64,000 bases of DNA, taken from a virus (taxonomy: Duplodnaviria; Caudoviricetes). The DNA lies in IMG/VR virus record IMGVR_UViG_3300032135_000291, positions 10,916 to 74,915 of that record; one strand, 5' to 3'. Every line of letters begins with the position of its first letter. Within the stretch, counting starts at the first letter, position 1. The translations under genes and the position numbers were made by a program. The notes below the pieces were generated by a model. It had not been told where the DNA came from. It worked only from the letters and a program-made list of their open reading frames with translations, and ran no database searches. This document shows, piece by piece, positions 1 through 64,000 of the stretch.

Positions 1-1
1 G

Positions 2-2467
2 GTGTCGTTCGTGTGGGTCCGCTCCGCCGACGACAAGGCGCAGTTGACGCGCCTGTACGTGAGCGCGAGCGAGTCACTGGGCGAATCCGGGCTCCCCGCG
101 CTGCGTGCGTACGCCCGCTCGATCGGCGCACGACTTGGCACGCCCACAGTGCTGCGACTCCCGACCGAGAACGTCATCATGGGGCGACGACGCCACATTG
201 CACTCGGTCAGATGCGGGATAAGGTCGACGAAATCGGGGTTGTCTCCGACACGATCGCTTCCATCGCCAACGCAGTGGCACGCGACGAATCGGTCGCCGT
301 CATGATCACCGTCGAAGGCATGGGCGGCTCCGAGCGGTCCATGCTGCATGACGCGGTCGTCGCGGGCGCCTCACGGGGCGCCGGACGCAGAAGCAACCTT
401 GCACGCGACTCCACTGGCGAGGCACGCCAAATGGTCGAAGGCTCGGTCCGTTTGGGCTTGGCGGCCGCGAACCACAACGGCGACGAGCAGACCTGCCGCA
501 CCCTCGTGGACTCGGTCGCGTCCGCGACATCAACACTTGGCTACGAGGTGCAGGCCGTTCCCCCGCGCATCGCCCAGTTGCGTTCCAGCGTCCAATGGGG
601 CGTGCCTGTCGCGATGATGTCTGTCCTCATGATGCTCACCGGCGCTGTCGGCCCCGCGCTGCTGGCGATCGCGCTGCTCGGCGGCGGTGCCGCTGCACTC
701 GTGTGGTGGCCCGAAGCCGTTAACGGACCCGTGACCCGCATGGCCGCCAGGGGAGAGGTTCTCCTGCCACGCTTCCTGCCGCGACCGATGTCGTTGCGTC
801 GCGGCTTTGAACGTGCCCGCCTGCAAATCTCCACCCGCCGCTTCAACAACGCACAGGACGAGGAGGACGTGGACGTTTCCACACCGTTCCCGTCTCCCAG
901 CGAAGTCTTGTCGGTGCATCACGCCGCGCTGTTCGAGATGACCACCTTCCCGGCCGAGGCGACTTTGACGGCAAGCGACCGGGTGCAAAGCCGCGGACTG
1001 CCCCCGGACATGATCGACGTTGACGAAGGCATCTTCGTTGGCATGTCTGGCACCGGGCAGCCCGTCATGCTCGACATTGAGGACATCCACTACAGCCTCT
1101 ACACGGCTGGCGCCCCGAACTCCGGTAAGTCGAACCTGCTGCTCGTGATGTACGCAGGCATGGTCAAAGCGTCGATTCAGCGCACGTCCGGCCTGAGCGT
1201 CTCCCCAATCTGGGGCGAGACCAAGGGCGAGGGCGCGTATGACGCATGGATGATCGCCCGCAACCACCCTGGGGCCATCTTCGTCGACACGCACAATCCT
1301 CGCTCCGGTGCGCGACTCGCGCTCGAGGGGCCTCGACTGTCCGACGGCGCGCCTGTGCCGAAGGTGGTCAGCAACTGCACCGCCCTGGTGTCGAGCATGC
1401 AGGCCGCGTACGGCGACGGGGTCAAGGGCCAGGCCCGCGAGATTCTCGACAACGTGCTGCGCTGCTCCATGCTGATGACGCCCGACGAGATCGCCTTCGC
1501 GGGGCTTGGCGACCTGGTGAACGCGAAGAAGCCGAACATCATGGAACTGTCGTTCTACCTGCTGCAAGGTGACGCTCGTATCGACCCATCCGCCAAGATG
1601 ATCAAACTCGGCGGCACCCTGAGCGCGTCGCTCGGGCTGCGAGAGCAGGCCCTGTCACGTGCCATCGGGTCAATGTCCAGGTTCTGGGATCCGGCTACGC
1701 GCCGCACCTACTTGGAGCGCATCTCCACCGCGCTGAACAAGTTGAACGACATGCGTAACGCCCCGATGCTGTGGACGCCCGACGCCGCCCGCAAGGACGT
1801 GTACCTCGGCCAGTTGGTGCGTGCGTTCGCCCCGTCCGTCGTCAACATGGGCTCGTTCTATGACCCCATCTCGAAGCAGTTCGACCAGTCGATCGACCGC
1901 TCTGTTTCGCAGCGGCTGATCCGCTCGTTCAACTACCTGCTGTGGGACTACATCAAGGGTCACTGCAACGGCTGGCAGGAGCAGCGCAAGAGGATTCCGA
2001 TGTTCTTCGACGAGGTGGCCGACGTCGCAAGCAACGCCACGGGTGATGACGTCCCGAACACCCTCGAAGAAGGTACGAAGGAGGGTCGTTCACGCGGAGC
2101 GGCGTACTTCCTCGGCTCGCAGTACCCATCACAGATGCCGGAGATGGTCCGCCACCAGGTGCTCGCCTCCCGCGGCAAGTTCTGGTTCGGGCTGCAGAAC
2201 CCGACGGACCTCACCCTGGCAATCAGCGACCTCATGGTCGACGACGTGAACGCCGAGGGCGCGATCACGCCCAGCAACATCAAGTCGCTGTCTAACGGTG
2301 TGTGCTTTGCGACGCTGCCGCGCCACAACGCGGTGACCCCACCCACGTTGCTGCGTGTGCCGTACGCCCCCGAGTGGAACAAGATCCTGTTCGCCCCGGA
2401 GAACGGCGACACCAACGACGCGGTGGCCGACTACGCAGAGTTCACGGCGCGCAAGGTGGCGTCATGA
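2..2467 (+). CDS. VirD4/TraD/HerA-like P-loop ATPase with membrane segment (conjugative coupling-protein-like); may be 5'-truncated by window
   Basis: Walker A GAPNSGKS, Walker B MFFDE, GRSRG-type motif, hydrophobic stretch near aa 200-235. Confidence 0.7.
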   Translation: MSFVWVRSADDKAQLTRLYVSASESLGESGLPALRAYARSIGARLGTPTVLRLPTENVIMGRRRHIALGQMRDKVDEIGVVSDTIASIANAVARDESVAVMITVEGMGGSERSMLHDAVVAGASRGAGRRSNLARDSTGEARQMVEGSVRLGLAAANHNGDEQTCRTLVDSVASATSTLGYEVQAVPPRIAQLRSSVQWGVPVAMMSVLMMLTGAVGPALLAIALLGGGAAALVWWPEAVNGPVTRMAARGEVLLPRFLPRPMSLRRGFERARLQISTRRFNNAQDEEDVDVSTPFPSPSEVLSVHHAALFEMTTFPAEATLTASDRVQSRGLPPDMIDVDEGIFVGMSGTGQPVMLDIEDIHYSLYTAGAPNSGKSNLLLVMYAGMVKASIQRTSGLSVSPIWGETKGEGAYDAWMIARNHPGAIFVDTHNPRSGARLALEGPRLSDGAPVPKVVSNCTALVSSMQAAYGDGVKGQAREILDNVLRCSMLMTPDEIAFAGLGDLVNAKKPNIMELSFYLLQGDARIDPSAKMIKLGGTLSASLGLREQALSRAIGSMSRFWDPATRRTYLERISTALNKLNDMRNAPMLWTPDAARKDVYLGQLVRAFAPSVVNMGSFYDPISKQFDQSIDRSVSQRLIRSFNYLLWDYIKGHCNGWQEQRKRIPMFFDEVADVASNATGDDVPNTLEEGTKEGRSRGAAYFLGSQYPSQMPEMVRHQVLASRGKFWFGLQNPTDLTLAISDLMVDDVNAEGAITPSNIKSLSNGVCFATLPRHNAVTPPTLLRVPYAPEWNKILFAPENGDTNDAVADYAEFTARKVAS

Positions 2468-3894
2468 GTATCCGCGAACTTCCGTCACGCGTTTCCACGC
2501 TCGCTCACACTCCTGTGCCGGAGGCGCCCGCCGGCGTCCCTGCAGCGCAATACTCGCCCGACAAGGAAGACTTCGGTCTGCCGAGCCAGCGTTCGATCTG
2601 GGAGCGGGAGTTCCTCGTGACTCGTCGCTCGCAGACGATGGGCGTGTCGCGTCGCGAAAACCAAGGGGCGCGCCGCACGAACATTGGTCACCCACCGGTC
2701 CGCCTCGTTGACCGCATCGACCCGTTCTGGGAGATCACCTGGGATGACATGATTGGTGGTGCCGACTGGCGCAGGGCGTCCACCACGAAGCACCGTCTGA
2801 CGACGGACGTGCGCGGCAATGTCGCTGTGAAGTCGTTTGAGGCGTTCTCTCCAATCGCCATGAGCCAGCAGGAGTCGTACGGCGAGAACATGATGCGGAT
2901 GATGGCGTTGCTGTTCCAGTACGGCGCTTTGACGTCCAGCCAACTGTGCTCATTCATGGACTCGTCCTTCAGGGGGCTCTCGTTCCCCCTGAACCGGATG
3001 TTCGGGCTCGGCCTGGTGGAGCGCATGACGCCCGCTTGGGTGAAGGTTGGCGCCAGTTCGAGGATGTACCACGGGTCCGGTGACATCTGGCGCGTGAACC
3101 TGCGCTCCGAAACGGTGACGACGTGGCTCGACGGTCTGTCGAACACCGACTACGCCCTGATGACTGGCGGCCGTGACACGGGCTACATGCTCCACAACGG
3201 CACGTTCGTGTCCGAGTACGCGCTGCGGCACAACCTCGCGGTTGCCGAACTGTGCCTGCGCGGGCTCGAAACGATCCCCGGCTTGGCCGGTGCGTGGGGC
3301 GAACCGTTCGCCGAGGGCAACAAGTTCCTCTCCGAGATGCTTCGCGGGTCACTGGGCGTCAGGTATGTGCGTGGTGACGCAGCGCTCGTCGGCAAGGACG
3401 GGTCCATCGTGATCGTCGAACTGACCGCCGGGCAGGACTCTCGCGACGACAAGCATGGCGCGACACTGGCGGCGCGCGCCGCTGCCTGGGCGGCGATCGC
3501 TAAGATGTCGGACGTCCCCATGTCGCTCGTCGTCGTCTCGGTCGGCGGCTATGCGGCCTCGCGTCGGATTGCCAAGCACTTGCGCGAGAACACAGAGGAA
3601 GAACTCGCCCAATACTTCGCGGACGTCGGCGATCGCAAGCGGGCGCTCGACACCGTACACATGTCGTCCATCCAAAGTTGGTGGCCGTCCGCTGGTGCGA
3701 TCAGCCGCAAGTTCCTCACGTTGGAGGCGTTCTCGCCGTTCACGGGGGAGTACCGCGAACTGCTGCCGGCTGACGCCGAATGGGACACCGGCCAGCCTGC
3801 GGTCGTCAACACTGTCGCCGCGTTGCACACGCCGCCGTGGTCGCTGCGCCCAGTGATGCCTATCGTCAACAATGAAGGGGGGTCCGCGGCGTGA
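2464..3894 (+). CDS. Replication-relaxation family protein (wHTH + PD-(D/E)xK-like)
   Basis: ATGA overlap with upstream stop; LFQYGALTSSQL..LNRMFGLGLVER wHTH-like segment; HNLAVAEL; RGDAALV..IVELT. Confidence 0.6.
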   Translation: MSIRELPSRVSTLAHTPVPEAPAGVPAAQYSPDKEDFGLPSQRSIWEREFLVTRRSQTMGVSRRENQGARRTNIGHPPVRLVDRIDPFWEITWDDMIGGADWRRASTTKHRLTTDVRGNVAVKSFEAFSPIAMSQQESYGENMMRMMALLFQYGALTSSQLCSFMDSSFRGLSFPLNRMFGLGLVERMTPAWVKVGASSRMYHGSGDIWRVNLRSETVTTWLDGLSNTDYALMTGGRDTGYMLHNGTFVSEYALRHNLAVAELCLRGLETIPGLAGAWGEPFAEGNKFLSEMLRGSLGVRYVRGDAALVGKDGSIVIVELTAGQDSRDDKHGATLAARAAAWAAIAKMSDVPMSLVVVSVGGYAASRRIAKHLRENTEEELAQYFADVGDRKRALDTVHMSSIQSWWPSAGAISRKFLTLEAFSPFTGEYRELLPADAEWDTGQPAVVNTVAALHTPPWSLRPVMPIVNNEGGSAA

Positions 3895-4370
3895 ACGTCC
3901 TCGAAACTGTGGCACGCGACCGGGTCGGCTCCATGCCGGCACTGTCGCGGCAAACGGGTATTAGCGAGCGGCTGCTCGCGGCCATAGGTGCAGGCGAGGT
4001 TGAGCCCGACACGGCCCATGTGCGCCGGATGCGGCAGGTGCTCGGGCAGGACCTTCCCGCCGAGGCCTTCCCGCACTGTGCGCCGAAGGTCGATTCCCTC
4101 ATGAATGTGTCGGAGGCGAAGGTGCTGGCTGTACGCGACGAGCACCTCGTGCGCCCCACCTCTGTGATCAAGGACGACATGATCCGGCTCGTCACGATAC
4201 GTGATGACGGGCGGGAGAAGGTCGAAGGCTGGGTGAAGGCCATAGAGGATGCGCGCTGGATCCGCGGCGACCTGGTCGCGTTCACCCTCAAGGACGGCTC
4301 CGTGGTCGAATGCCACCCGTCGCAGACGGTCACTGTCGCCCGACGTCGCCCACCGGCAGAGGCCGCCTAA
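3891..4370 (+). CDS. Hypothetical protein, possible N-terminal XRE-type HTH
   Basis: GTGA coupling; LSRQTGISERLLAAIGAGE resembles an HTH. Confidence 0.5.
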   Translation: MNVLETVARDRVGSMPALSRQTGISERLLAAIGAGEVEPDTAHVRRMRQVLGQDLPAEAFPHCAPKVDSLMNVSEAKVLAVRDEHLVRPTSVIKDDMIRLVTIRDDGREKVEGWVKAIEDARWIRGDLVAFTLKDGSVVECHPSQTVTVARRRPPAEAA

Positions 4371-4495
4371 GCCCCTCAAAAGTGTGGTCCCTCGTCGGCA
4401 TGCCTCTGCGCGCCTCTGTGGCCCGCTGTGGGCGGATATGGGCCTCTCTGTGGCCGTTATGCTGTGGTAGGTCTTAGACGTAGGGGAGTGGTGTA

Positions 4496-7400
4496 GTGAG
4501 AAACGGCATGTTCGCTCCGTGGGAGGGGTGGCGCAAGGCTTTGGGTGGCGTGACTGCCGCCTTCATGGTGCTACTCGTCATCGCCTTCTCCATCCCACTG
4601 GGCATCGTCGCAGTCGGTGCGATGTTCCTCGCCGCGCAAATCTGGAAGAGTCCGATGGACTCGCCGAACTACGACCGCATGCAGTACACGATGATGACCC
4701 GGTCCTACCGTGTCGCCCTGTTCTTCGTCACCGTGAAGCAGCAGGCGGCCGTGCTGTTCTCCCCGGTCATCCTCCTCGGCGCCGGCCCGCCCCGCGAGGA
4801 CCCCGACCACGACTTGCAGCCAGGCTTCTGGCCGCCGTTCCGGCTTTCATCCTGGTGGAGCATGCTGGGCGCTCTCGCCCTCGCTCCGCTGGAAATCCTG
4901 ATCAGCCCGATGCGCATGTCCGTCATCGGGGGGTCACTGCCGTGGTTCATTGCGACGGCCCTTGCGATCCCAGGCTGGTACGCGTTCTTCCAGGTGCTAG
5001 CCGACGCACGCAGGCTCGCCCCCGACAAGGACGCCGGCGCACTGGGCGACCCGCCACCGGCGACCATGCTGAACAAGATCGACGACCACATCGAACTGCA
5101 TCCGTCGCTGATTCGCTCAGCGGCCTTCGGGGCAATCCCCGTCGTCATCGTGATCATCCTGTGGATCACCGTGAAGTGGCCCTGGTGGGTGACGCTCATC
5201 GCCGTGGTCCTGTTGTTCTCCTTCACTGCTGCGATCCTGTGGTCACGCAACCTGATGACCGAGTACCGCTCCGCCTGGGTGGAGCGTGAAGCCCTGGCCG
5301 AGAACTGGCAGAGCATCTGGATGAGCCTCCTTCCAGTGAGGGCCGGATCCCCGCTGTTCAGCAACGAGTTCGACCTGCCAAGCGTCGACGAGTTCGAGGC
5401 CGAACTGGCGCGCTGGCACCGCGAGATGGACGAGTCTGACGACCTTGACGCCTCGCCGCCCGAGTACGAGGTGCTCGTCAAGTGCGCCAACTTCCGATAC
5501 GCCCCCGGACAGACCTACGAGACTGTGGCCGGAATGACAGAGGGACTACGTGGCGCGCTCAACGCAGGCCTCGTCGGCGTCATCCCGTTCGGCGAGACGG
5601 ACCCGCTCGGCAACGAGATTCCCGGCACCGTCAACGCGTCGTTCTTCCGTGTCTTCTACTCGGAGCAGACGACCGAACTGCCTCACCTTCTCGACCCCAA
5701 TGCGAACGCGTGGGCCACCCGCCTGTCGATCCAAGCGAAGATTCTCGAACCGTTGGCCCAGGTGCGCGGCATCGGCCGGTGCATCGTCGCGAACTTCTAC
5801 CTGGTGACCCGCCCCGAGTCCCCGCAGACGATCATCTGCGTCAAGTTGCGTCCGCGCGACCCCGGCGTCTCCGTCGACGTCTTCCTCGAACGCCTGTCCG
5901 ACATTCAGCGCGCCGCCAACGTCCGGTGGGTGCGCGTGGGCCAGGGCAACGACGAGGGCGAGATCGTCATGTATCTGGGCGACGAACCCGTCATTGACGT
6001 CACGATGTACAACCGGCCCGCCAAGCGGGAGAACGACACGATTGACCGCATGAACTGGCTGTACTACTTCCACTCGAACCAACTGCGTGGCGCCAGCGGA
6101 ACGCCGCGCCTGGTTCGACGCGAGCCCACAACGCCTGTGGTGGACAAGTTGACGTTCTCCCTACCGCCCGGCCTGCCCATGAAGAAGATCAAGGCGGCCG
6201 ACGAGGCGATCGCGACGTCGTCCGGCAACGAGTTCATCGAGATCGCCCTGTTGCAGCCACACGACGACACCGCGCCGACAGTTCGCAGCCGCGGACCTGC
6301 GCAACCCAAGCCGGACACCGGCACCCAGTTTTCCATCATCGCCGCGAAGGCCAACCCGCTGCGGAGGGTGTTCAACTTCACCGACTTCACTGACAAGGTG
6401 CTGACGGGACGCGAGAAGGGCGTGGCGAAGATCAACTGGGCCACAGGCGTGCTGTCTGACGACTCGTTGGCGTACGACGACTGGGGTAATTCGGACAATC
6501 CGCACTTATTGGTAGCCGGTGCATCAGGAGCCGGCAAATCCGTAGTCATGTCGTCGCTCATCCTTCAACTCGCAGCCAACAACGGCCCAGGGGAGGTTCG
6601 CATCTGGATGGTCGAACCGAAGAACGAGATGCAAATTTATCGCGACCTGGATGTCACGGAGCGCTTCGTCGACACGTGGTCTCCCAACGGGGAGTTCGTG
6701 AAGAACGCAGCGGACATGGTCGACGACGCGGTCGCTGAGATGAACCGCCGCAACGAAGCCTTCGTCACCCACCCCAAGCGGCCGAAGCAGTTGAAGAAGG
6801 CGCGCGAGATCGCCATTCGCGAGTCGGAGCAAGCGGGCACCCCACTCGAACGCCACCCCCTCTATATGCCGTACCTCTTCATCATCATCGAGGAGTGCGC
6901 ATCGCTGTTCTCCGGGGTCCGCAAGGAGGAGCGCGACGACCAAATGCGACTCATGGGCAGCACCACAGAACTAGCGCGCAAGGCTCGTTCTGCCGGCATC
7001 CACCTCATCCTCGCCACACAATATCCAACCAAAGAGAGTCTGCCGGTGACGATTCGTAACCAGTGTCGCTCTGTGGGAATGAAGTGCCAGAACATGGTGG
7101 CATCGCTCGTCGTCATTGGTGAGCCCGGCCTCGAAGACATCAACATCAAAGGCTGTGGCAAGGTGCGGGTCAACGGCGAGATGCGGCTGTTCCGTGGCTT
7201 CTGGGTGCAGGACGGCGACCCCGATTACGGGGAGCAGAACGACATCATCTCGACCCTCGGCAAGTTGCCCTCGAACAACGGGCAGTCCTCTGCGATGCGC
7301 AAGGCAGGCGAGACCCCACGCATCAAGTTGCCCGAACTGGGGGAGAGCGTCTTCTCGCTGTGGGACGAGTCTGCCAGCGGCGGCCGCGCGCAGGCGTCTA

Positions 7401-7519
7401 TGGTCGCCGACGGCAAGGGCATGTACACGCCAGCGGAAGTGGCCGCCGCCGAGAAGCCAAAGCCGGAACGCCCGGAGGACATCGACAGACTCATGCGGCA
7501 GGCGCCCACGGGGCGCTAG
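4496..7519 (+). CDS. FtsK/SpoIIIE (TraB-like) DNA translocase with N-terminal membrane domain
   Basis: Walker A GASGAGKS, IWMVEPK, FIIIEECASLF, ARKARSAGIHLILATQYP; several TM segments in first 250 aa. Confidence 0.85.
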   Translation: MRNGMFAPWEGWRKALGGVTAAFMVLLVIAFSIPLGIVAVGAMFLAAQIWKSPMDSPNYDRMQYTMMTRSYRVALFFVTVKQQAAVLFSPVILLGAGPPREDPDHDLQPGFWPPFRLSSWWSMLGALALAPLEILISPMRMSVIGGSLPWFIATALAIPGWYAFFQVLADARRLAPDKDAGALGDPPPATMLNKIDDHIELHPSLIRSAAFGAIPVVIVIILWITVKWPWWVTLIAVVLLFSFTAAILWSRNLMTEYRSAWVEREALAENWQSIWMSLLPVRAGSPLFSNEFDLPSVDEFEAELARWHREMDESDDLDASPPEYEVLVKCANFRYAPGQTYETVAGMTEGLRGALNAGLVGVIPFGETDPLGNEIPGTVNASFFRVFYSEQTTELPHLLDPNANAWATRLSIQAKILEPLAQVRGIGRCIVANFYLVTRPESPQTIICVKLRPRDPGVSVDVFLERLSDIQRAANVRWVRVGQGNDEGEIVMYLGDEPVIDVTMYNRPAKRENDTIDRMNWLYYFHSNQLRGASGTPRLVRREPTTPVVDKLTFSLPPGLPMKKIKAADEAIATSSGNEFIEIALLQPHDDTAPTVRSRGPAQPKPDTGTQFSIIAAKANPLRRVFNFTDFTDKVLTGREKGVAKINWATGVLSDDSLAYDDWGNSDNPHLLVAGASGAGKSVVMSSLILQLAANNGPGEVRIWMVEPKNEMQIYRDLDVTERFVDTWSPNGEFVKNAADMVDDAVAEMNRRNEAFVTHPKRPKQLKKAREIAIRESEQAGTPLERHPLYMPYLFIIIEECASLFSGVRKEERDDQMRLMGSTTELARKARSAGIHLILATQYPTKESLPVTIRNQCRSVGMKCQNMVASLVVIGEPGLEDINIKGCGKVRVNGEMRLFRGFWVQDGDPDYGEQNDIISTLGKLPSNNGQSSAMRKAGETPRIKLPELGESVFSLWDESASGGRAQASMVADGKGMYTPAEVAAAEKPKPERPEDIDRLMRQAPTGR

Positions 7520-7582
7520 GCGATCTCGGCGACGCGCGGGGCTACCACACTCCATTTCCGATAGTTCTGATATTCTTTCTTC

Positions 7583-9541
7583 ATGGTCACTAGCCTCGCC
7601 GAGACGCACCCGCTGGTGGCAGCACTCTGGGACGCGGAACACAACGACGCCCCGGTGAGCGCGGTGAGCCCCCGGTCCTCAATCATCGGGCACTGGCGCT
7701 GCGTTGATCATCCCGAGCACCGCTGGTCCGCCCCTGTGTACAAGATGACCCAACGCAAGCGGGCCTGTGAGCGATGCGCGAGCCTTGCGTTTCATCACCC
7801 CGAGATTGCCGCCCAATGGGACCAGGTTGCGAACGGCATCGTTACGCCATGGGATGTGACTCGGACGTCCGGGAAGGTTTTTCACTGGATTTGCCCGAGC
7901 GACGATAGGCACCGATGGACGGCGCGAGTTAACTCACGCACCTCCAACGGCGCGGGCTGTCCGCAGTGCTCCGGACGGACGGTTACTCCCGGAGTAAACG
8001 ACCTCGCCACCGTCAATCCTGGACTCGCCGCCGAGTGGGACAACGAGGCCAATGGTGCGCTCACCCCTGGCGGAGTGATGGCGGTATCGGGCGTGTCCGC
8101 CGCGTGGATTTGCTCAAGCAATCCTGCGCACCGGTGGCGGGCACAGATTTCGAACCGCAAGAACGGTGCAGGTTGCCCGATGTGCGCGGGGATTGCGGTG
8201 TCTCCGGACAATTGCTTGGCCTTCAAACACCCAGCGCTGGTTGCGCAGTTCGTTCGCTCGGTGTTCCCGGTCGGGTTGACGGCGAATGAAGTCACCGCGT
8301 GCAGCACTGTCCGCGTCCTGTGGCGTTGCGAGTCGGGTCACGAGTACGAGGCGCCGGTCTACGCTCGCACTTCCAGTCGGTCGGGCTGCCCGGTGTGCGT
8401 GAACAGGGAGGTGAGGCCAGGAATCAACGATCTAGCCACCACACACCCCGAGTTGGCTGCACAGTGGGTCGTGGCTGCGGCACGACCGCAACTCACGCCG
8501 TCCGGTGTCCCTCGCGGGGCCGACCTTGTGGTCACGTGGCAATGCCCGGAGGTCGCGACTCACCGCTGGGAAGCCTCCGTTACGTCTCGCGCGGTTAGTG
8601 GCTGCGGCTGTCCGTCGTGCCGCCCTCCACAATCCGCGCCCGAGCGTGACCTTGCGAATGTGGTCAAACTTCTCGTCGGCGATGAACAGGTATCCACGTC
8701 AGTGCGCGGCCGCATCCCCGGGGAAATCGACATACTCGTGGAGCCGCTAGGCGTCGCCATCGAGTTCAACGGGCTGTATTGGCATTCCGAGCGCGCGGGC
8801 AAAGGGTCCGACTATCACCAAACGAAGACTGTCGCGGCGCGCGAGTCGGGCCTGCAACTGATTCACGTTTGGGAGGACGACTGGACGGACCGCCGCGATG
8901 TCGTCGTGCGGAGCGTTGCGCACAGACTGAACGCAACGCAGCGGATCGACGAGCCCGGCGTGCTCAACGAACGCGACCCGCTGCTCAAAGAGCGACTTAA
9001 CGCGCGCTCGCTGGTGCTGGCTCCGGTGACTTCGACCAGGGCGTCAGCGTTCCTGGAGGCCAACCACATTCAAGGCAGGGCTCGCGCCACGCATCACTTG
9101 GGACTACTTGATGACAACGGCCTCGTCCGCGCCGTCCTGTCAGTGATGCGCGGGCGGTCCGGCGAGTGGACGATCGAAAGGTTTGCCACCCGGGGCGTGG
9201 TCCGCGGGGGCTTTACTCGGCTGCTCGCATTCGCGGAACGACACATCAAGGATTCCGGGGGAGGGGTCGCTCGCTGGGTGACGTTCGCCGACGAGGCCCT
9301 GAGCGTGGCAGGCCTGTATGTCGACAGTGGCTTTGAGTTGGATAACGCGCTGCCCCCCGACTACCGCTACGTTGTCGGCAGAAAGCGAGTGCACAAGTTC
9401 AACTACCGGATCAAACGCTTTGCCGAAGACCCGTCGCTGGACTTTGTGGCGGGAGCCACGGAACGAGAGTTGGCGGCGCTTAACGGCCTGGCGAGGATCT
9501 GGGACTGCGGCAAGACGCGCTGGGTCAAGCCCGTCGGCTAG
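7583..9541 (+). CDS. Zinc-ribbon (DUF4379-like) repeat protein, 5 repeats, with Hef/Vsr-like endonuclease domain and C-terminal GNAT/Mom-like domain
   Basis: Repeats NDLAT.HP.LAA.W..W.C...H.W....R..G.GCP.C; EIDILVEPLGVAIEFNGLYWHS; RFATRGVVRGGFTRLL..TFADEALS..LY..GF. Confidence 0.75.
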   Translation: MVTSLAETHPLVAALWDAEHNDAPVSAVSPRSSIIGHWRCVDHPEHRWSAPVYKMTQRKRACERCASLAFHHPEIAAQWDQVANGIVTPWDVTRTSGKVFHWICPSDDRHRWTARVNSRTSNGAGCPQCSGRTVTPGVNDLATVNPGLAAEWDNEANGALTPGGVMAVSGVSAAWICSSNPAHRWRAQISNRKNGAGCPMCAGIAVSPDNCLAFKHPALVAQFVRSVFPVGLTANEVTACSTVRVLWRCESGHEYEAPVYARTSSRSGCPVCVNREVRPGINDLATTHPELAAQWVVAAARPQLTPSGVPRGADLVVTWQCPEVATHRWEASVTSRAVSGCGCPSCRPPQSAPERDLANVVKLLVGDEQVSTSVRGRIPGEIDILVEPLGVAIEFNGLYWHSERAGKGSDYHQTKTVAARESGLQLIHVWEDDWTDRRDVVVRSVAHRLNATQRIDEPGVLNERDPLLKERLNARSLVLAPVTSTRASAFLEANHIQGRARATHHLGLLDDNGLVRAVLSVMRGRSGEWTIERFATRGVVRGGFTRLLAFAERHIKDSGGGVARWVTFADEALSVAGLYVDSGFELDNALPPDYRYVVGRKRVHKFNYRIKRFAEDPSLDFVAGATERELAALNGLARIWDCGKTRWVKPVG

Positions 9542-9612
9542 GGCGCTAAACGATCAAGGCGCCGCGCGGGACTACCACACCTCAAATGCACCAAATCTGC
9601 TACGATCACTAA

Positions 9613-12231
9613 GTGACTACGATTGCGGTTGGATTCCCAGACATTGCTGCGTGCTGGGATGTTGAGCGCAACGGCAAGACGCCCGAAGAGGTGGGCACGA
9701 AGTCCAGCGCAGTCGCCTACTGGAAGTGCACAGAGCACCCCAGTCACACGTGGGAAGCCTCCGCGGCGAAGATGACCCAGAGGTCGTATGTGTGCCCCCG
9801 CTGCCAGAGCGTGGCGTTCCTGTTCCCGAATCTGCTTGCCGAGTGGGACTACGAAGCCAACGGTGACTTGTCTCCGTGGGATCTGTCTGCTGGGTCGTCC
9901 AAGGAGGCGCACTGGGTGTGCCGAAAGAACTCCGCGCACCGCTGGCCGGCTCGCGTCGTGTCTCGCTCGAAGCGTGGCGCGCAATGCCCCATCTGCACGG
10001 GGCGCAAGTTGGTCTCCGGACTCAACGACCTTGCTAGCCAGTACCCGGAGGTCGCGGCCGAGTGGGACGCCGAAGCCAACGGAGACGTGACTCCGGGAAG
10101 TGTTCACTCCGGCTCGGCAGATGAAGCGCATTGGGTGTGCTCGAACAACTCAGAGCACCGCTGGTCGGCGCGCATCAGCAACCGGACGCACCAGGGCGCG
10201 GGCTGCCGAAAGTGCGCAGCCCAGAGCAGCGGCGAGAAGCGTCGAGGGCAGCCGACGAAGCGTCGAGCGTACGTGCCGTCGCCGGAGAGGTCCTTTGCGG
10301 CGCTGCGCCCGGACCTGCTGAGTGAGTGGGCGGATCCAGACCACGACCCGAAGACCACCGCCGGAAAGTCGAACACCAACATCCTGTGGGCTTGCCCAAA
10401 GCCTGGACACGGAACGTGGCGAGCGAAGGTATGCGAACGGACAGTCGGTCGCGGTGGGTGCCGCGTGTGCAGCGGCAAGGATGTCGTGAAGGGCGTCAAC
10501 GACCTCGCGACGACTCACCCCGAACTCGCCCGTCAGATGGTTGACCCGGTAATCGCCGCTGACGCCATCAACTGGCGGTGCCGTGACAAGGCCCTGTGGC
10601 AGTGCGTTCGCGACGAATCGCACCGGTGGCGCGCAACCGTGCGCTCGAGAGCAGACCAGGGGAACGGATGCTCGCTGTGCCGCGGACTCCTCGCGAACAA
10701 GGGCGTCAACGACCTCGCGACGACCCACCCGCACCTCCTCGAAGAGTGGAACCACCCGAGCATCGACCCGACGACCATCAAGGCTGGCAGCGGCTTCCGC
10801 GTCCGGTGGAAGTGCTCCCGCAACCCTGCGCACGAGCCGTGGGTGACGGCCATCTCAGAGCGCGCACAGCGAGGGACGGGGTGCCCGAAGTGCGCATGGG
10901 CACCGGAGGTCGGCGAGACCGATCTCGCGACAACTCACCCGCACCTTCTCGAAGAGTGGGCCGACGAGACGGTGAGCGCCGACGAAGTCACCGCTGGCAG
11001 TGGGGCCATCGTCCAGTGGCGCTGCCGCGTCGACCAACGACACGTGTGGCCGGCGTCCGTCGCAAAGCGCGCCGCAGGGTCGGGCTGCCCGGCCTGCCGA
11101 GGACGCCTGTCCATCCCGGGCGTGAACGACCTCGCGACAACTCACCCGGAACTGGCAGCGGAATGGAACGACGCGGAGCGAGCCCCCTCGTCCGTGACTT
11201 CCCGGTCGATCTACCGCGCGACGTGGAAATGCTCCAAGAACCCCAAGCACACCTGGACGTGCCTCGTTCAGCAGCGCGCGGTCGACGGCACAGGGTGTCC
11301 GGACTGCTGGCGCCTCACATTCACTTCCAAGGCGGAGAACGATATTGTCTCCATCGTGAAGTCGCTCTGCCCGGACGTCACGATTGTTCGCAACGACCGT
11401 TCACTCGGGGGAGGGGAACTCGATATCCACGTCCCAGAACGCCAACTGGCGATCGAGTTCAACGGCATCTACTGGCACACCGAAGACGCAGGGCGTGACC
11501 GCGAATACCACCGCGATAAGACTCTGGCCGCTCGCGCTGCGGGCCTGCAACTGGTGCATGTATGGGAAGACGAGTGGGCCGTTCATCGCGACGTCGTGGT
11601 GCGTGGCATCGCGCATCGCCTGAACGCGACCGACCGCCTCGGGGCGCCCGGAGTGCTCCTGGACCCTGACCCTGCGACGTGGGAGCGACTGAACGCTCGA
11701 TCTCTCACCGTCGCGGCCGTGGGTGCGACCGATGCCGCCACCTTCCTCGATGCCAACCACGTGCAAGGTGGCGTCCGTGCGACACACCACCTCGCGCTTC
11801 TCGACGAGGCCCACGCGGTCCGTGCCGTCCTGTCGGTCATGCGCGGCAAGAGTGGGCAGTGGAGCATCGAACGGTTCGCCACTCGTGGCGTGGTTCGTGG
11901 CGGCTTCACGCGGCTGCTCGTCGCAGCAGAGCGTCGCATCACGTCGGACGGCAGCACCGTCAAGAGTTGGGCCACCTTCGCGGACGAAGGCATGAGCATC
12001 GCCGGCCTGTACGCCAACAATGGCTTCGTTCTGGATGGCACGCTGCCGCCCGATTACCGTTACGTCGTCGCAGGGCAACGAGTGCACAAGTTCAACTACC
12101 GGCTCAAGCGCTTCGCGGCGGATCCGTCTCTCGACTTCGTGGAAGGCGCCACGGAGCGCGAACTCGCGGAGATGAACGGTCTGGCGAGAATCTGGGACTG
12201 CGGCAAAACGCGATGGGTGAGGGACGTCTGA
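9613..12231 (+). CDS. Paralogous zinc-ribbon repeat endonuclease, 8 repeats
   Basis: Same repeat unit x8; ELDIHVPERQLAIEFNGIYWHT; C-terminal ~290 aa highly similar to 7583..9541. Confidence 0.75.
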   Translation: MTTIAVGFPDIAACWDVERNGKTPEEVGTKSSAVAYWKCTEHPSHTWEASAAKMTQRSYVCPRCQSVAFLFPNLLAEWDYEANGDLSPWDLSAGSSKEAHWVCRKNSAHRWPARVVSRSKRGAQCPICTGRKLVSGLNDLASQYPEVAAEWDAEANGDVTPGSVHSGSADEAHWVCSNNSEHRWSARISNRTHQGAGCRKCAAQSSGEKRRGQPTKRRAYVPSPERSFAALRPDLLSEWADPDHDPKTTAGKSNTNILWACPKPGHGTWRAKVCERTVGRGGCRVCSGKDVVKGVNDLATTHPELARQMVDPVIAADAINWRCRDKALWQCVRDESHRWRATVRSRADQGNGCSLCRGLLANKGVNDLATTHPHLLEEWNHPSIDPTTIKAGSGFRVRWKCSRNPAHEPWVTAISERAQRGTGCPKCAWAPEVGETDLATTHPHLLEEWADETVSADEVTAGSGAIVQWRCRVDQRHVWPASVAKRAAGSGCPACRGRLSIPGVNDLATTHPELAAEWNDAERAPSSVTSRSIYRATWKCSKNPKHTWTCLVQQRAVDGTGCPDCWRLTFTSKAENDIVSIVKSLCPDVTIVRNDRSLGGGELDIHVPERQLAIEFNGIYWHTEDAGRDREYHRDKTLAARAAGLQLVHVWEDEWAVHRDVVVRGIAHRLNATDRLGAPGVLLDPDPATWERLNARSLTVAAVGATDAATFLDANHVQGGVRATHHLALLDEAHAVRAVLSVMRGKSGQWSIERFATRGVVRGGFTRLLVAAERRITSDGSTVKSWATFADEGMSIAGLYANNGFVLDGTLPPDYRYVVAGQRVHKFNYRLKRFAADPSLDFVEGATERELAEMNGLARIWDCGKTRWVRDV

Positions 12232-13559
12232 TGGGCAAGAAGGCGAAGATGGGCACGCCGGCGCAGCAGGTGCGCGTTGGACTGAATCTGGCGGTGTGGC
12301 AGATGCGGCTTGCCGTCGAAGACGGGCTGCTGACGCGCCTGAGTGACGCTTCCTATGAGCCTGTACAAGTGGCACGAGCGCTCTCGGACCCGGAGCGCTT
12401 CCACCGGGAACTGCACGCCGCGGAGCGACTGAACGCAACCGAGGCTGCCGCCGACCTTGGGGTTTCGGTACCTGTGTTCAAACGAGCCATGAGTCGGGTT
12501 GCGCTGGAGCCGGCCGAAGTGGTTGATGTGCGCAAGTATGGCCAGGTGCTGACGGTGCGCAAGTGGAGGCGCGGCGATCTGCGGCGGCTTGTTGCCCCGG
12601 TGATCGAAATCGACGAAGTGCTCCGTGAGAGCGTAGCGCCCGTGGCGAGATCCGAGGCGGCAAAAAAGGCTGCGTCCACGCGCCGACGAAATGCGGAGCA
12701 GCGCACCGCGGCAGTAGAGCAGATGGAGTCTGCGCTGATCCTGGGGACGCTCGACACGGAATCGACCGCATCGCTGTGCCGGCTCCACGTCGCGCTGTCG
12801 GACGACGCCTCCGGTGAGTATGCCAGAGACGCCGCGTGGGCGGAATCTGTTAGCAGGGCGCGGCTCGCCCCTGTTGAGCGCGACGAATGGCTGGCCCGCG
12901 TCGAGGCGGCAGCCGGCGGGGTCATGACGCGCCTGGAGGACGTGTGGGTTGTGGAGCAAGAATCTGGAATCGACGCGCAGGCCATCCGACGTAGGGTCCC
13001 GATGGTGGGGCACAAGGTGCTTCTCGAGTGGGTGGAGTTGCACGCTTCACGCAACCCAAACTGGGCGACGGCCGCACGTGCGGCTTTTGATCAGCGCACT
13101 GCGCAGAGGGCGGAGCGGGAGCGCGACGCTATCGCAAAGGAGGCGTGGGGGCACCAAGTCCCGACGTCTGAGGTCGCTGCGAGCGTCGGACTTGATGTGG
13201 AGACATTGCGCGCCCTGTTGCCCGGAGGGGTGACAGTCGGCGCGTTGATGAAGGTGATGGCTCTGCCGATCAACAAGCGCCCCGTGTGGGCTCAGGGCGC
13301 CGAGCGTGCGCGAGGCGAGATCGCTCGCCTTGCCGCTGTGCGCGAAGCGGAGAACGCGCAGCGGGCCGCCAGGGTCCAACGCCGTCGCGAACTGTGGGCG
13401 GGTCACCTCGGGGTCGATGTCGACTTGGTGCCAGATAGTTTCGCGAAGAGCACTGCATTCTCGCGCGGACATCGAGATCGGTCGAATAAGCGGATCAAGC
13501 GCTTCAATTGGGTTGCTGGCGCGCGGGAGGAAACAGCGTCGCGCAGACTGCGTCGGTAA
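12231..13559 (+). CDS. Hypothetical protein
   Basis: TGATG overlap with upstream stop; start MGKKAK corrected from ORF track. Confidence 0.55.
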   Translation: MGKKAKMGTPAQQVRVGLNLAVWQMRLAVEDGLLTRLSDASYEPVQVARALSDPERFHRELHAAERLNATEAAADLGVSVPVFKRAMSRVALEPAEVVDVRKYGQVLTVRKWRRGDLRRLVAPVIEIDEVLRESVAPVARSEAAKKAASTRRRNAEQRTAAVEQMESALILGTLDTESTASLCRLHVALSDDASGEYARDAAWAESVSRARLAPVERDEWLARVEAAAGGVMTRLEDVWVVEQESGIDAQAIRRRVPMVGHKVLLEWVELHASRNPNWATAARAAFDQRTAQRAERERDAIAKEAWGHQVPTSEVAASVGLDVETLRALLPGGVTVGALMKVMALPINKRPVWAQGAERARGEIARLAAVREAENAQRAARVQRRRELWAGHLGVDVDLVPDSFAKSTAFSRGHRDRSNKRIKRFNWVAGAREETASRRLRR

Positions 13560-13801
13560 TTGCTCCTTGGTGCGGAACCCGAGAGTTCGCTCGGCAAGGA
13601 GACAGGACGAGTCCAGCCCTGTCGCTCGGGAGGTTCGGCCCCGCTGACGCGCGCGAGGTGATGGCGGTGAGCCGTGGCGTTTGGCGGATAGAGACCCGCG
13701 GCGAGCATCTCGTCGCCCACCGTCCGTAAGGGCAGGGACTGCGAGCGGCACTTTGGTTAAGCGGTCGGCTAGTCGCCGCCAGCGTCCGACACGAAGCGAG
13801 C

Positions 13802-13810
13802 GGATACCTT
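13802..13810 (+). promoter_or_regulatory. Class II motif GGA-TAC(C/T)NT, representative site (12 copies: 13802, 14894, 16023, 16754, 18043, 29985, 33622, 43963, 46200, 49962, 60977, and 62664 on minus strand)
   Basis: TAnnnT -10-like hexamer 5-6 nt before the start codon at 9 sites; leadered with SD at 3; the 62664 copy lacks the final T. Confidence 0.75.
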
Positions 13811-13816
13811 GACGCT

Positions 13817-14869
13817 ATGAGCCGTTGCAGCGCCCCAGTCTGGGGGCACAAGACCGACAAGTCGCGAGAGAAGTGTCCCGTGCACCGGCTGAGCACGAAG
13901 GTCCCCGGGCGCCTTGCCGCGCCGCCGTCACCGCGCGGATCTTCTGGCGGCTCGGTGGACGACTTCCCCGAGCACACGTTCTTGGATCCCGGGATGGTGG
14001 CCTCGATCGACTACTCCCGCACGACGCGAGGGCGCGACAAGTCGTACTCGCGTGAGTGGAAGGGCCTTCACACCGCGACGAAGGGGCAGATTCGCCCAGG
14101 TCGAATCAACACGGGGTACACGATCGCAAAGGTCGCAGACCTCGCGGGCGTCGTCCGCCTAGGACCGAAGCCCGTGGCGTTTGACGCCTGCGACTTCCCG
14201 TCCGGGACCATGACAAACACCTACGCGGCTGTGATGTACGAAGCGTGCCGTTTCGCCGACGGGCTGGAAGTTACCGCCCCCGGCTCAGAGATCAACCGTT
14301 GCGTGGTGATGGGGAAACTGGTGGTCGGCGGAGGCGTGCGAGCGAAAGGGACCTACGTCAGCGGTCGCATATACATCAACGACGTGAATTCGGCCCTTGA
14401 CGGTGTCGTCGTTGTCGGGCCCGTCAGTGCCCCGTGTAGCCCCGCCCTCGTGGTGGATTCGTACTCCGCGACGGGGTGGCTTCTTGGCCCAAACGTCTCT
14501 GGATTCAAGGACGGCTACTGTCGCCTCTCCCGTCCGGGGCAGTTGGTCGTCGTGCCGGACCACGAGTTGGACCGTCCGGTCGTAGAGGTCCCTGACGACG
14601 GCACGATCGGCGTGGTCACCGAGTCGGAGTCGTTGACCATGTTTGGCGACGCGTACGCGTCGCCCGTCAAGGAGGCTGCGGAGGTCGAACGCCGCATGCG
14701 GACGTTCTCGTCGCTCCTGGGCCGCCCCAAGGACGACTCTGACGGCCGGTGGCTTGACGGCCGCAACCATGGGGCCTGGACGACGCTGATCGACCTGGGC
14801 GGCATCGATGGCGACGAAGTCAACGAGGAGTCCCTTAGCGTGGCGTTGGCGCTGAGCCCGAACCCGTAA
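13817..14869 (+). CDS. Cys/His-tag family protein (class A; beta-solenoid-like centre; C-terminal LALSPNP)
   Basis: N-term CSAPVWGH..CPVH; C-term RPKDDSDGRWLDGRNHGAW..VALALSPNP; GGATAC motif upstream. Confidence 0.75.
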   Translation: MSRCSAPVWGHKTDKSREKCPVHRLSTKVPGRLAAPPSPRGSSGGSVDDFPEHTFLDPGMVASIDYSRTTRGRDKSYSREWKGLHTATKGQIRPGRINTGYTIAKVADLAGVVRLGPKPVAFDACDFPSGTMTNTYAAVMYEACRFADGLEVTAPGSEINRCVVMGKLVVGGGVRAKGTYVSGRIYINDVNSALDGVVVVGPVSAPCSPALVVDSYSATGWLLGPNVSGFKDGYCRLSRPGQLVVVPDHELDRPVVEVPDDGTIGVVTESESLTMFGDAYASPVKEAAEVERRMRTFSSLLGRPKDDSDGRWLDGRNHGAWTTLIDLGGIDGDEVNEESLSVALALSPNP

Positions 14870-14908
14870 GGCCGGCATCGCTCGCCGCCGGCTGGATACC
14901 ATCACGAC

Positions 14909-15949
14909 ATGAGCCTCCCGCGGTGCACCGCACCTACCGGTCACCGGACGCATTCGGGAAGGGCGAAGTGCCCGCTCCATAGTCACTCTCCGATACAGGG
15001 CCCGATCCGTCGCCCAGCGGTGCCGAAGGGCGTGGAAGTACCCGTGAACCAGGAAAGCGCCCTTGAAGCGTTGCTCACGCTGCCTCCCACGGCCACCCTC
15101 GCCGAGACGATGACCGCGTACTACCGGCTGGAGCGCCAGGCGCGCGAGTTCTTCGCGGGCAACGAGAGGACTCGCCTCGACGTATTGCGCGTACTCGCAG
15201 AGGAGCGCGGCGAGACGATTCGCGCTCGGGTCGCCATCAACAAGAGCGCCGACGAGCCGCTGCTTCGCACCCTCGCGGAGGACCCCGACCCCGAGGTGCG
15301 CAGGGTCGTCGCCCACAACTTCAAGTGCCCGCCCGACGTTCTGGATGCACTCTCGCGCGACGCGGTGAGGGAGGTGCGAAAGTCTGTCGGGATGTGTCAC
15401 CGAACGCCACTCCCCGCACTCGAGCGGTTGGTTCGCGACCCCGTGCGGTTCGTTCGAGGCGCGGCCATGACGAATCCTGTGTGGCCACGAGAGGACCTGG
15501 AAAGGCTAGGGGCCGAATTCCGGGAGACGACGGAAGAGGAGGGTCTGGCCGCGAACGTCAACCTCCCACCAGAGATGCTTCGGGAGATCGCCCTGCGCGC
15601 CCCGCGCACCCCCGGCAAGAAGGAGTCGCGCAAGTTCCGTGCCGCGGCGAACCCGTCGACACCGGAGGATGCCCTGCTGGTTTTGGCGGACACCGGGGAC
15701 TACAACTCGGGGCTCTTGCGAAACCCCAAGGTGCCGTCCATCGCCGTCCAGCGGATTGCGGAGGGCGGGGACGACCCGCACGTGCGGAAGCGGGCGCTCG
15801 AAGTCCGTGCCGCACGCATCTTCGAGGCCACCGGGGTACAGCCCGACAACGTGGGCGCTCAGGACTACCTCGTCGACACCGAGTGGTGGACGCTGACGCC
15901 GGACTCCCCCGAGGTGACGCTAGCCCTAGCGCTCTCCCCGGACTTGTGA
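14909..15949 (+). CDS. Cys/His-tag family protein with HEAT/LRV-like repeats; C-terminal LALSPDL
   Basis: N-term CTAPTGH..CPLH; repeats LAEDPDPEVRRVVAHN / LSRDAVREVRKSVG / LVRDPVRFVRGAAMTNP; C-term EWWTLTPDSPEVTLALALSP. Confidence 0.75.
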   Translation: MSLPRCTAPTGHRTHSGRAKCPLHSHSPIQGPIRRPAVPKGVEVPVNQESALEALLTLPPTATLAETMTAYYRLERQAREFFAGNERTRLDVLRVLAEERGETIRARVAINKSADEPLLRTLAEDPDPEVRRVVAHNFKCPPDVLDALSRDAVREVRKSVGMCHRTPLPALERLVRDPVRFVRGAAMTNPVWPREDLERLGAEFRETTEEEGLAANVNLPPEMLREIALRAPRTPGKKESRKFRAAANPSTPEDALLVLADTGDYNSGLLRNPKVPSIAVQRIAEGGDDPHVRKRALEVRAARIFEATGVQPDNVGAQDYLVDTEWWTLTPDSPEVTLALALSPDL

Positions 15950-15970
15950 GTTCACCCCAAAGCGATTCAT

Positions 15971-15993
15971 CGGCGGGGCTAAAGACCCCGCCG
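15971..15993 (+). terminator. GC-rich hairpin downstream of 14909..15949
   Basis: cggcgggg-ctaaaga-ccccgccg inverted repeat; no clean U-tract. Confidence 0.45.
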
Positions 15994-16037
15994 CTCTCTC
16001 GCTAAAGGCTTAGGTAGCGCATGGATACCGTCCGGTC

Positions 16038-16748
16038 ATGAGCAGCAACCCAATGATTCAGCCCTGCCCCAACGGCGGCAAGTGCGGCGCACGCACCCAC
16101 GACGTGACCAAGAACCAGTTCCGTGAGTGCAAGCGGCTGGCCTCCTCGGGTATCAGGTCGATGGCCGGGGCGAGTGCAGCGCCCCCACCTCCGTCTGCTC
16201 CGCACGCCTTTGATGCCGCCGCGTTTGATGAGTCCATGGCGCAGGTGCGCACGCGACTGGCCTCCGCTGAGACTGACGCGCAAGAGGCAATACGCCGCCG
16301 GTTCGTTGGTCACGTAGATGCGCAAATTGCAGTGGCAGAAACCGTGTGCCGTCGCATCGAAAGACTGGACTGGGAACCGGATGGCGACAATGACGAGATG
16401 ACTCTGGCGCTGACGTGCGGTTGCAGCGGCGAAGGTGTCGACGCCAGACGCTTCTTGGACGAGCACGACGTCTCGTCAAATATCGCGCTGGGCGTGCTCG
16501 AATCCTCGCGGGAGTGGCGGGAGTTCCCGACGTTCTCCGGATCGTCCCCAGTCAGCGCCGTCGACGACGAGGAAGACGACTACGAGCAGGTCTGGCGGTG
16601 GGACGGCATGGGTAACCACATGGAGGCGTTTGGGTTGAGTGCGAACAACGACGGTGCGCGCGCCTTCCTGCGCGACTACGAGTGGTGGGATCTCAACTCG
16701 GAGTCCCCGGAGGTCGCTCTCGCGAAAACGCTTCATCCGGGCTCGTAG
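16038..16748 (+). CDS. Cys/His-tag family protein (class B)
   Basis: N-term QPCPNGGKCGARTHDV..FREC; C-term FLRDYEWWDLNSESPEVALAKTLHP. Confidence 0.75.
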   Translation: MSSNPMIQPCPNGGKCGARTHDVTKNQFRECKRLASSGIRSMAGASAAPPPPSAPHAFDAAAFDESMAQVRTRLASAETDAQEAIRRRFVGHVDAQIAVAETVCRRIERLDWEPDGDNDEMTLALTCGCSGEGVDARRFLDEHDVSSNIALGVLESSREWREFPTFSGSSPVSAVDDEEDDYEQVWRWDGMGNHMEAFGLSANNDGARAFLRDYEWWDLNSESPEVALAKTLHPGS

Positions 16749-16768
16749 CGCCTGGATACCGTCAGGGC

Positions 16769-17491
16769 ATGAGCAATCCGATGATCCAGCCCTGTCCTAA
16801 CGGCGGAAAATGTGGCGCACGCACCCACGACGTGTCGAAGGCTCAGTTTCACGAGTGCAAGCGGGCGGCGTTCGGGTTGCCGCCGACGGCCGTCTGGGCT
16901 TCTGCCCCCGTGCTGCAATCACCCGAGCCCATTGACCCAGTTGGGTCCACCGACTTCGAGGCCGCCATCAAGACTGCGTGCGACGCCGCGGGGGCGGCCG
17001 AGACGGCTTCTTATCACGCCAGGAAGAAGGCCTTCGCGGCGCAAATCGAGGCGGCGGTAGTGGTCGCCCGGGCTACCTGCAAGAGTCTCGAATCCATGAA
17101 GTGGACAGGAGACGATGAGGGCGGACAGTCAACGACGCTGGCCTTGTTCTGTGGGTGTGAGCAGGCTGAATGCGATCCCGAGGACGGACTCGATGCTGAC
17201 GGAGAGTTTCTGAGCGCGCACGGCATCGACTCCTGGAACGCGCAAGGCGCGCTCGACGGCAGGCCCGACAAGGGCGACTTCGAGTCATTTCACTGGGAGG
17301 CGGACCTCAACGAGCCCAGCAAATATGACTACAAGTGGACGCGCGACTTCTTCGACGAGCACGTCACGGCCCTCGGTGTTGACGAGTCAAATAAGCCCGC
17401 TCGTGATTTCCTGCGCGATTATGAGTGGTCGACGCTGACGCCAGAATCGCCAGAGGTGGCCCTAGCGAAGACGCTGCACCCCGACGTGTAG
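16769..17491 (+). CDS. Cys/His-tag family protein (class B), tandem paralog of 16038
   Basis: Near-identical N-term and C-term to 16038..16748; start at ATG 16769 behind GGATAC motif. Confidence 0.75.
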   Translation: MSNPMIQPCPNGGKCGARTHDVSKAQFHECKRAAFGLPPTAVWASAPVLQSPEPIDPVGSTDFEAAIKTACDAAGAAETASYHARKKAFAAQIEAAVVVARATCKSLESMKWTGDDEGGQSTTLALFCGCEQAECDPEDGLDADGEFLSAHGIDSWNAQGALDGRPDKGDFESFHWEADLNEPSKYDYKWTRDFFDEHVTALGVDESNKPARDFLRDYEWSTLTPESPEVALAKTLHPDV

Positions 17492-17700
17492 TCGGAACAG
17501 AACTGACGGGGACTCTCGTCGGCTTTCCTGCGGAAGTCGGGTTTGAGAATTGGGCGCTTGACGGCTTCGTCCACCGCCTGCAACCTGGCGCCGTGCGCGC
17601 TTGCCAAATTGCGCACATTGCTGGGGCCACGTAGCGGAGTCACTATGCTTCCCGTAGACCGCAACAGGTTTTATTGCCGAGCAGTATTCACGAGGGAGAC

Positions 17701-18033
17701 ATGCCTGTGTCACGACAGATAGTCGTCATTCTTAAAGACGATGTTGACGGGGGAGACGGAGACGAAACTGTCAATTTCGCGCTGGATGGCGTCACCTACG
17801 AGATTGACCTTTCAACGCAGAACGCGGACGCACTAAGGGCGGCGATGGAGCCCTGGATTTCTGCGGGCCGTCGCGTCCGCTCGAAGCGGTCAGAGTCCGC
17901 GGGCGGGACAACCCGGTCGGCCAAGCGCGATTCCACCCGGATCAGAACGTGGGCGGCGGCCCACGGCTACGAGGTCGGCGAACGCGGGCGCATCCCCGGG
18001 GACGTCGAGAAGGCGTACTTCGACAGCCTGTGA
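17701..18033 (+). CDS. lsr2: Lsr2 nucleoid-associated protein / xenogeneic silencer
   Basis: DDVDGG..ETVNFALDGVTYEIDLS..NA..LR; RIRTWAAAHGYEVGERGRIP; SD gagggag. Confidence 0.92.
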   Translation: MPVSRQIVVILKDDVDGGDGDETVNFALDGVTYEIDLSTQNADALRAAMEPWISAGRRVRSKRSESAGGTTRSAKRDSTRIRTWAAAHGYEVGERGRIPGDVEKAYFDSL

Positions 18034-18057
18034 CCTTGGCGTGGATACCGTACGGGT

Positions 18058-18918
18058 ATGAAGTGTTCAGCGCCCGTGGAGGGGCACACCAGTCGGTCGG
18101 AAGAGTTGAAGTGTCCGGCGCACGGCAAGAGCGACCCCGCGCGGCGCTCTGCTCGTGCACCTTCCGCGCCGACCAGTCCTGACGGCGCATACCCCAACGC
18201 GGACGTCACGGCCAAGGCGTCCGCCAATGGCGCCGCCACTCGGGGGCTACGAGTGTCCGGCACGCTGACCGCAGCACACAACTCCGTCGTCGAGGACTGC
18301 GTTGCTGGCGCCATCACCGTGAATACCGGCGCCACCTTGACGGACTGCCACGCCATCGAGAGCGGCCAGCAGGAAGACCGCCCGCCAAACGCCTTCATCG
18401 AGGGGTACTGCAGCGACATCTCAATGACCAACTGCACTGCGCAGGGCATCAAGTTGCAGATCAGGAACTCGTCGATCGTCGACTGCCACGCACGAGGCAA
18501 CTTCGCGATGGAGAGTGCGGTGGAGAGCGAGGTCGTTGGGTGCACGTCAGATCGCATGATCGTGCTGGACGACGGATACAAGACTCGGGTCGTCATCACG
18601 GAGCCCGGGCAGATTTTCGTGTCTCCTAGATCCAACTTGGAGTGCGCCGTCGAGTGCCCGATAGACCTCACCATCATCCTTCCGTCCGACCACCCGTGGC
18701 ATAATCCCAGGAGCGGCGATGACGTGACGTGGATCAACAAGGAGATCGCTCTCCGCCGATCGCTGGTGCTGCGCCCAAAGGACGGCTCGCACGGTCTTTG
18801 GCTGGACGCACGCAATGAGAAAGCCTGGGAGGCTCTTCTCGAGTCCGCCGACCTGGAAGCCTGCTCGGTCGAGGACAGCGCCGTGTTCGTCGCGTTGGCG
18901 CTATACCCGAACCCCTAG
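18058..18918 (+). CDS. Cys/His-tag family protein (class A; beta-helix-like centre; C-terminal LALYPNP)
   Basis: CSAPVEGH..CPAH; RPKDGSHGLWLDARNEKAW..VALALYPNP. Confidence 0.75.
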   Translation: MKCSAPVEGHTSRSEELKCPAHGKSDPARRSARAPSAPTSPDGAYPNADVTAKASANGAATRGLRVSGTLTAAHNSVVEDCVAGAITVNTGATLTDCHAIESGQQEDRPPNAFIEGYCSDISMTNCTAQGIKLQIRNSSIVDCHARGNFAMESAVESEVVGCTSDRMIVLDDGYKTRVVITEPGQIFVSPRSNLECAVECPIDLTIILPSDHPWHNPRSGDDVTWINKEIALRRSLVLRPKDGSHGLWLDARNEKAWEALLESADLEACSVEDSAVFVALALYPNP

Positions 18919-18941
18919 GCTCGGTCTGGCTCAATCCAACT

Positions 18942-18953
18942 GTGTGGTAGCCT
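18942..18953 (+). promoter_or_regulatory. Class I motif GTGTGG-TAGNNT, representative site (13 exact GTGTGGTAG copies on both strands plus variants)
   Basis: Extended -10 geometry TGnTAnnnT; upstream of M50, MTase, dnaC-like, dnaB, whiB, 49636, A24, 55899, SNF2 and holA-like genes. Confidence 0.75.
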
Positions 18954-18960
18954 TTAACGC

Positions 18961-19635
18961 ATGGGAGCCACATTGGGTATCGGTATCGCAATCCTTTTGT
19001 GGTCGGCCGCGGCGGCGCTGTCCCTTCCACAGACGGTCGCGGCCACTCACTTTCTTGCACGCTCCCCGGTCACCCTGGTCCACGAGTTCTCGCACGTCGT
19101 AGCGGCAACGCTCACTGGCGGCTTCTCGTGGAGTCTGCGCCTCTCGGGCGCCGGGGGAGCGCGGGTACGAAGCGTTCACCTCACACTCGCCTCGCACCTG
19201 GTCACGCCCCTCGCCGGCTATCTGGGACCGCCCCTCGTTGGCGCGATGGTCGTGGTGCTAGACGTCAAGATGAATGGCGCCATGTGGGACTCCGCCCCGG
19301 TGCTCCTGTTCGGAATCGTCGGTGTCTCCTGTCTGCTGCTGTCGAGGGACTGGCGCGCACTCCTCGCCTCCGCGTGGCTCCTGGCACTGGTCGGGGTGCT
19401 CATGCAGACCGGGTGGACGCTTCTCGCGCCAATCGGTCTGGCGTTGTGCTTGGTAGGGACCGTCGACACCATCCGGCTCGTCATCCTGCATTCACGTTTC
19501 GGTTCCGACATGCCCAGCGACGCGGTTGACGCCGGCCGAGGGGTCGTGCCACCCGTGGCGATCGCGGTCCTGTGGGCCACGGTCGCCATCGCGTGCACCG
19601 TCGCTGCCGTGCTCGTCATCGCGCGGGTCTTGTGA
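18961..19635 (+). CDS. Peptidase M50B-like membrane metalloprotease
   Basis: HEFSH zinc motif, LAGYLGP, SDA near C-terminus, multiple TM segments. Confidence 0.8.
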   Translation: MGATLGIGIAILLWSAAAALSLPQTVAATHFLARSPVTLVHEFSHVVAATLTGGFSWSLRLSGAGGARVRSVHLTLASHLVTPLAGYLGPPLVGAMVVVLDVKMNGAMWDSAPVLLFGIVGVSCLLLSRDWRALLASAWLLALVGVLMQTGWTLLAPIGLALCLVGTVDTIRLVILHSRFGSDMPSDAVDAGRGVVPPVAIAVLWATVAIACTVAAVLVIARVL

Positions 19636-19713
19636 CTCCGTGTTGGACACCATTAGCGCCCTCAAAAGTGTGGTAGTTTTCGCACGGGCATATTGAAACA
19701 TCAAGGGAGAGAA

Positions 19714-20724
19714 GTGAGCGTAGCGGACGAAGCAGGGCAAGCGCTGAGCCCTGCATTTAGCGACGCCTACGCCACGGTGTACCAGGGCGACTGCGAAAGC
19801 GTTCTCCCTCAACTTCCCGCCGAATCGGCGGACTCAATAGTCACCGATTCGCCCTACGGCCTGACGATGATCGACGAGGCCAAGACCCGAGCCGCACTCG
19901 ACCAGTGGCTGTCTGGCAACGACTCGTTCGTTCCTGATGGCGCCGGTTTCATGAGCAACGAGTGGGACCGTTTCGTGCCCCCGCCGGCCACGTGGAGAGC
20001 AGCAGCCCGCGTCCTCAAGCCGGGCGGTTACGTGCTGTGCTTCGCCGGGTCGCGCACCGTGGACCTGATGATGCTGAGCCTGCGCCTCGCGGGCCTTCAC
20101 ATCGCAGGGACGACCGAGTGGGTCTACGGCACGGGCATGCCCAAGGCGTCCGACGTGTCCCGCACGATCGATAGACACCTCGGTCACGAAGGTGAGGTCG
20201 TTGGGTCGCGTCTGGTGGACACCAGCATCCGCAACCAGAACCTGCACTCCGGCTCCCGCACCGCGATGATGGTCACCCAGGACGTGCGCTCACTCAGCGC
20301 CCTCGCCCAGCCGTGGGAGGGCTGGTATCCAAACCTCAAACCCGCCCACGAGCCGGTCATCATCGCGCAGAAGCCGCGCGAAGACGGAAGCGTGGACTCA
20401 CGCAAGGTACCGCCCTTCCGCTACATCGCCAAGGCCAGCACGTCAGAGCGGCCCGCCTACTTCGACGAAGAGGGCAACGAGGTCTCGCACAACACAGTGA
20501 AGCCCGTGGCTGTGATGAAGTGGCTCGTCTCGCTGGTCACGCCCGTGGGCGGCACGGTGCTCGATCCGTTCGTCGGCTCGGGCACGACATGCGAGGCTGC
20601 AACGCTCGTCGGTGTCGACTCCATTGGAATCGAGTTGGACGCCAAGCACATCCCTCTGGTGGTGGCCCGCATGACCAGCAAGGACCTCTGGGGCGGCTCG
20701 CTCTTCGACTGGAACATGCAATGA
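19714..20724 (+). CDS. DNA methyltransferase (N6/N4 amino-MTase, beta-class order)
   Basis: DSIVTDSPYG catalytic motif precedes VLDPFVGSGTT SAM motif; HNTVKP; GTG start with SD agggaga. Confidence 0.85.
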   Translation: MSVADEAGQALSPAFSDAYATVYQGDCESVLPQLPAESADSIVTDSPYGLTMIDEAKTRAALDQWLSGNDSFVPDGAGFMSNEWDRFVPPPATWRAAARVLKPGGYVLCFAGSRTVDLMMLSLRLAGLHIAGTTEWVYGTGMPKASDVSRTIDRHLGHEGEVVGSRLVDTSIRNQNLHSGSRTAMMVTQDVRSLSALAQPWEGWYPNLKPAHEPVIIAQKPREDGSVDSRKVPPFRYIAKASTSERPAYFDEEGNEVSHNTVKPVAVMKWLVSLVTPVGGTVLDPFVGSGTTCEAATLVGVDSIGIELDAKHIPLVVARMTSKDLWGGSLFDWNMQ

Positions 20725-21494
20725 GTGGCTGGGGTGTGGCGCTTGAAGGCCTGCGGTCTCGCGAGAGCGGATCGTTCGGCAGCGCCGTCATCGACGTCGA
20801 ATGGGATCTCGAAGCGCCCTCGCTCGCCGTGCCGCCCGCCGCGTTGGGCGAGATGCCCATGATGCGGGTGGCGAAGGAGTGCGCTCGAGTGCTGCTTCCC
20901 GGTTCGGTCGTCGCGCTGCGAGTTCCCTCTCGTCTCGTCGACATTGCGGGGCTCGCTCTGCGACTTGCCGGGTTCGAGTTCCGCGACTCCATCGCCGTGC
21001 TGGACGACGAACAGCCTTCGTACTGGATCATCGCTCGTGCTGCGCTCGATGGCACACTGCCCGCCAACGTGCTCAAACACGGGACTGGCGTGCTGAACGT
21101 CCGAGACACCAGAATCGCGGCCGCAGGCGGTGCGTCCGCGGGCAAAACGGCGACGCCCGGAGGCCGCTTCACTCCCAACGTCATCCTCTCGCCCGCGGCC
21201 GCGATAGAGATGGACCGTCAGGCGCCCGTGGCTGGCGCAGGAGGCCCCGCTTCTGGACCCACGTTCTCTGGCGCCTCGAAATCGAACTCGATGGCAGGGC
21301 ACTTCTCCGGCATGGGCGATCGCTCCCCCTCCTTTCACGCGGACAGCGGGGGAGCGTCGCGCTTCTTTCCGACTGTTGACACGATTGCGTCCGACTGGAT
21401 TGGGGTGCTCATCGGCGTGCCAGCAGCACCAACCTTGAATGTCCCAGCGATCGTTTCAGACAGCAAAAGCCTCCCACACCGGTTGATAGCATGA
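20721..21494 (+). CDS. Degenerate DNA-methyltransferase-like protein
   Basis: ATGA coupling; ECARVLLPG..LALRLAGFEFRD; NVLKHGTGVLNV..GRFTPNVIL..DSGGASRFF, but no DPPY or FxGxG motif. Confidence 0.55.
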   Translation: MSGWGVALEGLRSRESGSFGSAVIDVEWDLEAPSLAVPPAALGEMPMMRVAKECARVLLPGSVVALRVPSRLVDIAGLALRLAGFEFRDSIAVLDDEQPSYWIIARAALDGTLPANVLKHGTGVLNVRDTRIAAAGGASAGKTATPGGRFTPNVILSPAAAIEMDRQAPVAGAGGPASGPTFSGASKSNSMAGHFSGMGDRSPSFHADSGGASRFFPTVDTIASDWIGVLIGVPAAPTLNVPAIVSDSKSLPHRLIA

Positions 21495-21516
21495 GGAAAC
21501 ACCTACAAGGAGCGCG

Positions 21517-22485
21517 ATGTACCCCAAAGTTCGCTTGATCTGGGAGGACGAAGTCCGCCTCAGCGATGCGATCTTCCCTGCGCGCGAAGTTCGGTTGCGC
21601 CTTGGGGGCTCAGAGGCCACCACACAACTTGATCAGGACGTCTTGGCGAAGGCTCAGGTCGCGATGGACGAACTTGTCCTGTCGCACTCGACCCTCGCGC
21701 AACGCGCAGCCGACGAGGTGCTCTTTGGCTCTCCGTCGTCGGCGACCATCGATCGTGAAGACCTCGTCCAGGTCGGCATGATCGCCATGTACTCGTGCGC
21801 GAAGGCATTCGACGCGCGACGCCGCAGCGATGGCATCGACCGTGACACCGGTAACCGCTTCTCGTTCTACGCGAAGATGTACATCAAGCGCGCCATGTAC
21901 CGCACCCTGAAGGGTGGCGACGCGCTGATGACGGGATCCGTGGCAACACGCGACCGCACGCGAGAGTGGCTCAACCACCGCGACGCACTCGCCGAGGAAC
22001 TTGGCCGCAAGCCCACACTCGTCGAGGTGTCCGAGTATTGCGGCATTGCCATAGACACCATCGACATGACGCTGCTCGGACGCCGGGCCGTCATCAGCGC
22101 ACCATCGGGCACCAGCGACGACGGCGAGGAGATGGAGGTCGATGCAGGGGAGCCGGAACGCACTGGCGACGTTGACGACCAGATCCTCGCAGAGGCGTAC
22201 GCGCTCGCACTGGACCGGGTGCTGCGATCGGTCCTTATGCCCGATGAAGTCGACGCGTTCTCTCTCTGGATGGGAATTGACCGGGCCGTGCCGCGGTCCG
22301 TGCCCGAAGTGGCCAGAGAATTGGGCTTCAAGGTCGCTCCGACTATGGAACTCGTTGGCCGGGCCGTTGCGCGACTGCGCCACCCACAAAACTTGACACT
22401 GATTCGCGAGGCGGCACGTGATGCCCTCGATGCGATTGAGGGCGCTCACCAGGAGTTTGCTGCACTAGAAATGGCGCGTCGATAA
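21517..22485 (+). CDS. Sigma-70 family RNA polymerase sigma factor (divergent)
   Basis: EDLVQVGMIAMYSCAKAFD..RFSFYA (region 2), EELGRKPTLVEVS (region 3), RSVPEVARELG (region 4). Confidence 0.8.
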   Translation: MYPKVRLIWEDEVRLSDAIFPAREVRLRLGGSEATTQLDQDVLAKAQVAMDELVLSHSTLAQRAADEVLFGSPSSATIDREDLVQVGMIAMYSCAKAFDARRRSDGIDRDTGNRFSFYAKMYIKRAMYRTLKGGDALMTGSVATRDRTREWLNHRDALAEELGRKPTLVEVSEYCGIAIDTIDMTLLGRRAVISAPSGTSDDGEEMEVDAGEPERTGDVDDQILAEAYALALDRVLRSVLMPDEVDAFSLWMGIDRAVPRSVPEVARELGFKVAPTMELVGRAVARLRHPQNLTLIREAARDALDAIEGAHQEFAALEMARR

Positions 22486-22517
22486 GACGTTCGCGGGGAC
22501 CAAGAGAGGCTGCACCC

Positions 22518-24533
22518 ATGACGAATTATGGAGCCGATGACATCATCGCGCTTGAGGGGCTCGAAGCGGTCTATCGTCGTCCCGCAATGTATGTCGGCAC
22601 CACAGATAAGCGCGGCTTTCACCACCTGCTGTGGGAGATCGTCGATAACTCCGTAGACGAGGCAATGGGCGGTCACGCCAACCGCATCACCGTGACGATT
22701 CACGAGGACGAGTCCGTCACCGTGACGGACAACGGCCGCGGCATCCCCGTCGCGAAGCAGACCCATGGGTCATACAAGGGCATGTCGACCCTCGAAATGG
22801 TCATGACGGTGCTGCACGCTGGCGGCAAGTTCGAGGGCAAGGGCTATCAGTTCTCCGGCGGCCTGCACGGCGTCGGCGTGTCCGTCGTCAACGCGCTGTC
22901 GACCCGCGTCGAAGTGCAGGTGCGCAGAGACGGCCAAATCCACTCGATGGCCTTCGCCGGCAAGAAGAAGAAGGTCCGCGGACAGACCGAGTCGTTCATC
23001 CCAGGGCTCGTCGACGAGCCGCTCAAAGTCATCGGCACCACCAAGACGAAGGCCGAGACGGGCACCCAGACGAGGTTCTGGCCGAACCTGGACATCTTCA
23101 CGTGCGACACGTGGGACTCCAAGTTGGTCCTCGCGCACATGCGCCGCAGCGCCTTCCTGAACCCAGGTCTCACGTTCGTGTTCTCGGACGAGCGCCACAG
23201 CGACGCACCCGTCGAGTTCTGCTACCCCAACGGCCTGGCCGACTTCATGGCAGAAGAGGCCGCGGAGCGCATCGCAGACGACGAGGAAGCGTCGATCGAC
23301 AACGTCCACCCGAAGGACGCAATCGTCCTCAGCGGGGCTGCGGAAGACGGCACGGGACAGTGGGACCTGGCGATGCTGTGGTTCCCTGACGAGCGCTACG
23401 TCATCCACTCGTTTGCCAACGGCGTGAACACGCCCAACGGTGGCGCACACGTCAAGGGCCTCGAAGAGGCCATGACCGCGTCGCTGAACAAGTACGCCCA
23501 CCAGGACCACATCGCACTGCTGGGGGAGAAGGACCAGAACCTCGCCGCGTCCGACTGGCGCTCCGGCTGCGGCTACGTGATTGCCGCGAAGGTGCGCGAG
23601 CCGCAGTTCGTCGGCCAGACCAAAGAGGAACTGTCCAACCCCGAGATCAAGGCGATGGTGAAGAGCCAATTCTCTGTGCAGTTCGCGCAGTGGCTTGATG
23701 CCCACCCGGCCGAGGCGAAGAACCTCGTCGAGCGCTTCGTGCAGCAGATGCGGTTCCGCATCAAGATGGCTGACTTCGCCAAGTCCGAGAAGTCCAAGGG
23801 CAAGCAGGGCTTCCAGGCCGCCAAGTTGCCGCTGCCGGCCAAACTGGCTGACTGCTCGCGCCACACCGGCGCCGAACTGTTCATCGTCGAGGGTGACTCC
23901 GCTGCCGGTCCAGCCATCAAGGCCCGCAACTCGGGCTTCCAGGCGGTCCTGCCGGTAAGAGGCAAGGGCCTCAACATCGAGCGGGCACTCAACGGACGTG
24001 ACGCCGAGTCGAAGATCTCCGACAACCGAGAGGTCCAGGGGATCATCGCCGCCATCGGCGCCGGCTCGCAGGACATGTTCGACCCGTCGAAGATGCGCTA
24101 CGACAAGATCGTCATGCTGATGGACGCGGACCCTGACGGTCGGCACATCGCCATCCTGCTGATGACCCTGTTCTACCGACTGATGCCGCAACTGGTGGAG
24201 GACGGTCACCTGTATGTGGCACGGCCGCCGCTGTTCGGAACCAGGCAGAAGGACAAGAAGGTCTACCTGTCGAGCGAGGCTGAACGCGACGCCTTCCTCG
24301 CAGCGAACCCTCGTCACGCGGATCCGATGCTCCGATTCAAGGGTCTCGGTGAGATGAACTTCCGCGAACTCGGGGAGACCACGATCGAGCCCTCGACCCG
24401 TTCACTGGGGCGGCTCGTCATCGAAGACGCTCTGCAGGCCGACGCAACGCTCCGAAGCCTCATGGGCTCCAACTCGGCGACCAAGTGGGACGTCCTGAAA
24501 GATGCAGTGTTCGACGAGGAGGATGTCGCATGA
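22518..24533 (+). CDS. gyrB: Type IIA topoisomerase subunit B (GyrB/ParE)
   Basis: RRPAMYVG, EIVDNSVDE, DNGRGIP, HAGGKF, GGLHGVG, EGDSA, DADPDG, RFKGLGEM. Confidence 0.95.
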   Translation: MTNYGADDIIALEGLEAVYRRPAMYVGTTDKRGFHHLLWEIVDNSVDEAMGGHANRITVTIHEDESVTVTDNGRGIPVAKQTHGSYKGMSTLEMVMTVLHAGGKFEGKGYQFSGGLHGVGVSVVNALSTRVEVQVRRDGQIHSMAFAGKKKKVRGQTESFIPGLVDEPLKVIGTTKTKAETGTQTRFWPNLDIFTCDTWDSKLVLAHMRRSAFLNPGLTFVFSDERHSDAPVEFCYPNGLADFMAEEAAERIADDEEASIDNVHPKDAIVLSGAAEDGTGQWDLAMLWFPDERYVIHSFANGVNTPNGGAHVKGLEEAMTASLNKYAHQDHIALLGEKDQNLAASDWRSGCGYVIAAKVREPQFVGQTKEELSNPEIKAMVKSQFSVQFAQWLDAHPAEAKNLVERFVQQMRFRIKMADFAKSEKSKGKQGFQAAKLPLPAKLADCSRHTGAELFIVEGDSAAGPAIKARNSGFQAVLPVRGKGLNIERALNGRDAESKISDNREVQGIIAAIGAGSQDMFDPSKMRYDKIVMLMDADPDGRHIAILLMTLFYRLMPQLVEDGHLYVARPPLFGTRQKDKKVYLSSEAERDAFLAANPRHADPMLRFKGLGEMNFRELGETTIEPSTRSLGRLVIEDALQADATLRSLMGSNSATKWDVLKDAVFDEEDVA

Positions 24534-27022
24534 GCCCGCAGAAGGCACCAGTCAGCACGGCACTTGCGGCAGAGGACGTCGACTTCTCGGTCGAAGCCAC
24601 CAACGCCTTCGTCGAGTTCGGTTCGTACTCCAACTCGCGAGCCATCCCGGACGTGCGTGACGGGCTCAAAATGGGTGGCCGCCGCACCATTTGGGCCTTC
24701 TACAAGGCGAACGCCGTTCCCGGCAAGCCGACACGTAAGGCGGCACTCCTCGTCGGTCAGGTCATGGCGTGGCACCCGCACGGTGACGCGGGCATCTACG
24801 ACGGCGTCGTCACGATGACGCACGTGCCGTCCGATGGTCCGCCCATCCGCAAGTTGGTGCCGCTGGTCTACGGGCAGGGCGGTTGGGGCGACATCGACAA
24901 CGGTGCTTCCCAGCCGCGTTACACGGAGGCGCGACTGAACGACGAGTCCATGCTGCTGCTCGGGCTGTCCGAGTCCGTGCTGGGCGCCGGAGAGGCCGCC
25001 GAGGTCGCCGAGAACGGCGTCCGCCTGGTGAAGAACTACTCAGGCGAACTGGACGAGCCGACCGTGATGCCCGCGTTGTGGCCGCAGTTCGTCATCAACG
25101 GCGTGGAAGGCATCGGTGCGGGCGTCTCCACGTTCACCCCCGGCCACCACCCTGTAGAGGCACTCGACTTGGCGTTGTCGCTCGTGGATACGGACAACCC
25201 GCGCTGGGCGACCATTCAGAAGTTGATGCCGGGCCCCGACCTGCCCGCCGACTGCGACATCTACGACATCGACGGCGGCATTGAGTCCTACATGACGACC
25301 GGCAAGGGCCAGTTCGTGCAGCGCGCCCGCTACGAGGTCATCCCCACGGAGGGCAAGGGCAACAAGGGCAGCACCATGGTTGTCACCGGCTTCCCGTTCC
25401 GCGTCTCTCCCGCCATGGTCATTGAGGGCATCAACGATCAGATCGCGTCCGAAGACCTCCCTCCGATGTCGATGCGCAACCTGTCCGACGGTGACGGCTT
25501 CCGCCTCGAAATCGACCTTGGCAACGGCGACACCGAGGCGATCATTCAGCGGCTGCTGTACCTGGGACGCAAGGTGCACCTCCAAGAGACCTTCTCGGTT
25601 AACTCGTGGGCGATCGTCGACAACCAGGTCCGTCGCGTGTCCACCGTCGACGCGCTGCGTCACTGGGTGGCTCACCGCCGCACGGTGATCCGTCGCCGCA
25701 CAAAGTTCCGTCTCGACAAGGCCGAGGAGCGCCACGAGATCGTCGTCGGCCTGCTCAAGGCAGTGCCGATCGCTCACCTCATCGTTGAGGTCGTCCGGTC
25801 CAGCGCGAACCGCGCCGAAGCGGCCGTCGAGATGACTAAGCAGTGGGGCTTCACGGAGCGCCAGAACCAGGCCATCCTCGACATGAACGTCGGGCAACTG
25901 GCCCGCATCGGTGTGGAGCGCTACGAGAACGAGAAGATCTACCTCGAAGCGCGTATCGCCGACTGCAAGGAAATCCTCGGAGACCCCAAGGCGCTGTCTG
26001 CCCGCCTCAAGGACGAGATCCGTGCGACCAAGAAGCACTTCGCGGGCCACGAGCGACGCTGCCGCCTGATGGAGGGCTGCGCCAAGGTGGAACGCCCCAA
26101 GGTCGCAGTGAGCATGGTGCCTTCCAAGAAGATCTATCTCGCGCACACATCCACCTGGTATTTGCGCCAGGTCGCCAAGCGCAACATCAACCCCATCGTG
26201 GGTGTTGACCACGTCGTCGGGTTCCTGGAAACCACGAGCCACGACATGGTCGACGTCGTCACCAACAGGGGCAACCTGACTCGCATCAAGGCCGACTCGG
26301 TCCCCGACAAGGCGACCCGCGCGGATGCGCTGGTCAAGGTCGAGGTGGGAGAGCGGGCGATCCTGGCGGGGTCAACCGCCGGCGGCGCTGACGTCATCCT
26401 GGTGACCCGCAGCGGCCTTGTGAAGCGAGCCGGTCACGACGACAACTCGGCGATGCGTCCGGGGCGCGCGTACTGCGTCCAGCCGGTGTCTGACGGCGAC
26501 GAGGTCGCCTGGGCCTTCCACGCCCGTCCTGGGGCCGATGAGAGGCTCATCGGGATCACAGCGAACGGGTACGTGCTGGCCGTGAACGCCGACGACCCTG
26601 TGTTCCGTGCGAGGTCACGTACTGCGCGAGGTAACTCGCTCATCAACGTGGTCAGCGGTGACTCACTCGTGTGGGTTGGACTGGTAGGCGCCAAGGATCG
26701 CGTCGTCGCCTGGACCGAAGCCGGCGGCACCTTCGCGCTCAAATCTTCGCAGATGAACACGCTCAACCGCGGTACGAAGGGCACCCGGGTGTGCCACCAC
26801 AAGTCGCTGGTCGCCGGAGCCACATCCGGCCCCGGCCGCACGTTGGCCATGTTCAACATCGGAGATGAAGGCGATGCAGCACGCGAAGTCGACGTGCGGA
26901 CGCTCACCGAAGGGCCCGAGGTCAAGCGCCCCACTGTCGTCGACGGGATCACCAAGGCTGGCACCGTCATCTGGCTGACAGAAGCAGGCAGCCTTGCCGA
27001 AGACGGTGAGGAAACAGCATGA
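24530..27022 (+). CDS. gyrA: Type IIA topoisomerase subunit A (GyrA/ParC), divergent; no GyrA-box seen
   Basis: RAIPDVRDGLK, HPHGD, catalytic RY in PRYTEARL, beta-pinwheel-like CTD; ATGA overlap. Confidence 0.9.
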   Translation: MSPQKAPVSTALAAEDVDFSVEATNAFVEFGSYSNSRAIPDVRDGLKMGGRRTIWAFYKANAVPGKPTRKAALLVGQVMAWHPHGDAGIYDGVVTMTHVPSDGPPIRKLVPLVYGQGGWGDIDNGASQPRYTEARLNDESMLLLGLSESVLGAGEAAEVAENGVRLVKNYSGELDEPTVMPALWPQFVINGVEGIGAGVSTFTPGHHPVEALDLALSLVDTDNPRWATIQKLMPGPDLPADCDIYDIDGGIESYMTTGKGQFVQRARYEVIPTEGKGNKGSTMVVTGFPFRVSPAMVIEGINDQIASEDLPPMSMRNLSDGDGFRLEIDLGNGDTEAIIQRLLYLGRKVHLQETFSVNSWAIVDNQVRRVSTVDALRHWVAHRRTVIRRRTKFRLDKAEERHEIVVGLLKAVPIAHLIVEVVRSSANRAEAAVEMTKQWGFTERQNQAILDMNVGQLARIGVERYENEKIYLEARIADCKEILGDPKALSARLKDEIRATKKHFAGHERRCRLMEGCAKVERPKVAVSMVPSKKIYLAHTSTWYLRQVAKRNINPIVGVDHVVGFLETTSHDMVDVVTNRGNLTRIKADSVPDKATRADALVKVEVGERAILAGSTAGGADVILVTRSGLVKRAGHDDNSAMRPGRAYCVQPVSDGDEVAWAFHARPGADERLIGITANGYVLAVNADDPVFRARSRTARGNSLINVVSGDSLVWVGLVGAKDRVVAWTEAGGTFALKSSQMNTLNRGTKGTRVCHHKSLVAGATSGPGRTLAMFNIGDEGDAAREVDVRTLTEGPEVKRPTVVDGITKAGTVIWLTEAGSLAEDGEETA

Positions 27023-27348
27023 GTGAGTCGACGACGTTCGCAGCGCTATTCCTCCTCGTTCTCGCGCACTACGTGGCCAACTCCGGGATGCAGGCGGGGC
27101 AAGTTGCCTATGAGAAGGGCCGGACCCGCGGAGACTCGAACGGCCCCCGGGGGCTTGTCGCGCACGCGTGCATTCACGGGGCCACAGTTACTGCGGCACT
27201 AATGGCCGTGGGTCTTCCGTGGCTTGTCCCTGCGATGACGACCATTGTTGTGTACGGCGTGATCGGTTCCTTCAAGAGCGCACGCACTGATTGGGTGCTG
27301 CACGCGGGTCGTATCATCTTTGTTTGGCTCTTGGCGCTCAACCTGTGA
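27019..27348 (+). CDS. Small membrane protein, DUF3307-like
   Basis: LAHYVAN..Q and LVAHACIHG motifs; hydrophobic; ATGA coupling. Confidence 0.55.
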   Translation: MSESTTFAALFLLVLAHYVANSGMQAGQVAYEKGRTRGDSNGPRGLVAHACIHGATVTAALMAVGLPWLVPAMTTIVVYGVIGSFKSARTDWVLHAGRIIFVWLLALNL

Positions 27349-27563
27349 GCCCCAGCAGGGCAAAGAGCACATGGTCGTCTCGAGGAAGTGCCTGCGGGCG
27401 TTGTTCTTCGTGAATCGAGGCACGAACCGCTCCGGGTCGCGCAACCGTCCGTGGACACCAGGTCAGGCCCCGTCATCTGGCTGACAGACGCAAGCAGCCT
27501 TGCCAAAATCGACGAGGCCGCTTGATGAATGCCCGGGTGGACACCTTCACCAAAATGCCGCCA

Positions 27564-27598
27564 GGAAGCCCCGTCCGTAAGGGCGGGGAGGATGTCAA
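27564..27598 (+). mobile_element. Orphan IS200/IS605/IS607-type (TnpB-associated) right-end hairpin
   Basis: GGAAGCCCCGTCCGTAAGGGCGGGGAGGATGTCAA resembles the subterminal hairpin + end typical of these IS right ends; no tnpA/tnpB adjacent. Confidence 0.6.
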
Positions 27599-27916
27599 TA
27601 TGCGGACTTTGAAGGCGGGGAGTACCCCGTCATGCAGGGCTCGCCGAGCCACCGCGACTCCGGGGCGACGCACCCACTGAACCCACTGCACCCGGAAGAG
27701 CGCGCCGTGCGCAGGGAGTTGTGTCGCCGCAAGAGCGATGACTCCGAGGGCCGGTATCTCCACCCGCACAATCAGGCAGCGTGGAGTGCACTGCTCGAGG
27801 GCGGGTACATCGAGCGGCACGAGGTGTTCTCCGACGATGGCTACGAGGATGGCGAAACGCACTCGTTGGACGACTCGCACCTGATGCTGGTCCTGGCCCT
27901 CTACCCGAACCCGTAG
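27599..27916 (+). pseudogene. 5'-truncated class A family member (C-terminal LALYPNP part only)
   Basis: Frame stays open up to the IS-like end; DSEGRYLHPHNQAAWSALL..LVLALYPNP; lacks N-terminal Cys/His tag and GGATAC motif. Confidence 0.65.
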
Positions 27917-27926
27917 GGCCGCCGAA

Positions 27927-29279
27927 CTACTTGGCTGCGGCCTCTGCTGGCGTCGCTGCATCACGAGCGATACGGCGGATCTCTGGTGGCACAAACGCGG
28001 GGATGGCCACCGTGCGGTCGATGAGACCGTCCTGCATGGCCTTGGCTCCCACTGTCGCGAGTCGGCCGAGCGCTTTGGAGAGTCCCGCACGGTCTGCCTC
28101 GGTAGGGGCGGCACAGGCGAAAGCCCAGCCTCCCACGTAGCAGTCCAGCGAGAACGTGCCCTTGTCGTCGAGTGCGCGGTCGGCCAGGCGCGTGAGCACC
28201 TGTGCGGCCTGGTCGTGACGCAGGTCTGGATCCCAAGGGGAGCCCGCTTCTGCGATCACCGCGTCCAGATCAGTGGCCTTTGCGAGTTCACGCGGATCCG
28301 CTGCGCGAACCCACGAGATCACGCTCGTCTCCGACGTGTTGTCGGCCCGCTGAGCGAGAGCGACCGCAGCGATATCCGCCCAATGCGGGCCGAGCAGCGC
28401 CCGACACACCTCGACGATGTAGTGCTGCGTGACATAGTCCGGCGAGTCCGCGAAGACGTCTTCGATCAACTCGGTCATCCGAGCCATTTCCGTCACGGCA
28501 CGCTCGGTGTGTTCGAGCATGTCCCACGGCACGAGTGTGCCCGGCGTCCACCGGTTATCCACGGCACGGAATACCTTGTCGGGGTCCTGGTCAAACATCC
28601 GGTTCACGAGGCGGACAGTGGACTCGCGCGGCGGCGTGGTGGCGCCAGCAAAGCCGGTAGACCACTCGTCGACGAACAGTTTGCGGTCGCCGAACCAGGC
28701 GACGTGCCCGCCGCGGTTCAGGACGGCTTCGTTGAGGGGGATGACGCTCGATACAGCGCCCTCGGGGTTTGCGGCCATGACGATCGAGATGTGCTTGGAA
28801 ATATCAGCGTCCTCGAACTTGCCGTGGGTGAGCAGACCCAGCATCGCGTTCTGCTGGCTGGGCATACAGGTAGTCAGTTCGTCCACGAAGAGAATCGTCA
28901 GGCCGTTCGCTTCCTCGGCGTGCCGCATCACTTGCTCGGCGACGCGAGGGATGGAGCGCTGCATGACGGTCTTGTCGCCCTCGCGGGAGGTGTACATCAT
29001 GCCGTGGATGATCGTCGGGTCCTGCGTCGACGGTTGCAGCGTGATGACCTGGTACGGGACATCGTTGTTGTCGCGCTCGCGGCCGAGTGCCTCGATGGTG
29101 CGCGTCTTGCGGGCGCCCACAGGTCCCCAAAGCGTCACGGGGGTGCGGTTGGCCAGGAAGAGACGGAGCAGGTCTACAGCCACCCTGCGGGGGTTGTGGA
29201 CGAGTTCCGCGGCGCTGGTGGCGTTGGTGCCCCAGAGCCGCTCCGTGGCGGCTAGCGGCAGGAAGGACGGGTCAGGCAC
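27927..29279 (-). CDS. AAA+ ATPase (MoxR/AAA_5-like)
   Basis: GPVGARKT Walker A, LFVDELT Walker B, VMAAN sensor; GTG start overlapping upstream stop. Confidence 0.75.
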   Translation of the reverse strand: MPDPSFLPLAATERLWGTNATSAAELVHNPRRVAVDLLRLFLANRTPVTLWGPVGARKTRTIEALGRERDNNDVPYQVITLQPSTQDPTIIHGMMYTSREGDKTVMQRSIPRVAEQVMRHAEEANGLTILFVDELTTCMPSQQNAMLGLLTHGKFEDADISKHISIVMAANPEGAVSSVIPLNEAVLNRGGHVAWFGDRKLFVDEWSTGFAGATTPPRESTVRLVNRMFDQDPDKVFRAVDNRWTPGTLVPWDMLEHTERAVTEMARMTELIEDVFADSPDYVTQHYIVEVCRALLGPHWADIAAVALAQRADNTSETSVISWVRAADPRELAKATDLDAVIAEAGSPWDPDLRHDQAAQVLTRLADRALDDKGTFSLDCYVGGWAFACAAPTEADRAGLSKALGRLATVGAKAMQDGLIDRTVAIPAFVPPEIRRIARDAATPAEAAAK

Positions 29280-29934
29280 GCTGTCCTCGGAAGGACTCGC
29301 CGTCGAACGAAGCGATGGTGGATGAGTCGCGGATGCGGTCCCAGCCGCTGTCGCCAACGATGTCTTGTAGGCCGATGCCGTCGCGATTGCCGCGAAGAGC
29401 CATGTTGCTGGTGATGATCGTGATCCGATCGTTGGCCCACCGGGAGTCGATGAGACTCCACAGGCTACGGCGTTGGTGGTCAGACATCCCGTCGTTCATC
29501 GCGCCGAGGTCGTCGATCACCAGGATGGGCGCCGCGCAAAGGTCTTCGAGCACTTCCGCTGCGCTGCGGCCTTCCCAGCCGAACGAGAACTGGGTGAGCA
29601 TGCCGGTCGCCGCAACGAAGCGTGCGGACAGGTGGTGAGTCTTGATGAGTTCGGTCACCAGCGCACACGCGGCGGTCGACTTTCCTGTGCCCGTAGGACC
29701 CGTCAAGACGAGGAACTTGGTGGGAGCCTCCAAGTAGCGGGAGAGCGTGAGCGCGTCCCCTCGACCGAGGGCGCCCGACCAGTTGGAGCCGTTGGTCAGC
29801 GTCTCAACGCCGAACGCGCGGTATTGCCCTGGTGTTTGGCGCGCAAACTGCTCAAGCGCGTGCTCAATAACTTCGTCAGCGGCCTCGGCCTGACGTTGGG
29901 CCAGTCGGTCGAGTCTGCGGGTCGGGGTAATCAT
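29272..29934 (-). CDS. DnaC/IstB-like ATPase (helicase loader)
   Basis: GPTGTGKS, ILVIDDLG, TIITSN, DRI..FDGESFR. Confidence 0.85.
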   Translation of the reverse strand: MITPTRRLDRLAQRQAEAADEVIEHALEQFARQTPGQYRAFGVETLTNGSNWSGALGRGDALTLSRYLEAPTKFLVLTGPTGTGKSTAACALVTELIKTHHLSARFVAATGMLTQFSFGWEGRSAAEVLEDLCAAPILVIDDLGAMNDGMSDHQRRSLWSLIDSRWANDRITIITSNMALRGNRDGIGLQDIVGDSGWDRIRDSSTIASFDGESFRGQRA

Positions 29935-29999
29935 GCGGGAAGACTACCACACAATTGCGATCGCTCATCCGCTATGCGCCGCCTGGATACTCTGTAACC

Positions 30000-30959
30000 G
30001 TGAGCGAGTGCACAGCGAAGTCCGGGCAGCACGTCTCCGAGCGCGCGGCGCAGAAATGTCCCGTGCACAAGGTCCGTGACGGAAGTGCACCAATGTCTCC
30101 GGCCCGCGCCGCGGGGCTCGCCAGGGCGAAGGCCGCACCGCCCGCCTTCGCCGGGCCGCTCAACTTGCCTCAGAACAGCGCGTCGTCATCCTCTCTGGTC
30201 CCCCTCAAAGGGTTCCACAACGTCGGGTTCCGGCTCGAAGCCAAGCACCGGGCCGTGTTTCGTCCAGGGACGTCATTCGGTGGCTGCACCTTCGAGGACG
30301 GCCTTGGCCGTTCAGATGACGGATCCGCCGACAAACACGCTGCATTGGCGCTCATCGACTGCGAGGTCTACGGCGACTCTCACCTGGGCACCGGGTCGCA
30401 CATCCTCGACAGCACCGTGCATGGCTCCTTGTCTCTCGACAACGCACGCGCAGAGCGCTGCACAATCGAAGGGTCGGCGGAGGTCCACTTCGGTGCCGAG
30501 TTGGTCGACTGCGAGGCCAAGCACGTGGGCGTGGACACTGGGGCGACGGCATCTTTCACGAAGCCGGTGGGCGTAGGGTCCGGGCCGCAGGTGCACATCA
30601 ACACGGGCCTCTGGGGGCAAACGCCTGCGAAGATCCACCTCGCGGCCGGCGGCGTCATCCACGCCTCCCCGGAGGACGTAGAGGTGACAGGTGCTCTCGA
30701 CTTCGTTGTGCTGGTCGAGCCGCCGAGCAAGGTCGCAGAAGATAGCGCCGTGTGGAGGTCGAACGAGAACATCGCCAGGGCGCGTTACGCGACGGCCGTG
30801 GCGACCGATCGCTCCGACCCCTTGTGGCTTTCGACCCAGAATACCGACGCGTGGCAGATGATCTTCGATGGCGGATACGTGGACGCAACGGACTCCGACC
30901 CGCAGCCCGTACCGGAAGAAGTCCGGTCGTGGGTGCTCGCGCTGTACCCCAATCCGTAG
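30000..30959 (+). CDS. Cys/His-tag family protein (class A; beta-helix-like centre; C-terminal LALYPNP)
   Basis: GTG start; CTAKSGQH..CPVH; LWLSTQNTDAW..WVLALYPNP. Confidence 0.75.
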   Translation: MSECTAKSGQHVSERAAQKCPVHKVRDGSAPMSPARAAGLARAKAAPPAFAGPLNLPQNSASSSSLVPLKGFHNVGFRLEAKHRAVFRPGTSFGGCTFEDGLGRSDDGSADKHAALALIDCEVYGDSHLGTGSHILDSTVHGSLSLDNARAERCTIEGSAEVHFGAELVDCEAKHVGVDTGATASFTKPVGVGSGPQVHINTGLWGQTPAKIHLAAGGVIHASPEDVEVTGALDFVVLVEPPSKVAEDSAVWRSNENIARARYATAVATDRSDPLWLSTQNTDAWQMIFDGGYVDATDSDPQPVPEEVRSWVLALYPNP

Positions 30960-31024
30960 CGTCTAACCCCGGCTAAAGGTGTGGTAGGCTTTCGTCTTGC
31001 ACTCACCTTTGGGAAGTCGGAGAC

Positions 31025-32524
31025 ATGTCGCAAGAATCAAGCACGAGAACCTCTATGGCGCTGCCGCACGCCCCGGCGACCGAGGCAAGCGTCCTGGCAT
31101 CCAGCCTTATTGACAACCGGTACTGGCCGCTAGCCGAGTCGCTCGACCCCGACGTGGAGACGCTCTTCTATGAGCCCGACCACGCCCGTGTAGCGGCAGC
31201 AATGCACAGGCTCTTCGCCGCGGGACGCATGGTCACCGAGGACTCCGTCATCGACGTGATGCGCACCACCGGTGATGAAATTGAAGGCGGCACGCGCGAC
31301 TTCCTGCTCGAACTGGCGCTGCGCGCGTCTGCTCGCGAGCAGCGCGAGTTCAAGGACCAGATTTCAACCCTCGCCGAGAAGCGCACCCTGCGGGGGATGC
31401 ACTCGTCGCTCTTGCAGTTGTCGGAGCGCGCTCGCAACGAGGAGGCGACACCGGCAGAACTGGCCGAGGCCGCGCGCTCTGTGGCCGAGACAGGCCGCAG
31501 CGGGGCCGGGCCCATCAAGCGGTTCGGCGAGTACATCGACTCGATGGACGCCAAGGCTTCGTACCGGATCCCAACGTGCCTCAGCGGGCTGAACAACATC
31601 ATTGGCGGCTGGGAGTCCGGACGCACCTACGCGATCGGCGCACGGCCGAAGGTCGGCAAGTCCGCCTTGGCGCTCAACTCTGCCATCAGCGGGCTCGCGT
31701 CCGGGGCTGTCGTCGTCGTGTTCTCCTTTGAGATGTCGCGACGCGAGTTGTGGGGGCGGCTGCTGGCTTGTGCGGCCGGTCTTGACGTGACCCTGGTTCA
31801 GAAGTATCTGAACAAGGAGATGTCGATCGACGACTTCCCTGCCGAGCAGCGTGAGGACCTCGAAGCGACTGTCGACCAGTTCCGTGTCGCAGACTTGTTT
31901 ATCGTGGAGGAGTCTGACGTTCGCTCGGGTCTTCACGACGTGATCGCCACCATGGTCGATATCAAGGCGCGCTACGGCGACCGGAAAATGGTCGTCTTCG
32001 TTGACTACCTGCAACTGCTCGTCAGGGACGCCCACGAGACGGTCGCGGAAGTGACCAACATGACCCGCGAGTTCAAACTCATGGCCGGGCGTCTCGACAT
32101 CCCCATCGTCATGCTGTCGCAGATCAACAGAGGCGGCGCAGGCGGAGACACAGGGATGCCGAGCCCGCACCACATGAGAGGCTCCGGCTCCATCGAGGAG
32201 GCCGCCGACGTCACCATCCTGATGCACCGCAAGCACCTCGACGACAACGACCACCCCGAGTCCGACATGCAACTGCACGTGGCGCTGTCGCGCTACTCGA
32301 GCAATGGCTGGGTGGACGCGTTCTATGCGGTCCGGGAGCAGATCCTGTCCGACGCCAACAGCGACGGGCAGCCGACGGGGGAGGGCGACCACGAGTCACG
32401 CCAGTCGTCACGCCCCGCAGGCGCCACCACGCGACCCGCAGAGGTTACGGCCGAGGTGGACGTAGACGACCCCGACTTTGACGACGCCAGCGTCGACGAG
32501 TTGGACCCTGAGTACAGTTCCTAG
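31025..32524 (+). CDS. dnaB: Replicative DNA helicase DnaB
   Basis: EASVLASSL N-term, GARPKVGKS, FSFEM, VDYLQL, LSQINR, RGSGSIEEAAD. Confidence 0.92.
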   Translation: MSQESSTRTSMALPHAPATEASVLASSLIDNRYWPLAESLDPDVETLFYEPDHARVAAAMHRLFAAGRMVTEDSVIDVMRTTGDEIEGGTRDFLLELALRASAREQREFKDQISTLAEKRTLRGMHSSLLQLSERARNEEATPAELAEAARSVAETGRSGAGPIKRFGEYIDSMDAKASYRIPTCLSGLNNIIGGWESGRTYAIGARPKVGKSALALNSAISGLASGAVVVVFSFEMSRRELWGRLLACAAGLDVTLVQKYLNKEMSIDDFPAEQREDLEATVDQFRVADLFIVEESDVRSGLHDVIATMVDIKARYGDRKMVVFVDYLQLLVRDAHETVAEVTNMTREFKLMAGRLDIPIVMLSQINRGGAGGDTGMPSPHHMRGSGSIEEAADVTILMHRKHLDDNDHPESDMQLHVALSRYSSNGWVDAFYAVREQILSDANSDGQPTGEGDHESRQSSRPAGATTRPAEVTAEVDVDDPDFDDASVDELDPEYSS

Positions 32525-32548
32525 ACCCCACACGAAAGAGGAGACTCC

Positions 32549-32659
32549 ATGGACGGCGACAAATGCGTTGGATGCGGGACGGCCATCACGGATGAGAACG
32601 CCACACAGGACCCCGACGGCGTGACGTACGGGCTTTGCGATGAGTGCGCTGGCGACTGA
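32549..32659 (+). CDS. 36-aa CxxC..CxxC microprotein (not in ORF track)
   Basis: MDGDKCVGCGTAITDENATQDPDGVTYGLCDECAGD; strong SD gaaagaggag. Confidence 0.55.
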   Translation: MDGDKCVGCGTAITDENATQDPDGVTYGLCDECAGD

Positions 32660-32667
32660 GTCCGCCT

Positions 32668-32706
32668 ACACAGAAGCGCCGGGGTTTCCCTCCGGCGCTT
32701 CTGTGT
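32668..32706. terminator. Bidirectional terminator between convergent genes
   Basis: acacagaagcgccgg..ccggcgcttctgtgt 15-bp inverted repeat. Confidence 0.75.
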
Positions 32707-32727
32707 TTCTGCTGTCGGGTGTGGCGC

Positions 32728-33489
32728 CTAGGCTGCCGCATCCCTCATCAGATGATCCGACTGTGCTTCCTGTGTGACCAGGTTCGCGATCTGCGCGGCG
32801 CGGTCCTCGAAGTCTTTGCGCATGCCCTTGAGCATGCCGCCGTTGGAGTACGACCGGCGCATCGCGTTGAACCTGTTGATCATGAGGTGGCGCTCGCGCT
32901 CATCCAGTCCGCCCCAGACCCCGAACGTGTCGTTGCCGATGGTGCTTGCGGTGAGGCATTCGAGGCGGAAGGAGCATCCCTGGCACTCGTTCTTGGCTTC
33001 GTCGTACTTGGCTCTGTTGCGCAGCACGATCTGAGTGAACTTGGCGATCGAGATGCCAGCGTCCTTTTTCTTATCCTGATTCGTGTTGACCTCGGCCTCG
33101 TCCTGGTTGGCGTCTTCATCGCCCAGCGGGTCGAGCGTCGGCTCCCAGAGGATTGCGTCTAGGTCGGCATCTGACGGGAAGAAGATTTCGGGGTTCACGT
33201 CGTCGGACTGGCAGTTGGCTGTTGACGGCATCGTCGGTGGCTTCACGTGGTGCTTGGTCGCGAGGAGCCATGTCAGGAATGCGTGCTCGACGAAGTGCGT
33301 CACGACGTTGTTCGCAAGTCCGCCGAGGGCAACGTACGAGCGCCCGGTGGGAGGCCTGTGGCGAATGGTGATCCCGTCGCCAAGAAGGCTCTCGCTGATG
33401 AGAGCGCTGATGCTTTCCGATCCATCACTGTCACGCGGGGACTCGACCCCCGCGTGGAGGTCGGTGTCTGCGGAGCGGGTGCTGATCAT
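32728..33489 (-). CDS. whiB: WhiB-like Fe-S transcription factor with N-terminal extension and acidic insertion
   Basis: ANC..PEIFFP..AKNECQGCSFRLEC..FGVWGGLDERER. Confidence 0.85.
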   Translation of the reverse strand: MISTRSADTDLHAGVESPRDSDGSESISALISESLLGDGITIRHRPPTGRSYVALGGLANNVVTHFVEHAFLTWLLATKHHVKPPTMPSTANCQSDDVNPEIFFPSDADLDAILWEPTLDPLGDEDANQDEAEVNTNQDKKKDAGISIAKFTQIVLRNRAKYDEAKNECQGCSFRLECLTASTIGNDTFGVWGGLDERERHLMINRFNAMRRSYSNGGMLKGMRKDFEDRAAQIANLVTQEAQSDHLMRDAAA

Positions 33490-33665
33490 CGGCAGTATCT
33501 CTTCCGTTCGTGGCCGGGATTGGCTATGCTGCTGAGGGAAGACTACCACACCTTTGCCGAATAGCAACAACGCGCGCGGAGACGCAAAGTGGCCCAGAGC
33601 GCAAACGGATATGGTGGGCTTGGATACTCTTGGAGTAGACAAACCTTCCACACGAGAGGACGACC

Positions 33666-35231
33666 ATGTCGAAGGCCTTGATTCCCTGCCCATTGGGTGC
33701 GCAGTGCCGCACCGGCTCCACCCTGGGGCACGAACCCGGAAGCGACGCGTTGCGTGACTGCACCGCAGCCGCAGTCGGCTCGGGACAGGCTTCGGCCACC
33801 CGCGGTCAGCACGACCCGACCGCCGCGTACCAGCAGTTAACCGACCCCATGAAGCGCCTGACCTCTCAGGTCAAGCGCGCGTTCGGCGCTGACGGCCGCG
33901 GTATCCCCAACCTTGTGGGCCCTCCCGGTATCGGCAAGTCGGCCATCGTCGAGAATATGGCGCGGTCCATGAACGCGGACTACATGATCTTTGACGTGTC
34001 ATCCCTGGATCCGGACATCTTCAACGGCATTCCGTACAACCCGGGTGGCGAGGTCCCCGAAGGCATGATGGTCATGGCAGGGCGCCTCTACGAGCGCGAG
34101 GTCGTGTCGATGTTCTCCCGCTCGGACAAGAAGGACAAGCCGCTACTCGTCTTCCTCGATGAGATCAACGGTGGCAAGGAAGCGCTGATGTCGTCCTTGC
34201 AGAAGGTCATGACCGGACGCATGTTGCCGCAGGAGGGTGTGTCGCTCAACGACAACGTCTTCCTGGTCGCAGCGATGAACGATGCAGACCAGACGTCCAA
34301 CGGTAACGACCTCGCCGCGGCCATGGTGTCGCGTCTGACGCCGATCCCCGTGAACCCGAACTTCGACGAGTGGACGAACGGAGAACTGACCTTCTGGGGC
34401 CAGGGGTACAACGAAGAGCGAACATCGGCTGTCGCGCGCGCCCTGGACCTCAAGGCTCCCACAGTCGAGCAGCACCTCATGGCGGCCGCCTCGGTGGCCT
34501 CCTACTTGGAGGACATGGGCAACCCCCGCTTGAAGTCGCTCTCGCGAGACGAAACCTCAATGAACCTCTTCTCGGAGCCGTTGGACGAGGACGACCTGAC
34601 CACCAAGGTGGGTCAGCCTCGGTCGTGGTCCAAGGCCATTTCCGGCATCGCTATGGCGATCGCGAACCCGGACGAAGGGGAGTCGGACACCAGCGCCTAC
34701 GCAGATGTCATCCGATCCAACTGTGGCGAGCGTGCCGCACGCGGCTTCGTCGCGTACCACGAGACTCACCGCGACCTCCCCGACATCAAGGGCGCCCTGG
34801 ACAAGGGGACGCTTGGGGACGCACCCACCGAATGGGCACGCAACGGTCGCAGCGACATCCCGATGTTCACCATGTCCGTCCTGGCGAACCAGAACTTCGA
34901 GAACGACATCGAGAAGATGGGTGTCGCGGTCGACCTCATCGGCGAGATCGCGGGGAAGTTCCCCGACATCGCTGGTGCGAAGGTCGCACCCATCGTGAAG
35001 CAGTGGACCGGCCAGATCCGCGACGAGTATGGCGTTTCCAGCGAGCAGGGCAAGGCGCTGTCGACAATGCTTGCCGAGAAGATCAATAAGAAGGGCAACG
35101 AGCCGCTTCGTGTCGCGGTCGGAAGGTCCGGCGTTGTTGCAGGCCTCGTCGACGGACGCTCGGACATCGACCAGATTGCGGTGAGCGCAGCGAAGGCTGC
35201 CGCGAACGACGACGACAAGAAGAAGAACTAG
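33666..35231 (+). CDS. AAA+ ATPase (MoxR/AAA_5-like) carrying N-terminal Cys/His tag
   Basis: PCPLGAQC..GHEPGS..DC; GPPGIGKS; VFLDEIN; LVAAMN. Confidence 0.85.
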   Translation: MSKALIPCPLGAQCRTGSTLGHEPGSDALRDCTAAAVGSGQASATRGQHDPTAAYQQLTDPMKRLTSQVKRAFGADGRGIPNLVGPPGIGKSAIVENMARSMNADYMIFDVSSLDPDIFNGIPYNPGGEVPEGMMVMAGRLYEREVVSMFSRSDKKDKPLLVFLDEINGGKEALMSSLQKVMTGRMLPQEGVSLNDNVFLVAAMNDADQTSNGNDLAAAMVSRLTPIPVNPNFDEWTNGELTFWGQGYNEERTSAVARALDLKAPTVEQHLMAAASVASYLEDMGNPRLKSLSRDETSMNLFSEPLDEDDLTTKVGQPRSWSKAISGIAMAIANPDEGESDTSAYADVIRSNCGERAARGFVAYHETHRDLPDIKGALDKGTLGDAPTEWARNGRSDIPMFTMSVLANQNFENDIEKMGVAVDLIGEIAGKFPDIAGAKVAPIVKQWTGQIRDEYGVSSEQGKALSTMLAEKINKKGNEPLRVAVGRSGVVAGLVDGRSDIDQIAVSAAKAAANDDDKKKN

Positions 35232-35249
35232 GCAGCGGGGGACTCTCCA

Positions 35250-37181
35250 ATGAGCACGCCAGGCGTCACGCGCACCATCCCCGCCGGGGGCATCGCATGC
35301 CTCAGCAACGGGCGGTGTGGAGAGTCGACCGGCTGGCACCACATGGGCTCCGACGCGCACAAGCGCTGCATCCACGCTGCCGAGGCACTGGATGCGACCG
35401 GAGCGCGGGTCAGGGACGCCGTGACTGCGGGCAATATGCGGGCCAATCAGCAGCCAGGTGACCACGAGCGTCGTCCGCTGCGCCGACTGGAGCAGGACGA
35501 AAGCGAACTCCTCAACAGCACCCGCGCGATGGCCTTGAAGTTCCTGCCGTTCTACTCGCACATGATGTACCGCGTGCGCCCTGTCGCCGTAGACGAGGAG
35601 CCGACGATCCTGCCCGATGGCACACCCCAGTGGGAGATGCGTGCCGCTATCTCTCGGGACTGGCGCCTCATGCTCAACTTTGACTGGATGCGCTACGAGT
35701 TCGAGCAGGGCTACGAGAACAACAAGGACCGTGTTGCCAAGGCAATGATCGAGTCAGACGTCACGCCGACCGACGAAGCGGTTCGCCGCGGCTGCGACAC
35801 GGCGACGTCCGTCCAACTCGGGAAGGTGCTCCTCCACGAGATGGGGCACGCGATGTACAACACGTGGGAAGTCGCCGAGGAGAGGAAACTCGACGGCCAG
35901 ACCCTGAACCGCGCAGAGGACGCTGTCATCAACAACGCGTTGCGCGTGCTGGGTCACGGCAAGGCCCCGCTCGAGAACAAGGACATCAACGGCGAGTTCC
36001 TCCCGAACGCTGTCTACGGTGGAACCGTGGAGTGTGACGACCCCAACCACTCATGGCACTACATCGACCCGGAGACGGGCGAAACGTCTTCGCGTTGCTC
36101 GTATGAGCAGACGATTTGGCACTACTACGAGCGCCTCGACAAGCAGGAGAAGGAAGACTCAAAGCAGGGGTCAACCGGCGACGGCGACCCCGACGGTGCG
36201 CCAGACGCCGCGAAGGGCGAGGCAAAGGGCGATCAGAAGGGCCAGGCTGGCGGCTCGCAAAGAACCGAAGGCTCTCCCTCTGGTTCCACGCCCGGGGCCG
36301 AAGGCGACGGTGACGGCGAAGGAGGCGAAGGCGCCAAGCCCTCTGACGCATGTGGACGCAAGGCTGCCGAGAAGTACGAGGACGACCCATACGAGAAGGG
36401 GAGCATCAGCGAGTCGCAGAAGCAGGACTCGCTCGACGTGACCGCATCGGAACTTGACGAGTGGGGCAAGGAGAACGAGGAACGCGCCAAGAAGGCAGGC
36501 TTCGGCTCCGATTCGATGGCCCGCAAGTGGGCCCAGCACCGCCGCAAGATCGACGGGATTCACTGGGACGCGCTGCTCAAGAGGACCATACGCAAGACCG
36601 TGGAGTCCAAGAAGAGCACGCGCGAGACCTACACAAAGGTTCGCCGGCGCGACGCCTCCAACTCCGGGATCCTGCGTCGCGGCACCAAGGCGGGCTACAT
36701 GCCCTCGATCGCCGCGGCAGTCGACACCTCGGGTTCGATGTCGCCAGACGACCTCTTCGCCGCGTACAACAGCGTGTACTCCGTCATCAAGAGGACGGGC
36801 ATCAACCACCTGGACGCGTTCGCTGTCGACTCCGAAGCGAAGACCAAGCCGATTGCGATCAAGAAGGCCGAAGACTTGGCTCCGCTACTTCGCGGTGGAG
36901 GCGGTACTGACATGTGCGCCGGCATTGAGGTGGCAGCACAGGCGGACAAGGACGTCTGCATCGTCTTCACTGACGGAGTCGTCCCGTGGGGCAAGATGGC
37001 CGAGCGCCCGAGTGACACCAAGAAGATGGACGTGATCATCGCCATCATCGCGGAGAACGATGATGCGTGTGCGCGCTTGGCGGACGACGTGCCCTCCTGG
37101 ATGAGCACGGTCAAGATCAACAAGGAACTGCTCGACGAGGGCCGCGAGAAGAAGACCCCCAAGGACGGGTACCTTGGCTAG
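35250..37181 (+). CDS. Metallopeptidase-vWA protein (DUF2201-like) with N-terminal Cys/His tag
   Basis: CLSNGRC..HHMGSDAHKRC; LLHEMGH; acidic/Gly linker; AVDTSGSM and GGGGTDM MIDAS motifs. Confidence 0.85.
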   Translation: MSTPGVTRTIPAGGIACLSNGRCGESTGWHHMGSDAHKRCIHAAEALDATGARVRDAVTAGNMRANQQPGDHERRPLRRLEQDESELLNSTRAMALKFLPFYSHMMYRVRPVAVDEEPTILPDGTPQWEMRAAISRDWRLMLNFDWMRYEFEQGYENNKDRVAKAMIESDVTPTDEAVRRGCDTATSVQLGKVLLHEMGHAMYNTWEVAEERKLDGQTLNRAEDAVINNALRVLGHGKAPLENKDINGEFLPNAVYGGTVECDDPNHSWHYIDPETGETSSRCSYEQTIWHYYERLDKQEKEDSKQGSTGDGDPDGAPDAAKGEAKGDQKGQAGGSQRTEGSPSGSTPGAEGDGDGEGGEGAKPSDACGRKAAEKYEDDPYEKGSISESQKQDSLDVTASELDEWGKENEERAKKAGFGSDSMARKWAQHRRKIDGIHWDALLKRTIRKTVESKKSTRETYTKVRRRDASNSGILRRGTKAGYMPSIAAAVDTSGSMSPDDLFAAYNSVYSVIKRTGINHLDAFAVDSEAKTKPIAIKKAEDLAPLLRGGGGTDMCAGIEVAAQADKDVCIVFTDGVVPWGKMAERPSDTKKMDVIIAIIAENDDACARLADDVPSWMSTVKINKELLDEGREKKTPKDGYLG

Positions 37182-38280
37182 CAAGACCTCGGTGGCGCCA
37201 GTGCTGTGCGACAACCCGTGGTGCGGCACCAAGACGCGATCGCACATGTCCGCGTTCGCGAAGCGACGCTGCGACCAGAGCAAGGGTGCACAAGTACGCG
37301 TCCACGCCTCTCAGGTCGCCACACAGAAGCATTCGAGTCGTCAGAGCGCTGACGAGGCCCAAGCAGTATTTGGTGGCGACACAGAGCAAGGTACCGTCGG
37401 CTACAGCACGCTTCGTGACGGGCACTTCGAGGGCGCGGTGTTCGACAACGTCGTTCTCGCCGAGGCGCAGGGCGCGAACTTCGAGGGCGCTACCTTCGGC
37501 GAAGTCGTGTTCGACGGAGGGGTCATCGAGTGCTCCTTCGCGGGCGCCTCCGGCTTCGACGTGCGGATCCAGAAGGTCATCTCCGACACACGCATGGACG
37601 ACATGCGTGTCGCCGGATTGCACGTCGAATCGGGGACCGAGGTGCGAGACCTGTCCGTGTCCGGGGCGCTCATCAACGACTCAACGTGGGGCAGGCATAG
37701 CGACGTCAAGGACTCGTCCTTCCGGTTCGCATCCATGCGCCGCAGCACCTTTGGAGAGTCGATCCAGTTTCGCAACTGCGACTTCACCGGCGTCGACCTG
37801 GCCCGGTCCGAGTTCGCGGGATCGTACGCAGGGAAGTCGACCTTTTCCAGCGTCATCATCGAGCGGGCGAACTTCTCGGGAGTCGACCTCACCAACGTGA
37901 CCTTCGCGGACGTCCCGCTCGCCGAAACGATCTACTTCGTCGACGGCGACACGCTCCCCATGCTGAACCCCGGAACGCTGGACCCGTCCGACTTCGGCCG
38001 CGAGTTCATGACCCGGGCACTGACCGACGAGCAGTACTCCGACTTCGTCACGAATCTGGGCGCCTCCGAGGCGGAAGTACGCGGGGCGATGTCACGACTG
38101 TCGCCCGCTTTCGTGCCGGTCTACGAGGACGGTGCTGTGGGCACTCGAGGCGAGTTGTTGCGGCGGGCCATGCTTGGCGACGACGTGGGGATGCTGACAA
38201 ACATCCAAGCGGAACTATGGGACGCGTCACGCCCCCATAACCGAATGCTGGTCGAGTCTCCGGACGCTTTGTACTCCTGA
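37174..38280 (+). CDS. Pentapeptide-repeat protein with N-terminal Cys/His tag
   Basis: CDNPWC..H..RRC; F(R/E)xxxF/L repeats such as FRNCDFTGVDLARSEF and ANFSGVDLTNVTF. Confidence 0.75.
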   Translation: MASKTSVAPVLCDNPWCGTKTRSHMSAFAKRRCDQSKGAQVRVHASQVATQKHSSRQSADEAQAVFGGDTEQGTVGYSTLRDGHFEGAVFDNVVLAEAQGANFEGATFGEVVFDGGVIECSFAGASGFDVRIQKVISDTRMDDMRVAGLHVESGTEVRDLSVSGALINDSTWGRHSDVKDSSFRFASMRRSTFGESIQFRNCDFTGVDLARSEFAGSYAGKSTFSSVIIERANFSGVDLTNVTFADVPLAETIYFVDGDTLPMLNPGTLDPSDFGREFMTRALTDEQYSDFVTNLGASEAEVRGAMSRLSPAFVPVYEDGAVGTRGELLRRAMLGDDVGMLTNIQAELWDASRPHNRMLVESPDALYS

Positions 38281-38360
38281 CAGCATCAGGCCTACCGCAC
38301 CGTTGCTATGGTGTCGGCATACGCCACACGCGCGCGACGGCCGAGCCCCGGAGGAATGCA

Positions 38361-38795
38361 GTGACCGCAGCATCACGAGAGGTCGACTTGGGCGCTGCGA
38401 CTGGCGCCCCGGTCGTGGTCCGGACGTGGCGCGGCAAGGGCGGCCGCGTGTTCACCGCCGCGCGCGTCCCGCGGGCGCCCGACGACGCAACGCCATGGAG
38501 CGTGTACGAGGGCGTCAAGTACCTGGGCAACTGCGGGAACGACAAGATCCCGTCGGACGCAGCAGTTCTCTACCCCGAGGGCGACAGGGGAATCGAGGTC
38601 GTCGACGGCGTGTACTACGCCGTGATCGTCGACCGGCAAGAAGGCGTGGGCGTGCGCAACAGCCCCCTCACTGCGCGCGACCCCGATCGCCCCTGGGCGG
38701 TAAGCCTGCCTGACGTCTTGGAGGATCGCGTCGTTATCGACTCGCTTCCCGAGCAGATGGTTGACGTCGTGCGTGCACTGGACGCCGGCCTGTAG
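38361..38795 (+). CDS. Hypothetical protein
   Basis: GTG start with SD ggagga; typical GC3-rich codons. Confidence 0.55.
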   Translation: MTAASREVDLGAATGAPVVVRTWRGKGGRVFTAARVPRAPDDATPWSVYEGVKYLGNCGNDKIPSDAAVLYPEGDRGIEVVDGVYYAVIVDRQEGVGVRNSPLTARDPDRPWAVSLPDVLEDRVVIDSLPEQMVDVVRALDAGL

Positions 38796-39175
38796 AACTG
38801 CGTCGCCTACCACACCGTTCCTGACGCTGTCTGAAAACGACACGCTGATCTACCAGGCACTTCGCACGCCCCTTGCAAATGTCAGTCATAGGGCATAGGT
38901 TTACCGACGTCAGCACATGCTGACTCTTTGCCTTACTACCGAGAAGACCCGAAGGGGGTGAACGGCAAATGATGCAATCACAGCGCATCGCACGCGACGA
39001 ATCCAACGTCGCCAATTTGTCGACACCCACTAGCGGGTATCAGCAGGAATGGCGCCGCGATCCCAAAGCGACCACCAGCCTGCACTCCGGCCTTGTGCTG
39101 CCGGGCTTTACGCCCAAGCACTAGACAGCCGCGAGTAACGCTCTCGTCCCGGCAGCAACAAGGGACTACCACAAT

Positions 39176-39248
39176 TCCTCGGTGGTGTAATTGGCAACAC
39201 GTCCGACTGTTAATCGGAAGTCTCAAGGTTCGAGTCCTTGTCGAGGAA
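39176..39248 (+). tRNA. tRNA-Asn(GTT)
   Basis: Cloverleaf; loop CT-GTT-AA. Confidence 0.92.
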
Positions 39249-39450
39249 CGCAGGCCAACTACGGTTGCGCCTTTGTACTCGCCTCGGCGGGATTGAGAAT
39301 TCCATAGTGGATGAGTGTGCAAAGCAGAGACCTCTGCCTCGCCGCCGCCGATTCGCCCCTCGCGGGTGTGACGGTCGTGGCCCGGGGGGTCTCTCAGAGC
39401 GGCCCCGCCCATTTTCCTGAAAGGGAATCCCAGGGCGGGGCCGCACATTG

Positions 39451-39526
39451 GGGCCAATGGCGCAACTGGTAACGCAGCGCTTTTGCAAGGCGAAGAGTCT
39501 CGGTTCAAATCCGAGTTGGTCCACCA
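39451..39526 (+). tRNA. tRNA-Ala(TGC)
   Basis: Loop TT-TGC-AA; G3:U70; CCA encoded. Confidence 0.88.
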
Positions 39527-39693
39527 AGACGACTAGATCAGCGGCGGGGAGACCCCGTGACGAGCATCGAAATCGTTGAGGGAGTGCGTGACAAACGTGC
39601 TCCCGGCGCGGGGACGCCCGCGCTTAACTGACCCACCAGCGGTGGGAACAGTAACGGGGGGGCCTCGCCGTAATGCGGTGGGGCTCCCAGCCA

Positions 39694-39767
39694 CGGGGTG
39701 TGGCGCAGTCTGGTAGCGCATCCGCTTTGGGAGCGGAGGGCCAGGGGTTCGAATCCCTTCACCCCGA
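39694..39767 (+). tRNA. tRNA-Pro(TGG)
   Basis: Loop TT-TGG-GA. Confidence 0.93.
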
Positions 39768-39872
39768 CTTTGCGGGCTTGCTCGTCGTCGGCTCGGCGAG
39801 AGTCACCGACTCCGGCGCGCGCTCTTGAAGGGAGCGAAGCGCTGTGCGGGGTTGGCGGCGAGCAAATACTTA

Positions 39873-39934
39873 CGGGGTGTGGCGCAGTTTGGTAGCGCGC
39901 GTCGTTCGGGACGACGAGGTCGTGGGTTCAAATC
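39873..39934 (+). pseudogene. 3'-truncated copy of tRNA-Pro(CGG)
   Basis: 62 nt with 2 mismatches to 40010..40071; breaks just after the T-loop. Confidence 0.8.
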
Positions 39935-40009
39935 TTATGAACACTGTGACCCGTTAAGATAAGTTAATAGGCAGGTACAATTGTCACCGGCATGTTGGTG
40001 ACAGTGCTT

Positions 40010-40083
40010 CGGGGTGTGGCGCAGTTTGGTAGCGCGCGTCGTTCGGGACGACGAGGCCGTGGGTTCGAATCCCGCCACCCCGA
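40010..40083 (+). tRNA. tRNA-Pro(CGG)
   Basis: Loop TT-CGG-GA. Confidence 0.93.
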
Positions 40084-40133
40084 CTCCCAGGAGGGACTCG
40101 CTATGAGCACCAACGACATCTAGTAGCGCTCAC

Positions 40134-40206
40134 GCTCCTCTGGCTCAAACGGCAGAGCAACTGACTCTTAATCAGTGGGTTCCGGGTTCGAATCCCGGGG
40201 GGAGCA
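40134..40206 (+). tRNA. tRNA-Lys(CTT)
   Basis: Loop CT-CTT-AA. Confidence 0.93.
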
Positions 40207-40224
40207 CTCGCAGCAAGCAGCACT

Positions 40225-40299
40225 GGGCCCGTAGTGAAACTGGCATCACTCTGGACTTTTAATCCTGAATTTCGGGTTCGAATCCCGGCTGGCCCACCA
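40225..40299 (+). tRNA. tRNA-Lys(TTT)
   Basis: Loop CT-TTT-AA; CCA encoded; imperfect stems. Confidence 0.82.
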
Positions 40300-40333
40300 G
40301 GCAAGACGCGAGCCTTGATCGCGTCAAACACTC

Positions 40334-40406
40334 GGCTCTGTAGCGCAGTCGGTAGCGCGCCTGACTGAAAATCAGGAGGTCATCGGTTCGATCCCGATTG
40401 GAGCCA
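40334..40406 (+). tRNA. tRNA-Phe(GAA)
   Basis: Loop CT-GAA-AA. Confidence 0.93.
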
Positions 40407-40512
40407 CTCAGGGAGCCCTGCCCGTTCAACTCGCGGCAGGCAAACATCGGCGGTTCAACTCCGCTTCCCGGCGGTCCGGGCGATGAGCAGACCGGCGTCT
40501 GGGCTTTCGCAC

Positions 40513-40585
40513 GCGAGTGTCGTATAGCGGCCAAGTACCTCTGTTTTCCAAGCAGATGACACGGGTTCAAATCCCGTCACTCGCT
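40513..40585 (+). tRNA. tRNA-Gly(TCC)
   Basis: Loop TT-TCC-AA; U73. Confidence 0.9.
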
Positions 40586-40616
40586 CCGGGCCCGCCAGAG
40601 CCCCAATCTGGCATCT

Positions 40617-40687
40617 AGGGGTGTGGCGTAACGGCAACGCGGCGGTCTCCAAAACCGTGCATGGGGGTTCGATTCCCTCCACCTCTG
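40617..40687 (+). tRNA. tRNA-Trp(CCA)
   Basis: Loop CT-CCA-AA. Confidence 0.92.
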
Positions 40688-40762
40688 CCCAGGCACCTTG
40701 TCGGCCCTTGGTGCGTTGCGCTAACATCTAGGCAACCACACCTCATCGACCGGGAGGACGCG

Positions 40763-41620
40763 ATGGCTAGCGTGACCCAGCGAGTCAAGCAGGTGAAGCA
40801 GCCGCGCGGAGGCTACGTCAATCCGAGGGTGATGGAGGTCCAATATCTAAGCGGAGGCGCCCCCGCCCTCCTGGATCACCGGGCGGAGAACATTCACGCC
40901 TCCCTGGTTGGTATGGCTGTGGACTACCTCACCAGAGCGGCGTGTGGAACCCGTGCGGAAACGGTGTTCAACATCTCCCTCTATGGCGCAAAAAAGGTCG
41001 GAGACCTGGCGCTTCATCAGGCTCTCGTGGACTGCGCGACCATTGAGAGTGGCGGCTTAGACACCCCCTCGATTGAGGCTGCGTGCCGCCTTGTTGGGTA
41101 TGACGTAATCTTCCGGGCGGGGATGGCTCAGTACAACCCCGCGGCAAACCTCGCGCCTGACGCATTCACCGTCCTAAATATCAGAGCCATGGTCGAGCGC
41201 GCGCTCCGCTTTTTCGATGAATATGGACCAGTCGAGATCGACGGGTTTCTCCCCCTCGGTAGGGCCACAGAGTTTGTGGACAGTGGAGATGGCGACTTTC
41301 TGACTTTTGACACCCTATGGGACTTTAAGGTTTCAGTGAATCCGCCGACCATCGCCCACACGTTGCAATTGCTTATGTATTGGCTCATTGGTCGCGACGG
41401 CAACTGGTGCTGGCAGGTTGGGAACCCACCGGTTCAGCCCGACTTGCAGAGGCTTCTCGAGTATGGGCTCTACGACCCCAGGATTCACGGTGGTCCTATC
41501 CCAACCAGGCTGGGCATCTACAACCCTCGGCTCGATGCCGTCTACCTATTGAGTGTGACCGACATCCCTGCCGACGTCATTACCGCAGTATCGCGAGACG
41601 TAATCGGATACCACGAGTAG
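40763..41620 (+). CDS. Hypothetical protein inside tRNA array, possible PD-(D/E)xK nuclease fold
   Basis: SD gggagg; GDGDFLTFDTLWDFKVS motif; more A/T-ending codons than neighbours. Confidence 0.6.
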   Translation: MASVTQRVKQVKQPRGGYVNPRVMEVQYLSGGAPALLDHRAENIHASLVGMAVDYLTRAACGTRAETVFNISLYGAKKVGDLALHQALVDCATIESGGLDTPSIEAACRLVGYDVIFRAGMAQYNPAANLAPDAFTVLNIRAMVERALRFFDEYGPVEIDGFLPLGRATEFVDSGDGDFLTFDTLWDFKVSVNPPTIAHTLQLLMYWLIGRDGNWCWQVGNPPVQPDLQRLLEYGLYDPRIHGGPIPTRLGIYNPRLDAVYLLSVTDIPADVITAVSRDVIGYHE

Positions 41621-41792
41621 ACGTCCCGGGAAGACGACGGCGCGGGGGTTCGGCCCCTCTGCCCCCGCTCCGCGGCGGTCGCCCGTCGCGTCACTCGCTC
41701 CCCGCAGCCGGATCCCCGGAACCGGAGAGATTCGCCCACCAGCGTGAGTCATGGCGATCGAGGACAAAGGGATCTCACGCCCGAGGCGACAT

Positions 41793-41864
41793 GCCGAGAT
41801 AGCACAGCGGTAGTGCGTCGCCATGGTAAGGCGAAGGTCGTGGGTTCGACCCCCACTCTCGGCT
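41793..41864 (+). tRNA. tRNA-Thr(GGT)
   Basis: Loop AT-GGT-AA. Confidence 0.92.
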
Positions 41865-41969
41865 CGCAGCAGTCGCTCGGAGAAGCGCGCTGAAAGGGTG
41901 GCAGCGGTTCGACTCCGCGAACGATGGTCGGGTCACCCCAATTCTCCGAGCGGCTGTGTCTCGTCCTGA

Positions 41970-42041
41970 TCCGCCCTGGTGTAGCGGCAGCATGCAGGCC
42001 TTTGGAGCCTTGCGATCCAGGTTCGAATCCTGGGGGCGGAA
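41970..42041 (+). tRNA. tRNA-Gln(TTG)
   Basis: Loop CT-TTG-GA. Confidence 0.88.
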
Positions 42042-42084
42042 CGCATGGATTTACCCGAGCCTCGCCGTTGCGCGGGTCCGGTGC

Positions 42085-42158
42085 AGTCGTATGGCGCAAC
42101 TGGTAGCGCGGCTCCTTCACACGGAGACGGCTTGGGGGTTCGAGTCCCTCTACGACTA
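42085..42158 (+). tRNA. tRNA-Val(CAC)
   Basis: Loop TT-CAC-AC. Confidence 0.88.
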
Positions 42159-42242
42159 CGCCTCGGCTACTCGGCCGCTGCATGAAGGCAGCGACAAGAG
42201 GCCCGAAATCCCCTGGCAGACGGGGAGATAGTCTGCTGCTTT

Positions 42243-42325
42243 GCCGGCGTTGGACATATGGATGGTCCGCCTGACTGTAAATCAGGTTCCTTCGGGACGT
42301 GGAGGTTCGAGTCCTCTCGACGGCA
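42243..42325 (+). tRNA. tRNA-Tyr(GTA)
   Basis: Loop CT-GTA-AA; long variable arm. Confidence 0.88.
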
Positions 42326-42401
42326 CTGTGTGCGCACGACTGGCTGGGGGTTGATATGTCCCCCGGGGGAACTGACCCTCCCTGCACAAGAAAGGGTCGC
42401 T

Positions 42402-42474
42402 GCGCTCGTGGCTCAACGGATAGAGCACTTGGTTACGGACCAAGGGGTTGGAGGTTCGAATCCTCTCGGGCGCG
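42402..42474 (+). tRNA. tRNA-Arg(ACG)
   Basis: Loop TT-ACG-GA. Confidence 0.93.
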
Positions 42475-42754
42475 CTGGGACAGCACGAGTAGAACCGGGT
42501 CGCTCCGGGGAGATGGACTCGTGCCGGCTGTCGCGTGCCGGATGCAAAACGCGGACCCTGCCGGTGATGGGAGGCTACCTAGGCCGAACCGGAAGGCAGC
42601 GATCGACGTGGCGGCTCCGGCTGCCGCGCTCGGGAGTGCTGTGGGCCCGTGACCACCGGGCTGACCTGACCACCGGCGGGTGAAGATTCAGGCATAGGGG
42701 TGAGAGTCCCCAGGGGAGCGGTTCGGCTGGCAAGTCGGCGACCTCCCCGCACAT

Positions 42755-42839
42755 GCCCGTGTGGCGGAACGGTAGACGCGCCAGTTTCAGGAACTGGTAT
42801 CCCGTGAGGGGTGTGAGGGTTCGAATCCCTCGATGGGCA
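42755..42839 (+). tRNA. tRNA-Leu(CAG)
   Basis: Loop TT-CAG-GA; long variable arm. Confidence 0.9.
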
Positions 42840-42901
42840 CAATCCGGCCTCGACAGGTCGGCGGAGGTACTCGGGCACCTGGAAGACCCCGAGCGTGGAC
42901 T

Positions 42902-42974
42902 GCGGATATGGCTCAGTTGGCAGAGCGTCACCTTGCCAAGGTGAAGGCCGCGAGTTCGAATCTCGCTATCCGCT
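42902..42974 (+). tRNA. tRNA-Gly(GCC)
   Basis: Loop TT-GCC-AA. Confidence 0.93.
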
Positions 42975-43057
42975 CAGCGCTCGCACTCTCTCCGTCTGAT
43001 CGTCACGGCCTCCGGTGTCAGACCCGGATCCGCGGTGGGGGAGAGCGCGAGCCACAT

Positions 43058-43132
43058 TTCCCCATGGTGTAACTGGCAGCACGACTGGCCCTGGTCCAGT
43101 TAGTTGAGGTTCGAATCCTTATAGGGAAGCCA
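43058..43132 (+). tRNA. tRNA-Gln(CTG), C33
   Basis: Loop CC-CTG-GT; CCA encoded. Confidence 0.85.
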
Positions 43133-43176
43133 AAAGTTCGTTGTGCGGCTGGTCGCGAGCCTCATCGCGGCGCAAA

Positions 43177-43250
43177 GGACCCGTGGCGCAGATGGTTAGC
43201 GCGCTTCGCTGATAACGAAGAGGTCGGAGGTTCAAGTCCTCCCGGGTCTA
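43177..43250 (+). tRNA. tRNA-Ile(GAT)
   Basis: Loop CT-GAT-AA. Confidence 0.93.
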
Positions 43251-43265
43251 CTAGCGCGGATTGAA

Positions 43266-43337
43266 GATCGCATGGCGCAGCGGTAGCGCGCTTCCCCGAC
43301 ACGGAAGAGGCCGAAGGTTCGAACCCTTCTGCGATCA
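43266..43337 (+). tRNA. tRNA-Val(GAC), C33
   Basis: Loop CC-GAC-AC. Confidence 0.88.
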
Positions 43338-43385
43338 CAGGTTTGGTCCTCCGAGATTCGGGCTTTCCGAATCGGCAGGGCCTGA

Positions 43386-43459
43386 TGCGCGAATGGGGAA
43401 AGGGCGTCCCGCCTGGCTCATATCCAGGAAATCGGTGGGTTCGACTCCCACTCGCGCAA
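43386..43459 (+). tRNA. tRNA-Met(CAT), elongator-type
   Basis: Loop CT-CAT-AT; paired 1:72 and no GGG/CCC anticodon stem, so not an initiator. Confidence 0.8.
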
Positions 43460-43554
43460 CCGCTCGAAGTGGTCCTCCTACTTGGCTCCGGCGAGGGGGT
43501 GAGGGAAGCGCGGAGAGTGTCGGCGGCGGACCTGAAATCCGCGCGGCCGACGAT

Positions 43555-43630
43555 GGTGTTCGAGGCCGAAAAGCGAGGCGCGTGGTTGTGGTCCACGTCG
43601 TAGCGGGGGCAGTACCCGTCGAACACCCCA
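43555..43630 (+). tRNA. tRNA-His(GTG) with non-canonical T-loop
   Basis: G-1:C73, loop TT-GTG-GT, T-loop GGCAGTA, CCA encoded. Confidence 0.85.
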
Positions 43631-43631
43631 C

Positions 43632-43703
43632 GGTCCCGTGGTGTAAGTGGCAGCACGCCGCCCTCTCAAGACGGTAGCGGGGGTTCAAATCCCCTCGGGA
43701 CTA
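43632..43703 (+). tRNA. tRNA-Glu(CTC)
   Basis: Loop CT-CTC-AA. Confidence 0.9.
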
Positions 43704-43847
43704 CGAAACGTCCCTCCTCGCCAGCAAGAGCCCCCGGGCTCTACCGGCAATACGTCCGGTCAGGCGAGGAGGTCACAGGTTGGACGCTCAGCGCCGGGAC
43801 TTGCCGGCGTCGAAGACCTGGGGGCTGCGGCCCCGGAAGCGTCACTT

Positions 43848-43922
43848 GGTCCTGTGGAGCAGTCTGGAGTGCTCGCCACCCTGTCACGGTGGAGGTCGTG
43901 GGTTCAAATCCCATCAGGATCG
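43848..43922 (+). tRNA. tRNA-Asp(GTC)
   Basis: Loop CT-GTC-AC; G73. Confidence 0.93.
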
Positions 43923-43976
43923 CGAGAAGTACGCTCCGCCGCAGATCGGCCCGGAGCCGGGTGGATACCTTGAAGC

Positions 43977-44579
43977 ATGAGCAAGTGCACCTCGAGAACC
44001 GGCCGTCACCTCCCCGGTTCGTGGACCGAGCAGGAGTGCCCCGAGCACGGCTTGCTTGCCGCCAGGAGGGCCACCGCGGCGGCCCCCACAGCGAGCATGA
44101 GCGCCCCTCAGCCGGCTCCGGGACGTGACCAGCCGCCCGCCTACGAAGGGACGCTGGGGAGCCTTCCGGAAGAGATCGTAGAGGACCTGATTTCTCGTCG
44201 TTCGCGACGAGGTGCGAGCCGAGAAGAGAGCGCGGCGCTCCTCGGAGAGTTCGTGCGGTCACACTCCGGCGCCAACCTCGCATCCGCGCTGGTCTACAAC
44301 AACTTCGCCAGGACGCCGAACGTGGACCGTATCGTTCGCGACATCGACGCGACCCGGCCGCCAACCCGCCGCCCGTCACCGAAGCCGCAGTCAGCGCGGA
44401 TCGAGACGCTACGAGGCGGAGACACGTTCGAGGACGGAGAGTTCCGCGCTCGCGAAGAGGTCCTCGAAGTCACCGACCAGGGCGACAACATCTACGTCAC
44501 CACAGACGCCTCCCAGGACGCCGGTGCGGGTGCATACCGGTTCCGCAAGGGCGAGACCGTTTGGGCGACCACCGCGTAA
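43977..44579 (+). CDS. Cys/His-tag family protein
   Basis: CTSRTGRHLPGSWTEQECPEH; GGATAC motif upstream. Confidence 0.7.
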   Translation: MSKCTSRTGRHLPGSWTEQECPEHGLLAARRATAAAPTASMSAPQPAPGRDQPPAYEGTLGSLPEEIVEDLISRRSRRGASREESAALLGEFVRSHSGANLASALVYNNFARTPNVDRIVRDIDATRPPTRRPSPKPQSARIETLRGGDTFEDGEFRAREEVLEVTDQGDNIYVTTDASQDAGAGAYRFRKGETVWATTA

Positions 44580-44808
44580 CAGGGGATGAGCCACGATGCC
44601 CGAGTTCAACGACGTAGGAGGGGGTGATCCGATTTGAGCGAGTCCTCGAACCTTCGAATGCCCAAGTCGTCGAACTAGGAGGTGATCCAATCTCACGCCG
44701 TAGGGCCCGACGCGGATGGCGCCGGGAGTGTGGCGCTGTCGCAGGATCTGGCCCGCATCCCCGGCGCTACCGTGTTGGGCGACCAGCACCGATCAGGAGT
44801 TGAACGAG

Positions 44809-45237
44809 ATGCCCACATGCAATATCCGTCACGAACCAGGGTCGGACGCACAGAAGAAGTGCGCCGTGCACGGCCGTCGAGTGGGCCGCGGGGTGGCAGC
44901 GAGTCTCACGCCGCCAATGCTTCGGCAGAAGACTCCGGAGGCCGCGATCCCGGAGTTGCCCGACGACGTGGCAGAGGGCCTTCTTCGCCGCCGCACGCAG
45001 AAGGGGTACTCCCACGATGCGTCGGTCGAACGGCTTGCGGAGATTGCGTCCGACGCCGAACTATCAGCAGTGGAAGTCAAGTACGCCTTGGTCAACGAGG
45101 ACTTCGAGGACAGCGTCGTCAGTGCCGGGCTCGTGAGCGAGATGGTGCGGGGCGGACGCAGGATCAAGGACCTTTCGGCTCAGATCGAGGCGGCAGAGTC
45201 GCGCTCTCCCGCGAAGGTCGCCGAAGCGACTGACTAG
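44809..45237 (+). CDS. Cys/His-tag family protein
   Basis: MPTCNIRHEPGSDAQKKCAVH; SD aggag. Confidence 0.65.
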   Translation: MPTCNIRHEPGSDAQKKCAVHGRRVGRGVAASLTPPMLRQKTPEAAIPELPDDVAEGLLRRRTQKGYSHDASVERLAEIASDAELSAVEVKYALVNEDFEDSVVSAGLVSEMVRGGRRIKDLSAQIEAAESRSPAKVAEATD

Positions 45238-45264
45238 CGATCGTCCGTCCGCACCGCAACGCTT

Positions 45265-45353
45265 GGAACCGTCGCATAGTCCGGTCTAGTGCGCGTCCCT
45301 GCTAAGGACGTGGTGGGGCAACTCACCCGTGGGTTCAAATCCCACCGGTTCCG
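45265..45353 (+). tRNA. tRNA-Ser(GCT)
   Basis: Loop CT-GCT-AA; long variable arm. Confidence 0.92.
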
Positions 45354-45358
45354 CGCAA

Positions 45359-45445
45359 GGAAGATTCGCCTAGCGGTCTATGGCGCGCGCTTGGAAAGCG
45401 CGTTGGGCGTAAAAGCCCTCGGGGGTTCGAATCCCCCATCTTCCG
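45359..45445 (+). tRNA. tRNA-Ser(GGA)
   Basis: Loop TT-GGA-AA; long variable arm. Confidence 0.92.
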
Positions 45446-45450
45446 CTCGT

Positions 45451-45540
45451 GGATGGCTGGCAGAGCGGCCAAATGCGCCGGTTTTGAAAGCCGGAGGCGG
45501 GGAGACTCGCTCGGGGGTTCGAATCCCTCGCCATCCGCCA
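45451..45540 (+). tRNA. tRNA-Ser(TGA)
   Basis: Loop TT-TGA-AA; CCA encoded. Confidence 0.92.
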
Positions 45541-45541
45541 A

Positions 45542-45626
45542 GGAAGATTCGCCTAGTGGCCTATGGCAGCCGTTTCGAAAGCGGCCTGGGGTGAAACCCT
45601 CGGGGGTTCGAATCCTCCATCTTCCG
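45542..45626 (+). tRNA. tRNA-Ser(CGA)
   Basis: Loop TT-CGA-AA. Confidence 0.92.
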
Positions 45627-45642
45627 CAAGAAGACCCCGCCC

Positions 45643-45715
45643 GCGCTCGTAGTTCAGGGGACAGAACGCCACCTTCCTACGGTGGATGCCGGGGGTTCGA
45701 ATCCCTCCGAGCGCA
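45643..45715 (+). tRNA. tRNA-Arg(CCT)
   Basis: Loop TT-CCT-AC. Confidence 0.92.
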
Positions 45716-45765
45716 CGTTTCTCCAAGCCAACTCCAAGCAACTGCAACTCTTGGAGTTGAGCATT

Positions 45766-45853
45766 GTCCGTCTGGCGGAATGGCAGACGCGCCGGCTCGA
45801 GGTGTCGGTGCCCCACGAAACGGGGCGTGAGGGTTCGAGTCCCTTGACGGACA
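45766..45853 (+). tRNA. tRNA-Leu(GAG), C33
   Basis: Loop TC-GAG-GT; long variable arm. Confidence 0.88.
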
Positions 45854-45881
45854 CAACGCGGTCGCAGAACGGCCGCAGTAA

Positions 45882-45958
45882 GCCCACCTAGCCCAATTGG
45901 CAGAGGCGTACGGCTCAAACCCGTACCAGTGAGGGTTCGAGTCCCTCGGTGGGCACCA
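45882..45958 (+). tRNA. tRNA-Leu(CAA), short variable arm
   Basis: Loop CT-CAA-AC; CCA encoded. Confidence 0.88.
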
Positions 45959-45984
45959 CCCGGTCGCTGCGGCGGACTGGGAGT

Positions 45985-46060
45985 GCCGCACAAGCACATG
46001 TGGACGTGCGCCCGCCCCGTAAGCGGGAGGCAGCGAGTTCAAGGCTCGCGTGCGGCTCCA
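45985..46060 (+). tRNA. tRNA-Thr(CGT), C33
   Basis: Acceptor GCCGCAC/GTGCGGC; loop CC-CGT-AA; T-loop TTCAAGG; CCA encoded. Confidence 0.82.
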
Positions 46061-46089
46061 AGCGCCCCTCATTGGGGGCGTCAAGAATT

Positions 46090-46165
46090 GCCCTCGTAAC
46101 TCAGCGGATAGAGTGCTGGCTTCCGGTGCCAGACGTCGCAGGTTCGAATCCTGTCGCGGGCGCCA
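46090..46165 (+). tRNA. tRNA-Arg(CCG)
   Basis: Loop TT-CCG-GT; CCA encoded. Confidence 0.9.
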
Positions 46166-46238
46166 GCGGGCGGACAAACGCACCACATGGGCGGCGCGTG
46201 GATACCCTGGCGGAGAGAACATCCGAGGAGGCTGCCCC

Positions 46239-46814
46239 GTGCCCGCAGAGTGCCGAGTGAAACACGTCCCAGGCTCGCAGTCAGAGAGCCTGTGCCGGAC
46301 GCACGGCGCGCGCGGCCGCGGACGTGGCTTCCGCCCTCCGGCACCCACACAGGAGACGGTGCAACGCGGATCCGTGGAGATGCCGGCCTGCGACGGGGAC
46401 TCCTCCGAGCAGCGGGCCGAGATGCTTGCCGCGAACGGACCGATCGACACCCTTGCGGCGCAGCAGGGGCTGCTTCCGCTGAATGACCGCGGCGTCTCGC
46501 TGCGCAAGGCGGCCACCGGTAAATGGCTCGTCCGCCTGACAATGCTCGAAGGCGAACCCGAGGCGGGGGAGTACGGGTTCGGGCGCACGCCCGAGGAGGC
46601 CTTCTACGCGGCGCTGACCGACTACACCGACGCTCCCGACGGCGCGGACGTCCTGATCAGCCGGGATCCAGAGAACTCGCTCGTATCAGCGTCGGACGTC
46701 AGCGCGGTGTACGTGCTCGACCTGCATGACGAACGCGACTCCGAAGCGGCCAGGCCCAGCGACGATTCGGCCCGTGCATGGCTCTGTCGTCCTGATGGAG
46801 TGTTCTCCCTCTAA
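46239..46814 (+). CDS. Cys/His-tag family protein
   Basis: GTG start with SD gaggagg; CRVKHVPGSQSESLCRTH; GGATAC motif upstream. Confidence 0.65.
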   Translation: MPAECRVKHVPGSQSESLCRTHGARGRGRGFRPPAPTQETVQRGSVEMPACDGDSSEQRAEMLAANGPIDTLAAQQGLLPLNDRGVSLRKAATGKWLVRLTMLEGEPEAGEYGFGRTPEEAFYAALTDYTDAPDGADVLISRDPENSLVSASDVSAVYVLDLHDERDSEAARPSDDSARAWLCRPDGVFSL

Positions 46815-46830
46815 CTTCTGTCCCACTCAT

Positions 46831-46902
46831 GGTGCCGTGGCTGAATTGGCTAGGCGCCGGACTGCAAATCCGGTCATACGGGTTCGAACCCCGTCGACAC
46901 CT
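46831..46902 (+). tRNA. tRNA-Cys(GCA)
   Basis: Loop CT-GCA-AA; U73. Confidence 0.9.
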
Positions 46903-46908
46903 CGCGAA

Positions 46909-46981
46909 GCCCCCATCGTCTAGTGGCCTAGGACGCCGCCCTTTCACGGCGGTAGCACGGGTTCGAATCCCGTTGGGGGTA
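46909..46981 (+). tRNA. tRNA-Glu(TTC)
   Basis: Loop CT-TTC-AC. Confidence 0.93.
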
Positions 46982-47028
46982 CTTCTCTACCGCATTCCTA
47001 CAAGGCGTGGTAGACTTCTCCCGTACAA

Positions 47029-47425
47029 GGGGGCGAAATGGCATCGACAGTGCCGAGCAGCCTATTGCATCGAGCCGAGGAACTGGCTACCCACACCTCG
47101 TAAATCATGGGGCGGCCAAGCGAACCGTCGCGTAGATATCGCTCCGTCACCAGCGTGTGACGGGCGGCTCTGAGTGGGACCACCCTGGCCACACAGAATG
47201 CCGTTCGAGACCAGGGTGCGGCCGCTGCGGGTTTCCGCGACGTAGCGGGAGGACAACGGCGGAAACCGAGGCTCAACACCCGGGGTCACACTCGGGTCTC
47301 ACTGCCTCAGCGCTTCGGCGTGAAGGTGAGTGGTGGCGGACGCGACCAGGATGCGTACGAAACGCTCGTAGACGTGTAGTGGGATGGCGAAGTTCTGGAT
47401 CGGAGTTCGACTCTCCGCGCCTCCA
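47029..47425 (+). ncRNA. ssrA: tmRNA
   Basis: 5' GGGGGCG..TCGAC; 3' T-arm CGGAG-TTCGACT-CTCCG then CGCCTCC-A; 7-bp acceptor with G3:U70; about 400 nt. Confidence 0.85.
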
Positions 47426-47462
47426 CAAAACGGATTACTCACGTAGTCCCGTGTTCCAGTTT

Positions 47463-47509
47463 GGTGCCCACTTGCATCGCCGAGAGGCGACGTGTGTGGG
47501 CACCTTTTT
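47463..47509 (+). terminator. Intrinsic-terminator-like hairpin inside array
   Basis: ggtgcccac..gtgggcacc followed by ttttt. Confidence 0.55.
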
Positions 47510-47582
47510 GCCGGTGAAGCACAATTGGCCGTGCGCTCGACCTGTAATCGAGAGGCAGAGGGTTCGACCCCCTCCACCGGCT
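47510..47582 (+). tRNA. tRNA-Thr(TGT), C33
   Basis: Loop CC-TGT-AA. Confidence 0.85.
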
Positions 47583-47614
47583 CCTAGCCCCCGCGGGCCG
47601 CCCCACGCTCACTC

Positions 47615-47687
47615 GCCCTCGTGGCTCAGCGGATAGAGCAGCGGATTTCTACCCCGAAGGTCGCAGGTTCGAATCCTGCCGAGGGCA
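47615..47687 (+). tRNA. tRNA-Arg(TCT), weak anticodon stem
   Basis: Loop TT-TCT-AC; only 3 clean anticodon-stem pairs. Confidence 0.75.
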
Positions 47688-47777
47688 CACATCACGCCAA
47701 CGCCGCGATCGGCCATTCCGTCGCGCGCGCACAAAGCATGGCGCAAGCATCAACAACTCGAAGGGAGGTGCAAGGCC

Positions 47778-48374
47778 ATGACCGCAGTATTCACGCTCGA
47801 GACCCGAGCAACAATCAACCAGCAGGACAGCATTCGTCGCGCAATGACACTCGTGGTCGGCGTTGACGGCCGCGTCTTGCACTTCGTCGAGTGGAAGCGT
47901 GCGATCTCGATGGTGACGGCCAGGCAGGCGTACGTCATCGATACCGTCAAGAGGCGGACAGACACCGGGGAGTTGGAAGACGCCCTCGTGCGGTCGCCCT
48001 CTGTGCGGATCCCCTTGCCGCTGATCGTGGGACTGCTGCCGCACGTGAGCGTCCCGGCCATCGCGTTCGTTCAGGCCAAGTCTGAGAAGGCGGGCCGAAT
48101 CGCGATCCTTCGGCGAGACAAGAAGGTGTGCACGTACTGCGGGGAGCGGGGTCTGACCATCGACCACATCTTCCCCAAGTCGCGTGGCGGCCGCAGCACG
48201 TGGCAGAACCTCGTGGCCGCGTGCGGTGAGTGCAACAACCGCAAGGCGGACCGCACCCCGGAAGAGGCCGGCCTGGTCATGCTGTTCGACCCTCGCGTGT
48301 TCGAGGGCGGGATGGCCGACCTGCAGGCCGAGGTGTGGCGCCACATGGACGCCGCTTGCGGCGTTGTTGCCTGA
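47778..48374 (+). CDS. HNH endonuclease (McrA/HNH_5-like)
   Basis: RRD..CTYCG..TIDHIFPKSRGG..NLVAACGECNNRK. Confidence 0.9.
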   Translation: MTAVFTLETRATINQQDSIRRAMTLVVGVDGRVLHFVEWKRAISMVTARQAYVIDTVKRRTDTGELEDALVRSPSVRIPLPLIVGLLPHVSVPAIAFVQAKSEKAGRIAILRRDKKVCTYCGERGLTIDHIFPKSRGGRSTWQNLVAACGECNNRKADRTPEEAGLVMLFDPRVFEGGMADLQAEVWRHMDAACGVVA

Positions 48375-48506
48375 CAGAACACTCGTCCACCGTGGCAGCA
48401 GAGGCTCGGTATCCGTACGTGGTGTCGGGCCTCTGCTGCGTCTTGGCCCAGGTGTTGCCTGAAAAGTGGGGTAGTCTTTGCATAGCCCACCACACTCCAT
48501 CGGAGG

Positions 48507-49301
48507 ATGACAATGACCGTCGTAGACCTCGACAGGACTCAGGCCTACATCCACCCCCACCATGGGGTGGCTTTGCTTGACGGTCCGACTGTCGAGCGGA
48601 GCGTCAAGGGACAACAGGTGCTCATGCAGCCGCTCGCCGCGGCGCAAGCACAGTCGTGGGCGGCGCTCCTCGGTTTGCCGGGCGGGGCGATCTTGGCAAA
48701 CGCCGAGGTGCACTCGCTCGTACCCGTCTCCTTGCTCGACTCAGAGGCATGCTCCTGGGCGCGGTGCCCGCGCGTGGCGCTGGAAGACATCGTCCATCAC
48801 CTGGACGTGGAGCCCGTGGACATGTGGATCGACCAGATCGACGCGCCGGCCCCGGCGAAGATGCTCAACGTTTGTCAGTCCCAAATGGTGATGGTCGGCA
48901 GGGGCGACGACTCGACGGCCGAACTCTCCGAGTTGGTGCGCCAGGTCGCCGACTACTTGACGATGTGGCACCTCGTGGGGCTGTACGGGGTCCTTGATCA
49001 CGTTGTGGTCAGGAGAGGCCTCGCAGAGACCTTCGAGGAAGCCTTCACTCATGGCGGGCCATTTTGGAGCAGGTGCATCGCCCAGACGTACACGATGCGT
49101 GTCTCTGGCCGCGACCTGATTGCGCTGCTCGGACGCGTCGTCTCGGTGATTGCGCTCAGCAGCGACCTGCGGCCCGAGCAGGTCGCTTCGACGCTCGAAC
49201 TCGCCATCTCGAACCGGGTGCGGGCTCGCATCCTGGAACTTCGCGACCATGCGGCTGGGTGCCGCGCCAGCGTAGCAAATGTCGATCCAACCAAGTGGTA
49301 G
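48507..49301 (+). CDS. Hypothetical protein
   Basis: SD ggagga; long ORF. Confidence 0.55.
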   Translation: MTMTVVDLDRTQAYIHPHHGVALLDGPTVERSVKGQQVLMQPLAAAQAQSWAALLGLPGGAILANAEVHSLVPVSLLDSEACSWARCPRVALEDIVHHLDVEPVDMWIDQIDAPAPAKMLNVCQSQMVMVGRGDDSTAELSELVRQVADYLTMWHLVGLYGVLDHVVVRRGLAETFEEAFTHGGPFWSRCIAQTYTMRVSGRDLIALLGRVVSVIALSSDLRPEQVASTLELAISNRVRARILELRDHAAGCRASVANVDPTKW

Positions 49302-49333
49302 TTTTGTCCTGATATTCTGAAAGGAAGTGCACC

Positions 49334-49594
49334 ATGTCCGAGAGCCCATTCAGTGGAATCGGCGAGACCGCAAGTTCCACCCCTGACCAGCCCGCACAGG
49401 CCCCGAAGAGCAATGTTCGCGCGCACCTGAGGGCGATCGTCGGCACGATCCTTGTACTCGTCGGCTTCGCCTGGAAGTTCTTCGCCGGTAGCGCCTCTGG
49501 CGCCGACAGCAGCACTCTGGTCGACGCCGCATGGCTCGCCCCGATTGTGGTTGGTGGCGCGCTGCTCGTATGGAGCATGAGGCGTCGCACCTAA
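49334..49594 (+). CDS. Small two-TM membrane protein
   Basis: SD aaagga; two hydrophobic segments. Confidence 0.6.
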   Translation: MSESPFSGIGETASSTPDQPAQAPKSNVRAHLRAIVGTILVLVGFAWKFFAGSASGADSSTLVDAAWLAPIVVGGALLVWSMRRRT

Positions 49595-49635
49595 GCGCGG
49601 TCTTCTCGCCCTTTGAGGTGTGGTAGTTTTGACTC

Positions 49636-49950
49636 ATGACTAACGCAACTCTTGGAGAATTTAACGCTACCCTCGGCGAGTTTCTTGCATGGTCCGGTAA
49701 GCCGGCCCGTGAAGGCAGTGCACTTGAACGTGCGGCCATCGCGCTCGTGGAAGAACTCGCAGGGCAGTTCCTGAAAGAACGAAACGACGCGATGATCGCT
49801 CTTGACGCAAATGCACCCTTCGAGCCCTTGCACGTCATTGATGGCGGCCTCACGCAGAAGCGGACCGCCGAAGAGATCCAGTGCATGGCCGACCACCCGA
49901 GTGCCCGCGGGCACGGGGCGCAACGGTTGCAGGCGCTACCAGTTCGGTAG
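49636..49950 (+). CDS. Hypothetical protein (leaderless)
   Basis: GTGTGGTAGTTT motif 6 nt before ATG. Confidence 0.5.
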   Translation: MTNATLGEFNATLGEFLAWSGKPAREGSALERAAIALVEELAGQFLKERNDAMIALDANAPFEPLHVIDGGLTQKRTAEEIQCMADHPSARGHGAQRLQALPVR

Positions 49951-49991
49951 GGCAGGCCCGCGGATACTCTGTAAAGAACAGAGAGGTATTC

Positions 49992-51353
49992 GTGACACGA
50001 AAGCAGAACACGGGCACGCAGGCGGGTCTCCTTGACTGCCCTGCGTGCGGTCGCGCGCACCGCGTTGGGTCCGACAGGTACAAGTTGTGCCAGGCGCGGC
50101 TTCAACCCGGGGGCGGGGCGCACCCTGCCGTTCGCGCGCGTCCCGTCGTTGTTGCTTTCGGGGAACTCTCCCGCACGGGCGAGGGGGAGCGACCAGCGCG
50201 CGAGCCGATGCCTCACCCGGTCTTCTCTGCCCAGGCGCTGCCACGCGACGTCCAGGCGGCCCCGCAGGACTCGCACGAGACCATTCCAACGACGCGTCCC
50301 GAGTCCAAACGGCTCGTTGCCACACTGCGTGCAGCGGCCGCCTCGGCGGTCCGCGAGTGGCGCGCCAAGGGCGCGGAGCCCACCCAGCACATGATGTTCG
50401 ACATGGACGTGTACCGCGACGAGGTCATCGACCTCCTCGATATCCACATAGAGACCACGCGAGACGCCGAGCAAGCGCTGGCCTCGCGCGGGCTCGGATC
50501 CGCCACCGCAGGGTCGAGCGAGCACGCCGAACGGCTGTGCTACCACGCCATCAGGACAGTCAAGGGCCTCGCCATCCACCCGTCTGTCATGGCTCGCATT
50601 CTCGCGAGGGCAGATATTGGCTCCGGCTACGACTCCCGCGACTTCACCAAGTTCGCGATCGGCCTCCGCGCCGTCGCTCACACCAACCCCGCAGTCCGCC
50701 GCGTGCTGTCCAAGCCCACAGAGGACGTCGACCCGAGCGACCTCAACGCCGTCGCGGCGCTCCTGCGCAATTTTGCCGCCACACGCTCCGGGCGCGTGCG
50801 ACTCGACGAGGCGGGCCGCGCGAGAAGCGAAGTGCTTCGCGAGCACCTCGCCGGCTTCGGTCCGGACGCAATCACCGAGGTCAACGAAACGATCGAACGG
50901 ATCCATGCCGCAGCAGCCGCTCACGGGGAGTACTCGCCGCTGTCGGCGTCCGACGACTGTGGCGGGCTACTCGCGCTGCCGTCCGTTGTGGCCGGAGACC
51001 TCCTTGCGCACGGGCTCTCGTATGCCCAGTGGCGCGATCTTGGGTGGTCTCAGTACGCAGGAGACTCGCCCCTCATGCTGCTCGAGCCGGCGCTGGTCGC
51101 AATGCGTCGCGACGGAATGCCTGACGAGATGATCCTCGCGATTCGGCCAGATGTGGGGTCGGACGACACCGAGTATCCGTACTCCGTTTCACGATTCCTG
51201 GCAGGCCCCGGCGCATACGCCGTCGGCGGCCAAAGCGAACGGGGCGTTGAGGCGTTCGGCTCCGACGTCATCACGAACGAGGCGGAACAGATCCGTGAGC
51301 GGTTCGAGCGCGACACCCGCGGACGCAAGACGGACCGGCTTCCCGGCGTCTAA
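49992..51353 (+). CDS. Cys/His-tag family protein
   Basis: GTG start with SD gagagg; CPACGRAHRVGSDRYKLC; GGATAC motif upstream. Confidence 0.65.
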   Translation: MTRKQNTGTQAGLLDCPACGRAHRVGSDRYKLCQARLQPGGGAHPAVRARPVVVAFGELSRTGEGERPAREPMPHPVFSAQALPRDVQAAPQDSHETIPTTRPESKRLVATLRAAAASAVREWRAKGAEPTQHMMFDMDVYRDEVIDLLDIHIETTRDAEQALASRGLGSATAGSSEHAERLCYHAIRTVKGLAIHPSVMARILARADIGSGYDSRDFTKFAIGLRAVAHTNPAVRRVLSKPTEDVDPSDLNAVAALLRNFAATRSGRVRLDEAGRARSEVLREHLAGFGPDAITEVNETIERIHAAAAAHGEYSPLSASDDCGGLLALPSVVAGDLLAHGLSYAQWRDLGWSQYAGDSPLMLLEPALVAMRRDGMPDEMILAIRPDVGSDDTEYPYSVSRFLAGPGAYAVGGQSERGVEAFGSDVITNEAEQIRERFERDTRGRKTDRLPGV

Positions 51354-53155
51354 GCCTCGATCGAGTCGAGTTCCCGAGCGACATCGAGCAGCAGCGTCAG
51401 GTACGCGGGCTCATCCTCGGTCTTGACTCCGCTGGATGCCAGCGACCGAACAGCCCTCACGCGCGTCAGGATGGACGCAGGAGCGTCTCTGGCGGACCGT
51501 GCGGCCTCTGCCAGCACCACGCGCCCCAGGCCCCGCAGAATGGGCTCTATGGACTCGACCGTGTCGTCCTGGGACATGCATGAGGAGACCGCTTCGACGA
51601 CCTCGGTGTCGTAGTGCTCGGCGTGCGGGAAGAGCGTGTACCCGATGGCCGCCACGTCAACGAGGCCCTTCGTGGGCAGCCAGCGCTTGGCAAAGCCCTG
51701 CGACTGGTCGTCCCAGCCACCGAACGTCGAGGCGATCGCCAGCAACTCGCGCGGTGGCACCTGCAACATGCGTGCGACGAGATGCCTCACGGAGGGGGAG
51801 AGGTCGACCCGCAGAGCATTGGACCGTGCGCGGCCGCCCTTGGCGAGCGTCTGGCGGCGCACAGTCTCACCGTACTCGCCCACACTCACCTTCCTGAACT
51901 TGGATGCTGCGCGAAGCAGCGCGTCCGAGTGGTCGGGGGTCCGAGCGGCTTGGATGAGCGCGGCGATGGCGGTGTCGAACTCTGTGTCGTCCTTGACGAC
52001 TGCCTTCACGGCAGACAGGCAGGCTTCGGTGAGTGGCCGCTGGTGGGCCTCGTCGATGTCTGCGGCTAGGGAGCCCTTGGTGTAGCGGTCCCAGGGGTCC
52101 TTGCCCTCGGTGGGGTCCAGCAGGATGCCGAAGCCGCGGGCGCCAAGCGCCTCCGCGGCCCAGGACAGGCGAGACGTGGCAGCGAGTCCCGCGTCGTCAC
52201 CGTCCATCACGAATACGACCCGAGCCTCGGGGGCTCCGGTCTCCTGGATCAGTTCAATGTGGCTGTGGGTGATGGACGTGCCGCAGGAGGCGACGCCGGC
52301 AATCGTGGGGTCGTTCAGTGCGTTCACGGCCAGCGCGTCCATGTAGCCCTCGCATACGATGATGCGTTCGACCTTGTCGGAAATGAACTCCGCGCCGTAG
52401 AGGACGTGTGACTTGTCGTAGATGTCGGTCTGCACGGTGTTGATGAACTTGTTCTCTTCGTGGCGCGTCACTCCCGGCACAACGCGTCCGCCGAAGCCAA
52501 CCACGCGGTTGCTGGCGTCCCGAATTGGGAAGATCACGCGTCCGGCGAAGGGGCAGTAGATGTTGCCCGCCGACGACTTCTTGAGGATTCCGCACTGCAA
52601 CAGCGCGTTAGTGGTGCCCAGGTGCTCTTCGAGCAGTCCTCGGAGTGAAGGCCTATCGGGGACGAAGCCGATCTGGCCGAGTTCGATCTCGTCGTCCGTG
52701 AGTCCGCGCTCGGTGGTCAGCCAGTCCCACGCCTTGTCGATCGTTTCGGGATCGTCGAGCACCGACTTGTTGGAGACGAGCGCCTTGGCGAACATCTGGG
52801 CTGCCTTCGCCATGATGTCGTACATGCTGCGGCGGTCGATCGACCGCTCGCGCTCCGGGAGTTTGACGCCCGCCGTTGCGGCCAGCGCGACGAGTGCGTC
52901 CTTCTTGCTGGTCGAGTTGTTCTTCGCCAGCCACAGCGTGACGATGTCGCCGCCGGACGCGCACTCCGAGTGGCAGAACCAGATACCGCGGTTGTCATCG
53001 ATATGAAAGTTGGGCTTCTCGCCCCCGTGGATCGGGCACGCCGTAGCGAACTTGCCCGATCCACGGGAGTGAAGGACCGACCCATAGGTGCTCTCAACGT
53101 AGGACGAGAGGGAAAGTGCCTCGCGAACCAGCGTGAACGAGTCGACCGCTTCCAT
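51350..53155 (-). CDS. dnaG: DNA primase DnaG
   Basis: CPIH..CHSEC zinc finger, FAGRVIFPI, TOPRIM VCEGYMDA and MDGDDAG. Confidence 0.92.
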   Translation of the reverse strand: MEAVDSFTLVREALSLSSYVESTYGSVLHSRGSGKFATACPIHGGEKPNFHIDDNRGIWFCHSECASGGDIVTLWLAKNNSTSKKDALVALAATAGVKLPERERSIDRRSMYDIMAKAAQMFAKALVSNKSVLDDPETIDKAWDWLTTERGLTDDEIELGQIGFVPDRPSLRGLLEEHLGTTNALLQCGILKKSSAGNIYCPFAGRVIFPIRDASNRVVGFGGRVVPGVTRHEENKFINTVQTDIYDKSHVLYGAEFISDKVERIIVCEGYMDALAVNALNDPTIAGVASCGTSITHSHIELIQETGAPEARVVFVMDGDDAGLAATSRLSWAAEALGARGFGILLDPTEGKDPWDRYTKGSLAADIDEAHQRPLTEACLSAVKAVVKDDTEFDTAIAALIQAARTPDHSDALLRAASKFRKVSVGEYGETVRRQTLAKGGRARSNALRVDLSPSVRHLVARMLQVPPRELLAIASTFGGWDDQSQGFAKRWLPTKGLVDVAAIGYTLFPHAEHYDTEVVEAVSSCMSQDDTVESIEPILRGLGRVVLAEAARSARDAPASILTRVRAVRSLASSGVKTEDEPAYLTLLLDVARELDSIEA

Positions 53156-53172
53156 GATGTGCGTGCCCTCTC

Positions 53173-54642
53173 CTAGCGGTCGAACTCGGACATGTCGTTC
53201 TCGTCCTCGTCGCCCCTGTCGTCCGTGACGGGGGCGGAGGGCTTGGCGGGCGCCTCGTCCTCCGCCGCGGCCGCTTCTGCGGCATTGGATGCTGCGGAGG
53301 CGAACGCGGCTGCCTCGGCGGCCTCGGTATCCTTGTCCGCCGCACGTGCCGCGTCGATCGCTTCAGCGCTCAGTCCGTCTTCGGCGTCCGCATCGAACTC
53401 ACGGACGCGCTCGGCCAGGCGTGCTGCGAAGGGATCTTCCTCGTACTCCTGCTCGTCGACGAGGGTCTGCATGACCTTCTTGCGCAGAGCGTCGACGAGG
53501 CTGGGGGCCATTGCGAGCACCTCCAACATTTGGGAGGCACGGAAAGTCGAGATGGGGTGTTCGGTCGTCAAGTACGGACCCGACTTCTTGGTGCCAGGCA
53601 ACTCAGCGTTGGCCTTGTCGGCGCGCTTGATGTCCGCAGCGACAGCCACTTCGAGTGCGTCGTCAAGAACGATCGTGAAGTAGCCCTTGCGATCAGCCAA
53701 CTCCCCGTCGGAGAACACCACGTTCTCCTCGATGACGCCACGCTCGACACTGCGCTCGAAGACGTCCTGCACCGGGTCGACGGGCTTGCCGCCGGGAGGC
53801 AAGAGCGCGAGGCCCTTACGTCCGGGAGACGAGACCTTGTTCTTGTCGATCGTGAAGAAGATCTGTTGACCGAGGATGCCGTCCAGGGAGTCCTTATCGG
53901 TGGGCTTGATCTTCTTGCCGCGCATCATGACTCGCAGCGATGCCGCGAACTTGATGGCCTTTCCGCCCGGCGTGCTCGGCGGCGAGTAGATGTCCATGCT
54001 TGCACGCATCTGGTTGATCAGGATCAGGGTGGCGTCATTGCGTCGCAGCGTCGTCATTACCTTCGGCATCTGCTGTGACCACAGGCTTGCTGCCTGGGCG
54101 CGGGTGCGCTGTTCGGCACTCGCTTCCATCATGACCTCGGGCGCGAGTGCGGCCACCGAGTCGAGCATGATGAGCGCCTTTAGCCCCTGCTCCTTCGCCG
54201 TCTTTGCTGCGTCCTCCACGAAATCCAGTGCGGACTCCATGTTGTTGGGGGAGAAGACCGCCAGGCTGGCGAGGTCGATGCCGATGTTGCGCATGTAGCG
54301 ACGGTCAATGGAGCCCTCTGACTCGATCATGACCGGCAGGAAGCCCAACTTCTGAGCCTGGGCGGTCAAGTGATATACCAGGGTCGACTTGCCGCACGAC
54401 TCCATGCCGTACAACTCGACGATGCGTCCCACGGGGAACCCGCCGACGCCCGTCGCGATGTCGAGGCCGAGCATCCCGGTGGGAATGACCTCGATGTGCA
54501 AGTTGGTCAGGTCCTCGATGATGCCGCGCTTGGCATCCGGCGTGACCGCCGAGAGGAACTTTTGGAACGCTTGGGGGTCGATGGCAACCTCGGGCTTGGC
54601 GATCTTCTTAGCGCGAGGCTTCCTAACGGTGGCAGTTGCCAT
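53173..54642 (-). CDS. recA: RecA recombinase, divergent, with acidic C-terminal extension
   Basis: GFPVGRIVELYGMESCGKST, LDSVAAL, LILINQMR, TPGGKAIKFAASLR, KNKV. Confidence 0.92.
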   Translation of the reverse strand: MATATVRKPRAKKIAKPEVAIDPQAFQKFLSAVTPDAKRGIIEDLTNLHIEVIPTGMLGLDIATGVGGFPVGRIVELYGMESCGKSTLVYHLTAQAQKLGFLPVMIESEGSIDRRYMRNIGIDLASLAVFSPNNMESALDFVEDAAKTAKEQGLKALIMLDSVAALAPEVMMEASAEQRTRAQAASLWSQQMPKVMTTLRRNDATLILINQMRASMDIYSPPSTPGGKAIKFAASLRVMMRGKKIKPTDKDSLDGILGQQIFFTIDKNKVSSPGRKGLALLPPGGKPVDPVQDVFERSVERGVIEENVVFSDGELADRKGYFTIVLDDALEVAVAADIKRADKANAELPGTKKSGPYLTTEHPISTFRASQMLEVLAMAPSLVDALRKKVMQTLVDEQEYEEDPFAARLAERVREFDADAEDGLSAEAIDAARAADKDTEAAEAAAFASAASNAAEAAAAEDEAPAKPSAPVTDDRGDEDENDMSEFDR

Positions 54643-54644
54643 GG

Positions 54645-55031
54645 CTAGACGTCCTTTTCTGTGTATGTGTTTTCTGTTGAAATTTCTGTTGTTGCGAATG
54701 CCGATTCGGGGGGCATACAGAAGCGGAGGCCGATGGTCTCGCTGTACTCCTCGAAGGCGCTGTGAAGCGCGGGCGGCAGTGCAAGGTTGAGGATGTGCTG
54801 GATGGACGCGATGGTCGTGGCGCCCGTGGCGGACCGTGCCGCCTCCGTGGTGCGCCAGTCGCCGAGTGCCACTGCCAGCGACTCCATGAGTCCGTCAGAG
54901 AGCGTCGCGAACGACTTCACTTCGTGCCCAAGGATGTGGCTCGCCAGCATGAGTCGGTCGTCGCGAGCACCGAGTCCGGCTTCTTCGAGAATGGCGAACA
55001 CCATGCGTCGGCTCTCTGCGCGCTTCCTCAT
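54645..55031 (-). CDS. Hypothetical protein
   Basis: ATGA coupling with upstream gene; start MRKRAES corrected from ORF track. Confidence 0.5.
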   Translation of the reverse strand: MRKRAESRRMVFAILEEAGLGARDDRLMLASHILGHEVKSFATLSDGLMESLAVALGDWRTTEAARSATGATTIASIQHILNLALPPALHSAFEEYSETIGLRFCMPPESAFATTEISTENTYTEKDV

Positions 55032-55783
55032 GACCGCACCAATGCTTCGAGGACGGGCTGCGCCGCGTGGGCGCTCAGTGCGAATCCCGGGACGGTGACA
55101 GTTAGGGCGACGATGGGTGTCACGAACTCGGCGGCGCCAATAGCGGGGCCGAGCGGAAAGCGGACTCCCTTTTTCTTCACCCGGAACGCGATCACCAGGA
55201 CGATGCCTCCGACACAGATGGCCCACAGTGCGACGAAGACACCCGTCCAGCCGCCGAACGTGGCCGCGATAATACCCGCGCCGACGGCGAGGTAGACGTC
55301 GCCCATTCCGATGCCTCCGTTTGTGATCAGCCCGAGCGCCAAGAAGAACGCCGCGAATGCCAGGCCGAAGCCGACCGCGACGAACGCATGCGTGATGTTT
55401 GACGAGGCCATGAACGCGAAGACGACCGCGCTTGCTGCGTTGATTCGGGTCAACTGGTGCGGCAGGCGCATCGTACGGATATCGGTGTGGCAGGCTCCCG
55501 CTGTCGCGGCGAAGGCGAAGGTGAGCGGAATTGCCGCCCAGCCGAGCCACGCATACGCAACCAAAGCCACTGCGATCGACGCGGCGTCAAGTAGCGCACG
55601 GCGAGCCTTGTGGATCGTGGGAACAGGCATGAAGTAGAGCGCCACCGGAAGCAGGCGCACGGGGGCCGACAGGGCCCGACCGGCGCTCAGGCGGATCATG
55701 GTGGTGGCGACGCCGCTGGCCAGCAGGCCCACGCAAATCAGTGCCAGGGCTGCGGGCGTCGAGAGGGCGATAGTCTCGCTCAT
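55028..55783 (-). CDS. Prepilin peptidase A24-like membrane aspartic protease
   Basis: TDIRTMRLP and GIGMGDVYLA catalytic-Asp motifs; multiple TM segments. Confidence 0.85.
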   Translation of the reverse strand: MSETIALSTPAALALICVGLLASGVATTMIRLSAGRALSAPVRLLPVALYFMPVPTIHKARRALLDAASIAVALVAYAWLGWAAIPLTFAFAATAGACHTDIRTMRLPHQLTRINAASAVVFAFMASSNITHAFVAVGFGLAFAAFFLALGLITNGGIGMGDVYLAVGAGIIAATFGGWTGVFVALWAICVGGIVLVIAFRVKKKGVRFPLGPAIGAAEFVTPIVALTVTVPGFALSAHAAQPVLEALVRS

Positions 55784-55898
55784 TTTTCTGTCTTCTTCCG
55801 TGTATGTGAGTGAAAGCCTACCACACGCCAAACGGTGTTGCGTGCATGTCTTTGAGGTGTGGTAGGCTCGCATTACTGACACGAAACAGGAGGCCATC

Positions 55899-56096
55899 AT
55901 GGCTATGATCAATGCGACCCACACGACGACCCTTACTGGGGGAGTCCCCTTCTCCGAGTTCGCACTTGACGCGCACGAGAAGACCGACGCGCAGATCCAG
56001 AACGAGATCGACGCCTTCGACGCGGAGTTCGCTGCGAAGCCGGAGACCATCGACATCCCCGCGATGCTCGTACCGTCCTCGGTGCGCGAGAACTGA
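55899..56096 (+). CDS. Small acidic hypothetical protein
   Basis: SD caggagg; Asp/Glu-rich 65 aa. Confidence 0.55.
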   Translation: MAMINATHTTTLTGGVPFSEFALDAHEKTDAQIQNEIDAFDAEFAAKPETIDIPAMLVPSSVREN

Positions 56097-56105
56097 CCGT
56101 CCACC

Positions 56106-56993
56106 ATGTCGGTAGAGGACTCATCGCTCGACGAGGATCTGCTCGCCGGAGTTGAAGCACCACCCCAGGCGCGTGTCGTCATTGGGCCGTCTCGCGAGAG
56201 TCGGCTGGCGCACGAGGCGTGGACTGTGTGGGCCAGGACGACCGGACGGCCAGACGCACCAGTGGCTGACCGTCCGTTCGTGTACGCCTTCGTCACACAG
56301 GTGCGGGCGGGCAGGTCCCATGAGTATCTACTCGACGTAGTACGCGGTGCAGCGCGTTTGCCAGTGAAGGCCAACAACGCGAATGACACGCGCCGCGTGA
56401 TCAACGCGCTGCGTACAGCAACGACCGCGAAGACTGCGGTCGGGGCTCTGCACGCGGGTCACGAAATCATCCCGTTTGCGAACGGCGACGAACGCCCACT
56501 GCTGTGCTCGGTGACAGACATTGTCGCCGCGTGCCGCATCGCTCCGGGGCAGTGGGGCGAGCGGGACCAGGACGTCGCCGGGATCATCATGGAGACCATG
56601 AACCCAGAGGAACTCGAAGCGGCAGCAACCGCCGCGTCGCGCTCCCTCGGGTGCGACGGGGTCTTCCCTGTTGACGTGTTGCGTGCGGCTCGTTCAGCCC
56701 ACGTCTCGAAGGCGGCCGGCGGGCGCAACACTAGGGCTCGCGACACGTACTCGGCCGGTGAGGCCGAGCGAAGAAGCGTGGGCGGTGTTGAGGTCGGACT
56801 CGACGACCTGGCCAAGCAAATGGTCCTGCGGGGCGCCTCAGACGCCGACATCATACGGGTCCACGAGTCCGCGCCCGAGGGTTACTGGGACGCGGTGTTC
56901 CAGTTGGCACTCGAGGGCGACTCGAATGAGGGCGCCTACGATCACCTGGTCGGGCGCTTCTCCGGCTGGCACCCATCTCAGCGACTGCACTAA
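56106..56993 (+). CDS. Hypothetical protein
   Basis: Long ORF closely following 55899..56096. Confidence 0.55.
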   Translation: MSVEDSSLDEDLLAGVEAPPQARVVIGPSRESRLAHEAWTVWARTTGRPDAPVADRPFVYAFVTQVRAGRSHEYLLDVVRGAARLPVKANNANDTRRVINALRTATTAKTAVGALHAGHEIIPFANGDERPLLCSVTDIVAACRIAPGQWGERDQDVAGIIMETMNPEELEAAATAASRSLGCDGVFPVDVLRAARSAHVSKAAGGRNTRARDTYSAGEAERRSVGGVEVGLDDLAKQMVLRGASDADIIRVHESAPEGYWDAVFQLALEGDSNEGAYDHLVGRFSGWHPSQRLH

Positions 56994-57008
56994 GAACCGC
57001 GAGATTTG

Positions 57009-57058
57009 ACACAGATACGCCCCGCGAGGACCGATGTCCTCGCGGGGCGTATCTGTGT
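57009..57058. terminator. Bidirectional terminator (22-bp perfect inverted repeat)
   Basis: acacagatacgccccgcgagga-ccgatg-tcctcgcggggcgtatctgtgt between convergent genes. Confidence 0.8.
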
Positions 57059-57092
57059 TTGGTGCGGGTCGCGGCCGCGCTGCCTGCTGGCT

Positions 57093-57368
57093 CTAAATGA
57101 GGTCCGTGTCCAGCGGTGCGGGGGTGCGCTTCGAGCGCCACCGGTTGGCGCGCCATCCGAAGCGAACGGGGTCGCCCTCCTCGGACGCCTCGTCGCATTG
57201 CTCGCTGACGGTGCAGCCTCCGCACAGTGCGGCGACTCTCTCCTTCGAGGCGGTCATCATGTCGACATCCTCTTGGACGCAGGCACCGCTCTCGGCCCAG
57301 CCGGGCTCTGGGCGCGCAAGGCGTTCCAACGTCAGTCGTGCAATGGGTGGCATGTCTACGTCGGTCAC
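57093..57368 (-). CDS. Short WhiB-like protein
   Basis: W..GAC..LCGGCTVSEQC four-Cys spacing; degenerate GVWGG turn (RFGWRA). Confidence 0.6.
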   Translation of the reverse strand: MTDVDMPPIARLTLERLARPEPGWAESGACVQEDVDMMTASKERVAALCGGCTVSEQCDEASEEGDPVRFGWRANRWRSKRTPAPLDTDLI

Positions 57369-59575
57369 TGGGCAATCTCCAATTCCTTGGCGCCGATTGA
57401 GAAGGCTTCAAGCAGGCGCGCGCCCTGCCTGTCCCGTGCTTCATCCCACGACTCGCCCTGTTCGGGCTTGCCGAAGTAGAGGTCGTTGTCGCTGGCCGAT
57501 TCGTCCTCGCCGTCGATCACCGAAGTGAACATTGCCTTCTTGACGGCGTTCATGCGGACGAGCATGGTGTCGATCGTGTTGTCCGCAATCGAGTAGTGAA
57601 GGAACGCCTCGTGGGGTTCGAACTGCTCGGAGAACCGAGCCCAACAGCGTCCGGCCATCTGCACGATCCATGACGGCACGAACGGCATCTCGTGAAGGAA
57701 CACGTCCTTCGCCGCGGTGAGCGTGTGACCCTCGCGAGCCGCCATCGAGCAGATGATCAGGCGCGTGTCTGGATCCGCCTGGAACTTGCGCTTGTGGTCC
57801 ACGATCGACTGGTCGTTCTGTTCCGCGCCAGACAGGATGTGCACCGGGTTGTACTTGGCGAACGTCGGCTCGTTGACCAGTGCGTCTCGGGCTTCACGGT
57901 GGTGGACGTAGATGATCAGTTTGTTGCGCGACGGGTCGGTGGACATCTCGCCCGCCATGAAGCGGTGGACCCACTCAATGGTGTGAGGGACCTTCATCAG
58001 CGACAACTGGGCGCGCAAGGCGGTGAGTCGCATGACATCTTCACCGGCCATCAGTTTGCGCACCGCATACTCTTCGGCCCGCTCCTGGTTCCTGCCAGCG
58101 GCTGCGGCTTCGCGACGGACGTTGGTGATGAGCCACGCCCGGAACTCTTCTGCGACCTCTTCATAGTGGCTCATGACTTCGGGCGCGAGTTCAAACCGGA
58201 ACAGCGCCTCGGACAGCGGGGGCAACGGGTTGATGACGTCGATCTTGCGGCGGCGGATCATGCCGGCGTCGAGCAGCATGTGATTCAACTGGGCGGTGTG
58301 CGTGGCCTTGTTGTTCCACCAGGCGCCGTACTGGTCGTACTGTCCGCCGCACCACTGTGTCTCGAAGGCGCGCTGGGGCCAGACTTCCTTGGGCTGCCAG
58401 TTGAGCGCACCGGGCTTGTTGCCGCCCCCGGCGAAGTGGTTCGGCTGGCGGCCGACGCGGGTGCGCATGATCGTGGTGCCGTGCTCCTTGCGGTACTCCT
58501 CGCGGGCGGTCTCGAAGAAGCGTGCAGACCAGCCAAGGATCTGGATGAGCGCCCACAGTTCCCTCGGATTGTTCAGGAACGGCGTACCGGTGGCCATAAC
58601 CACGTAGGGGTGCTCGGATGCCTCTCGCACAGCGTTGGCAATCTTGAGTGCTGACTTCGAGCGCTCGGTGTCCATGTTCTTGTAGACGTGCGCCTCGTCG
58701 GCGATGAAGGCTCGCGGGTTTGCGGCGAGGATGTCGTTGAGGCGGCGGGCCTTGGTGATGAGGTCGTGGTTCACGACGATGAACTGGGTGTCGGCCGCGA
58801 TCGGTGCCGCCTTGCCACCGGTGAGCACTTCGATCTTCGCGTCGTCCTTCCAGCGGGTAATCTCCTCGGCGATCTCCAACTTCATCGACTTGGTGACCGC
58901 GACGACGACCGGGTAGTTGACGGGCAGGCCCTTGCTTTCGAGGTAGTCGTTCAGAGACATCAGGCCGCAGACGAACTCGCCGCCCTTGCCAAGGCCAACG
59001 GCGTCCGCTAGCAGCGCCGCACCGTTGTGGGCCATCGTCAGCACGGCGTCTTCCTGGTGCTCCTTGAGCACACGCCCGGACGCGAAGTTCTTGGGGACGG
59101 CGAACCCGACGGACAGGGCGTCGGCCGCAGTCCCCGCGACGGCGTGGACGGCCTGGTCGAGTCCGTCGAGATGTCCTTCCAACTGGGGGGACACGCAGAT
59201 GTTGTAGGTCTTGCAGATGTCACGCAGACCGTCGGCGTACTGGTCGGGGTCCTTGACCCGGAAGCCGGGGAGGAACTGGTCGAACGAGAAGGACGCCCCG
59301 GTGTCTTCGATGGCGTCACGCAGCGTGAGCGCGTACCCGTGGAGCAGGACGGCGTCGCCGCCCATGAAGATTGCGTTGCGGGGCTCGCCGCTCTCCTCGG
59401 CCCACCGGAGGTCGGTGACGGTCGGCTCGAACCAGTCGGGCTTGTCGCATTCCCAGGTGAGTGCATCGGTGTCGAGCGCGGCCCAGCGGCTGACGCCGGT
59501 GAACTTGCCGTCGAGCATGATGCCGCGCACGTTGGCGCGCGAGACAGTGGCGGAGCGGGTTTGAGTGTCGGTCAT
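57365..59575 (-). CDS. SNF2-family (HARP/SMARCAL1-like) helicase
   Basis: HQ..LLADAVGLGKG, FIADEAH, ATGTP..NNPREL, AAREGHTLTAA, QMAGRCWAR. Confidence 0.88.
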   Translation of the reverse strand: MTDTQTRSATVSRANVRGIMLDGKFTGVSRWAALDTDALTWECDKPDWFEPTVTDLRWAEESGEPRNAIFMGGDAVLLHGYALTLRDAIEDTGASFSFDQFLPGFRVKDPDQYADGLRDICKTYNICVSPQLEGHLDGLDQAVHAVAGTAADALSVGFAVPKNFASGRVLKEHQEDAVLTMAHNGAALLADAVGLGKGGEFVCGLMSLNDYLESKGLPVNYPVVVAVTKSMKLEIAEEITRWKDDAKIEVLTGGKAAPIAADTQFIVVNHDLITKARRLNDILAANPRAFIADEAHVYKNMDTERSKSALKIANAVREASEHPYVVMATGTPFLNNPRELWALIQILGWSARFFETAREEYRKEHGTTIMRTRVGRQPNHFAGGGNKPGALNWQPKEVWPQRAFETQWCGGQYDQYGAWWNNKATHTAQLNHMLLDAGMIRRRKIDVINPLPPLSEALFRFELAPEVMSHYEEVAEEFRAWLITNVRREAAAAGRNQERAEEYAVRKLMAGEDVMRLTALRAQLSLMKVPHTIEWVHRFMAGEMSTDPSRNKLIIYVHHREARDALVNEPTFAKYNPVHILSGAEQNDQSIVDHKRKFQADPDTRLIICSMAAREGHTLTAAKDVFLHEMPFVPSWIVQMAGRCWARFSEQFEPHEAFLHYSIADNTIDTMLVRMNAVKKAMFTSVIDGEDESASDNDLYFGKPEQGESWDEARDRQGARLLEAFSIGAKELEIAQ

Positions 59576-59721
59576 AGTCCTGGTGGACCCCTCATATTTG
59601 TGTGATAGTAATACCAAAGGCTACCACACACGAAGGGTTTGCGGTTCGTGCTCGTCCCGGCGGCCAGGGCCCATAACGGCTGACCGCATTTCGTGTCACA
59701 CACTTTGGCTAGTCTGACCAC

Positions 59722-60318
59722 ATGAGCACACACGAGAACGCAGCGATCGAGCCGCCAGACATCCTGGTCTGGTGCGACGAGGAGACCACCGGACTGGTTG
59801 CCCACCACGAGCACCTGCTGGAAGTTGCCGTCCTCGTCACCGATGTCGACCTGAACCTGCTCGACGAGGTCGGGTTCGAGCGCATCGTCCACTACGACCA
59901 GGGCACGGTCCGGCGCTTTCGCGACAACGCTGCCCCCGTCGTGCGGGGGATGCATGACGCCTCTGGTTTGTGGGACCGGCTTTCGTCCGGTCAGGCCGTC
60001 GACGTGGTCGACCAGGAGATGCTCGCCTACATCAAGCAGTTCGCCCCGAACTATCGCCAGGCGCGCTTCGCCGGCAACTCGCTGCGCTTGGACATGAACT
60101 TCGCCGACGAGTGGCTGCCGGAGACCGCCGGGCACATGCACTACCAATTCTTGGACGTTTCCGGGATGGCGTTCCTGGCGGAGAACTGGGCCGGGGTGCC
60201 GCTGATGGACAAGGCATACGGGCACACCGCGATGGCTGACATCCGTGAGTCGCTGGCCGAGTTGAAGTACCTGCGCGAGCACGGGCTGTTTGCTCGCCAG
60301 CACGCGGCTGTCGCGTGA
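59722..60318 (+). CDS. orn: Oligoribonuclease (DEDDh)
   Basis: VWCDEETTGL, LEVAVLVTD, MH..SGL, AGNSL..D..F, HY..LDVS, HTAMADIRES. Confidence 0.88.
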   Translation: MSTHENAAIEPPDILVWCDEETTGLVAHHEHLLEVAVLVTDVDLNLLDEVGFERIVHYDQGTVRRFRDNAAPVVRGMHDASGLWDRLSSGQAVDVVDQEMLAYIKQFAPNYRQARFAGNSLRLDMNFADEWLPETAGHMHYQFLDVSGMAFLAENWAGVPLMDKAYGHTAMADIRESLAELKYLREHGLFARQHAAVA

Positions 60319-60995
60319 CAGATGCCGCGGTCGCGGTAGGTCTCGGCGTCTCCCTGCTGCTGGTCGAGTTGGGTCGCAGCGTCCCTGCCTGGTTGCGGGT
60401 TCGCCGCACTCAGTCCGTCGACGGGTACAGCGCGGTCAGCCAGGGCATCCTTCTGGGCACGGCTCCGGCATGGCTCCTCGTCGCAGTCATCGAGGGCGCC
60501 CCGTGGATCTTCGCGGCCACCGCACTGTGGGCCGCACTGCATGTGGCGCTCGTCGCCGAGGGTTTCCGGGTCGATCCCGCTTTCGGTCTTCGGGCGCTGA
60601 GGGTTGGTGGCGTCTCGCTCGCTACGGCAGGCGTCGCAGCACTGGTGGGTGCAACACTCTTCGACTCGCTAGGGCTCGCACTGGGTTTGATGGTCGTCGC
60701 GGCGACCGCGGGGTACTCGCTCCCGGCGTTGGTGGCGGGGATGCGCTCCGCGTCGACTCGGGGGCTGAGCGTCATCGAACTCGGCATCAATGTGTTCGAG
60801 GGCGTCGTCTACGTGCTCGCCGGGCTCGGGGTCGTAGCCCTGGTCGCCTCGTCGCAAGGGGCTCTCAGTTACGTGCTCTTCGGCGCTGTGGCCGTCGTCT
60901 CCAATGCGCCTCGTCTCGTCCGCACTTCATACCGTCGGGTGCGTGGTCTCGACACCCCGCCCGTGTTGAGCGCCGCGGATACCTTGGTGGTATGA
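60315..60995 (+). CDS. PQ-loop/SWEET-like membrane protein
   Basis: Two repeats P..LRVRRTQSVDGYS / P..VAGMRSASTRGLS; about 7 TM segments. Confidence 0.6.
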   Translation: MTDAAVAVGLGVSLLLVELGRSVPAWLRVRRTQSVDGYSAVSQGILLGTAPAWLLVAVIEGAPWIFAATALWAALHVALVAEGFRVDPAFGLRALRVGGVSLATAGVAALVGATLFDSLGLALGLMVVAATAGYSLPALVAGMRSASTRGLSVIELGINVFEGVVYVLAGLGVVALVASSQGALSYVLFGAVAVVSNAPRLVRTSYRRVRGLDTPPVLSAADTLVV

Positions 60996-61666
60996 GCACT
61001 CCTGCATGCAGCGCCCCGGTATGGGGTCACAGGTCCAACTACTCACGCCAGCAGTGCCCGTCGCCGGCGTGCAATGGCGGCAGGCCGACCATGAGGCAGG
61101 CGGCACTCGCGGCACTGCCGCCGCGGATCTTGACGCGGCTGGACGCGTACGTGCCGGAGCAAGGGTTCTTCGAGCCGGAGGACGAGGAGTCCGCCGAACT
61201 CGAGCGGGACCTGTTCAAGCGCGGACTGACGCCTTTCGGCTACGAGGTGTGGAGCCACCCCGGCCAAGACGGGCGTCACGTTTCGGAGGGCGTGCAGGTG
61301 TACGACTTCCCGCACAACGACTACCTCGCGGTCTACGTCGGTTCGGCCCTCAGCGTCCGGGCGCCTCGCGAAGTTGACGGGCGCAAGGTGTCGGTCGGTC
61401 GGCTCATTGACGGGAACCGTCTGTCCTTGGGGGCGCGCTCCGTCGACACGTACCCGCAGGAGAACTGGTCGTTGCGCCCTCGCCCTGCCGAGCCCGTGGC
61501 CGAGCCTGCGATCGATGCGGAGTCCCCGGAGTTCCAGAGTTACTACGACAAGAACTACGAGTGGCTCGCGGACCGGTGCGACCCGGAGCCCGGTGAGGAC
61601 TGGGACAAGCACATGCTCGAAACCGCGAAGTTCTACTTCGCCGAGGAGCAGTCCGAGATCTCGTAG
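60992..61666 (+). CDS. Cys/His-tag family protein
   Basis: CSAPVWGH..CPSPAC, N-term closely matching 13817; GGATAC motif upstream. Confidence 0.7.
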   Translation: MSTPACSAPVWGHRSNYSRQQCPSPACNGGRPTMRQAALAALPPRILTRLDAYVPEQGFFEPEDEESAELERDLFKRGLTPFGYEVWSHPGQDGRHVSEGVQVYDFPHNDYLAVYVGSALSVRAPREVDGRKVSVGRLIDGNRLSLGARSVDTYPQENWSLRPRPAEPVAEPAIDAESPEFQSYYDKNYEWLADRCDPEPGEDWDKHMLETAKFYFAEEQSEIS

Positions 61667-61683
61667 TCGCGGGGCGGTCGGAC

Positions 61684-62649
61684 CTACGGGTTGGGGTACA
61701 GAGCCACCGCGAGTTCGATCTCCGCGTCACCGACTGGCGCTGCGGGGAAGTCCTGCTGACGCGGCTCGTAGAGCATGTCCCATGCGCCGCTGTTCCTCGC
61801 GTCAATCCACGGGCCCTGACTGCCGTCCTTGGGTCGCGTGACGATCGCCTTCATTTCTGCGATGCGTGCCGTCACCCATGAGTCGTCACCTTCGGCCGCC
61901 GCGAGGAGCGGCTCGAACATGGGGCTGCCTTCGGGGATCAGGATCGTCGTCTGGACCGGGTACTCGCGCCGGGGTGCCTGGGCGAGGTCTCCACGGAATG
62001 CGAGCACTTGTCCGGGGTGCGTGATGTTGATGCTCGGGTTTGCGGCGGTCGCGATGATCGCAAGTCCCGCAGTGCATCGATCGACCTCAACAGGAGTGTC
62101 GCCGTTGCCGACACGGATGGTTCGATACGCGTGACAGTTGGTCAGCCTCGACTCTTTCCTAGGGGCGTTGCGCGCGATGCCCGGGATCGGGGCTGTCGCC
62201 GCCACGATGTGCGTCGCGGTGGAGTTGCTCGCTGACGCTCCCGTCGGGATAGACAGGCGCTGAGAGGGCTCGTCGTTGTACTCGTCGGAGTAGACGCCGA
62301 GGTCGACAACGTGGCAGTTGTCAACGTGGCCATCCATCCACGTTTGGATCTCGCCGTCGACCATGCAGCCCTCCGCGGAGGTGCCAGGGTGCAGGGTGAG
62401 TTTGCCGATGATGCGCAGGTGCCGCGCCGGGCGGTTCAGTCCGTCCGCCCTCCAGCCCGACTCATCTTCGAGTTCCACACGCCCGGACATGAAGCCGTCG
62501 AGGACCTCGGGTGGCGCCAGTGGCGCATTGGGTTTCGCGGGACGGACGGGCTCGAGCCGAGCCAGCGCCACACCGCGATGCAGCGGGCAGAGGGCTTCGT
62601 CGTCGAGGGATATGTGGCTCCCGGTGGGAGCCGTGCATTCCGTTGTCAT
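61684..62649 (-). CDS. Cys/His-tag family protein (class A; beta-helix-like centre; C-terminal VALYPNP)
   Basis: CTAPTGSH..CPLH; RPKDGSQGPWIDARNSGAW..LAVALYPNP; GGATAC upstream (alternative start 62652). Confidence 0.75.
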   Translation of the reverse strand: MTTECTAPTGSHISLDDEALCPLHRGVALARLEPVRPAKPNAPLAPPEVLDGFMSGRVELEDESGWRADGLNRPARHLRIIGKLTLHPGTSAEGCMVDGEIQTWMDGHVDNCHVVDLGVYSDEYNDEPSQRLSIPTGASASNSTATHIVAATAPIPGIARNAPRKESRLTNCHAYRTIRVGNGDTPVEVDRCTAGLAIIATAANPSINITHPGQVLAFRGDLAQAPRREYPVQTTILIPEGSPMFEPLLAAAEGDDSWVTARIAEMKAIVTRPKDGSQGPWIDARNSGAWDMLYEPRQQDFPAAPVGDAEIELAVALYPNP

Positions 62650-62674
62650 CATTATTTTGTATCCTAGGTGTGTG

Positions 62675-63613
62675 TCAGCGGCGTGCTTGGCGGTGACGTG
62701 CGGTCAACGTGATGATGCAGTGCTCGATGGCGATTCCGGCGTTCTTTCCGCTGGCTCCGTCGAGGACCATTTCGAAGGACTGGGCGACGTCGGAGAGCGC
62801 GCGCTGGCACAGCACGGGGGTCAGTCCGGGCATCTCGCGGATCGTCTTGTCGAGTGCCCATTTGTTGGCCTTAGGGAAGGATTCCTGGATCTCGTCGAAG
62901 GGCACTTTGGAGACGCCGAGCAGTGCCAAGCGGTACCTGTTTTCGAGGTAGCGCATGATGACGAAAGGCACCTGATTATCGGCCAGTGCGAGAGCGTTCA
63001 AAGCGGTCGCTGCGTTCCCTGTTGCGATGGCGGATCCGAGGTCCCATAGTGGGCGTTGCTCACTGACGGTTTGGATGGCGACGGCTCGTGCGATCCCCCA
63101 TGTGATGGTTTGACCGGCGGGCTGACTGGCAAGGGTGACGGCGGCTCGTTGCGCCATCTCGGGGGAGGGGGAGCAGAGGTCGACCAACTTCTTGGCGACG
63201 TTCGCCTCCATGCCGCGCTGGCGGTCCAGCAGCCAATCCTCGATCTGCTTGGCGAATGCGGCCGCGGACTTCGGCACCTGGAAGTCGTGGATTTTGGTGG
63301 CCCGATCCTTCACCGCTTTCGTCGGCGCGTTGTCCGACGTGATCGTGACGATGAGGTCGAGCGGGTGCTTGTGGAGGAACGTCATCGCCTTCGCGACCTC
63401 GTCCGCTTTCCACGAATGCAGGTTGAACAGCGACACAGAGTTGGTGTCACTCTCGAAGATGTCTCCGTCAGGAATGAGTGACGGGAGCGAGTTGGGGGAA
63501 GTGTCCCGACATTGGACATGCACGGGAAGCGTGGTGTCATCGCGTTCGTGCACCTGCGCAGCGAACAGCGCGTGCACTGGTCCGTGCCATACGGTCATGC
63601 TCTGGATCGCCAT
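62675..63613 (-). CDS. holA: DNA polymerase III delta (HolA)-like clamp-loader subunit
   Basis: About 310 aa, no Walker A; LWDLGSAIATGNAATAL..PFVIMRYL..KW architecture resembles the HolA C-terminus. Confidence 0.6.
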   Translation of the reverse strand: MAIQSMTVWHGPVHALFAAQVHERDDTTLPVHVQCRDTSPNSLPSLIPDGDIFESDTNSVSLFNLHSWKADEVAKAMTFLHKHPLDLIVTITSDNAPTKAVKDRATKIHDFQVPKSAAAFAKQIEDWLLDRQRGMEANVAKKLVDLCSPSPEMAQRAAVTLASQPAGQTITWGIARAVAIQTVSEQRPLWDLGSAIATGNAATALNALALADNQVPFVIMRYLENRYRLALLGVSKVPFDEIQESFPKANKWALDKTIREMPGLTPVLCQRALSDVAQSFEMVLDGASGKNAGIAIEHCIITLTARHRQARR

Positions 63614-64000
63614 GTGTGCAGTTGCCCCAACTCGTGTGTGTAAGTCGAAAGACTACCACACAATTGGTTGCCCGCCGTGCGGTCTCCCTGCGCCTGTGTT
63701 CCGTCTGCGATCCGGGCAGGGGCCGCTTCATTCGCCCTGAGCGCCACCCCCTGTGCACGCCCTTCCTGCGGCTGCATCAACTCTCGTTATCACCTCAAAT
63801 TTAGATCTGACATTTGCAGGAGTTTGTGCGGGAGTTGCATCAACTCTGCCCCTTTTCGTAGGGCCGCCCCCTCCACCCCATTACCTCTACCCTCTTCACC
63901 ATCTGTACTAGGGATACCTACGCCTATGGTCATGGTGATGCTCACTCCCATTGGGTTTGATTTCCGGCACGTTGTTCCGGGGTTCTCATCGATTCCAGCC

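Follow-up and report, generated by a model that had tools for sequence, protein, structure and literature searches.

The window analysed here is a 64,000-nt stretch of DNA that, together with the part upstream of it, makes up a 74.9-kb contig (L009), a fragment of a large, uncultured actinobacterial element that is phage-like and could be either a phage or plasmid-like. The contig encodes 35 tRNAs, a tmRNA, its own gyrase, DnaB, DnaG, a RecA-like protein, a sigma factor, WhiB and Lsr2, along with FtsK/SpoIIIE-type ATPases and an M23 peptidase. It is incomplete, and no capsid, portal, prohead-protease or other virion genes were found on its 75 kb. About one quarter of its genes pair a private, mostly leaderless promoter with a predicted 25-residue zinc knuckle, hereafter the tag, at the start of the protein.

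A first-pass annotation had listed about 15 dispersed ORFs with an N-terminal Cys/His tag. All 15 were recovered, and the part of the contig that precedes the window adds four (3942, 4739, 5383 and 5920), giving 19 tags in total. One of these four, 4739, is a 44-aa ORF that consists of the tag only and has its own class-1 promoter (see below). One of the tagged proteins of the contig is an ArdC-N protein.

The window genes, all on the + strand except where stated, carry three types of knuckle. Four of them join a type-1 knuckle to a beta-helix body and a C-terminal tail (tail 1): 13817..14869 (350 aa), 18058..18918 (286 aa), 30000..30959 (319 aa, GTG start) and 61684..62649 (321 aa from its second ATG), the sole tag gene on the - strand. 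The beta-helix came from an AlphaFold2 model of the 18058 protein (pLDDT 85), which matched alginate epimerases and lyases, tailspikes, Ag43 and pentapeptide proteins with a VIA Z of about 12; no catalytic family could be assigned. An orthologue of 30000 (P0016) is found in the syntenic contig L006. A fifth gene, 14909..15949 (346 aa), has a type-1 knuckle, LRV/HEAT repeats recognized by Pfam and a second kind of tail (tail 2), and the tandem paralogues 16038..16748 (236 aa, acidic body of unassigned fold) and 16769..17491 (240 aa) combine a type-2 knuckle with tail 2. Type-2 knuckles also head three Pfam-assigned proteins: a MoxR-like AAA+ ATPase (33666..35231, 521 aa), a DUF2201 metallopeptidase-like/vWA-like protein (35250..37181, 643 aa) and a pentapeptide-repeat protein (37174..38280, 368 aa). 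The bodies named in the first-pass annotation were thus all recovered. The remaining bodies are without assignment: 43977..44579 (200 aa; type 1, HLPGS variant), 44809..45237 (142 aa; type 3, C-x3-H-x-PGS-x5-C-x2-H), 46239..46814 (191 aa; type 3, acidic body), 49992..51353 (453 aa; type 2, CxxC variant) and 60992..61666 (224 aa; type 1, acidic body), the last of which has a near-identical copy in L011.

The promoter class ahead of the tag genes

Twelve of the tag genes had been credited with a GGATAC motif directly upstream. The bare hexamer is not enriched, with 27 copies against about 30 expected. By contrast, the extended form GGATACYNT occurs 13 times on the + strand and never on the - strand, each copy preceding a tag gene, whereas 200 third-order Markov simulations gave a mean of 1.07 and a maximum of 4. 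Eleven copies of this class-1 promoter lie in the window and, with a variant before 62649, account for the twelve. In seven window genes the start codon is 15 nt from the first G (promoters at 13802..13811, CGGATACCTT; 14894..14903; 16023..16032; 16754..16763; 18043..18052; 29985..29994; and 60977..60986, all +), and in one it is 14 nt away (43963..43972, +). The other three have a leader of 30–44 nt with a ribosome-binding site (RBS): 33622..33631 (+, 44 nt), which heads a three-gene operon, 46200..46209 (+, 39 nt) and 49962..49971 (+, 30 nt). The variant, GGATACAAAA (62655..62664, - strand), is placed 15 nt before the second ATG of the 62649 gene, and 44809 has an RBS but no promoter motif of its own.

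TACYNT thus mostly spans -12..-7, counted from the A of the start codon (ATG or GTG), which predicts leaderless mRNAs. No -35 element is conserved upstream of the box. Both features recall actinobacterial leaderless genes, which use TANNNT -10 boxes, but the class-1 promoter differs from leaderless promoters in general by its invariant GGA extension and its exclusive tie to one protein module. Motif and spacing are kept before tag genes in the metagenomic relatives L001, L003, L005 and L006. Replication and regulatory genes use a second promoter class, GTGTGGTAGNNT, which follows the canonical TGnTAnnnT pattern; its 10 copies all precede untagged genes. These patterns support the view that the tag genes are a set definable from sequence, with a private promoter class. 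The element's own sigma factor (21517..22485, + strand), which is FliA/WhiG/SigF-like, is a candidate reader of that promoter.

The N-terminal tag and the C-terminal tail

We built a hidden Markov model (HMM) from all 19 tags and searched a six-frame translation of the contig, as the first-pass annotation had proposed. All 19 scored at least 17 bits, and the next best stretch no more than 11 bits. Each tag starts at most about 40 codons past the preceding stop and is always followed by a long ORF. The core C-x3-7-H-x8-10-C is invariant in all 19, and a fourth ligand follows it, in CPxH or CPxC, or precedes it as an extra Cys; identity among tags is otherwise only ~25%. The tag is predicted to bind zinc. 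A retroviral-type CCHC knuckle (zf-CCHC, C-x2-C-x4-H-x4-C) was ruled out by the spacing and by the lack of a profile match. Type 1/3 and type 2 tags matched only weakly in a profile comparison (hhalign 15%, E 0.0017), and we treat the variants as one family because they have in common the H-x-PGS-x5-C motif, position and promoter, and because they interchange on one body: relatives of the beta-helix proteins in metagenomes bear a type 1, 2 or 3 tag on a single body type.

The tag is basic (pI 8.7–11.8) in 16 of 19 cases and most bodies are acidic (pI 4.2–5.6). In the model of 18058 the tag has a pLDDT of 73–77 (73 when modelled alone, with helices at 14–19 and 21–28) and the linker that follows, residues 28–42, is disordered (pLDDT <50). 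The amino acids of the tandem pair 16038/16769 are 91% identical in the tag and only 30% identical in the body. Among identical codons, 33% differ synonymously in the tag and 65% in the body; we counted the conservation of the tag as pointing to purifying selection, and the lower synonymous divergence there also hints at some gene conversion.

Tail 1 is carried by the four beta-helix proteins and by a 94-aa ORF without tag or beta-helix (27632..27916, + strand), which is either a relic or a free tail; tail 2 is carried by 14909, 16038 and 16769. The proposed kinship of the two tails, on seven tagged ORFs plus the tagless relic, held up, as they are homologous by profile comparison (hhalign probability 94%, E 1.4e-7). 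The tail is a C-terminal two-helix domain of about 40–55 aa, found on eight tagged proteins, in which N..A..L and a terminal AL.L.PNP are conserved. Apart from the 27632 ORF it is restricted to N-tagged proteins, whose bodies are beta-helix, LRV/HEAT, MORN-like or unassigned. The MORN-like bodies belong to tandem tag-and-tail genes in L005. No known secretion motif, including YxxxD/E and WXG-type motifs, was found in the tail alignments; with neither a WXG turn nor YxxxD/E, the tail was ruled out as a mark of type VII secretion substrates.

Taken together, these observations support tag and tail being portable modules on unrelated bodies, as judged from sequence. The earlier formula of constant ends around a variable middle does not hold for the four beta-helix genes, which are full-length paralogues (23–29% identity over 320–350 aa) so that the pattern there is ordinary family divergence and not a shuffling of cassettes. 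The first-pass view that neither module is a named family stood as far as Pfam and solved structures go: the tag gave no Pfam match at E≤10 except scattered zinc-ribbon noise, the tail matched no Pfam family, and neither matched a solved structure. The tag also occurs outside the element, as the N-terminus of a widespread TIR family.

Kinship with knuckle-TIR proteins

The type-1 tag is homologous to the N-terminal module of a solo knuckle-linker-TIR protein of ~230 aa (hhalign 96.2%, E 2.3e-9) that is spread over many phyla and was found on 362 plasmids, a relationship that is new here. That protein matches the PADLOC model PDLC00424 (ThsB1|ThsB) over its full length, and its TIR domain is nearest to AbTIR/TcpB. 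The Cys/His module of the model spans positions 1–42 and has its counterpart in the window tags; with a best E of 1e-4, 7 of 23 tags matched the model, at positions 1–23, and none matched any other PADLOC family. Both the tags and the TIR proteins open with M-x-x-C-[TS]-A-P-x-x-G-H-x8-C-P-x-[CH], after which comes a linker of low complexity. The two are 24–48% identical, and the CPVH form of the tags recurs in Actinomycetota versions of the TIR protein (L026, L062, L099). The knuckle is also found on a mycobacterial membrane protein. Occurrence in host genes, which if equally common had been named as a point against a dedicated system, is therefore real, but at 1–2 copies per host genome (five searched) versus 19 per 75 kb of the element.

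Knuckle-TIR proteins differ from the window tags in being encoded by a single gene of nearly uniform sequence, with an ordinary RBS and no GGATAC promoter, whereas the element has 19 diverged tags on many different bodies. No conserved neighbour of the knuckle-TIR gene was found in 99 loci, Pfam scans found no TIR domain in the tagged window proteins, and the window as a whole yielded no protein with TIR and none of the SIR2, SLOG or Macro kind. Assignment to Thoeris was not supported, as no ThsA partner is conserved beside knuckle-TIR in the 99 loci and the tagged proteins have no TIR. Our literature search on the knuckle of the TIR protein found no paper. Because the knuckle also heads a widespread, plasmid-borne, immune-type TIR protein, it probably serves in phage–host conflict as a portable module for docking.

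Interpretation and comparison with known systems

The reading we favour, and to which we would give roughly an even chance, is that a portable zinc-knuckle adaptor has been placed on a co-regulated set of proteins. At least 13 transcription units would make up this regulon, each headed by a -10-type box (YGGA-TACYNT) whose placement, in most units, would make the A of the start codon the first transcribed base. In each unit the first gene encodes a basic knuckle of ~25 residues, a flexible Pro/Ala-rich linker and a usually acidic body, be it beta-helix, LRV/HEAT, MoxR ATPase, vWA-peptidase, pentapeptide, ArdC-N or unassigned. The knuckle would fold independently and, as these unrelated proteins are produced together, would tether them all to a single site or partner, for which a conserved nucleic acid or protein is most likely. 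Counting against this reading are the size of the module, since 25 residues is little for a domain that docks specifically, the low profile score between type 1/3 and type 2 tags, and the lack of a knuckle-bearing partner for the solo TIR in the five host genomes searched. The observations of the first-pass annotation were confirmed and its interpretation was partly supported.

An unlikely alternative is that the knuckles bind each other, so that the MoxR and vWA-peptidase core would assemble with the remaining tagged proteins as a single complex. This is coupling in the strict sense of the effector-associated domains (EADs), which are described as small, non-enzymatic terminal modules with many copies per genome and proposed as coupling adaptors, borne by MoxR/vWA-type core proteins and by diverse effector-like proteins including TIR (Kaur, Burroughs, Iyer, Aravind 2020; PMC7159879). 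Consistent with it, all three genes of the MoxR/vWA-peptidase/pentapeptide operon are tagged, the paralogous copies are many and terminal on core and effector-like proteins alike, and TIR effectors are typical EAD cargo in the published account (PMC7159879). The EADs described there are, however, helical or alpha+beta, unlike zinc knuckles, and in five host genomes searched the solo TIR had no knuckle-bearing partner except a TIR paralogue, which argues against simple homotypic coupling.

Export is a little less probable again. Tag, tail or both would address proteins for co-injection from the capsid or for an FtsK/VirD4-like translocase leading into a recipient cell. The constant N-terminus, variable body and common timing recall the capsid-targeting leaders of T4 and anti-restriction proteins that are packaged, and the contig has FtsK/SpoIIIE-type ATPases, the M23 peptidase and a tagged ArdC-N protein; ArdC is transferred in conjugation. 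But the linkers are variable, with no conserved cleavage motif after the tag, no capsid, portal or prohead-protease gene was found on the incomplete contig, and the tail has no known secretion motif, leaving the packaging or translocation signal proposed earlier unsupported. The same knuckle is also found outside such machinery, on solo TIR proteins and on one membrane protein, in bacteria across many phyla, and translocases need unfolded signals, for which a folded zinc module would be a poor substrate.

We consider it improbable that the element floods the cell with copies of a knuckle through which host or plasmid TIR proteins would sense or assemble, so as to block or divert that immunity. 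The homology of tags to the TIR N-terminus, the CPVH form common to both and the tag-only ORF 4739 would fit such mimicry, but a decoy would not need 19 different large bodies, and the tags are far diverged from the uniform TIR knuckle. Least probable is that the tag has no common function and spreads as a by-product of a promoter-plus-first-codons cassette, since a leaderless promoter must carry its own start codon: no class-1 promoter stands without a tag, tandem duplications exist (16038/16769; L005) and gene conversion is hinted at, but the ligand positions are invariant amid low identity, tags sit on internal operon genes and behind RBS leaders (35250, 37174, 44809, 33666), and TIR proteins without a class-1 promoter have kept the module.

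The favoured adaptor reading may be set beside three known layouts. T4 capsid-targeting leaders are unstructured stretches of about 10 residues, cut off by the prohead protease at a conserved site; like them, the tag is a short common N-terminal element on unrelated proteins of what would be one temporal class, but unlike them it is a predicted folded, metal-binding module that is also found in non-phage proteins. Secreted effectors can bear conserved C-terminal recognition domains, such as the XVIPCD of Xanthomonas T4SS effectors, and the ..N..AW..L..ALAL.PNP tail resembles these, by layout only, as a common C-terminal module on variable bodies; unlike them, this tail of about 40–55 aa has no identified cognate coupling protein. 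The architecture also follows the logic of the EADs on MoxR/vWA cores and TIR effectors, as the tag is found on MoxR (33666), on the vWA-peptidase (35250) and on 17 other proteins of the contig. As far as the published descriptions go, EADs are part of cellular systems in multicellular bacteria (PMC7159879), and the module described here is set apart from them by being a Cys/His knuckle, by its place on a phage-like element and by its dedicated promoter.

A Cys/His module at protein N-termini

The first-pass annotation had proposed that 15 dispersed ORFs begin with a Cys/His module, and the pattern was found at the start of all 15. A regular-expression search of six frames placed it almost exclusively where long ORFs of coding-type GC3 begin, and four extra copies lie directly upstream of the window (at 3942, 4739, 5383 and 5920 of the full contig). 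Across the 19 aligned modules, called tags or knuckles here, the core C-x3-7-H-x8-10-C is invariant (19/19); a fourth ligand is supplied either by an additional upstream Cys or by a residue (His or Cys) located three positions beyond the final Cys, as in CPxH and CPxC. An HMM built from the 19 tags scored every other six-frame stretch at 11 bits or less. The tags are mostly basic (pI 8.7–11.8 in 16 of 19), most of the bodies are acidic (pI 4.2–5.6), and the linkers after the tags are Pro/Ala-rich.

In an AlphaFold2 model of the 18058 protein, the linker is disordered and the tag has a pLDDT of 73–77. Modelled alone from a 45-sequence alignment (pLDDT 73), the tag forms two short helices, at residues 14–19 and 21–28; a 34-residue knuckle model, which is too small for such a comparison, had no PDB match at Z≥2. 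The tandem genes 16038 and 16769 encode tags that share 91% protein identity, yet about one third of the codons for the identical residues differ synonymously; their bodies are just 30% identical. High protein identity combined with synonymous codon differences argues that the tag is under purifying selection and is not merely a recent copy.

The tags show three ligand-pattern variants, and a profile comparison of types 1/3 with type 2 gave a probability of 15% (hhalign, E 0.0017). We treat the three as one putative module because H-x-PGS-x5-C bridges the types, because they share the same position and promoter class, and because different types interchange on one body, as seen among metagenomic relatives. 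Searches of Pfam, PDB and PHROG with the tag, the C-terminal tails and the orphan bodies returned nothing significant, and word-based searches for homologues, started from 18058, from the tag alignment and from the tag of 16038, recovered almost exclusively self matches. The ESM Atlas gave no usable feature match; its short structural rows, used as a lead alone, pointed to TIR clusters.

Shared tails and the beta-helix family

Constant ends around a variable middle had also been proposed. The constant ends stood: tail 1 (13817, 18058, 30000, 62649(−) and 27632) and tail 2 (14909, 16038 and 16769) are homologous (hhalign 94%, E 1.4e-7, 39 columns) and, with the metagenomic locus L005 included, are borne by beta-helix, LRV/HEAT and MORN-like bodies and by further bodies of no known kind. 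The variable middle did not hold for 13817, 18058, 30000 and 62649(−), which are full-length paralogues, each joining a tag to a right-handed beta-helix that is followed by three C-terminal helices (model pLDDT 85). Homology across such varied bodies argues that the tail is a real shared module of about 40–55 residues, with conserved N..A..L and AL.L.PNP; ORF 27632 retains the tail alone. No relatives of the tail were found in Pfam or PDB, and its resemblance to ankyrin/TPR consensus sequences was not significant (E 0.17–0.35). A DNA pattern of the tail had no match in GTDB genomes and, in metagenomes, recovered just two matches, one to a near-identical fragment (L011) and one by chance (L010).

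Structure comparison (VIA) of the 18058 model gave generic beta-helix matches alone, at Z of about 12, and Foldseek found no match to the model at E≤0.001. A profile of the beta-helix family identified 26 representatives among 1.84 billion proteins, comprising the window's own members with near-identical fragments and others that are all metagenomic, most of them tagged. These relatives lie on contigs recovered from rock-porewater and subsurface metagenomes (which hold L003 and L006–L008) and from one further sequencing run. In them TGGATACYNT-N6-ATG is retained before the tag gene, and L006 is syntenic with window 27.9–32.5 kb. On a related 9.9-kb contig (L002), a gene for tag, beta-helix and tail adjoins ThyX, a T2SSE/MshEN-type ATPase and a PilM-like gene.

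Promoters and gene content of the element

A GGATAC motif had been described as shared by twelve of the tag genes. The bare hexamer is not enriched. The extended box GGATACYNT occurs 13 times, always on the + strand (mean 1.07 and maximum 4 in 200 third-order Markov simulations), and a tag ORF lies downstream of all 13 copies. The start codon follows the first G by exactly 15 nt in seven window genes and by 14 nt in one. With the 15-nt spacing, TACYNT spans −12 to −7 counted from the A of the start codon; judged by position, this is the geometry of leaderless transcripts. Units 33666, 46239 and 49992 have leaders of 30–44 nt and a ribosome-binding site, and tag genes 35250, 37174 and 44809 are internal to leader-bearing units. 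The sole − strand tag gene, 62649(−), has a variant box, and no −35 element is conserved. A 44-residue ORF consisting of a knuckle alone (contig 4739–4873, upstream of the window) has its own promoter of this class, and its start codon follows the first G by 16 nt. This ORF may encode a free tag peptide, or it may be a gene that has been truncated.

Another promoter-like motif, GTGTGGTAGNNT, follows the canonical extended −10 pattern TGnTAnnnT. Its 10 copies, five per strand (window 18942, 19668, 30979, 49618 and 55857 on +; 29952, 33551, 55826, 59629 and 63661 on −), lie solely before untagged replication or regulatory genes, among them those for the M50B peptidase, methylase, DnaB, IstB-like protein, WhiB fusion and SNF2 helicase. 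The two distinct motifs thus point to two promoter classes, of which one, on motif placement, is private to the tag genes. This class may be read by the element's FliA/WhiG/SigF-like sigma factor. The sigma-factor gene (21517) itself lacks both repeated motifs; upstream of it lie TGATAGCAT, which is a canonical extended −10 box, and an AAGGAG ribosome-binding site (window 21470–21500). Together the two classes would let a two-tier transcription programme be read in a virus lineage without a cultured member.

The window, which covers bases 10916–74915 of one contig catalogued as viral, has 64% G+C and encodes FtsK/SpoIIIE-type ATPases, an M50B peptidase, an N6/N4 methylase, an SNF2 helicase, an RNase T-like exonuclease, DnaB with an IstB-like loader, DnaG, a RecA-like protein and Lsr2. 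Two adjacent paralogues (7583–9541 and 9613–12231) carry 5 and 8 DUF4379 treble-clef zinc-finger repeats together with an MTES_1575 restriction-endonuclease-like part. The WhiB fusion (32728–33693, −) is a 321-aa protein with the WhiB domain as its C-terminal part, far longer than ordinary WhiB proteins. Along with its own GyrB and GyrA (22518–27022), the element encodes a tagged pentapeptide-repeat protein (37174–38280), a fold known from gyrase-binding DNA mimics. ARAGORN identified an array of 35 co-oriented tRNAs (39176–47688), within which three tag genes are scattered; Rfam added one further weak tRNA match (39876–39946), and a tmRNA lies at 47029–47428. The 10.9 kb upstream of the window encode a ResIII helicase, an M23 peptidase, an ArdC-N protein and, at the start of the contig (196–633), a small RF-1-domain (GGQ) protein of the peptidyl-tRNA hydrolase / ArfB-like type.

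No virion genes were found on the 74,915-bp contig, and no near relatives of the element in phage, plasmid or IMG/VR collections; its DnaB shares no more than 31% identity with any phage or plasmid DnaB. We take the contig to be one piece of a large, uncultured phage-like element of actinobacteria; it may instead be plasmid-like.

Solo knuckle-linker-TIR proteins and possible roles of the tag

A degenerate DNA pattern of the type-1 tag, searched in one-per-species genomes, matched at least 120 loci. About 100 of these encode proteins of ~200–260 residues starting M-A-R-C-T-A-P-V-x-G-H-R-T-A-S-G-x-A-x-C-P-A-C-G-G, and 88 of the matches listed passed a strict ORF N-terminus test. The knuckle is followed by a Gly/Ser/Tyr-rich linker and then a TIR domain, in hosts that include Clostridia, Proteobacteria, Actinomycetota, Bacteroidota, Planctomycetota, Saccharibacteria and other groups. 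Both at these loci (L013–L132) and among PLSDB hits (H49–H60), a nearly uniform protein of ~230 aa is annotated merely as 'TIR domain-containing protein'. The PADLOC model PDLC00424 (ThsB1|ThsB) covers the proteins end to end (E 1e-104), and in their TIR part they most resemble AbTIR and TcpB. A comparison of element tags with the TIR knuckles gave a probability of 96.2% (hhalign, E 2.3e-9), and 7 of 23 element tags matched the first 23 positions of PDLC00424, with no other PADLOC family matched.

In PLSDB the knuckle-TIR gene is present on 362 plasmids, of which 180 are conjugative, and it frequently adjoins serine recombinases; few phages carry it, and no neighbour is conserved across 99 loci. 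Knuckles ending in CPVH, the form of the element tags, were found exclusively in Actinomycetota among the matches listed. Each of five host genomes has one or two knuckle genes; the element has 19 within 75 kb. One Mycolicibacterium wolinskyi protein of 169 aa (L062:1108–1614) joins a CPVH-type knuckle and a Pro-rich linker to two predicted membrane helices and has no TIR, placing a knuckle on a body that is neither TIR nor phage-derived. A literature search found no paper on the N-terminal module of the knuckle-TIR proteins, which appears to be undescribed. This 25-residue Cys/His module joins two groups, a mobile TIR protein and a putatively co-regulated quarter of the element's genes, and occupies the so far unexplained N-terminus of a widespread mobile protein matching the model of the defence TIR Thoeris ThsB.

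Several accounts of the tag can be weighed. Less well supported are that it serves as a packaging or translocation signal, that it is a strict homotypic coupling module, and that the tags act as a decoy for TIR immunity; the same holds for a functionless cassette linked to the promoter. We also put forward, as an improbable joint reading, that the knuckle is an addressing tag by which this lineage of elements gathers about a quarter of its proteome at one intracellular site, and that solo knuckle-TIR proteins are immune 'tripwires' that bear a copy of such a tag and are pulled into, or set off by, the tag-dependent assembly of the invader, clustering switching on the TIR NADase. Were this so, bacterial immunity would sense phage by mimicking a phage protein-addressing signal, and the present element would be the viral side of such a system.

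The reading we favour, at evenly balanced confidence, is that the tag is an adaptor or docking module toward a common conserved target, nucleic acid or protein. If the knuckle docks, its partner would explain how the solo TIR family senses or is positioned, would show a large phage organising effector-like proteins (DNA-mimic-like repeats, ArdC-N, MoxR/vWA), and would give actinobacterial cell biologists a small, portable tag. An adaptor role is favoured because the tag acts like a portable module that folds independently, is under selection and sits on a flexible tether, and by analogy with a published system; the tagged proteins are also the set that shares a private promoter. In PMC7159879, the effector-associated adaptor domains of MoxR-vWA conflict systems are small terminal domains for which TIR is a typical partner domain, and they offer the closest published logic to the tag. 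As in those systems, the element's MoxR ATPase, its vWA-type peptidase and many effector-like proteins carry one small terminal domain.
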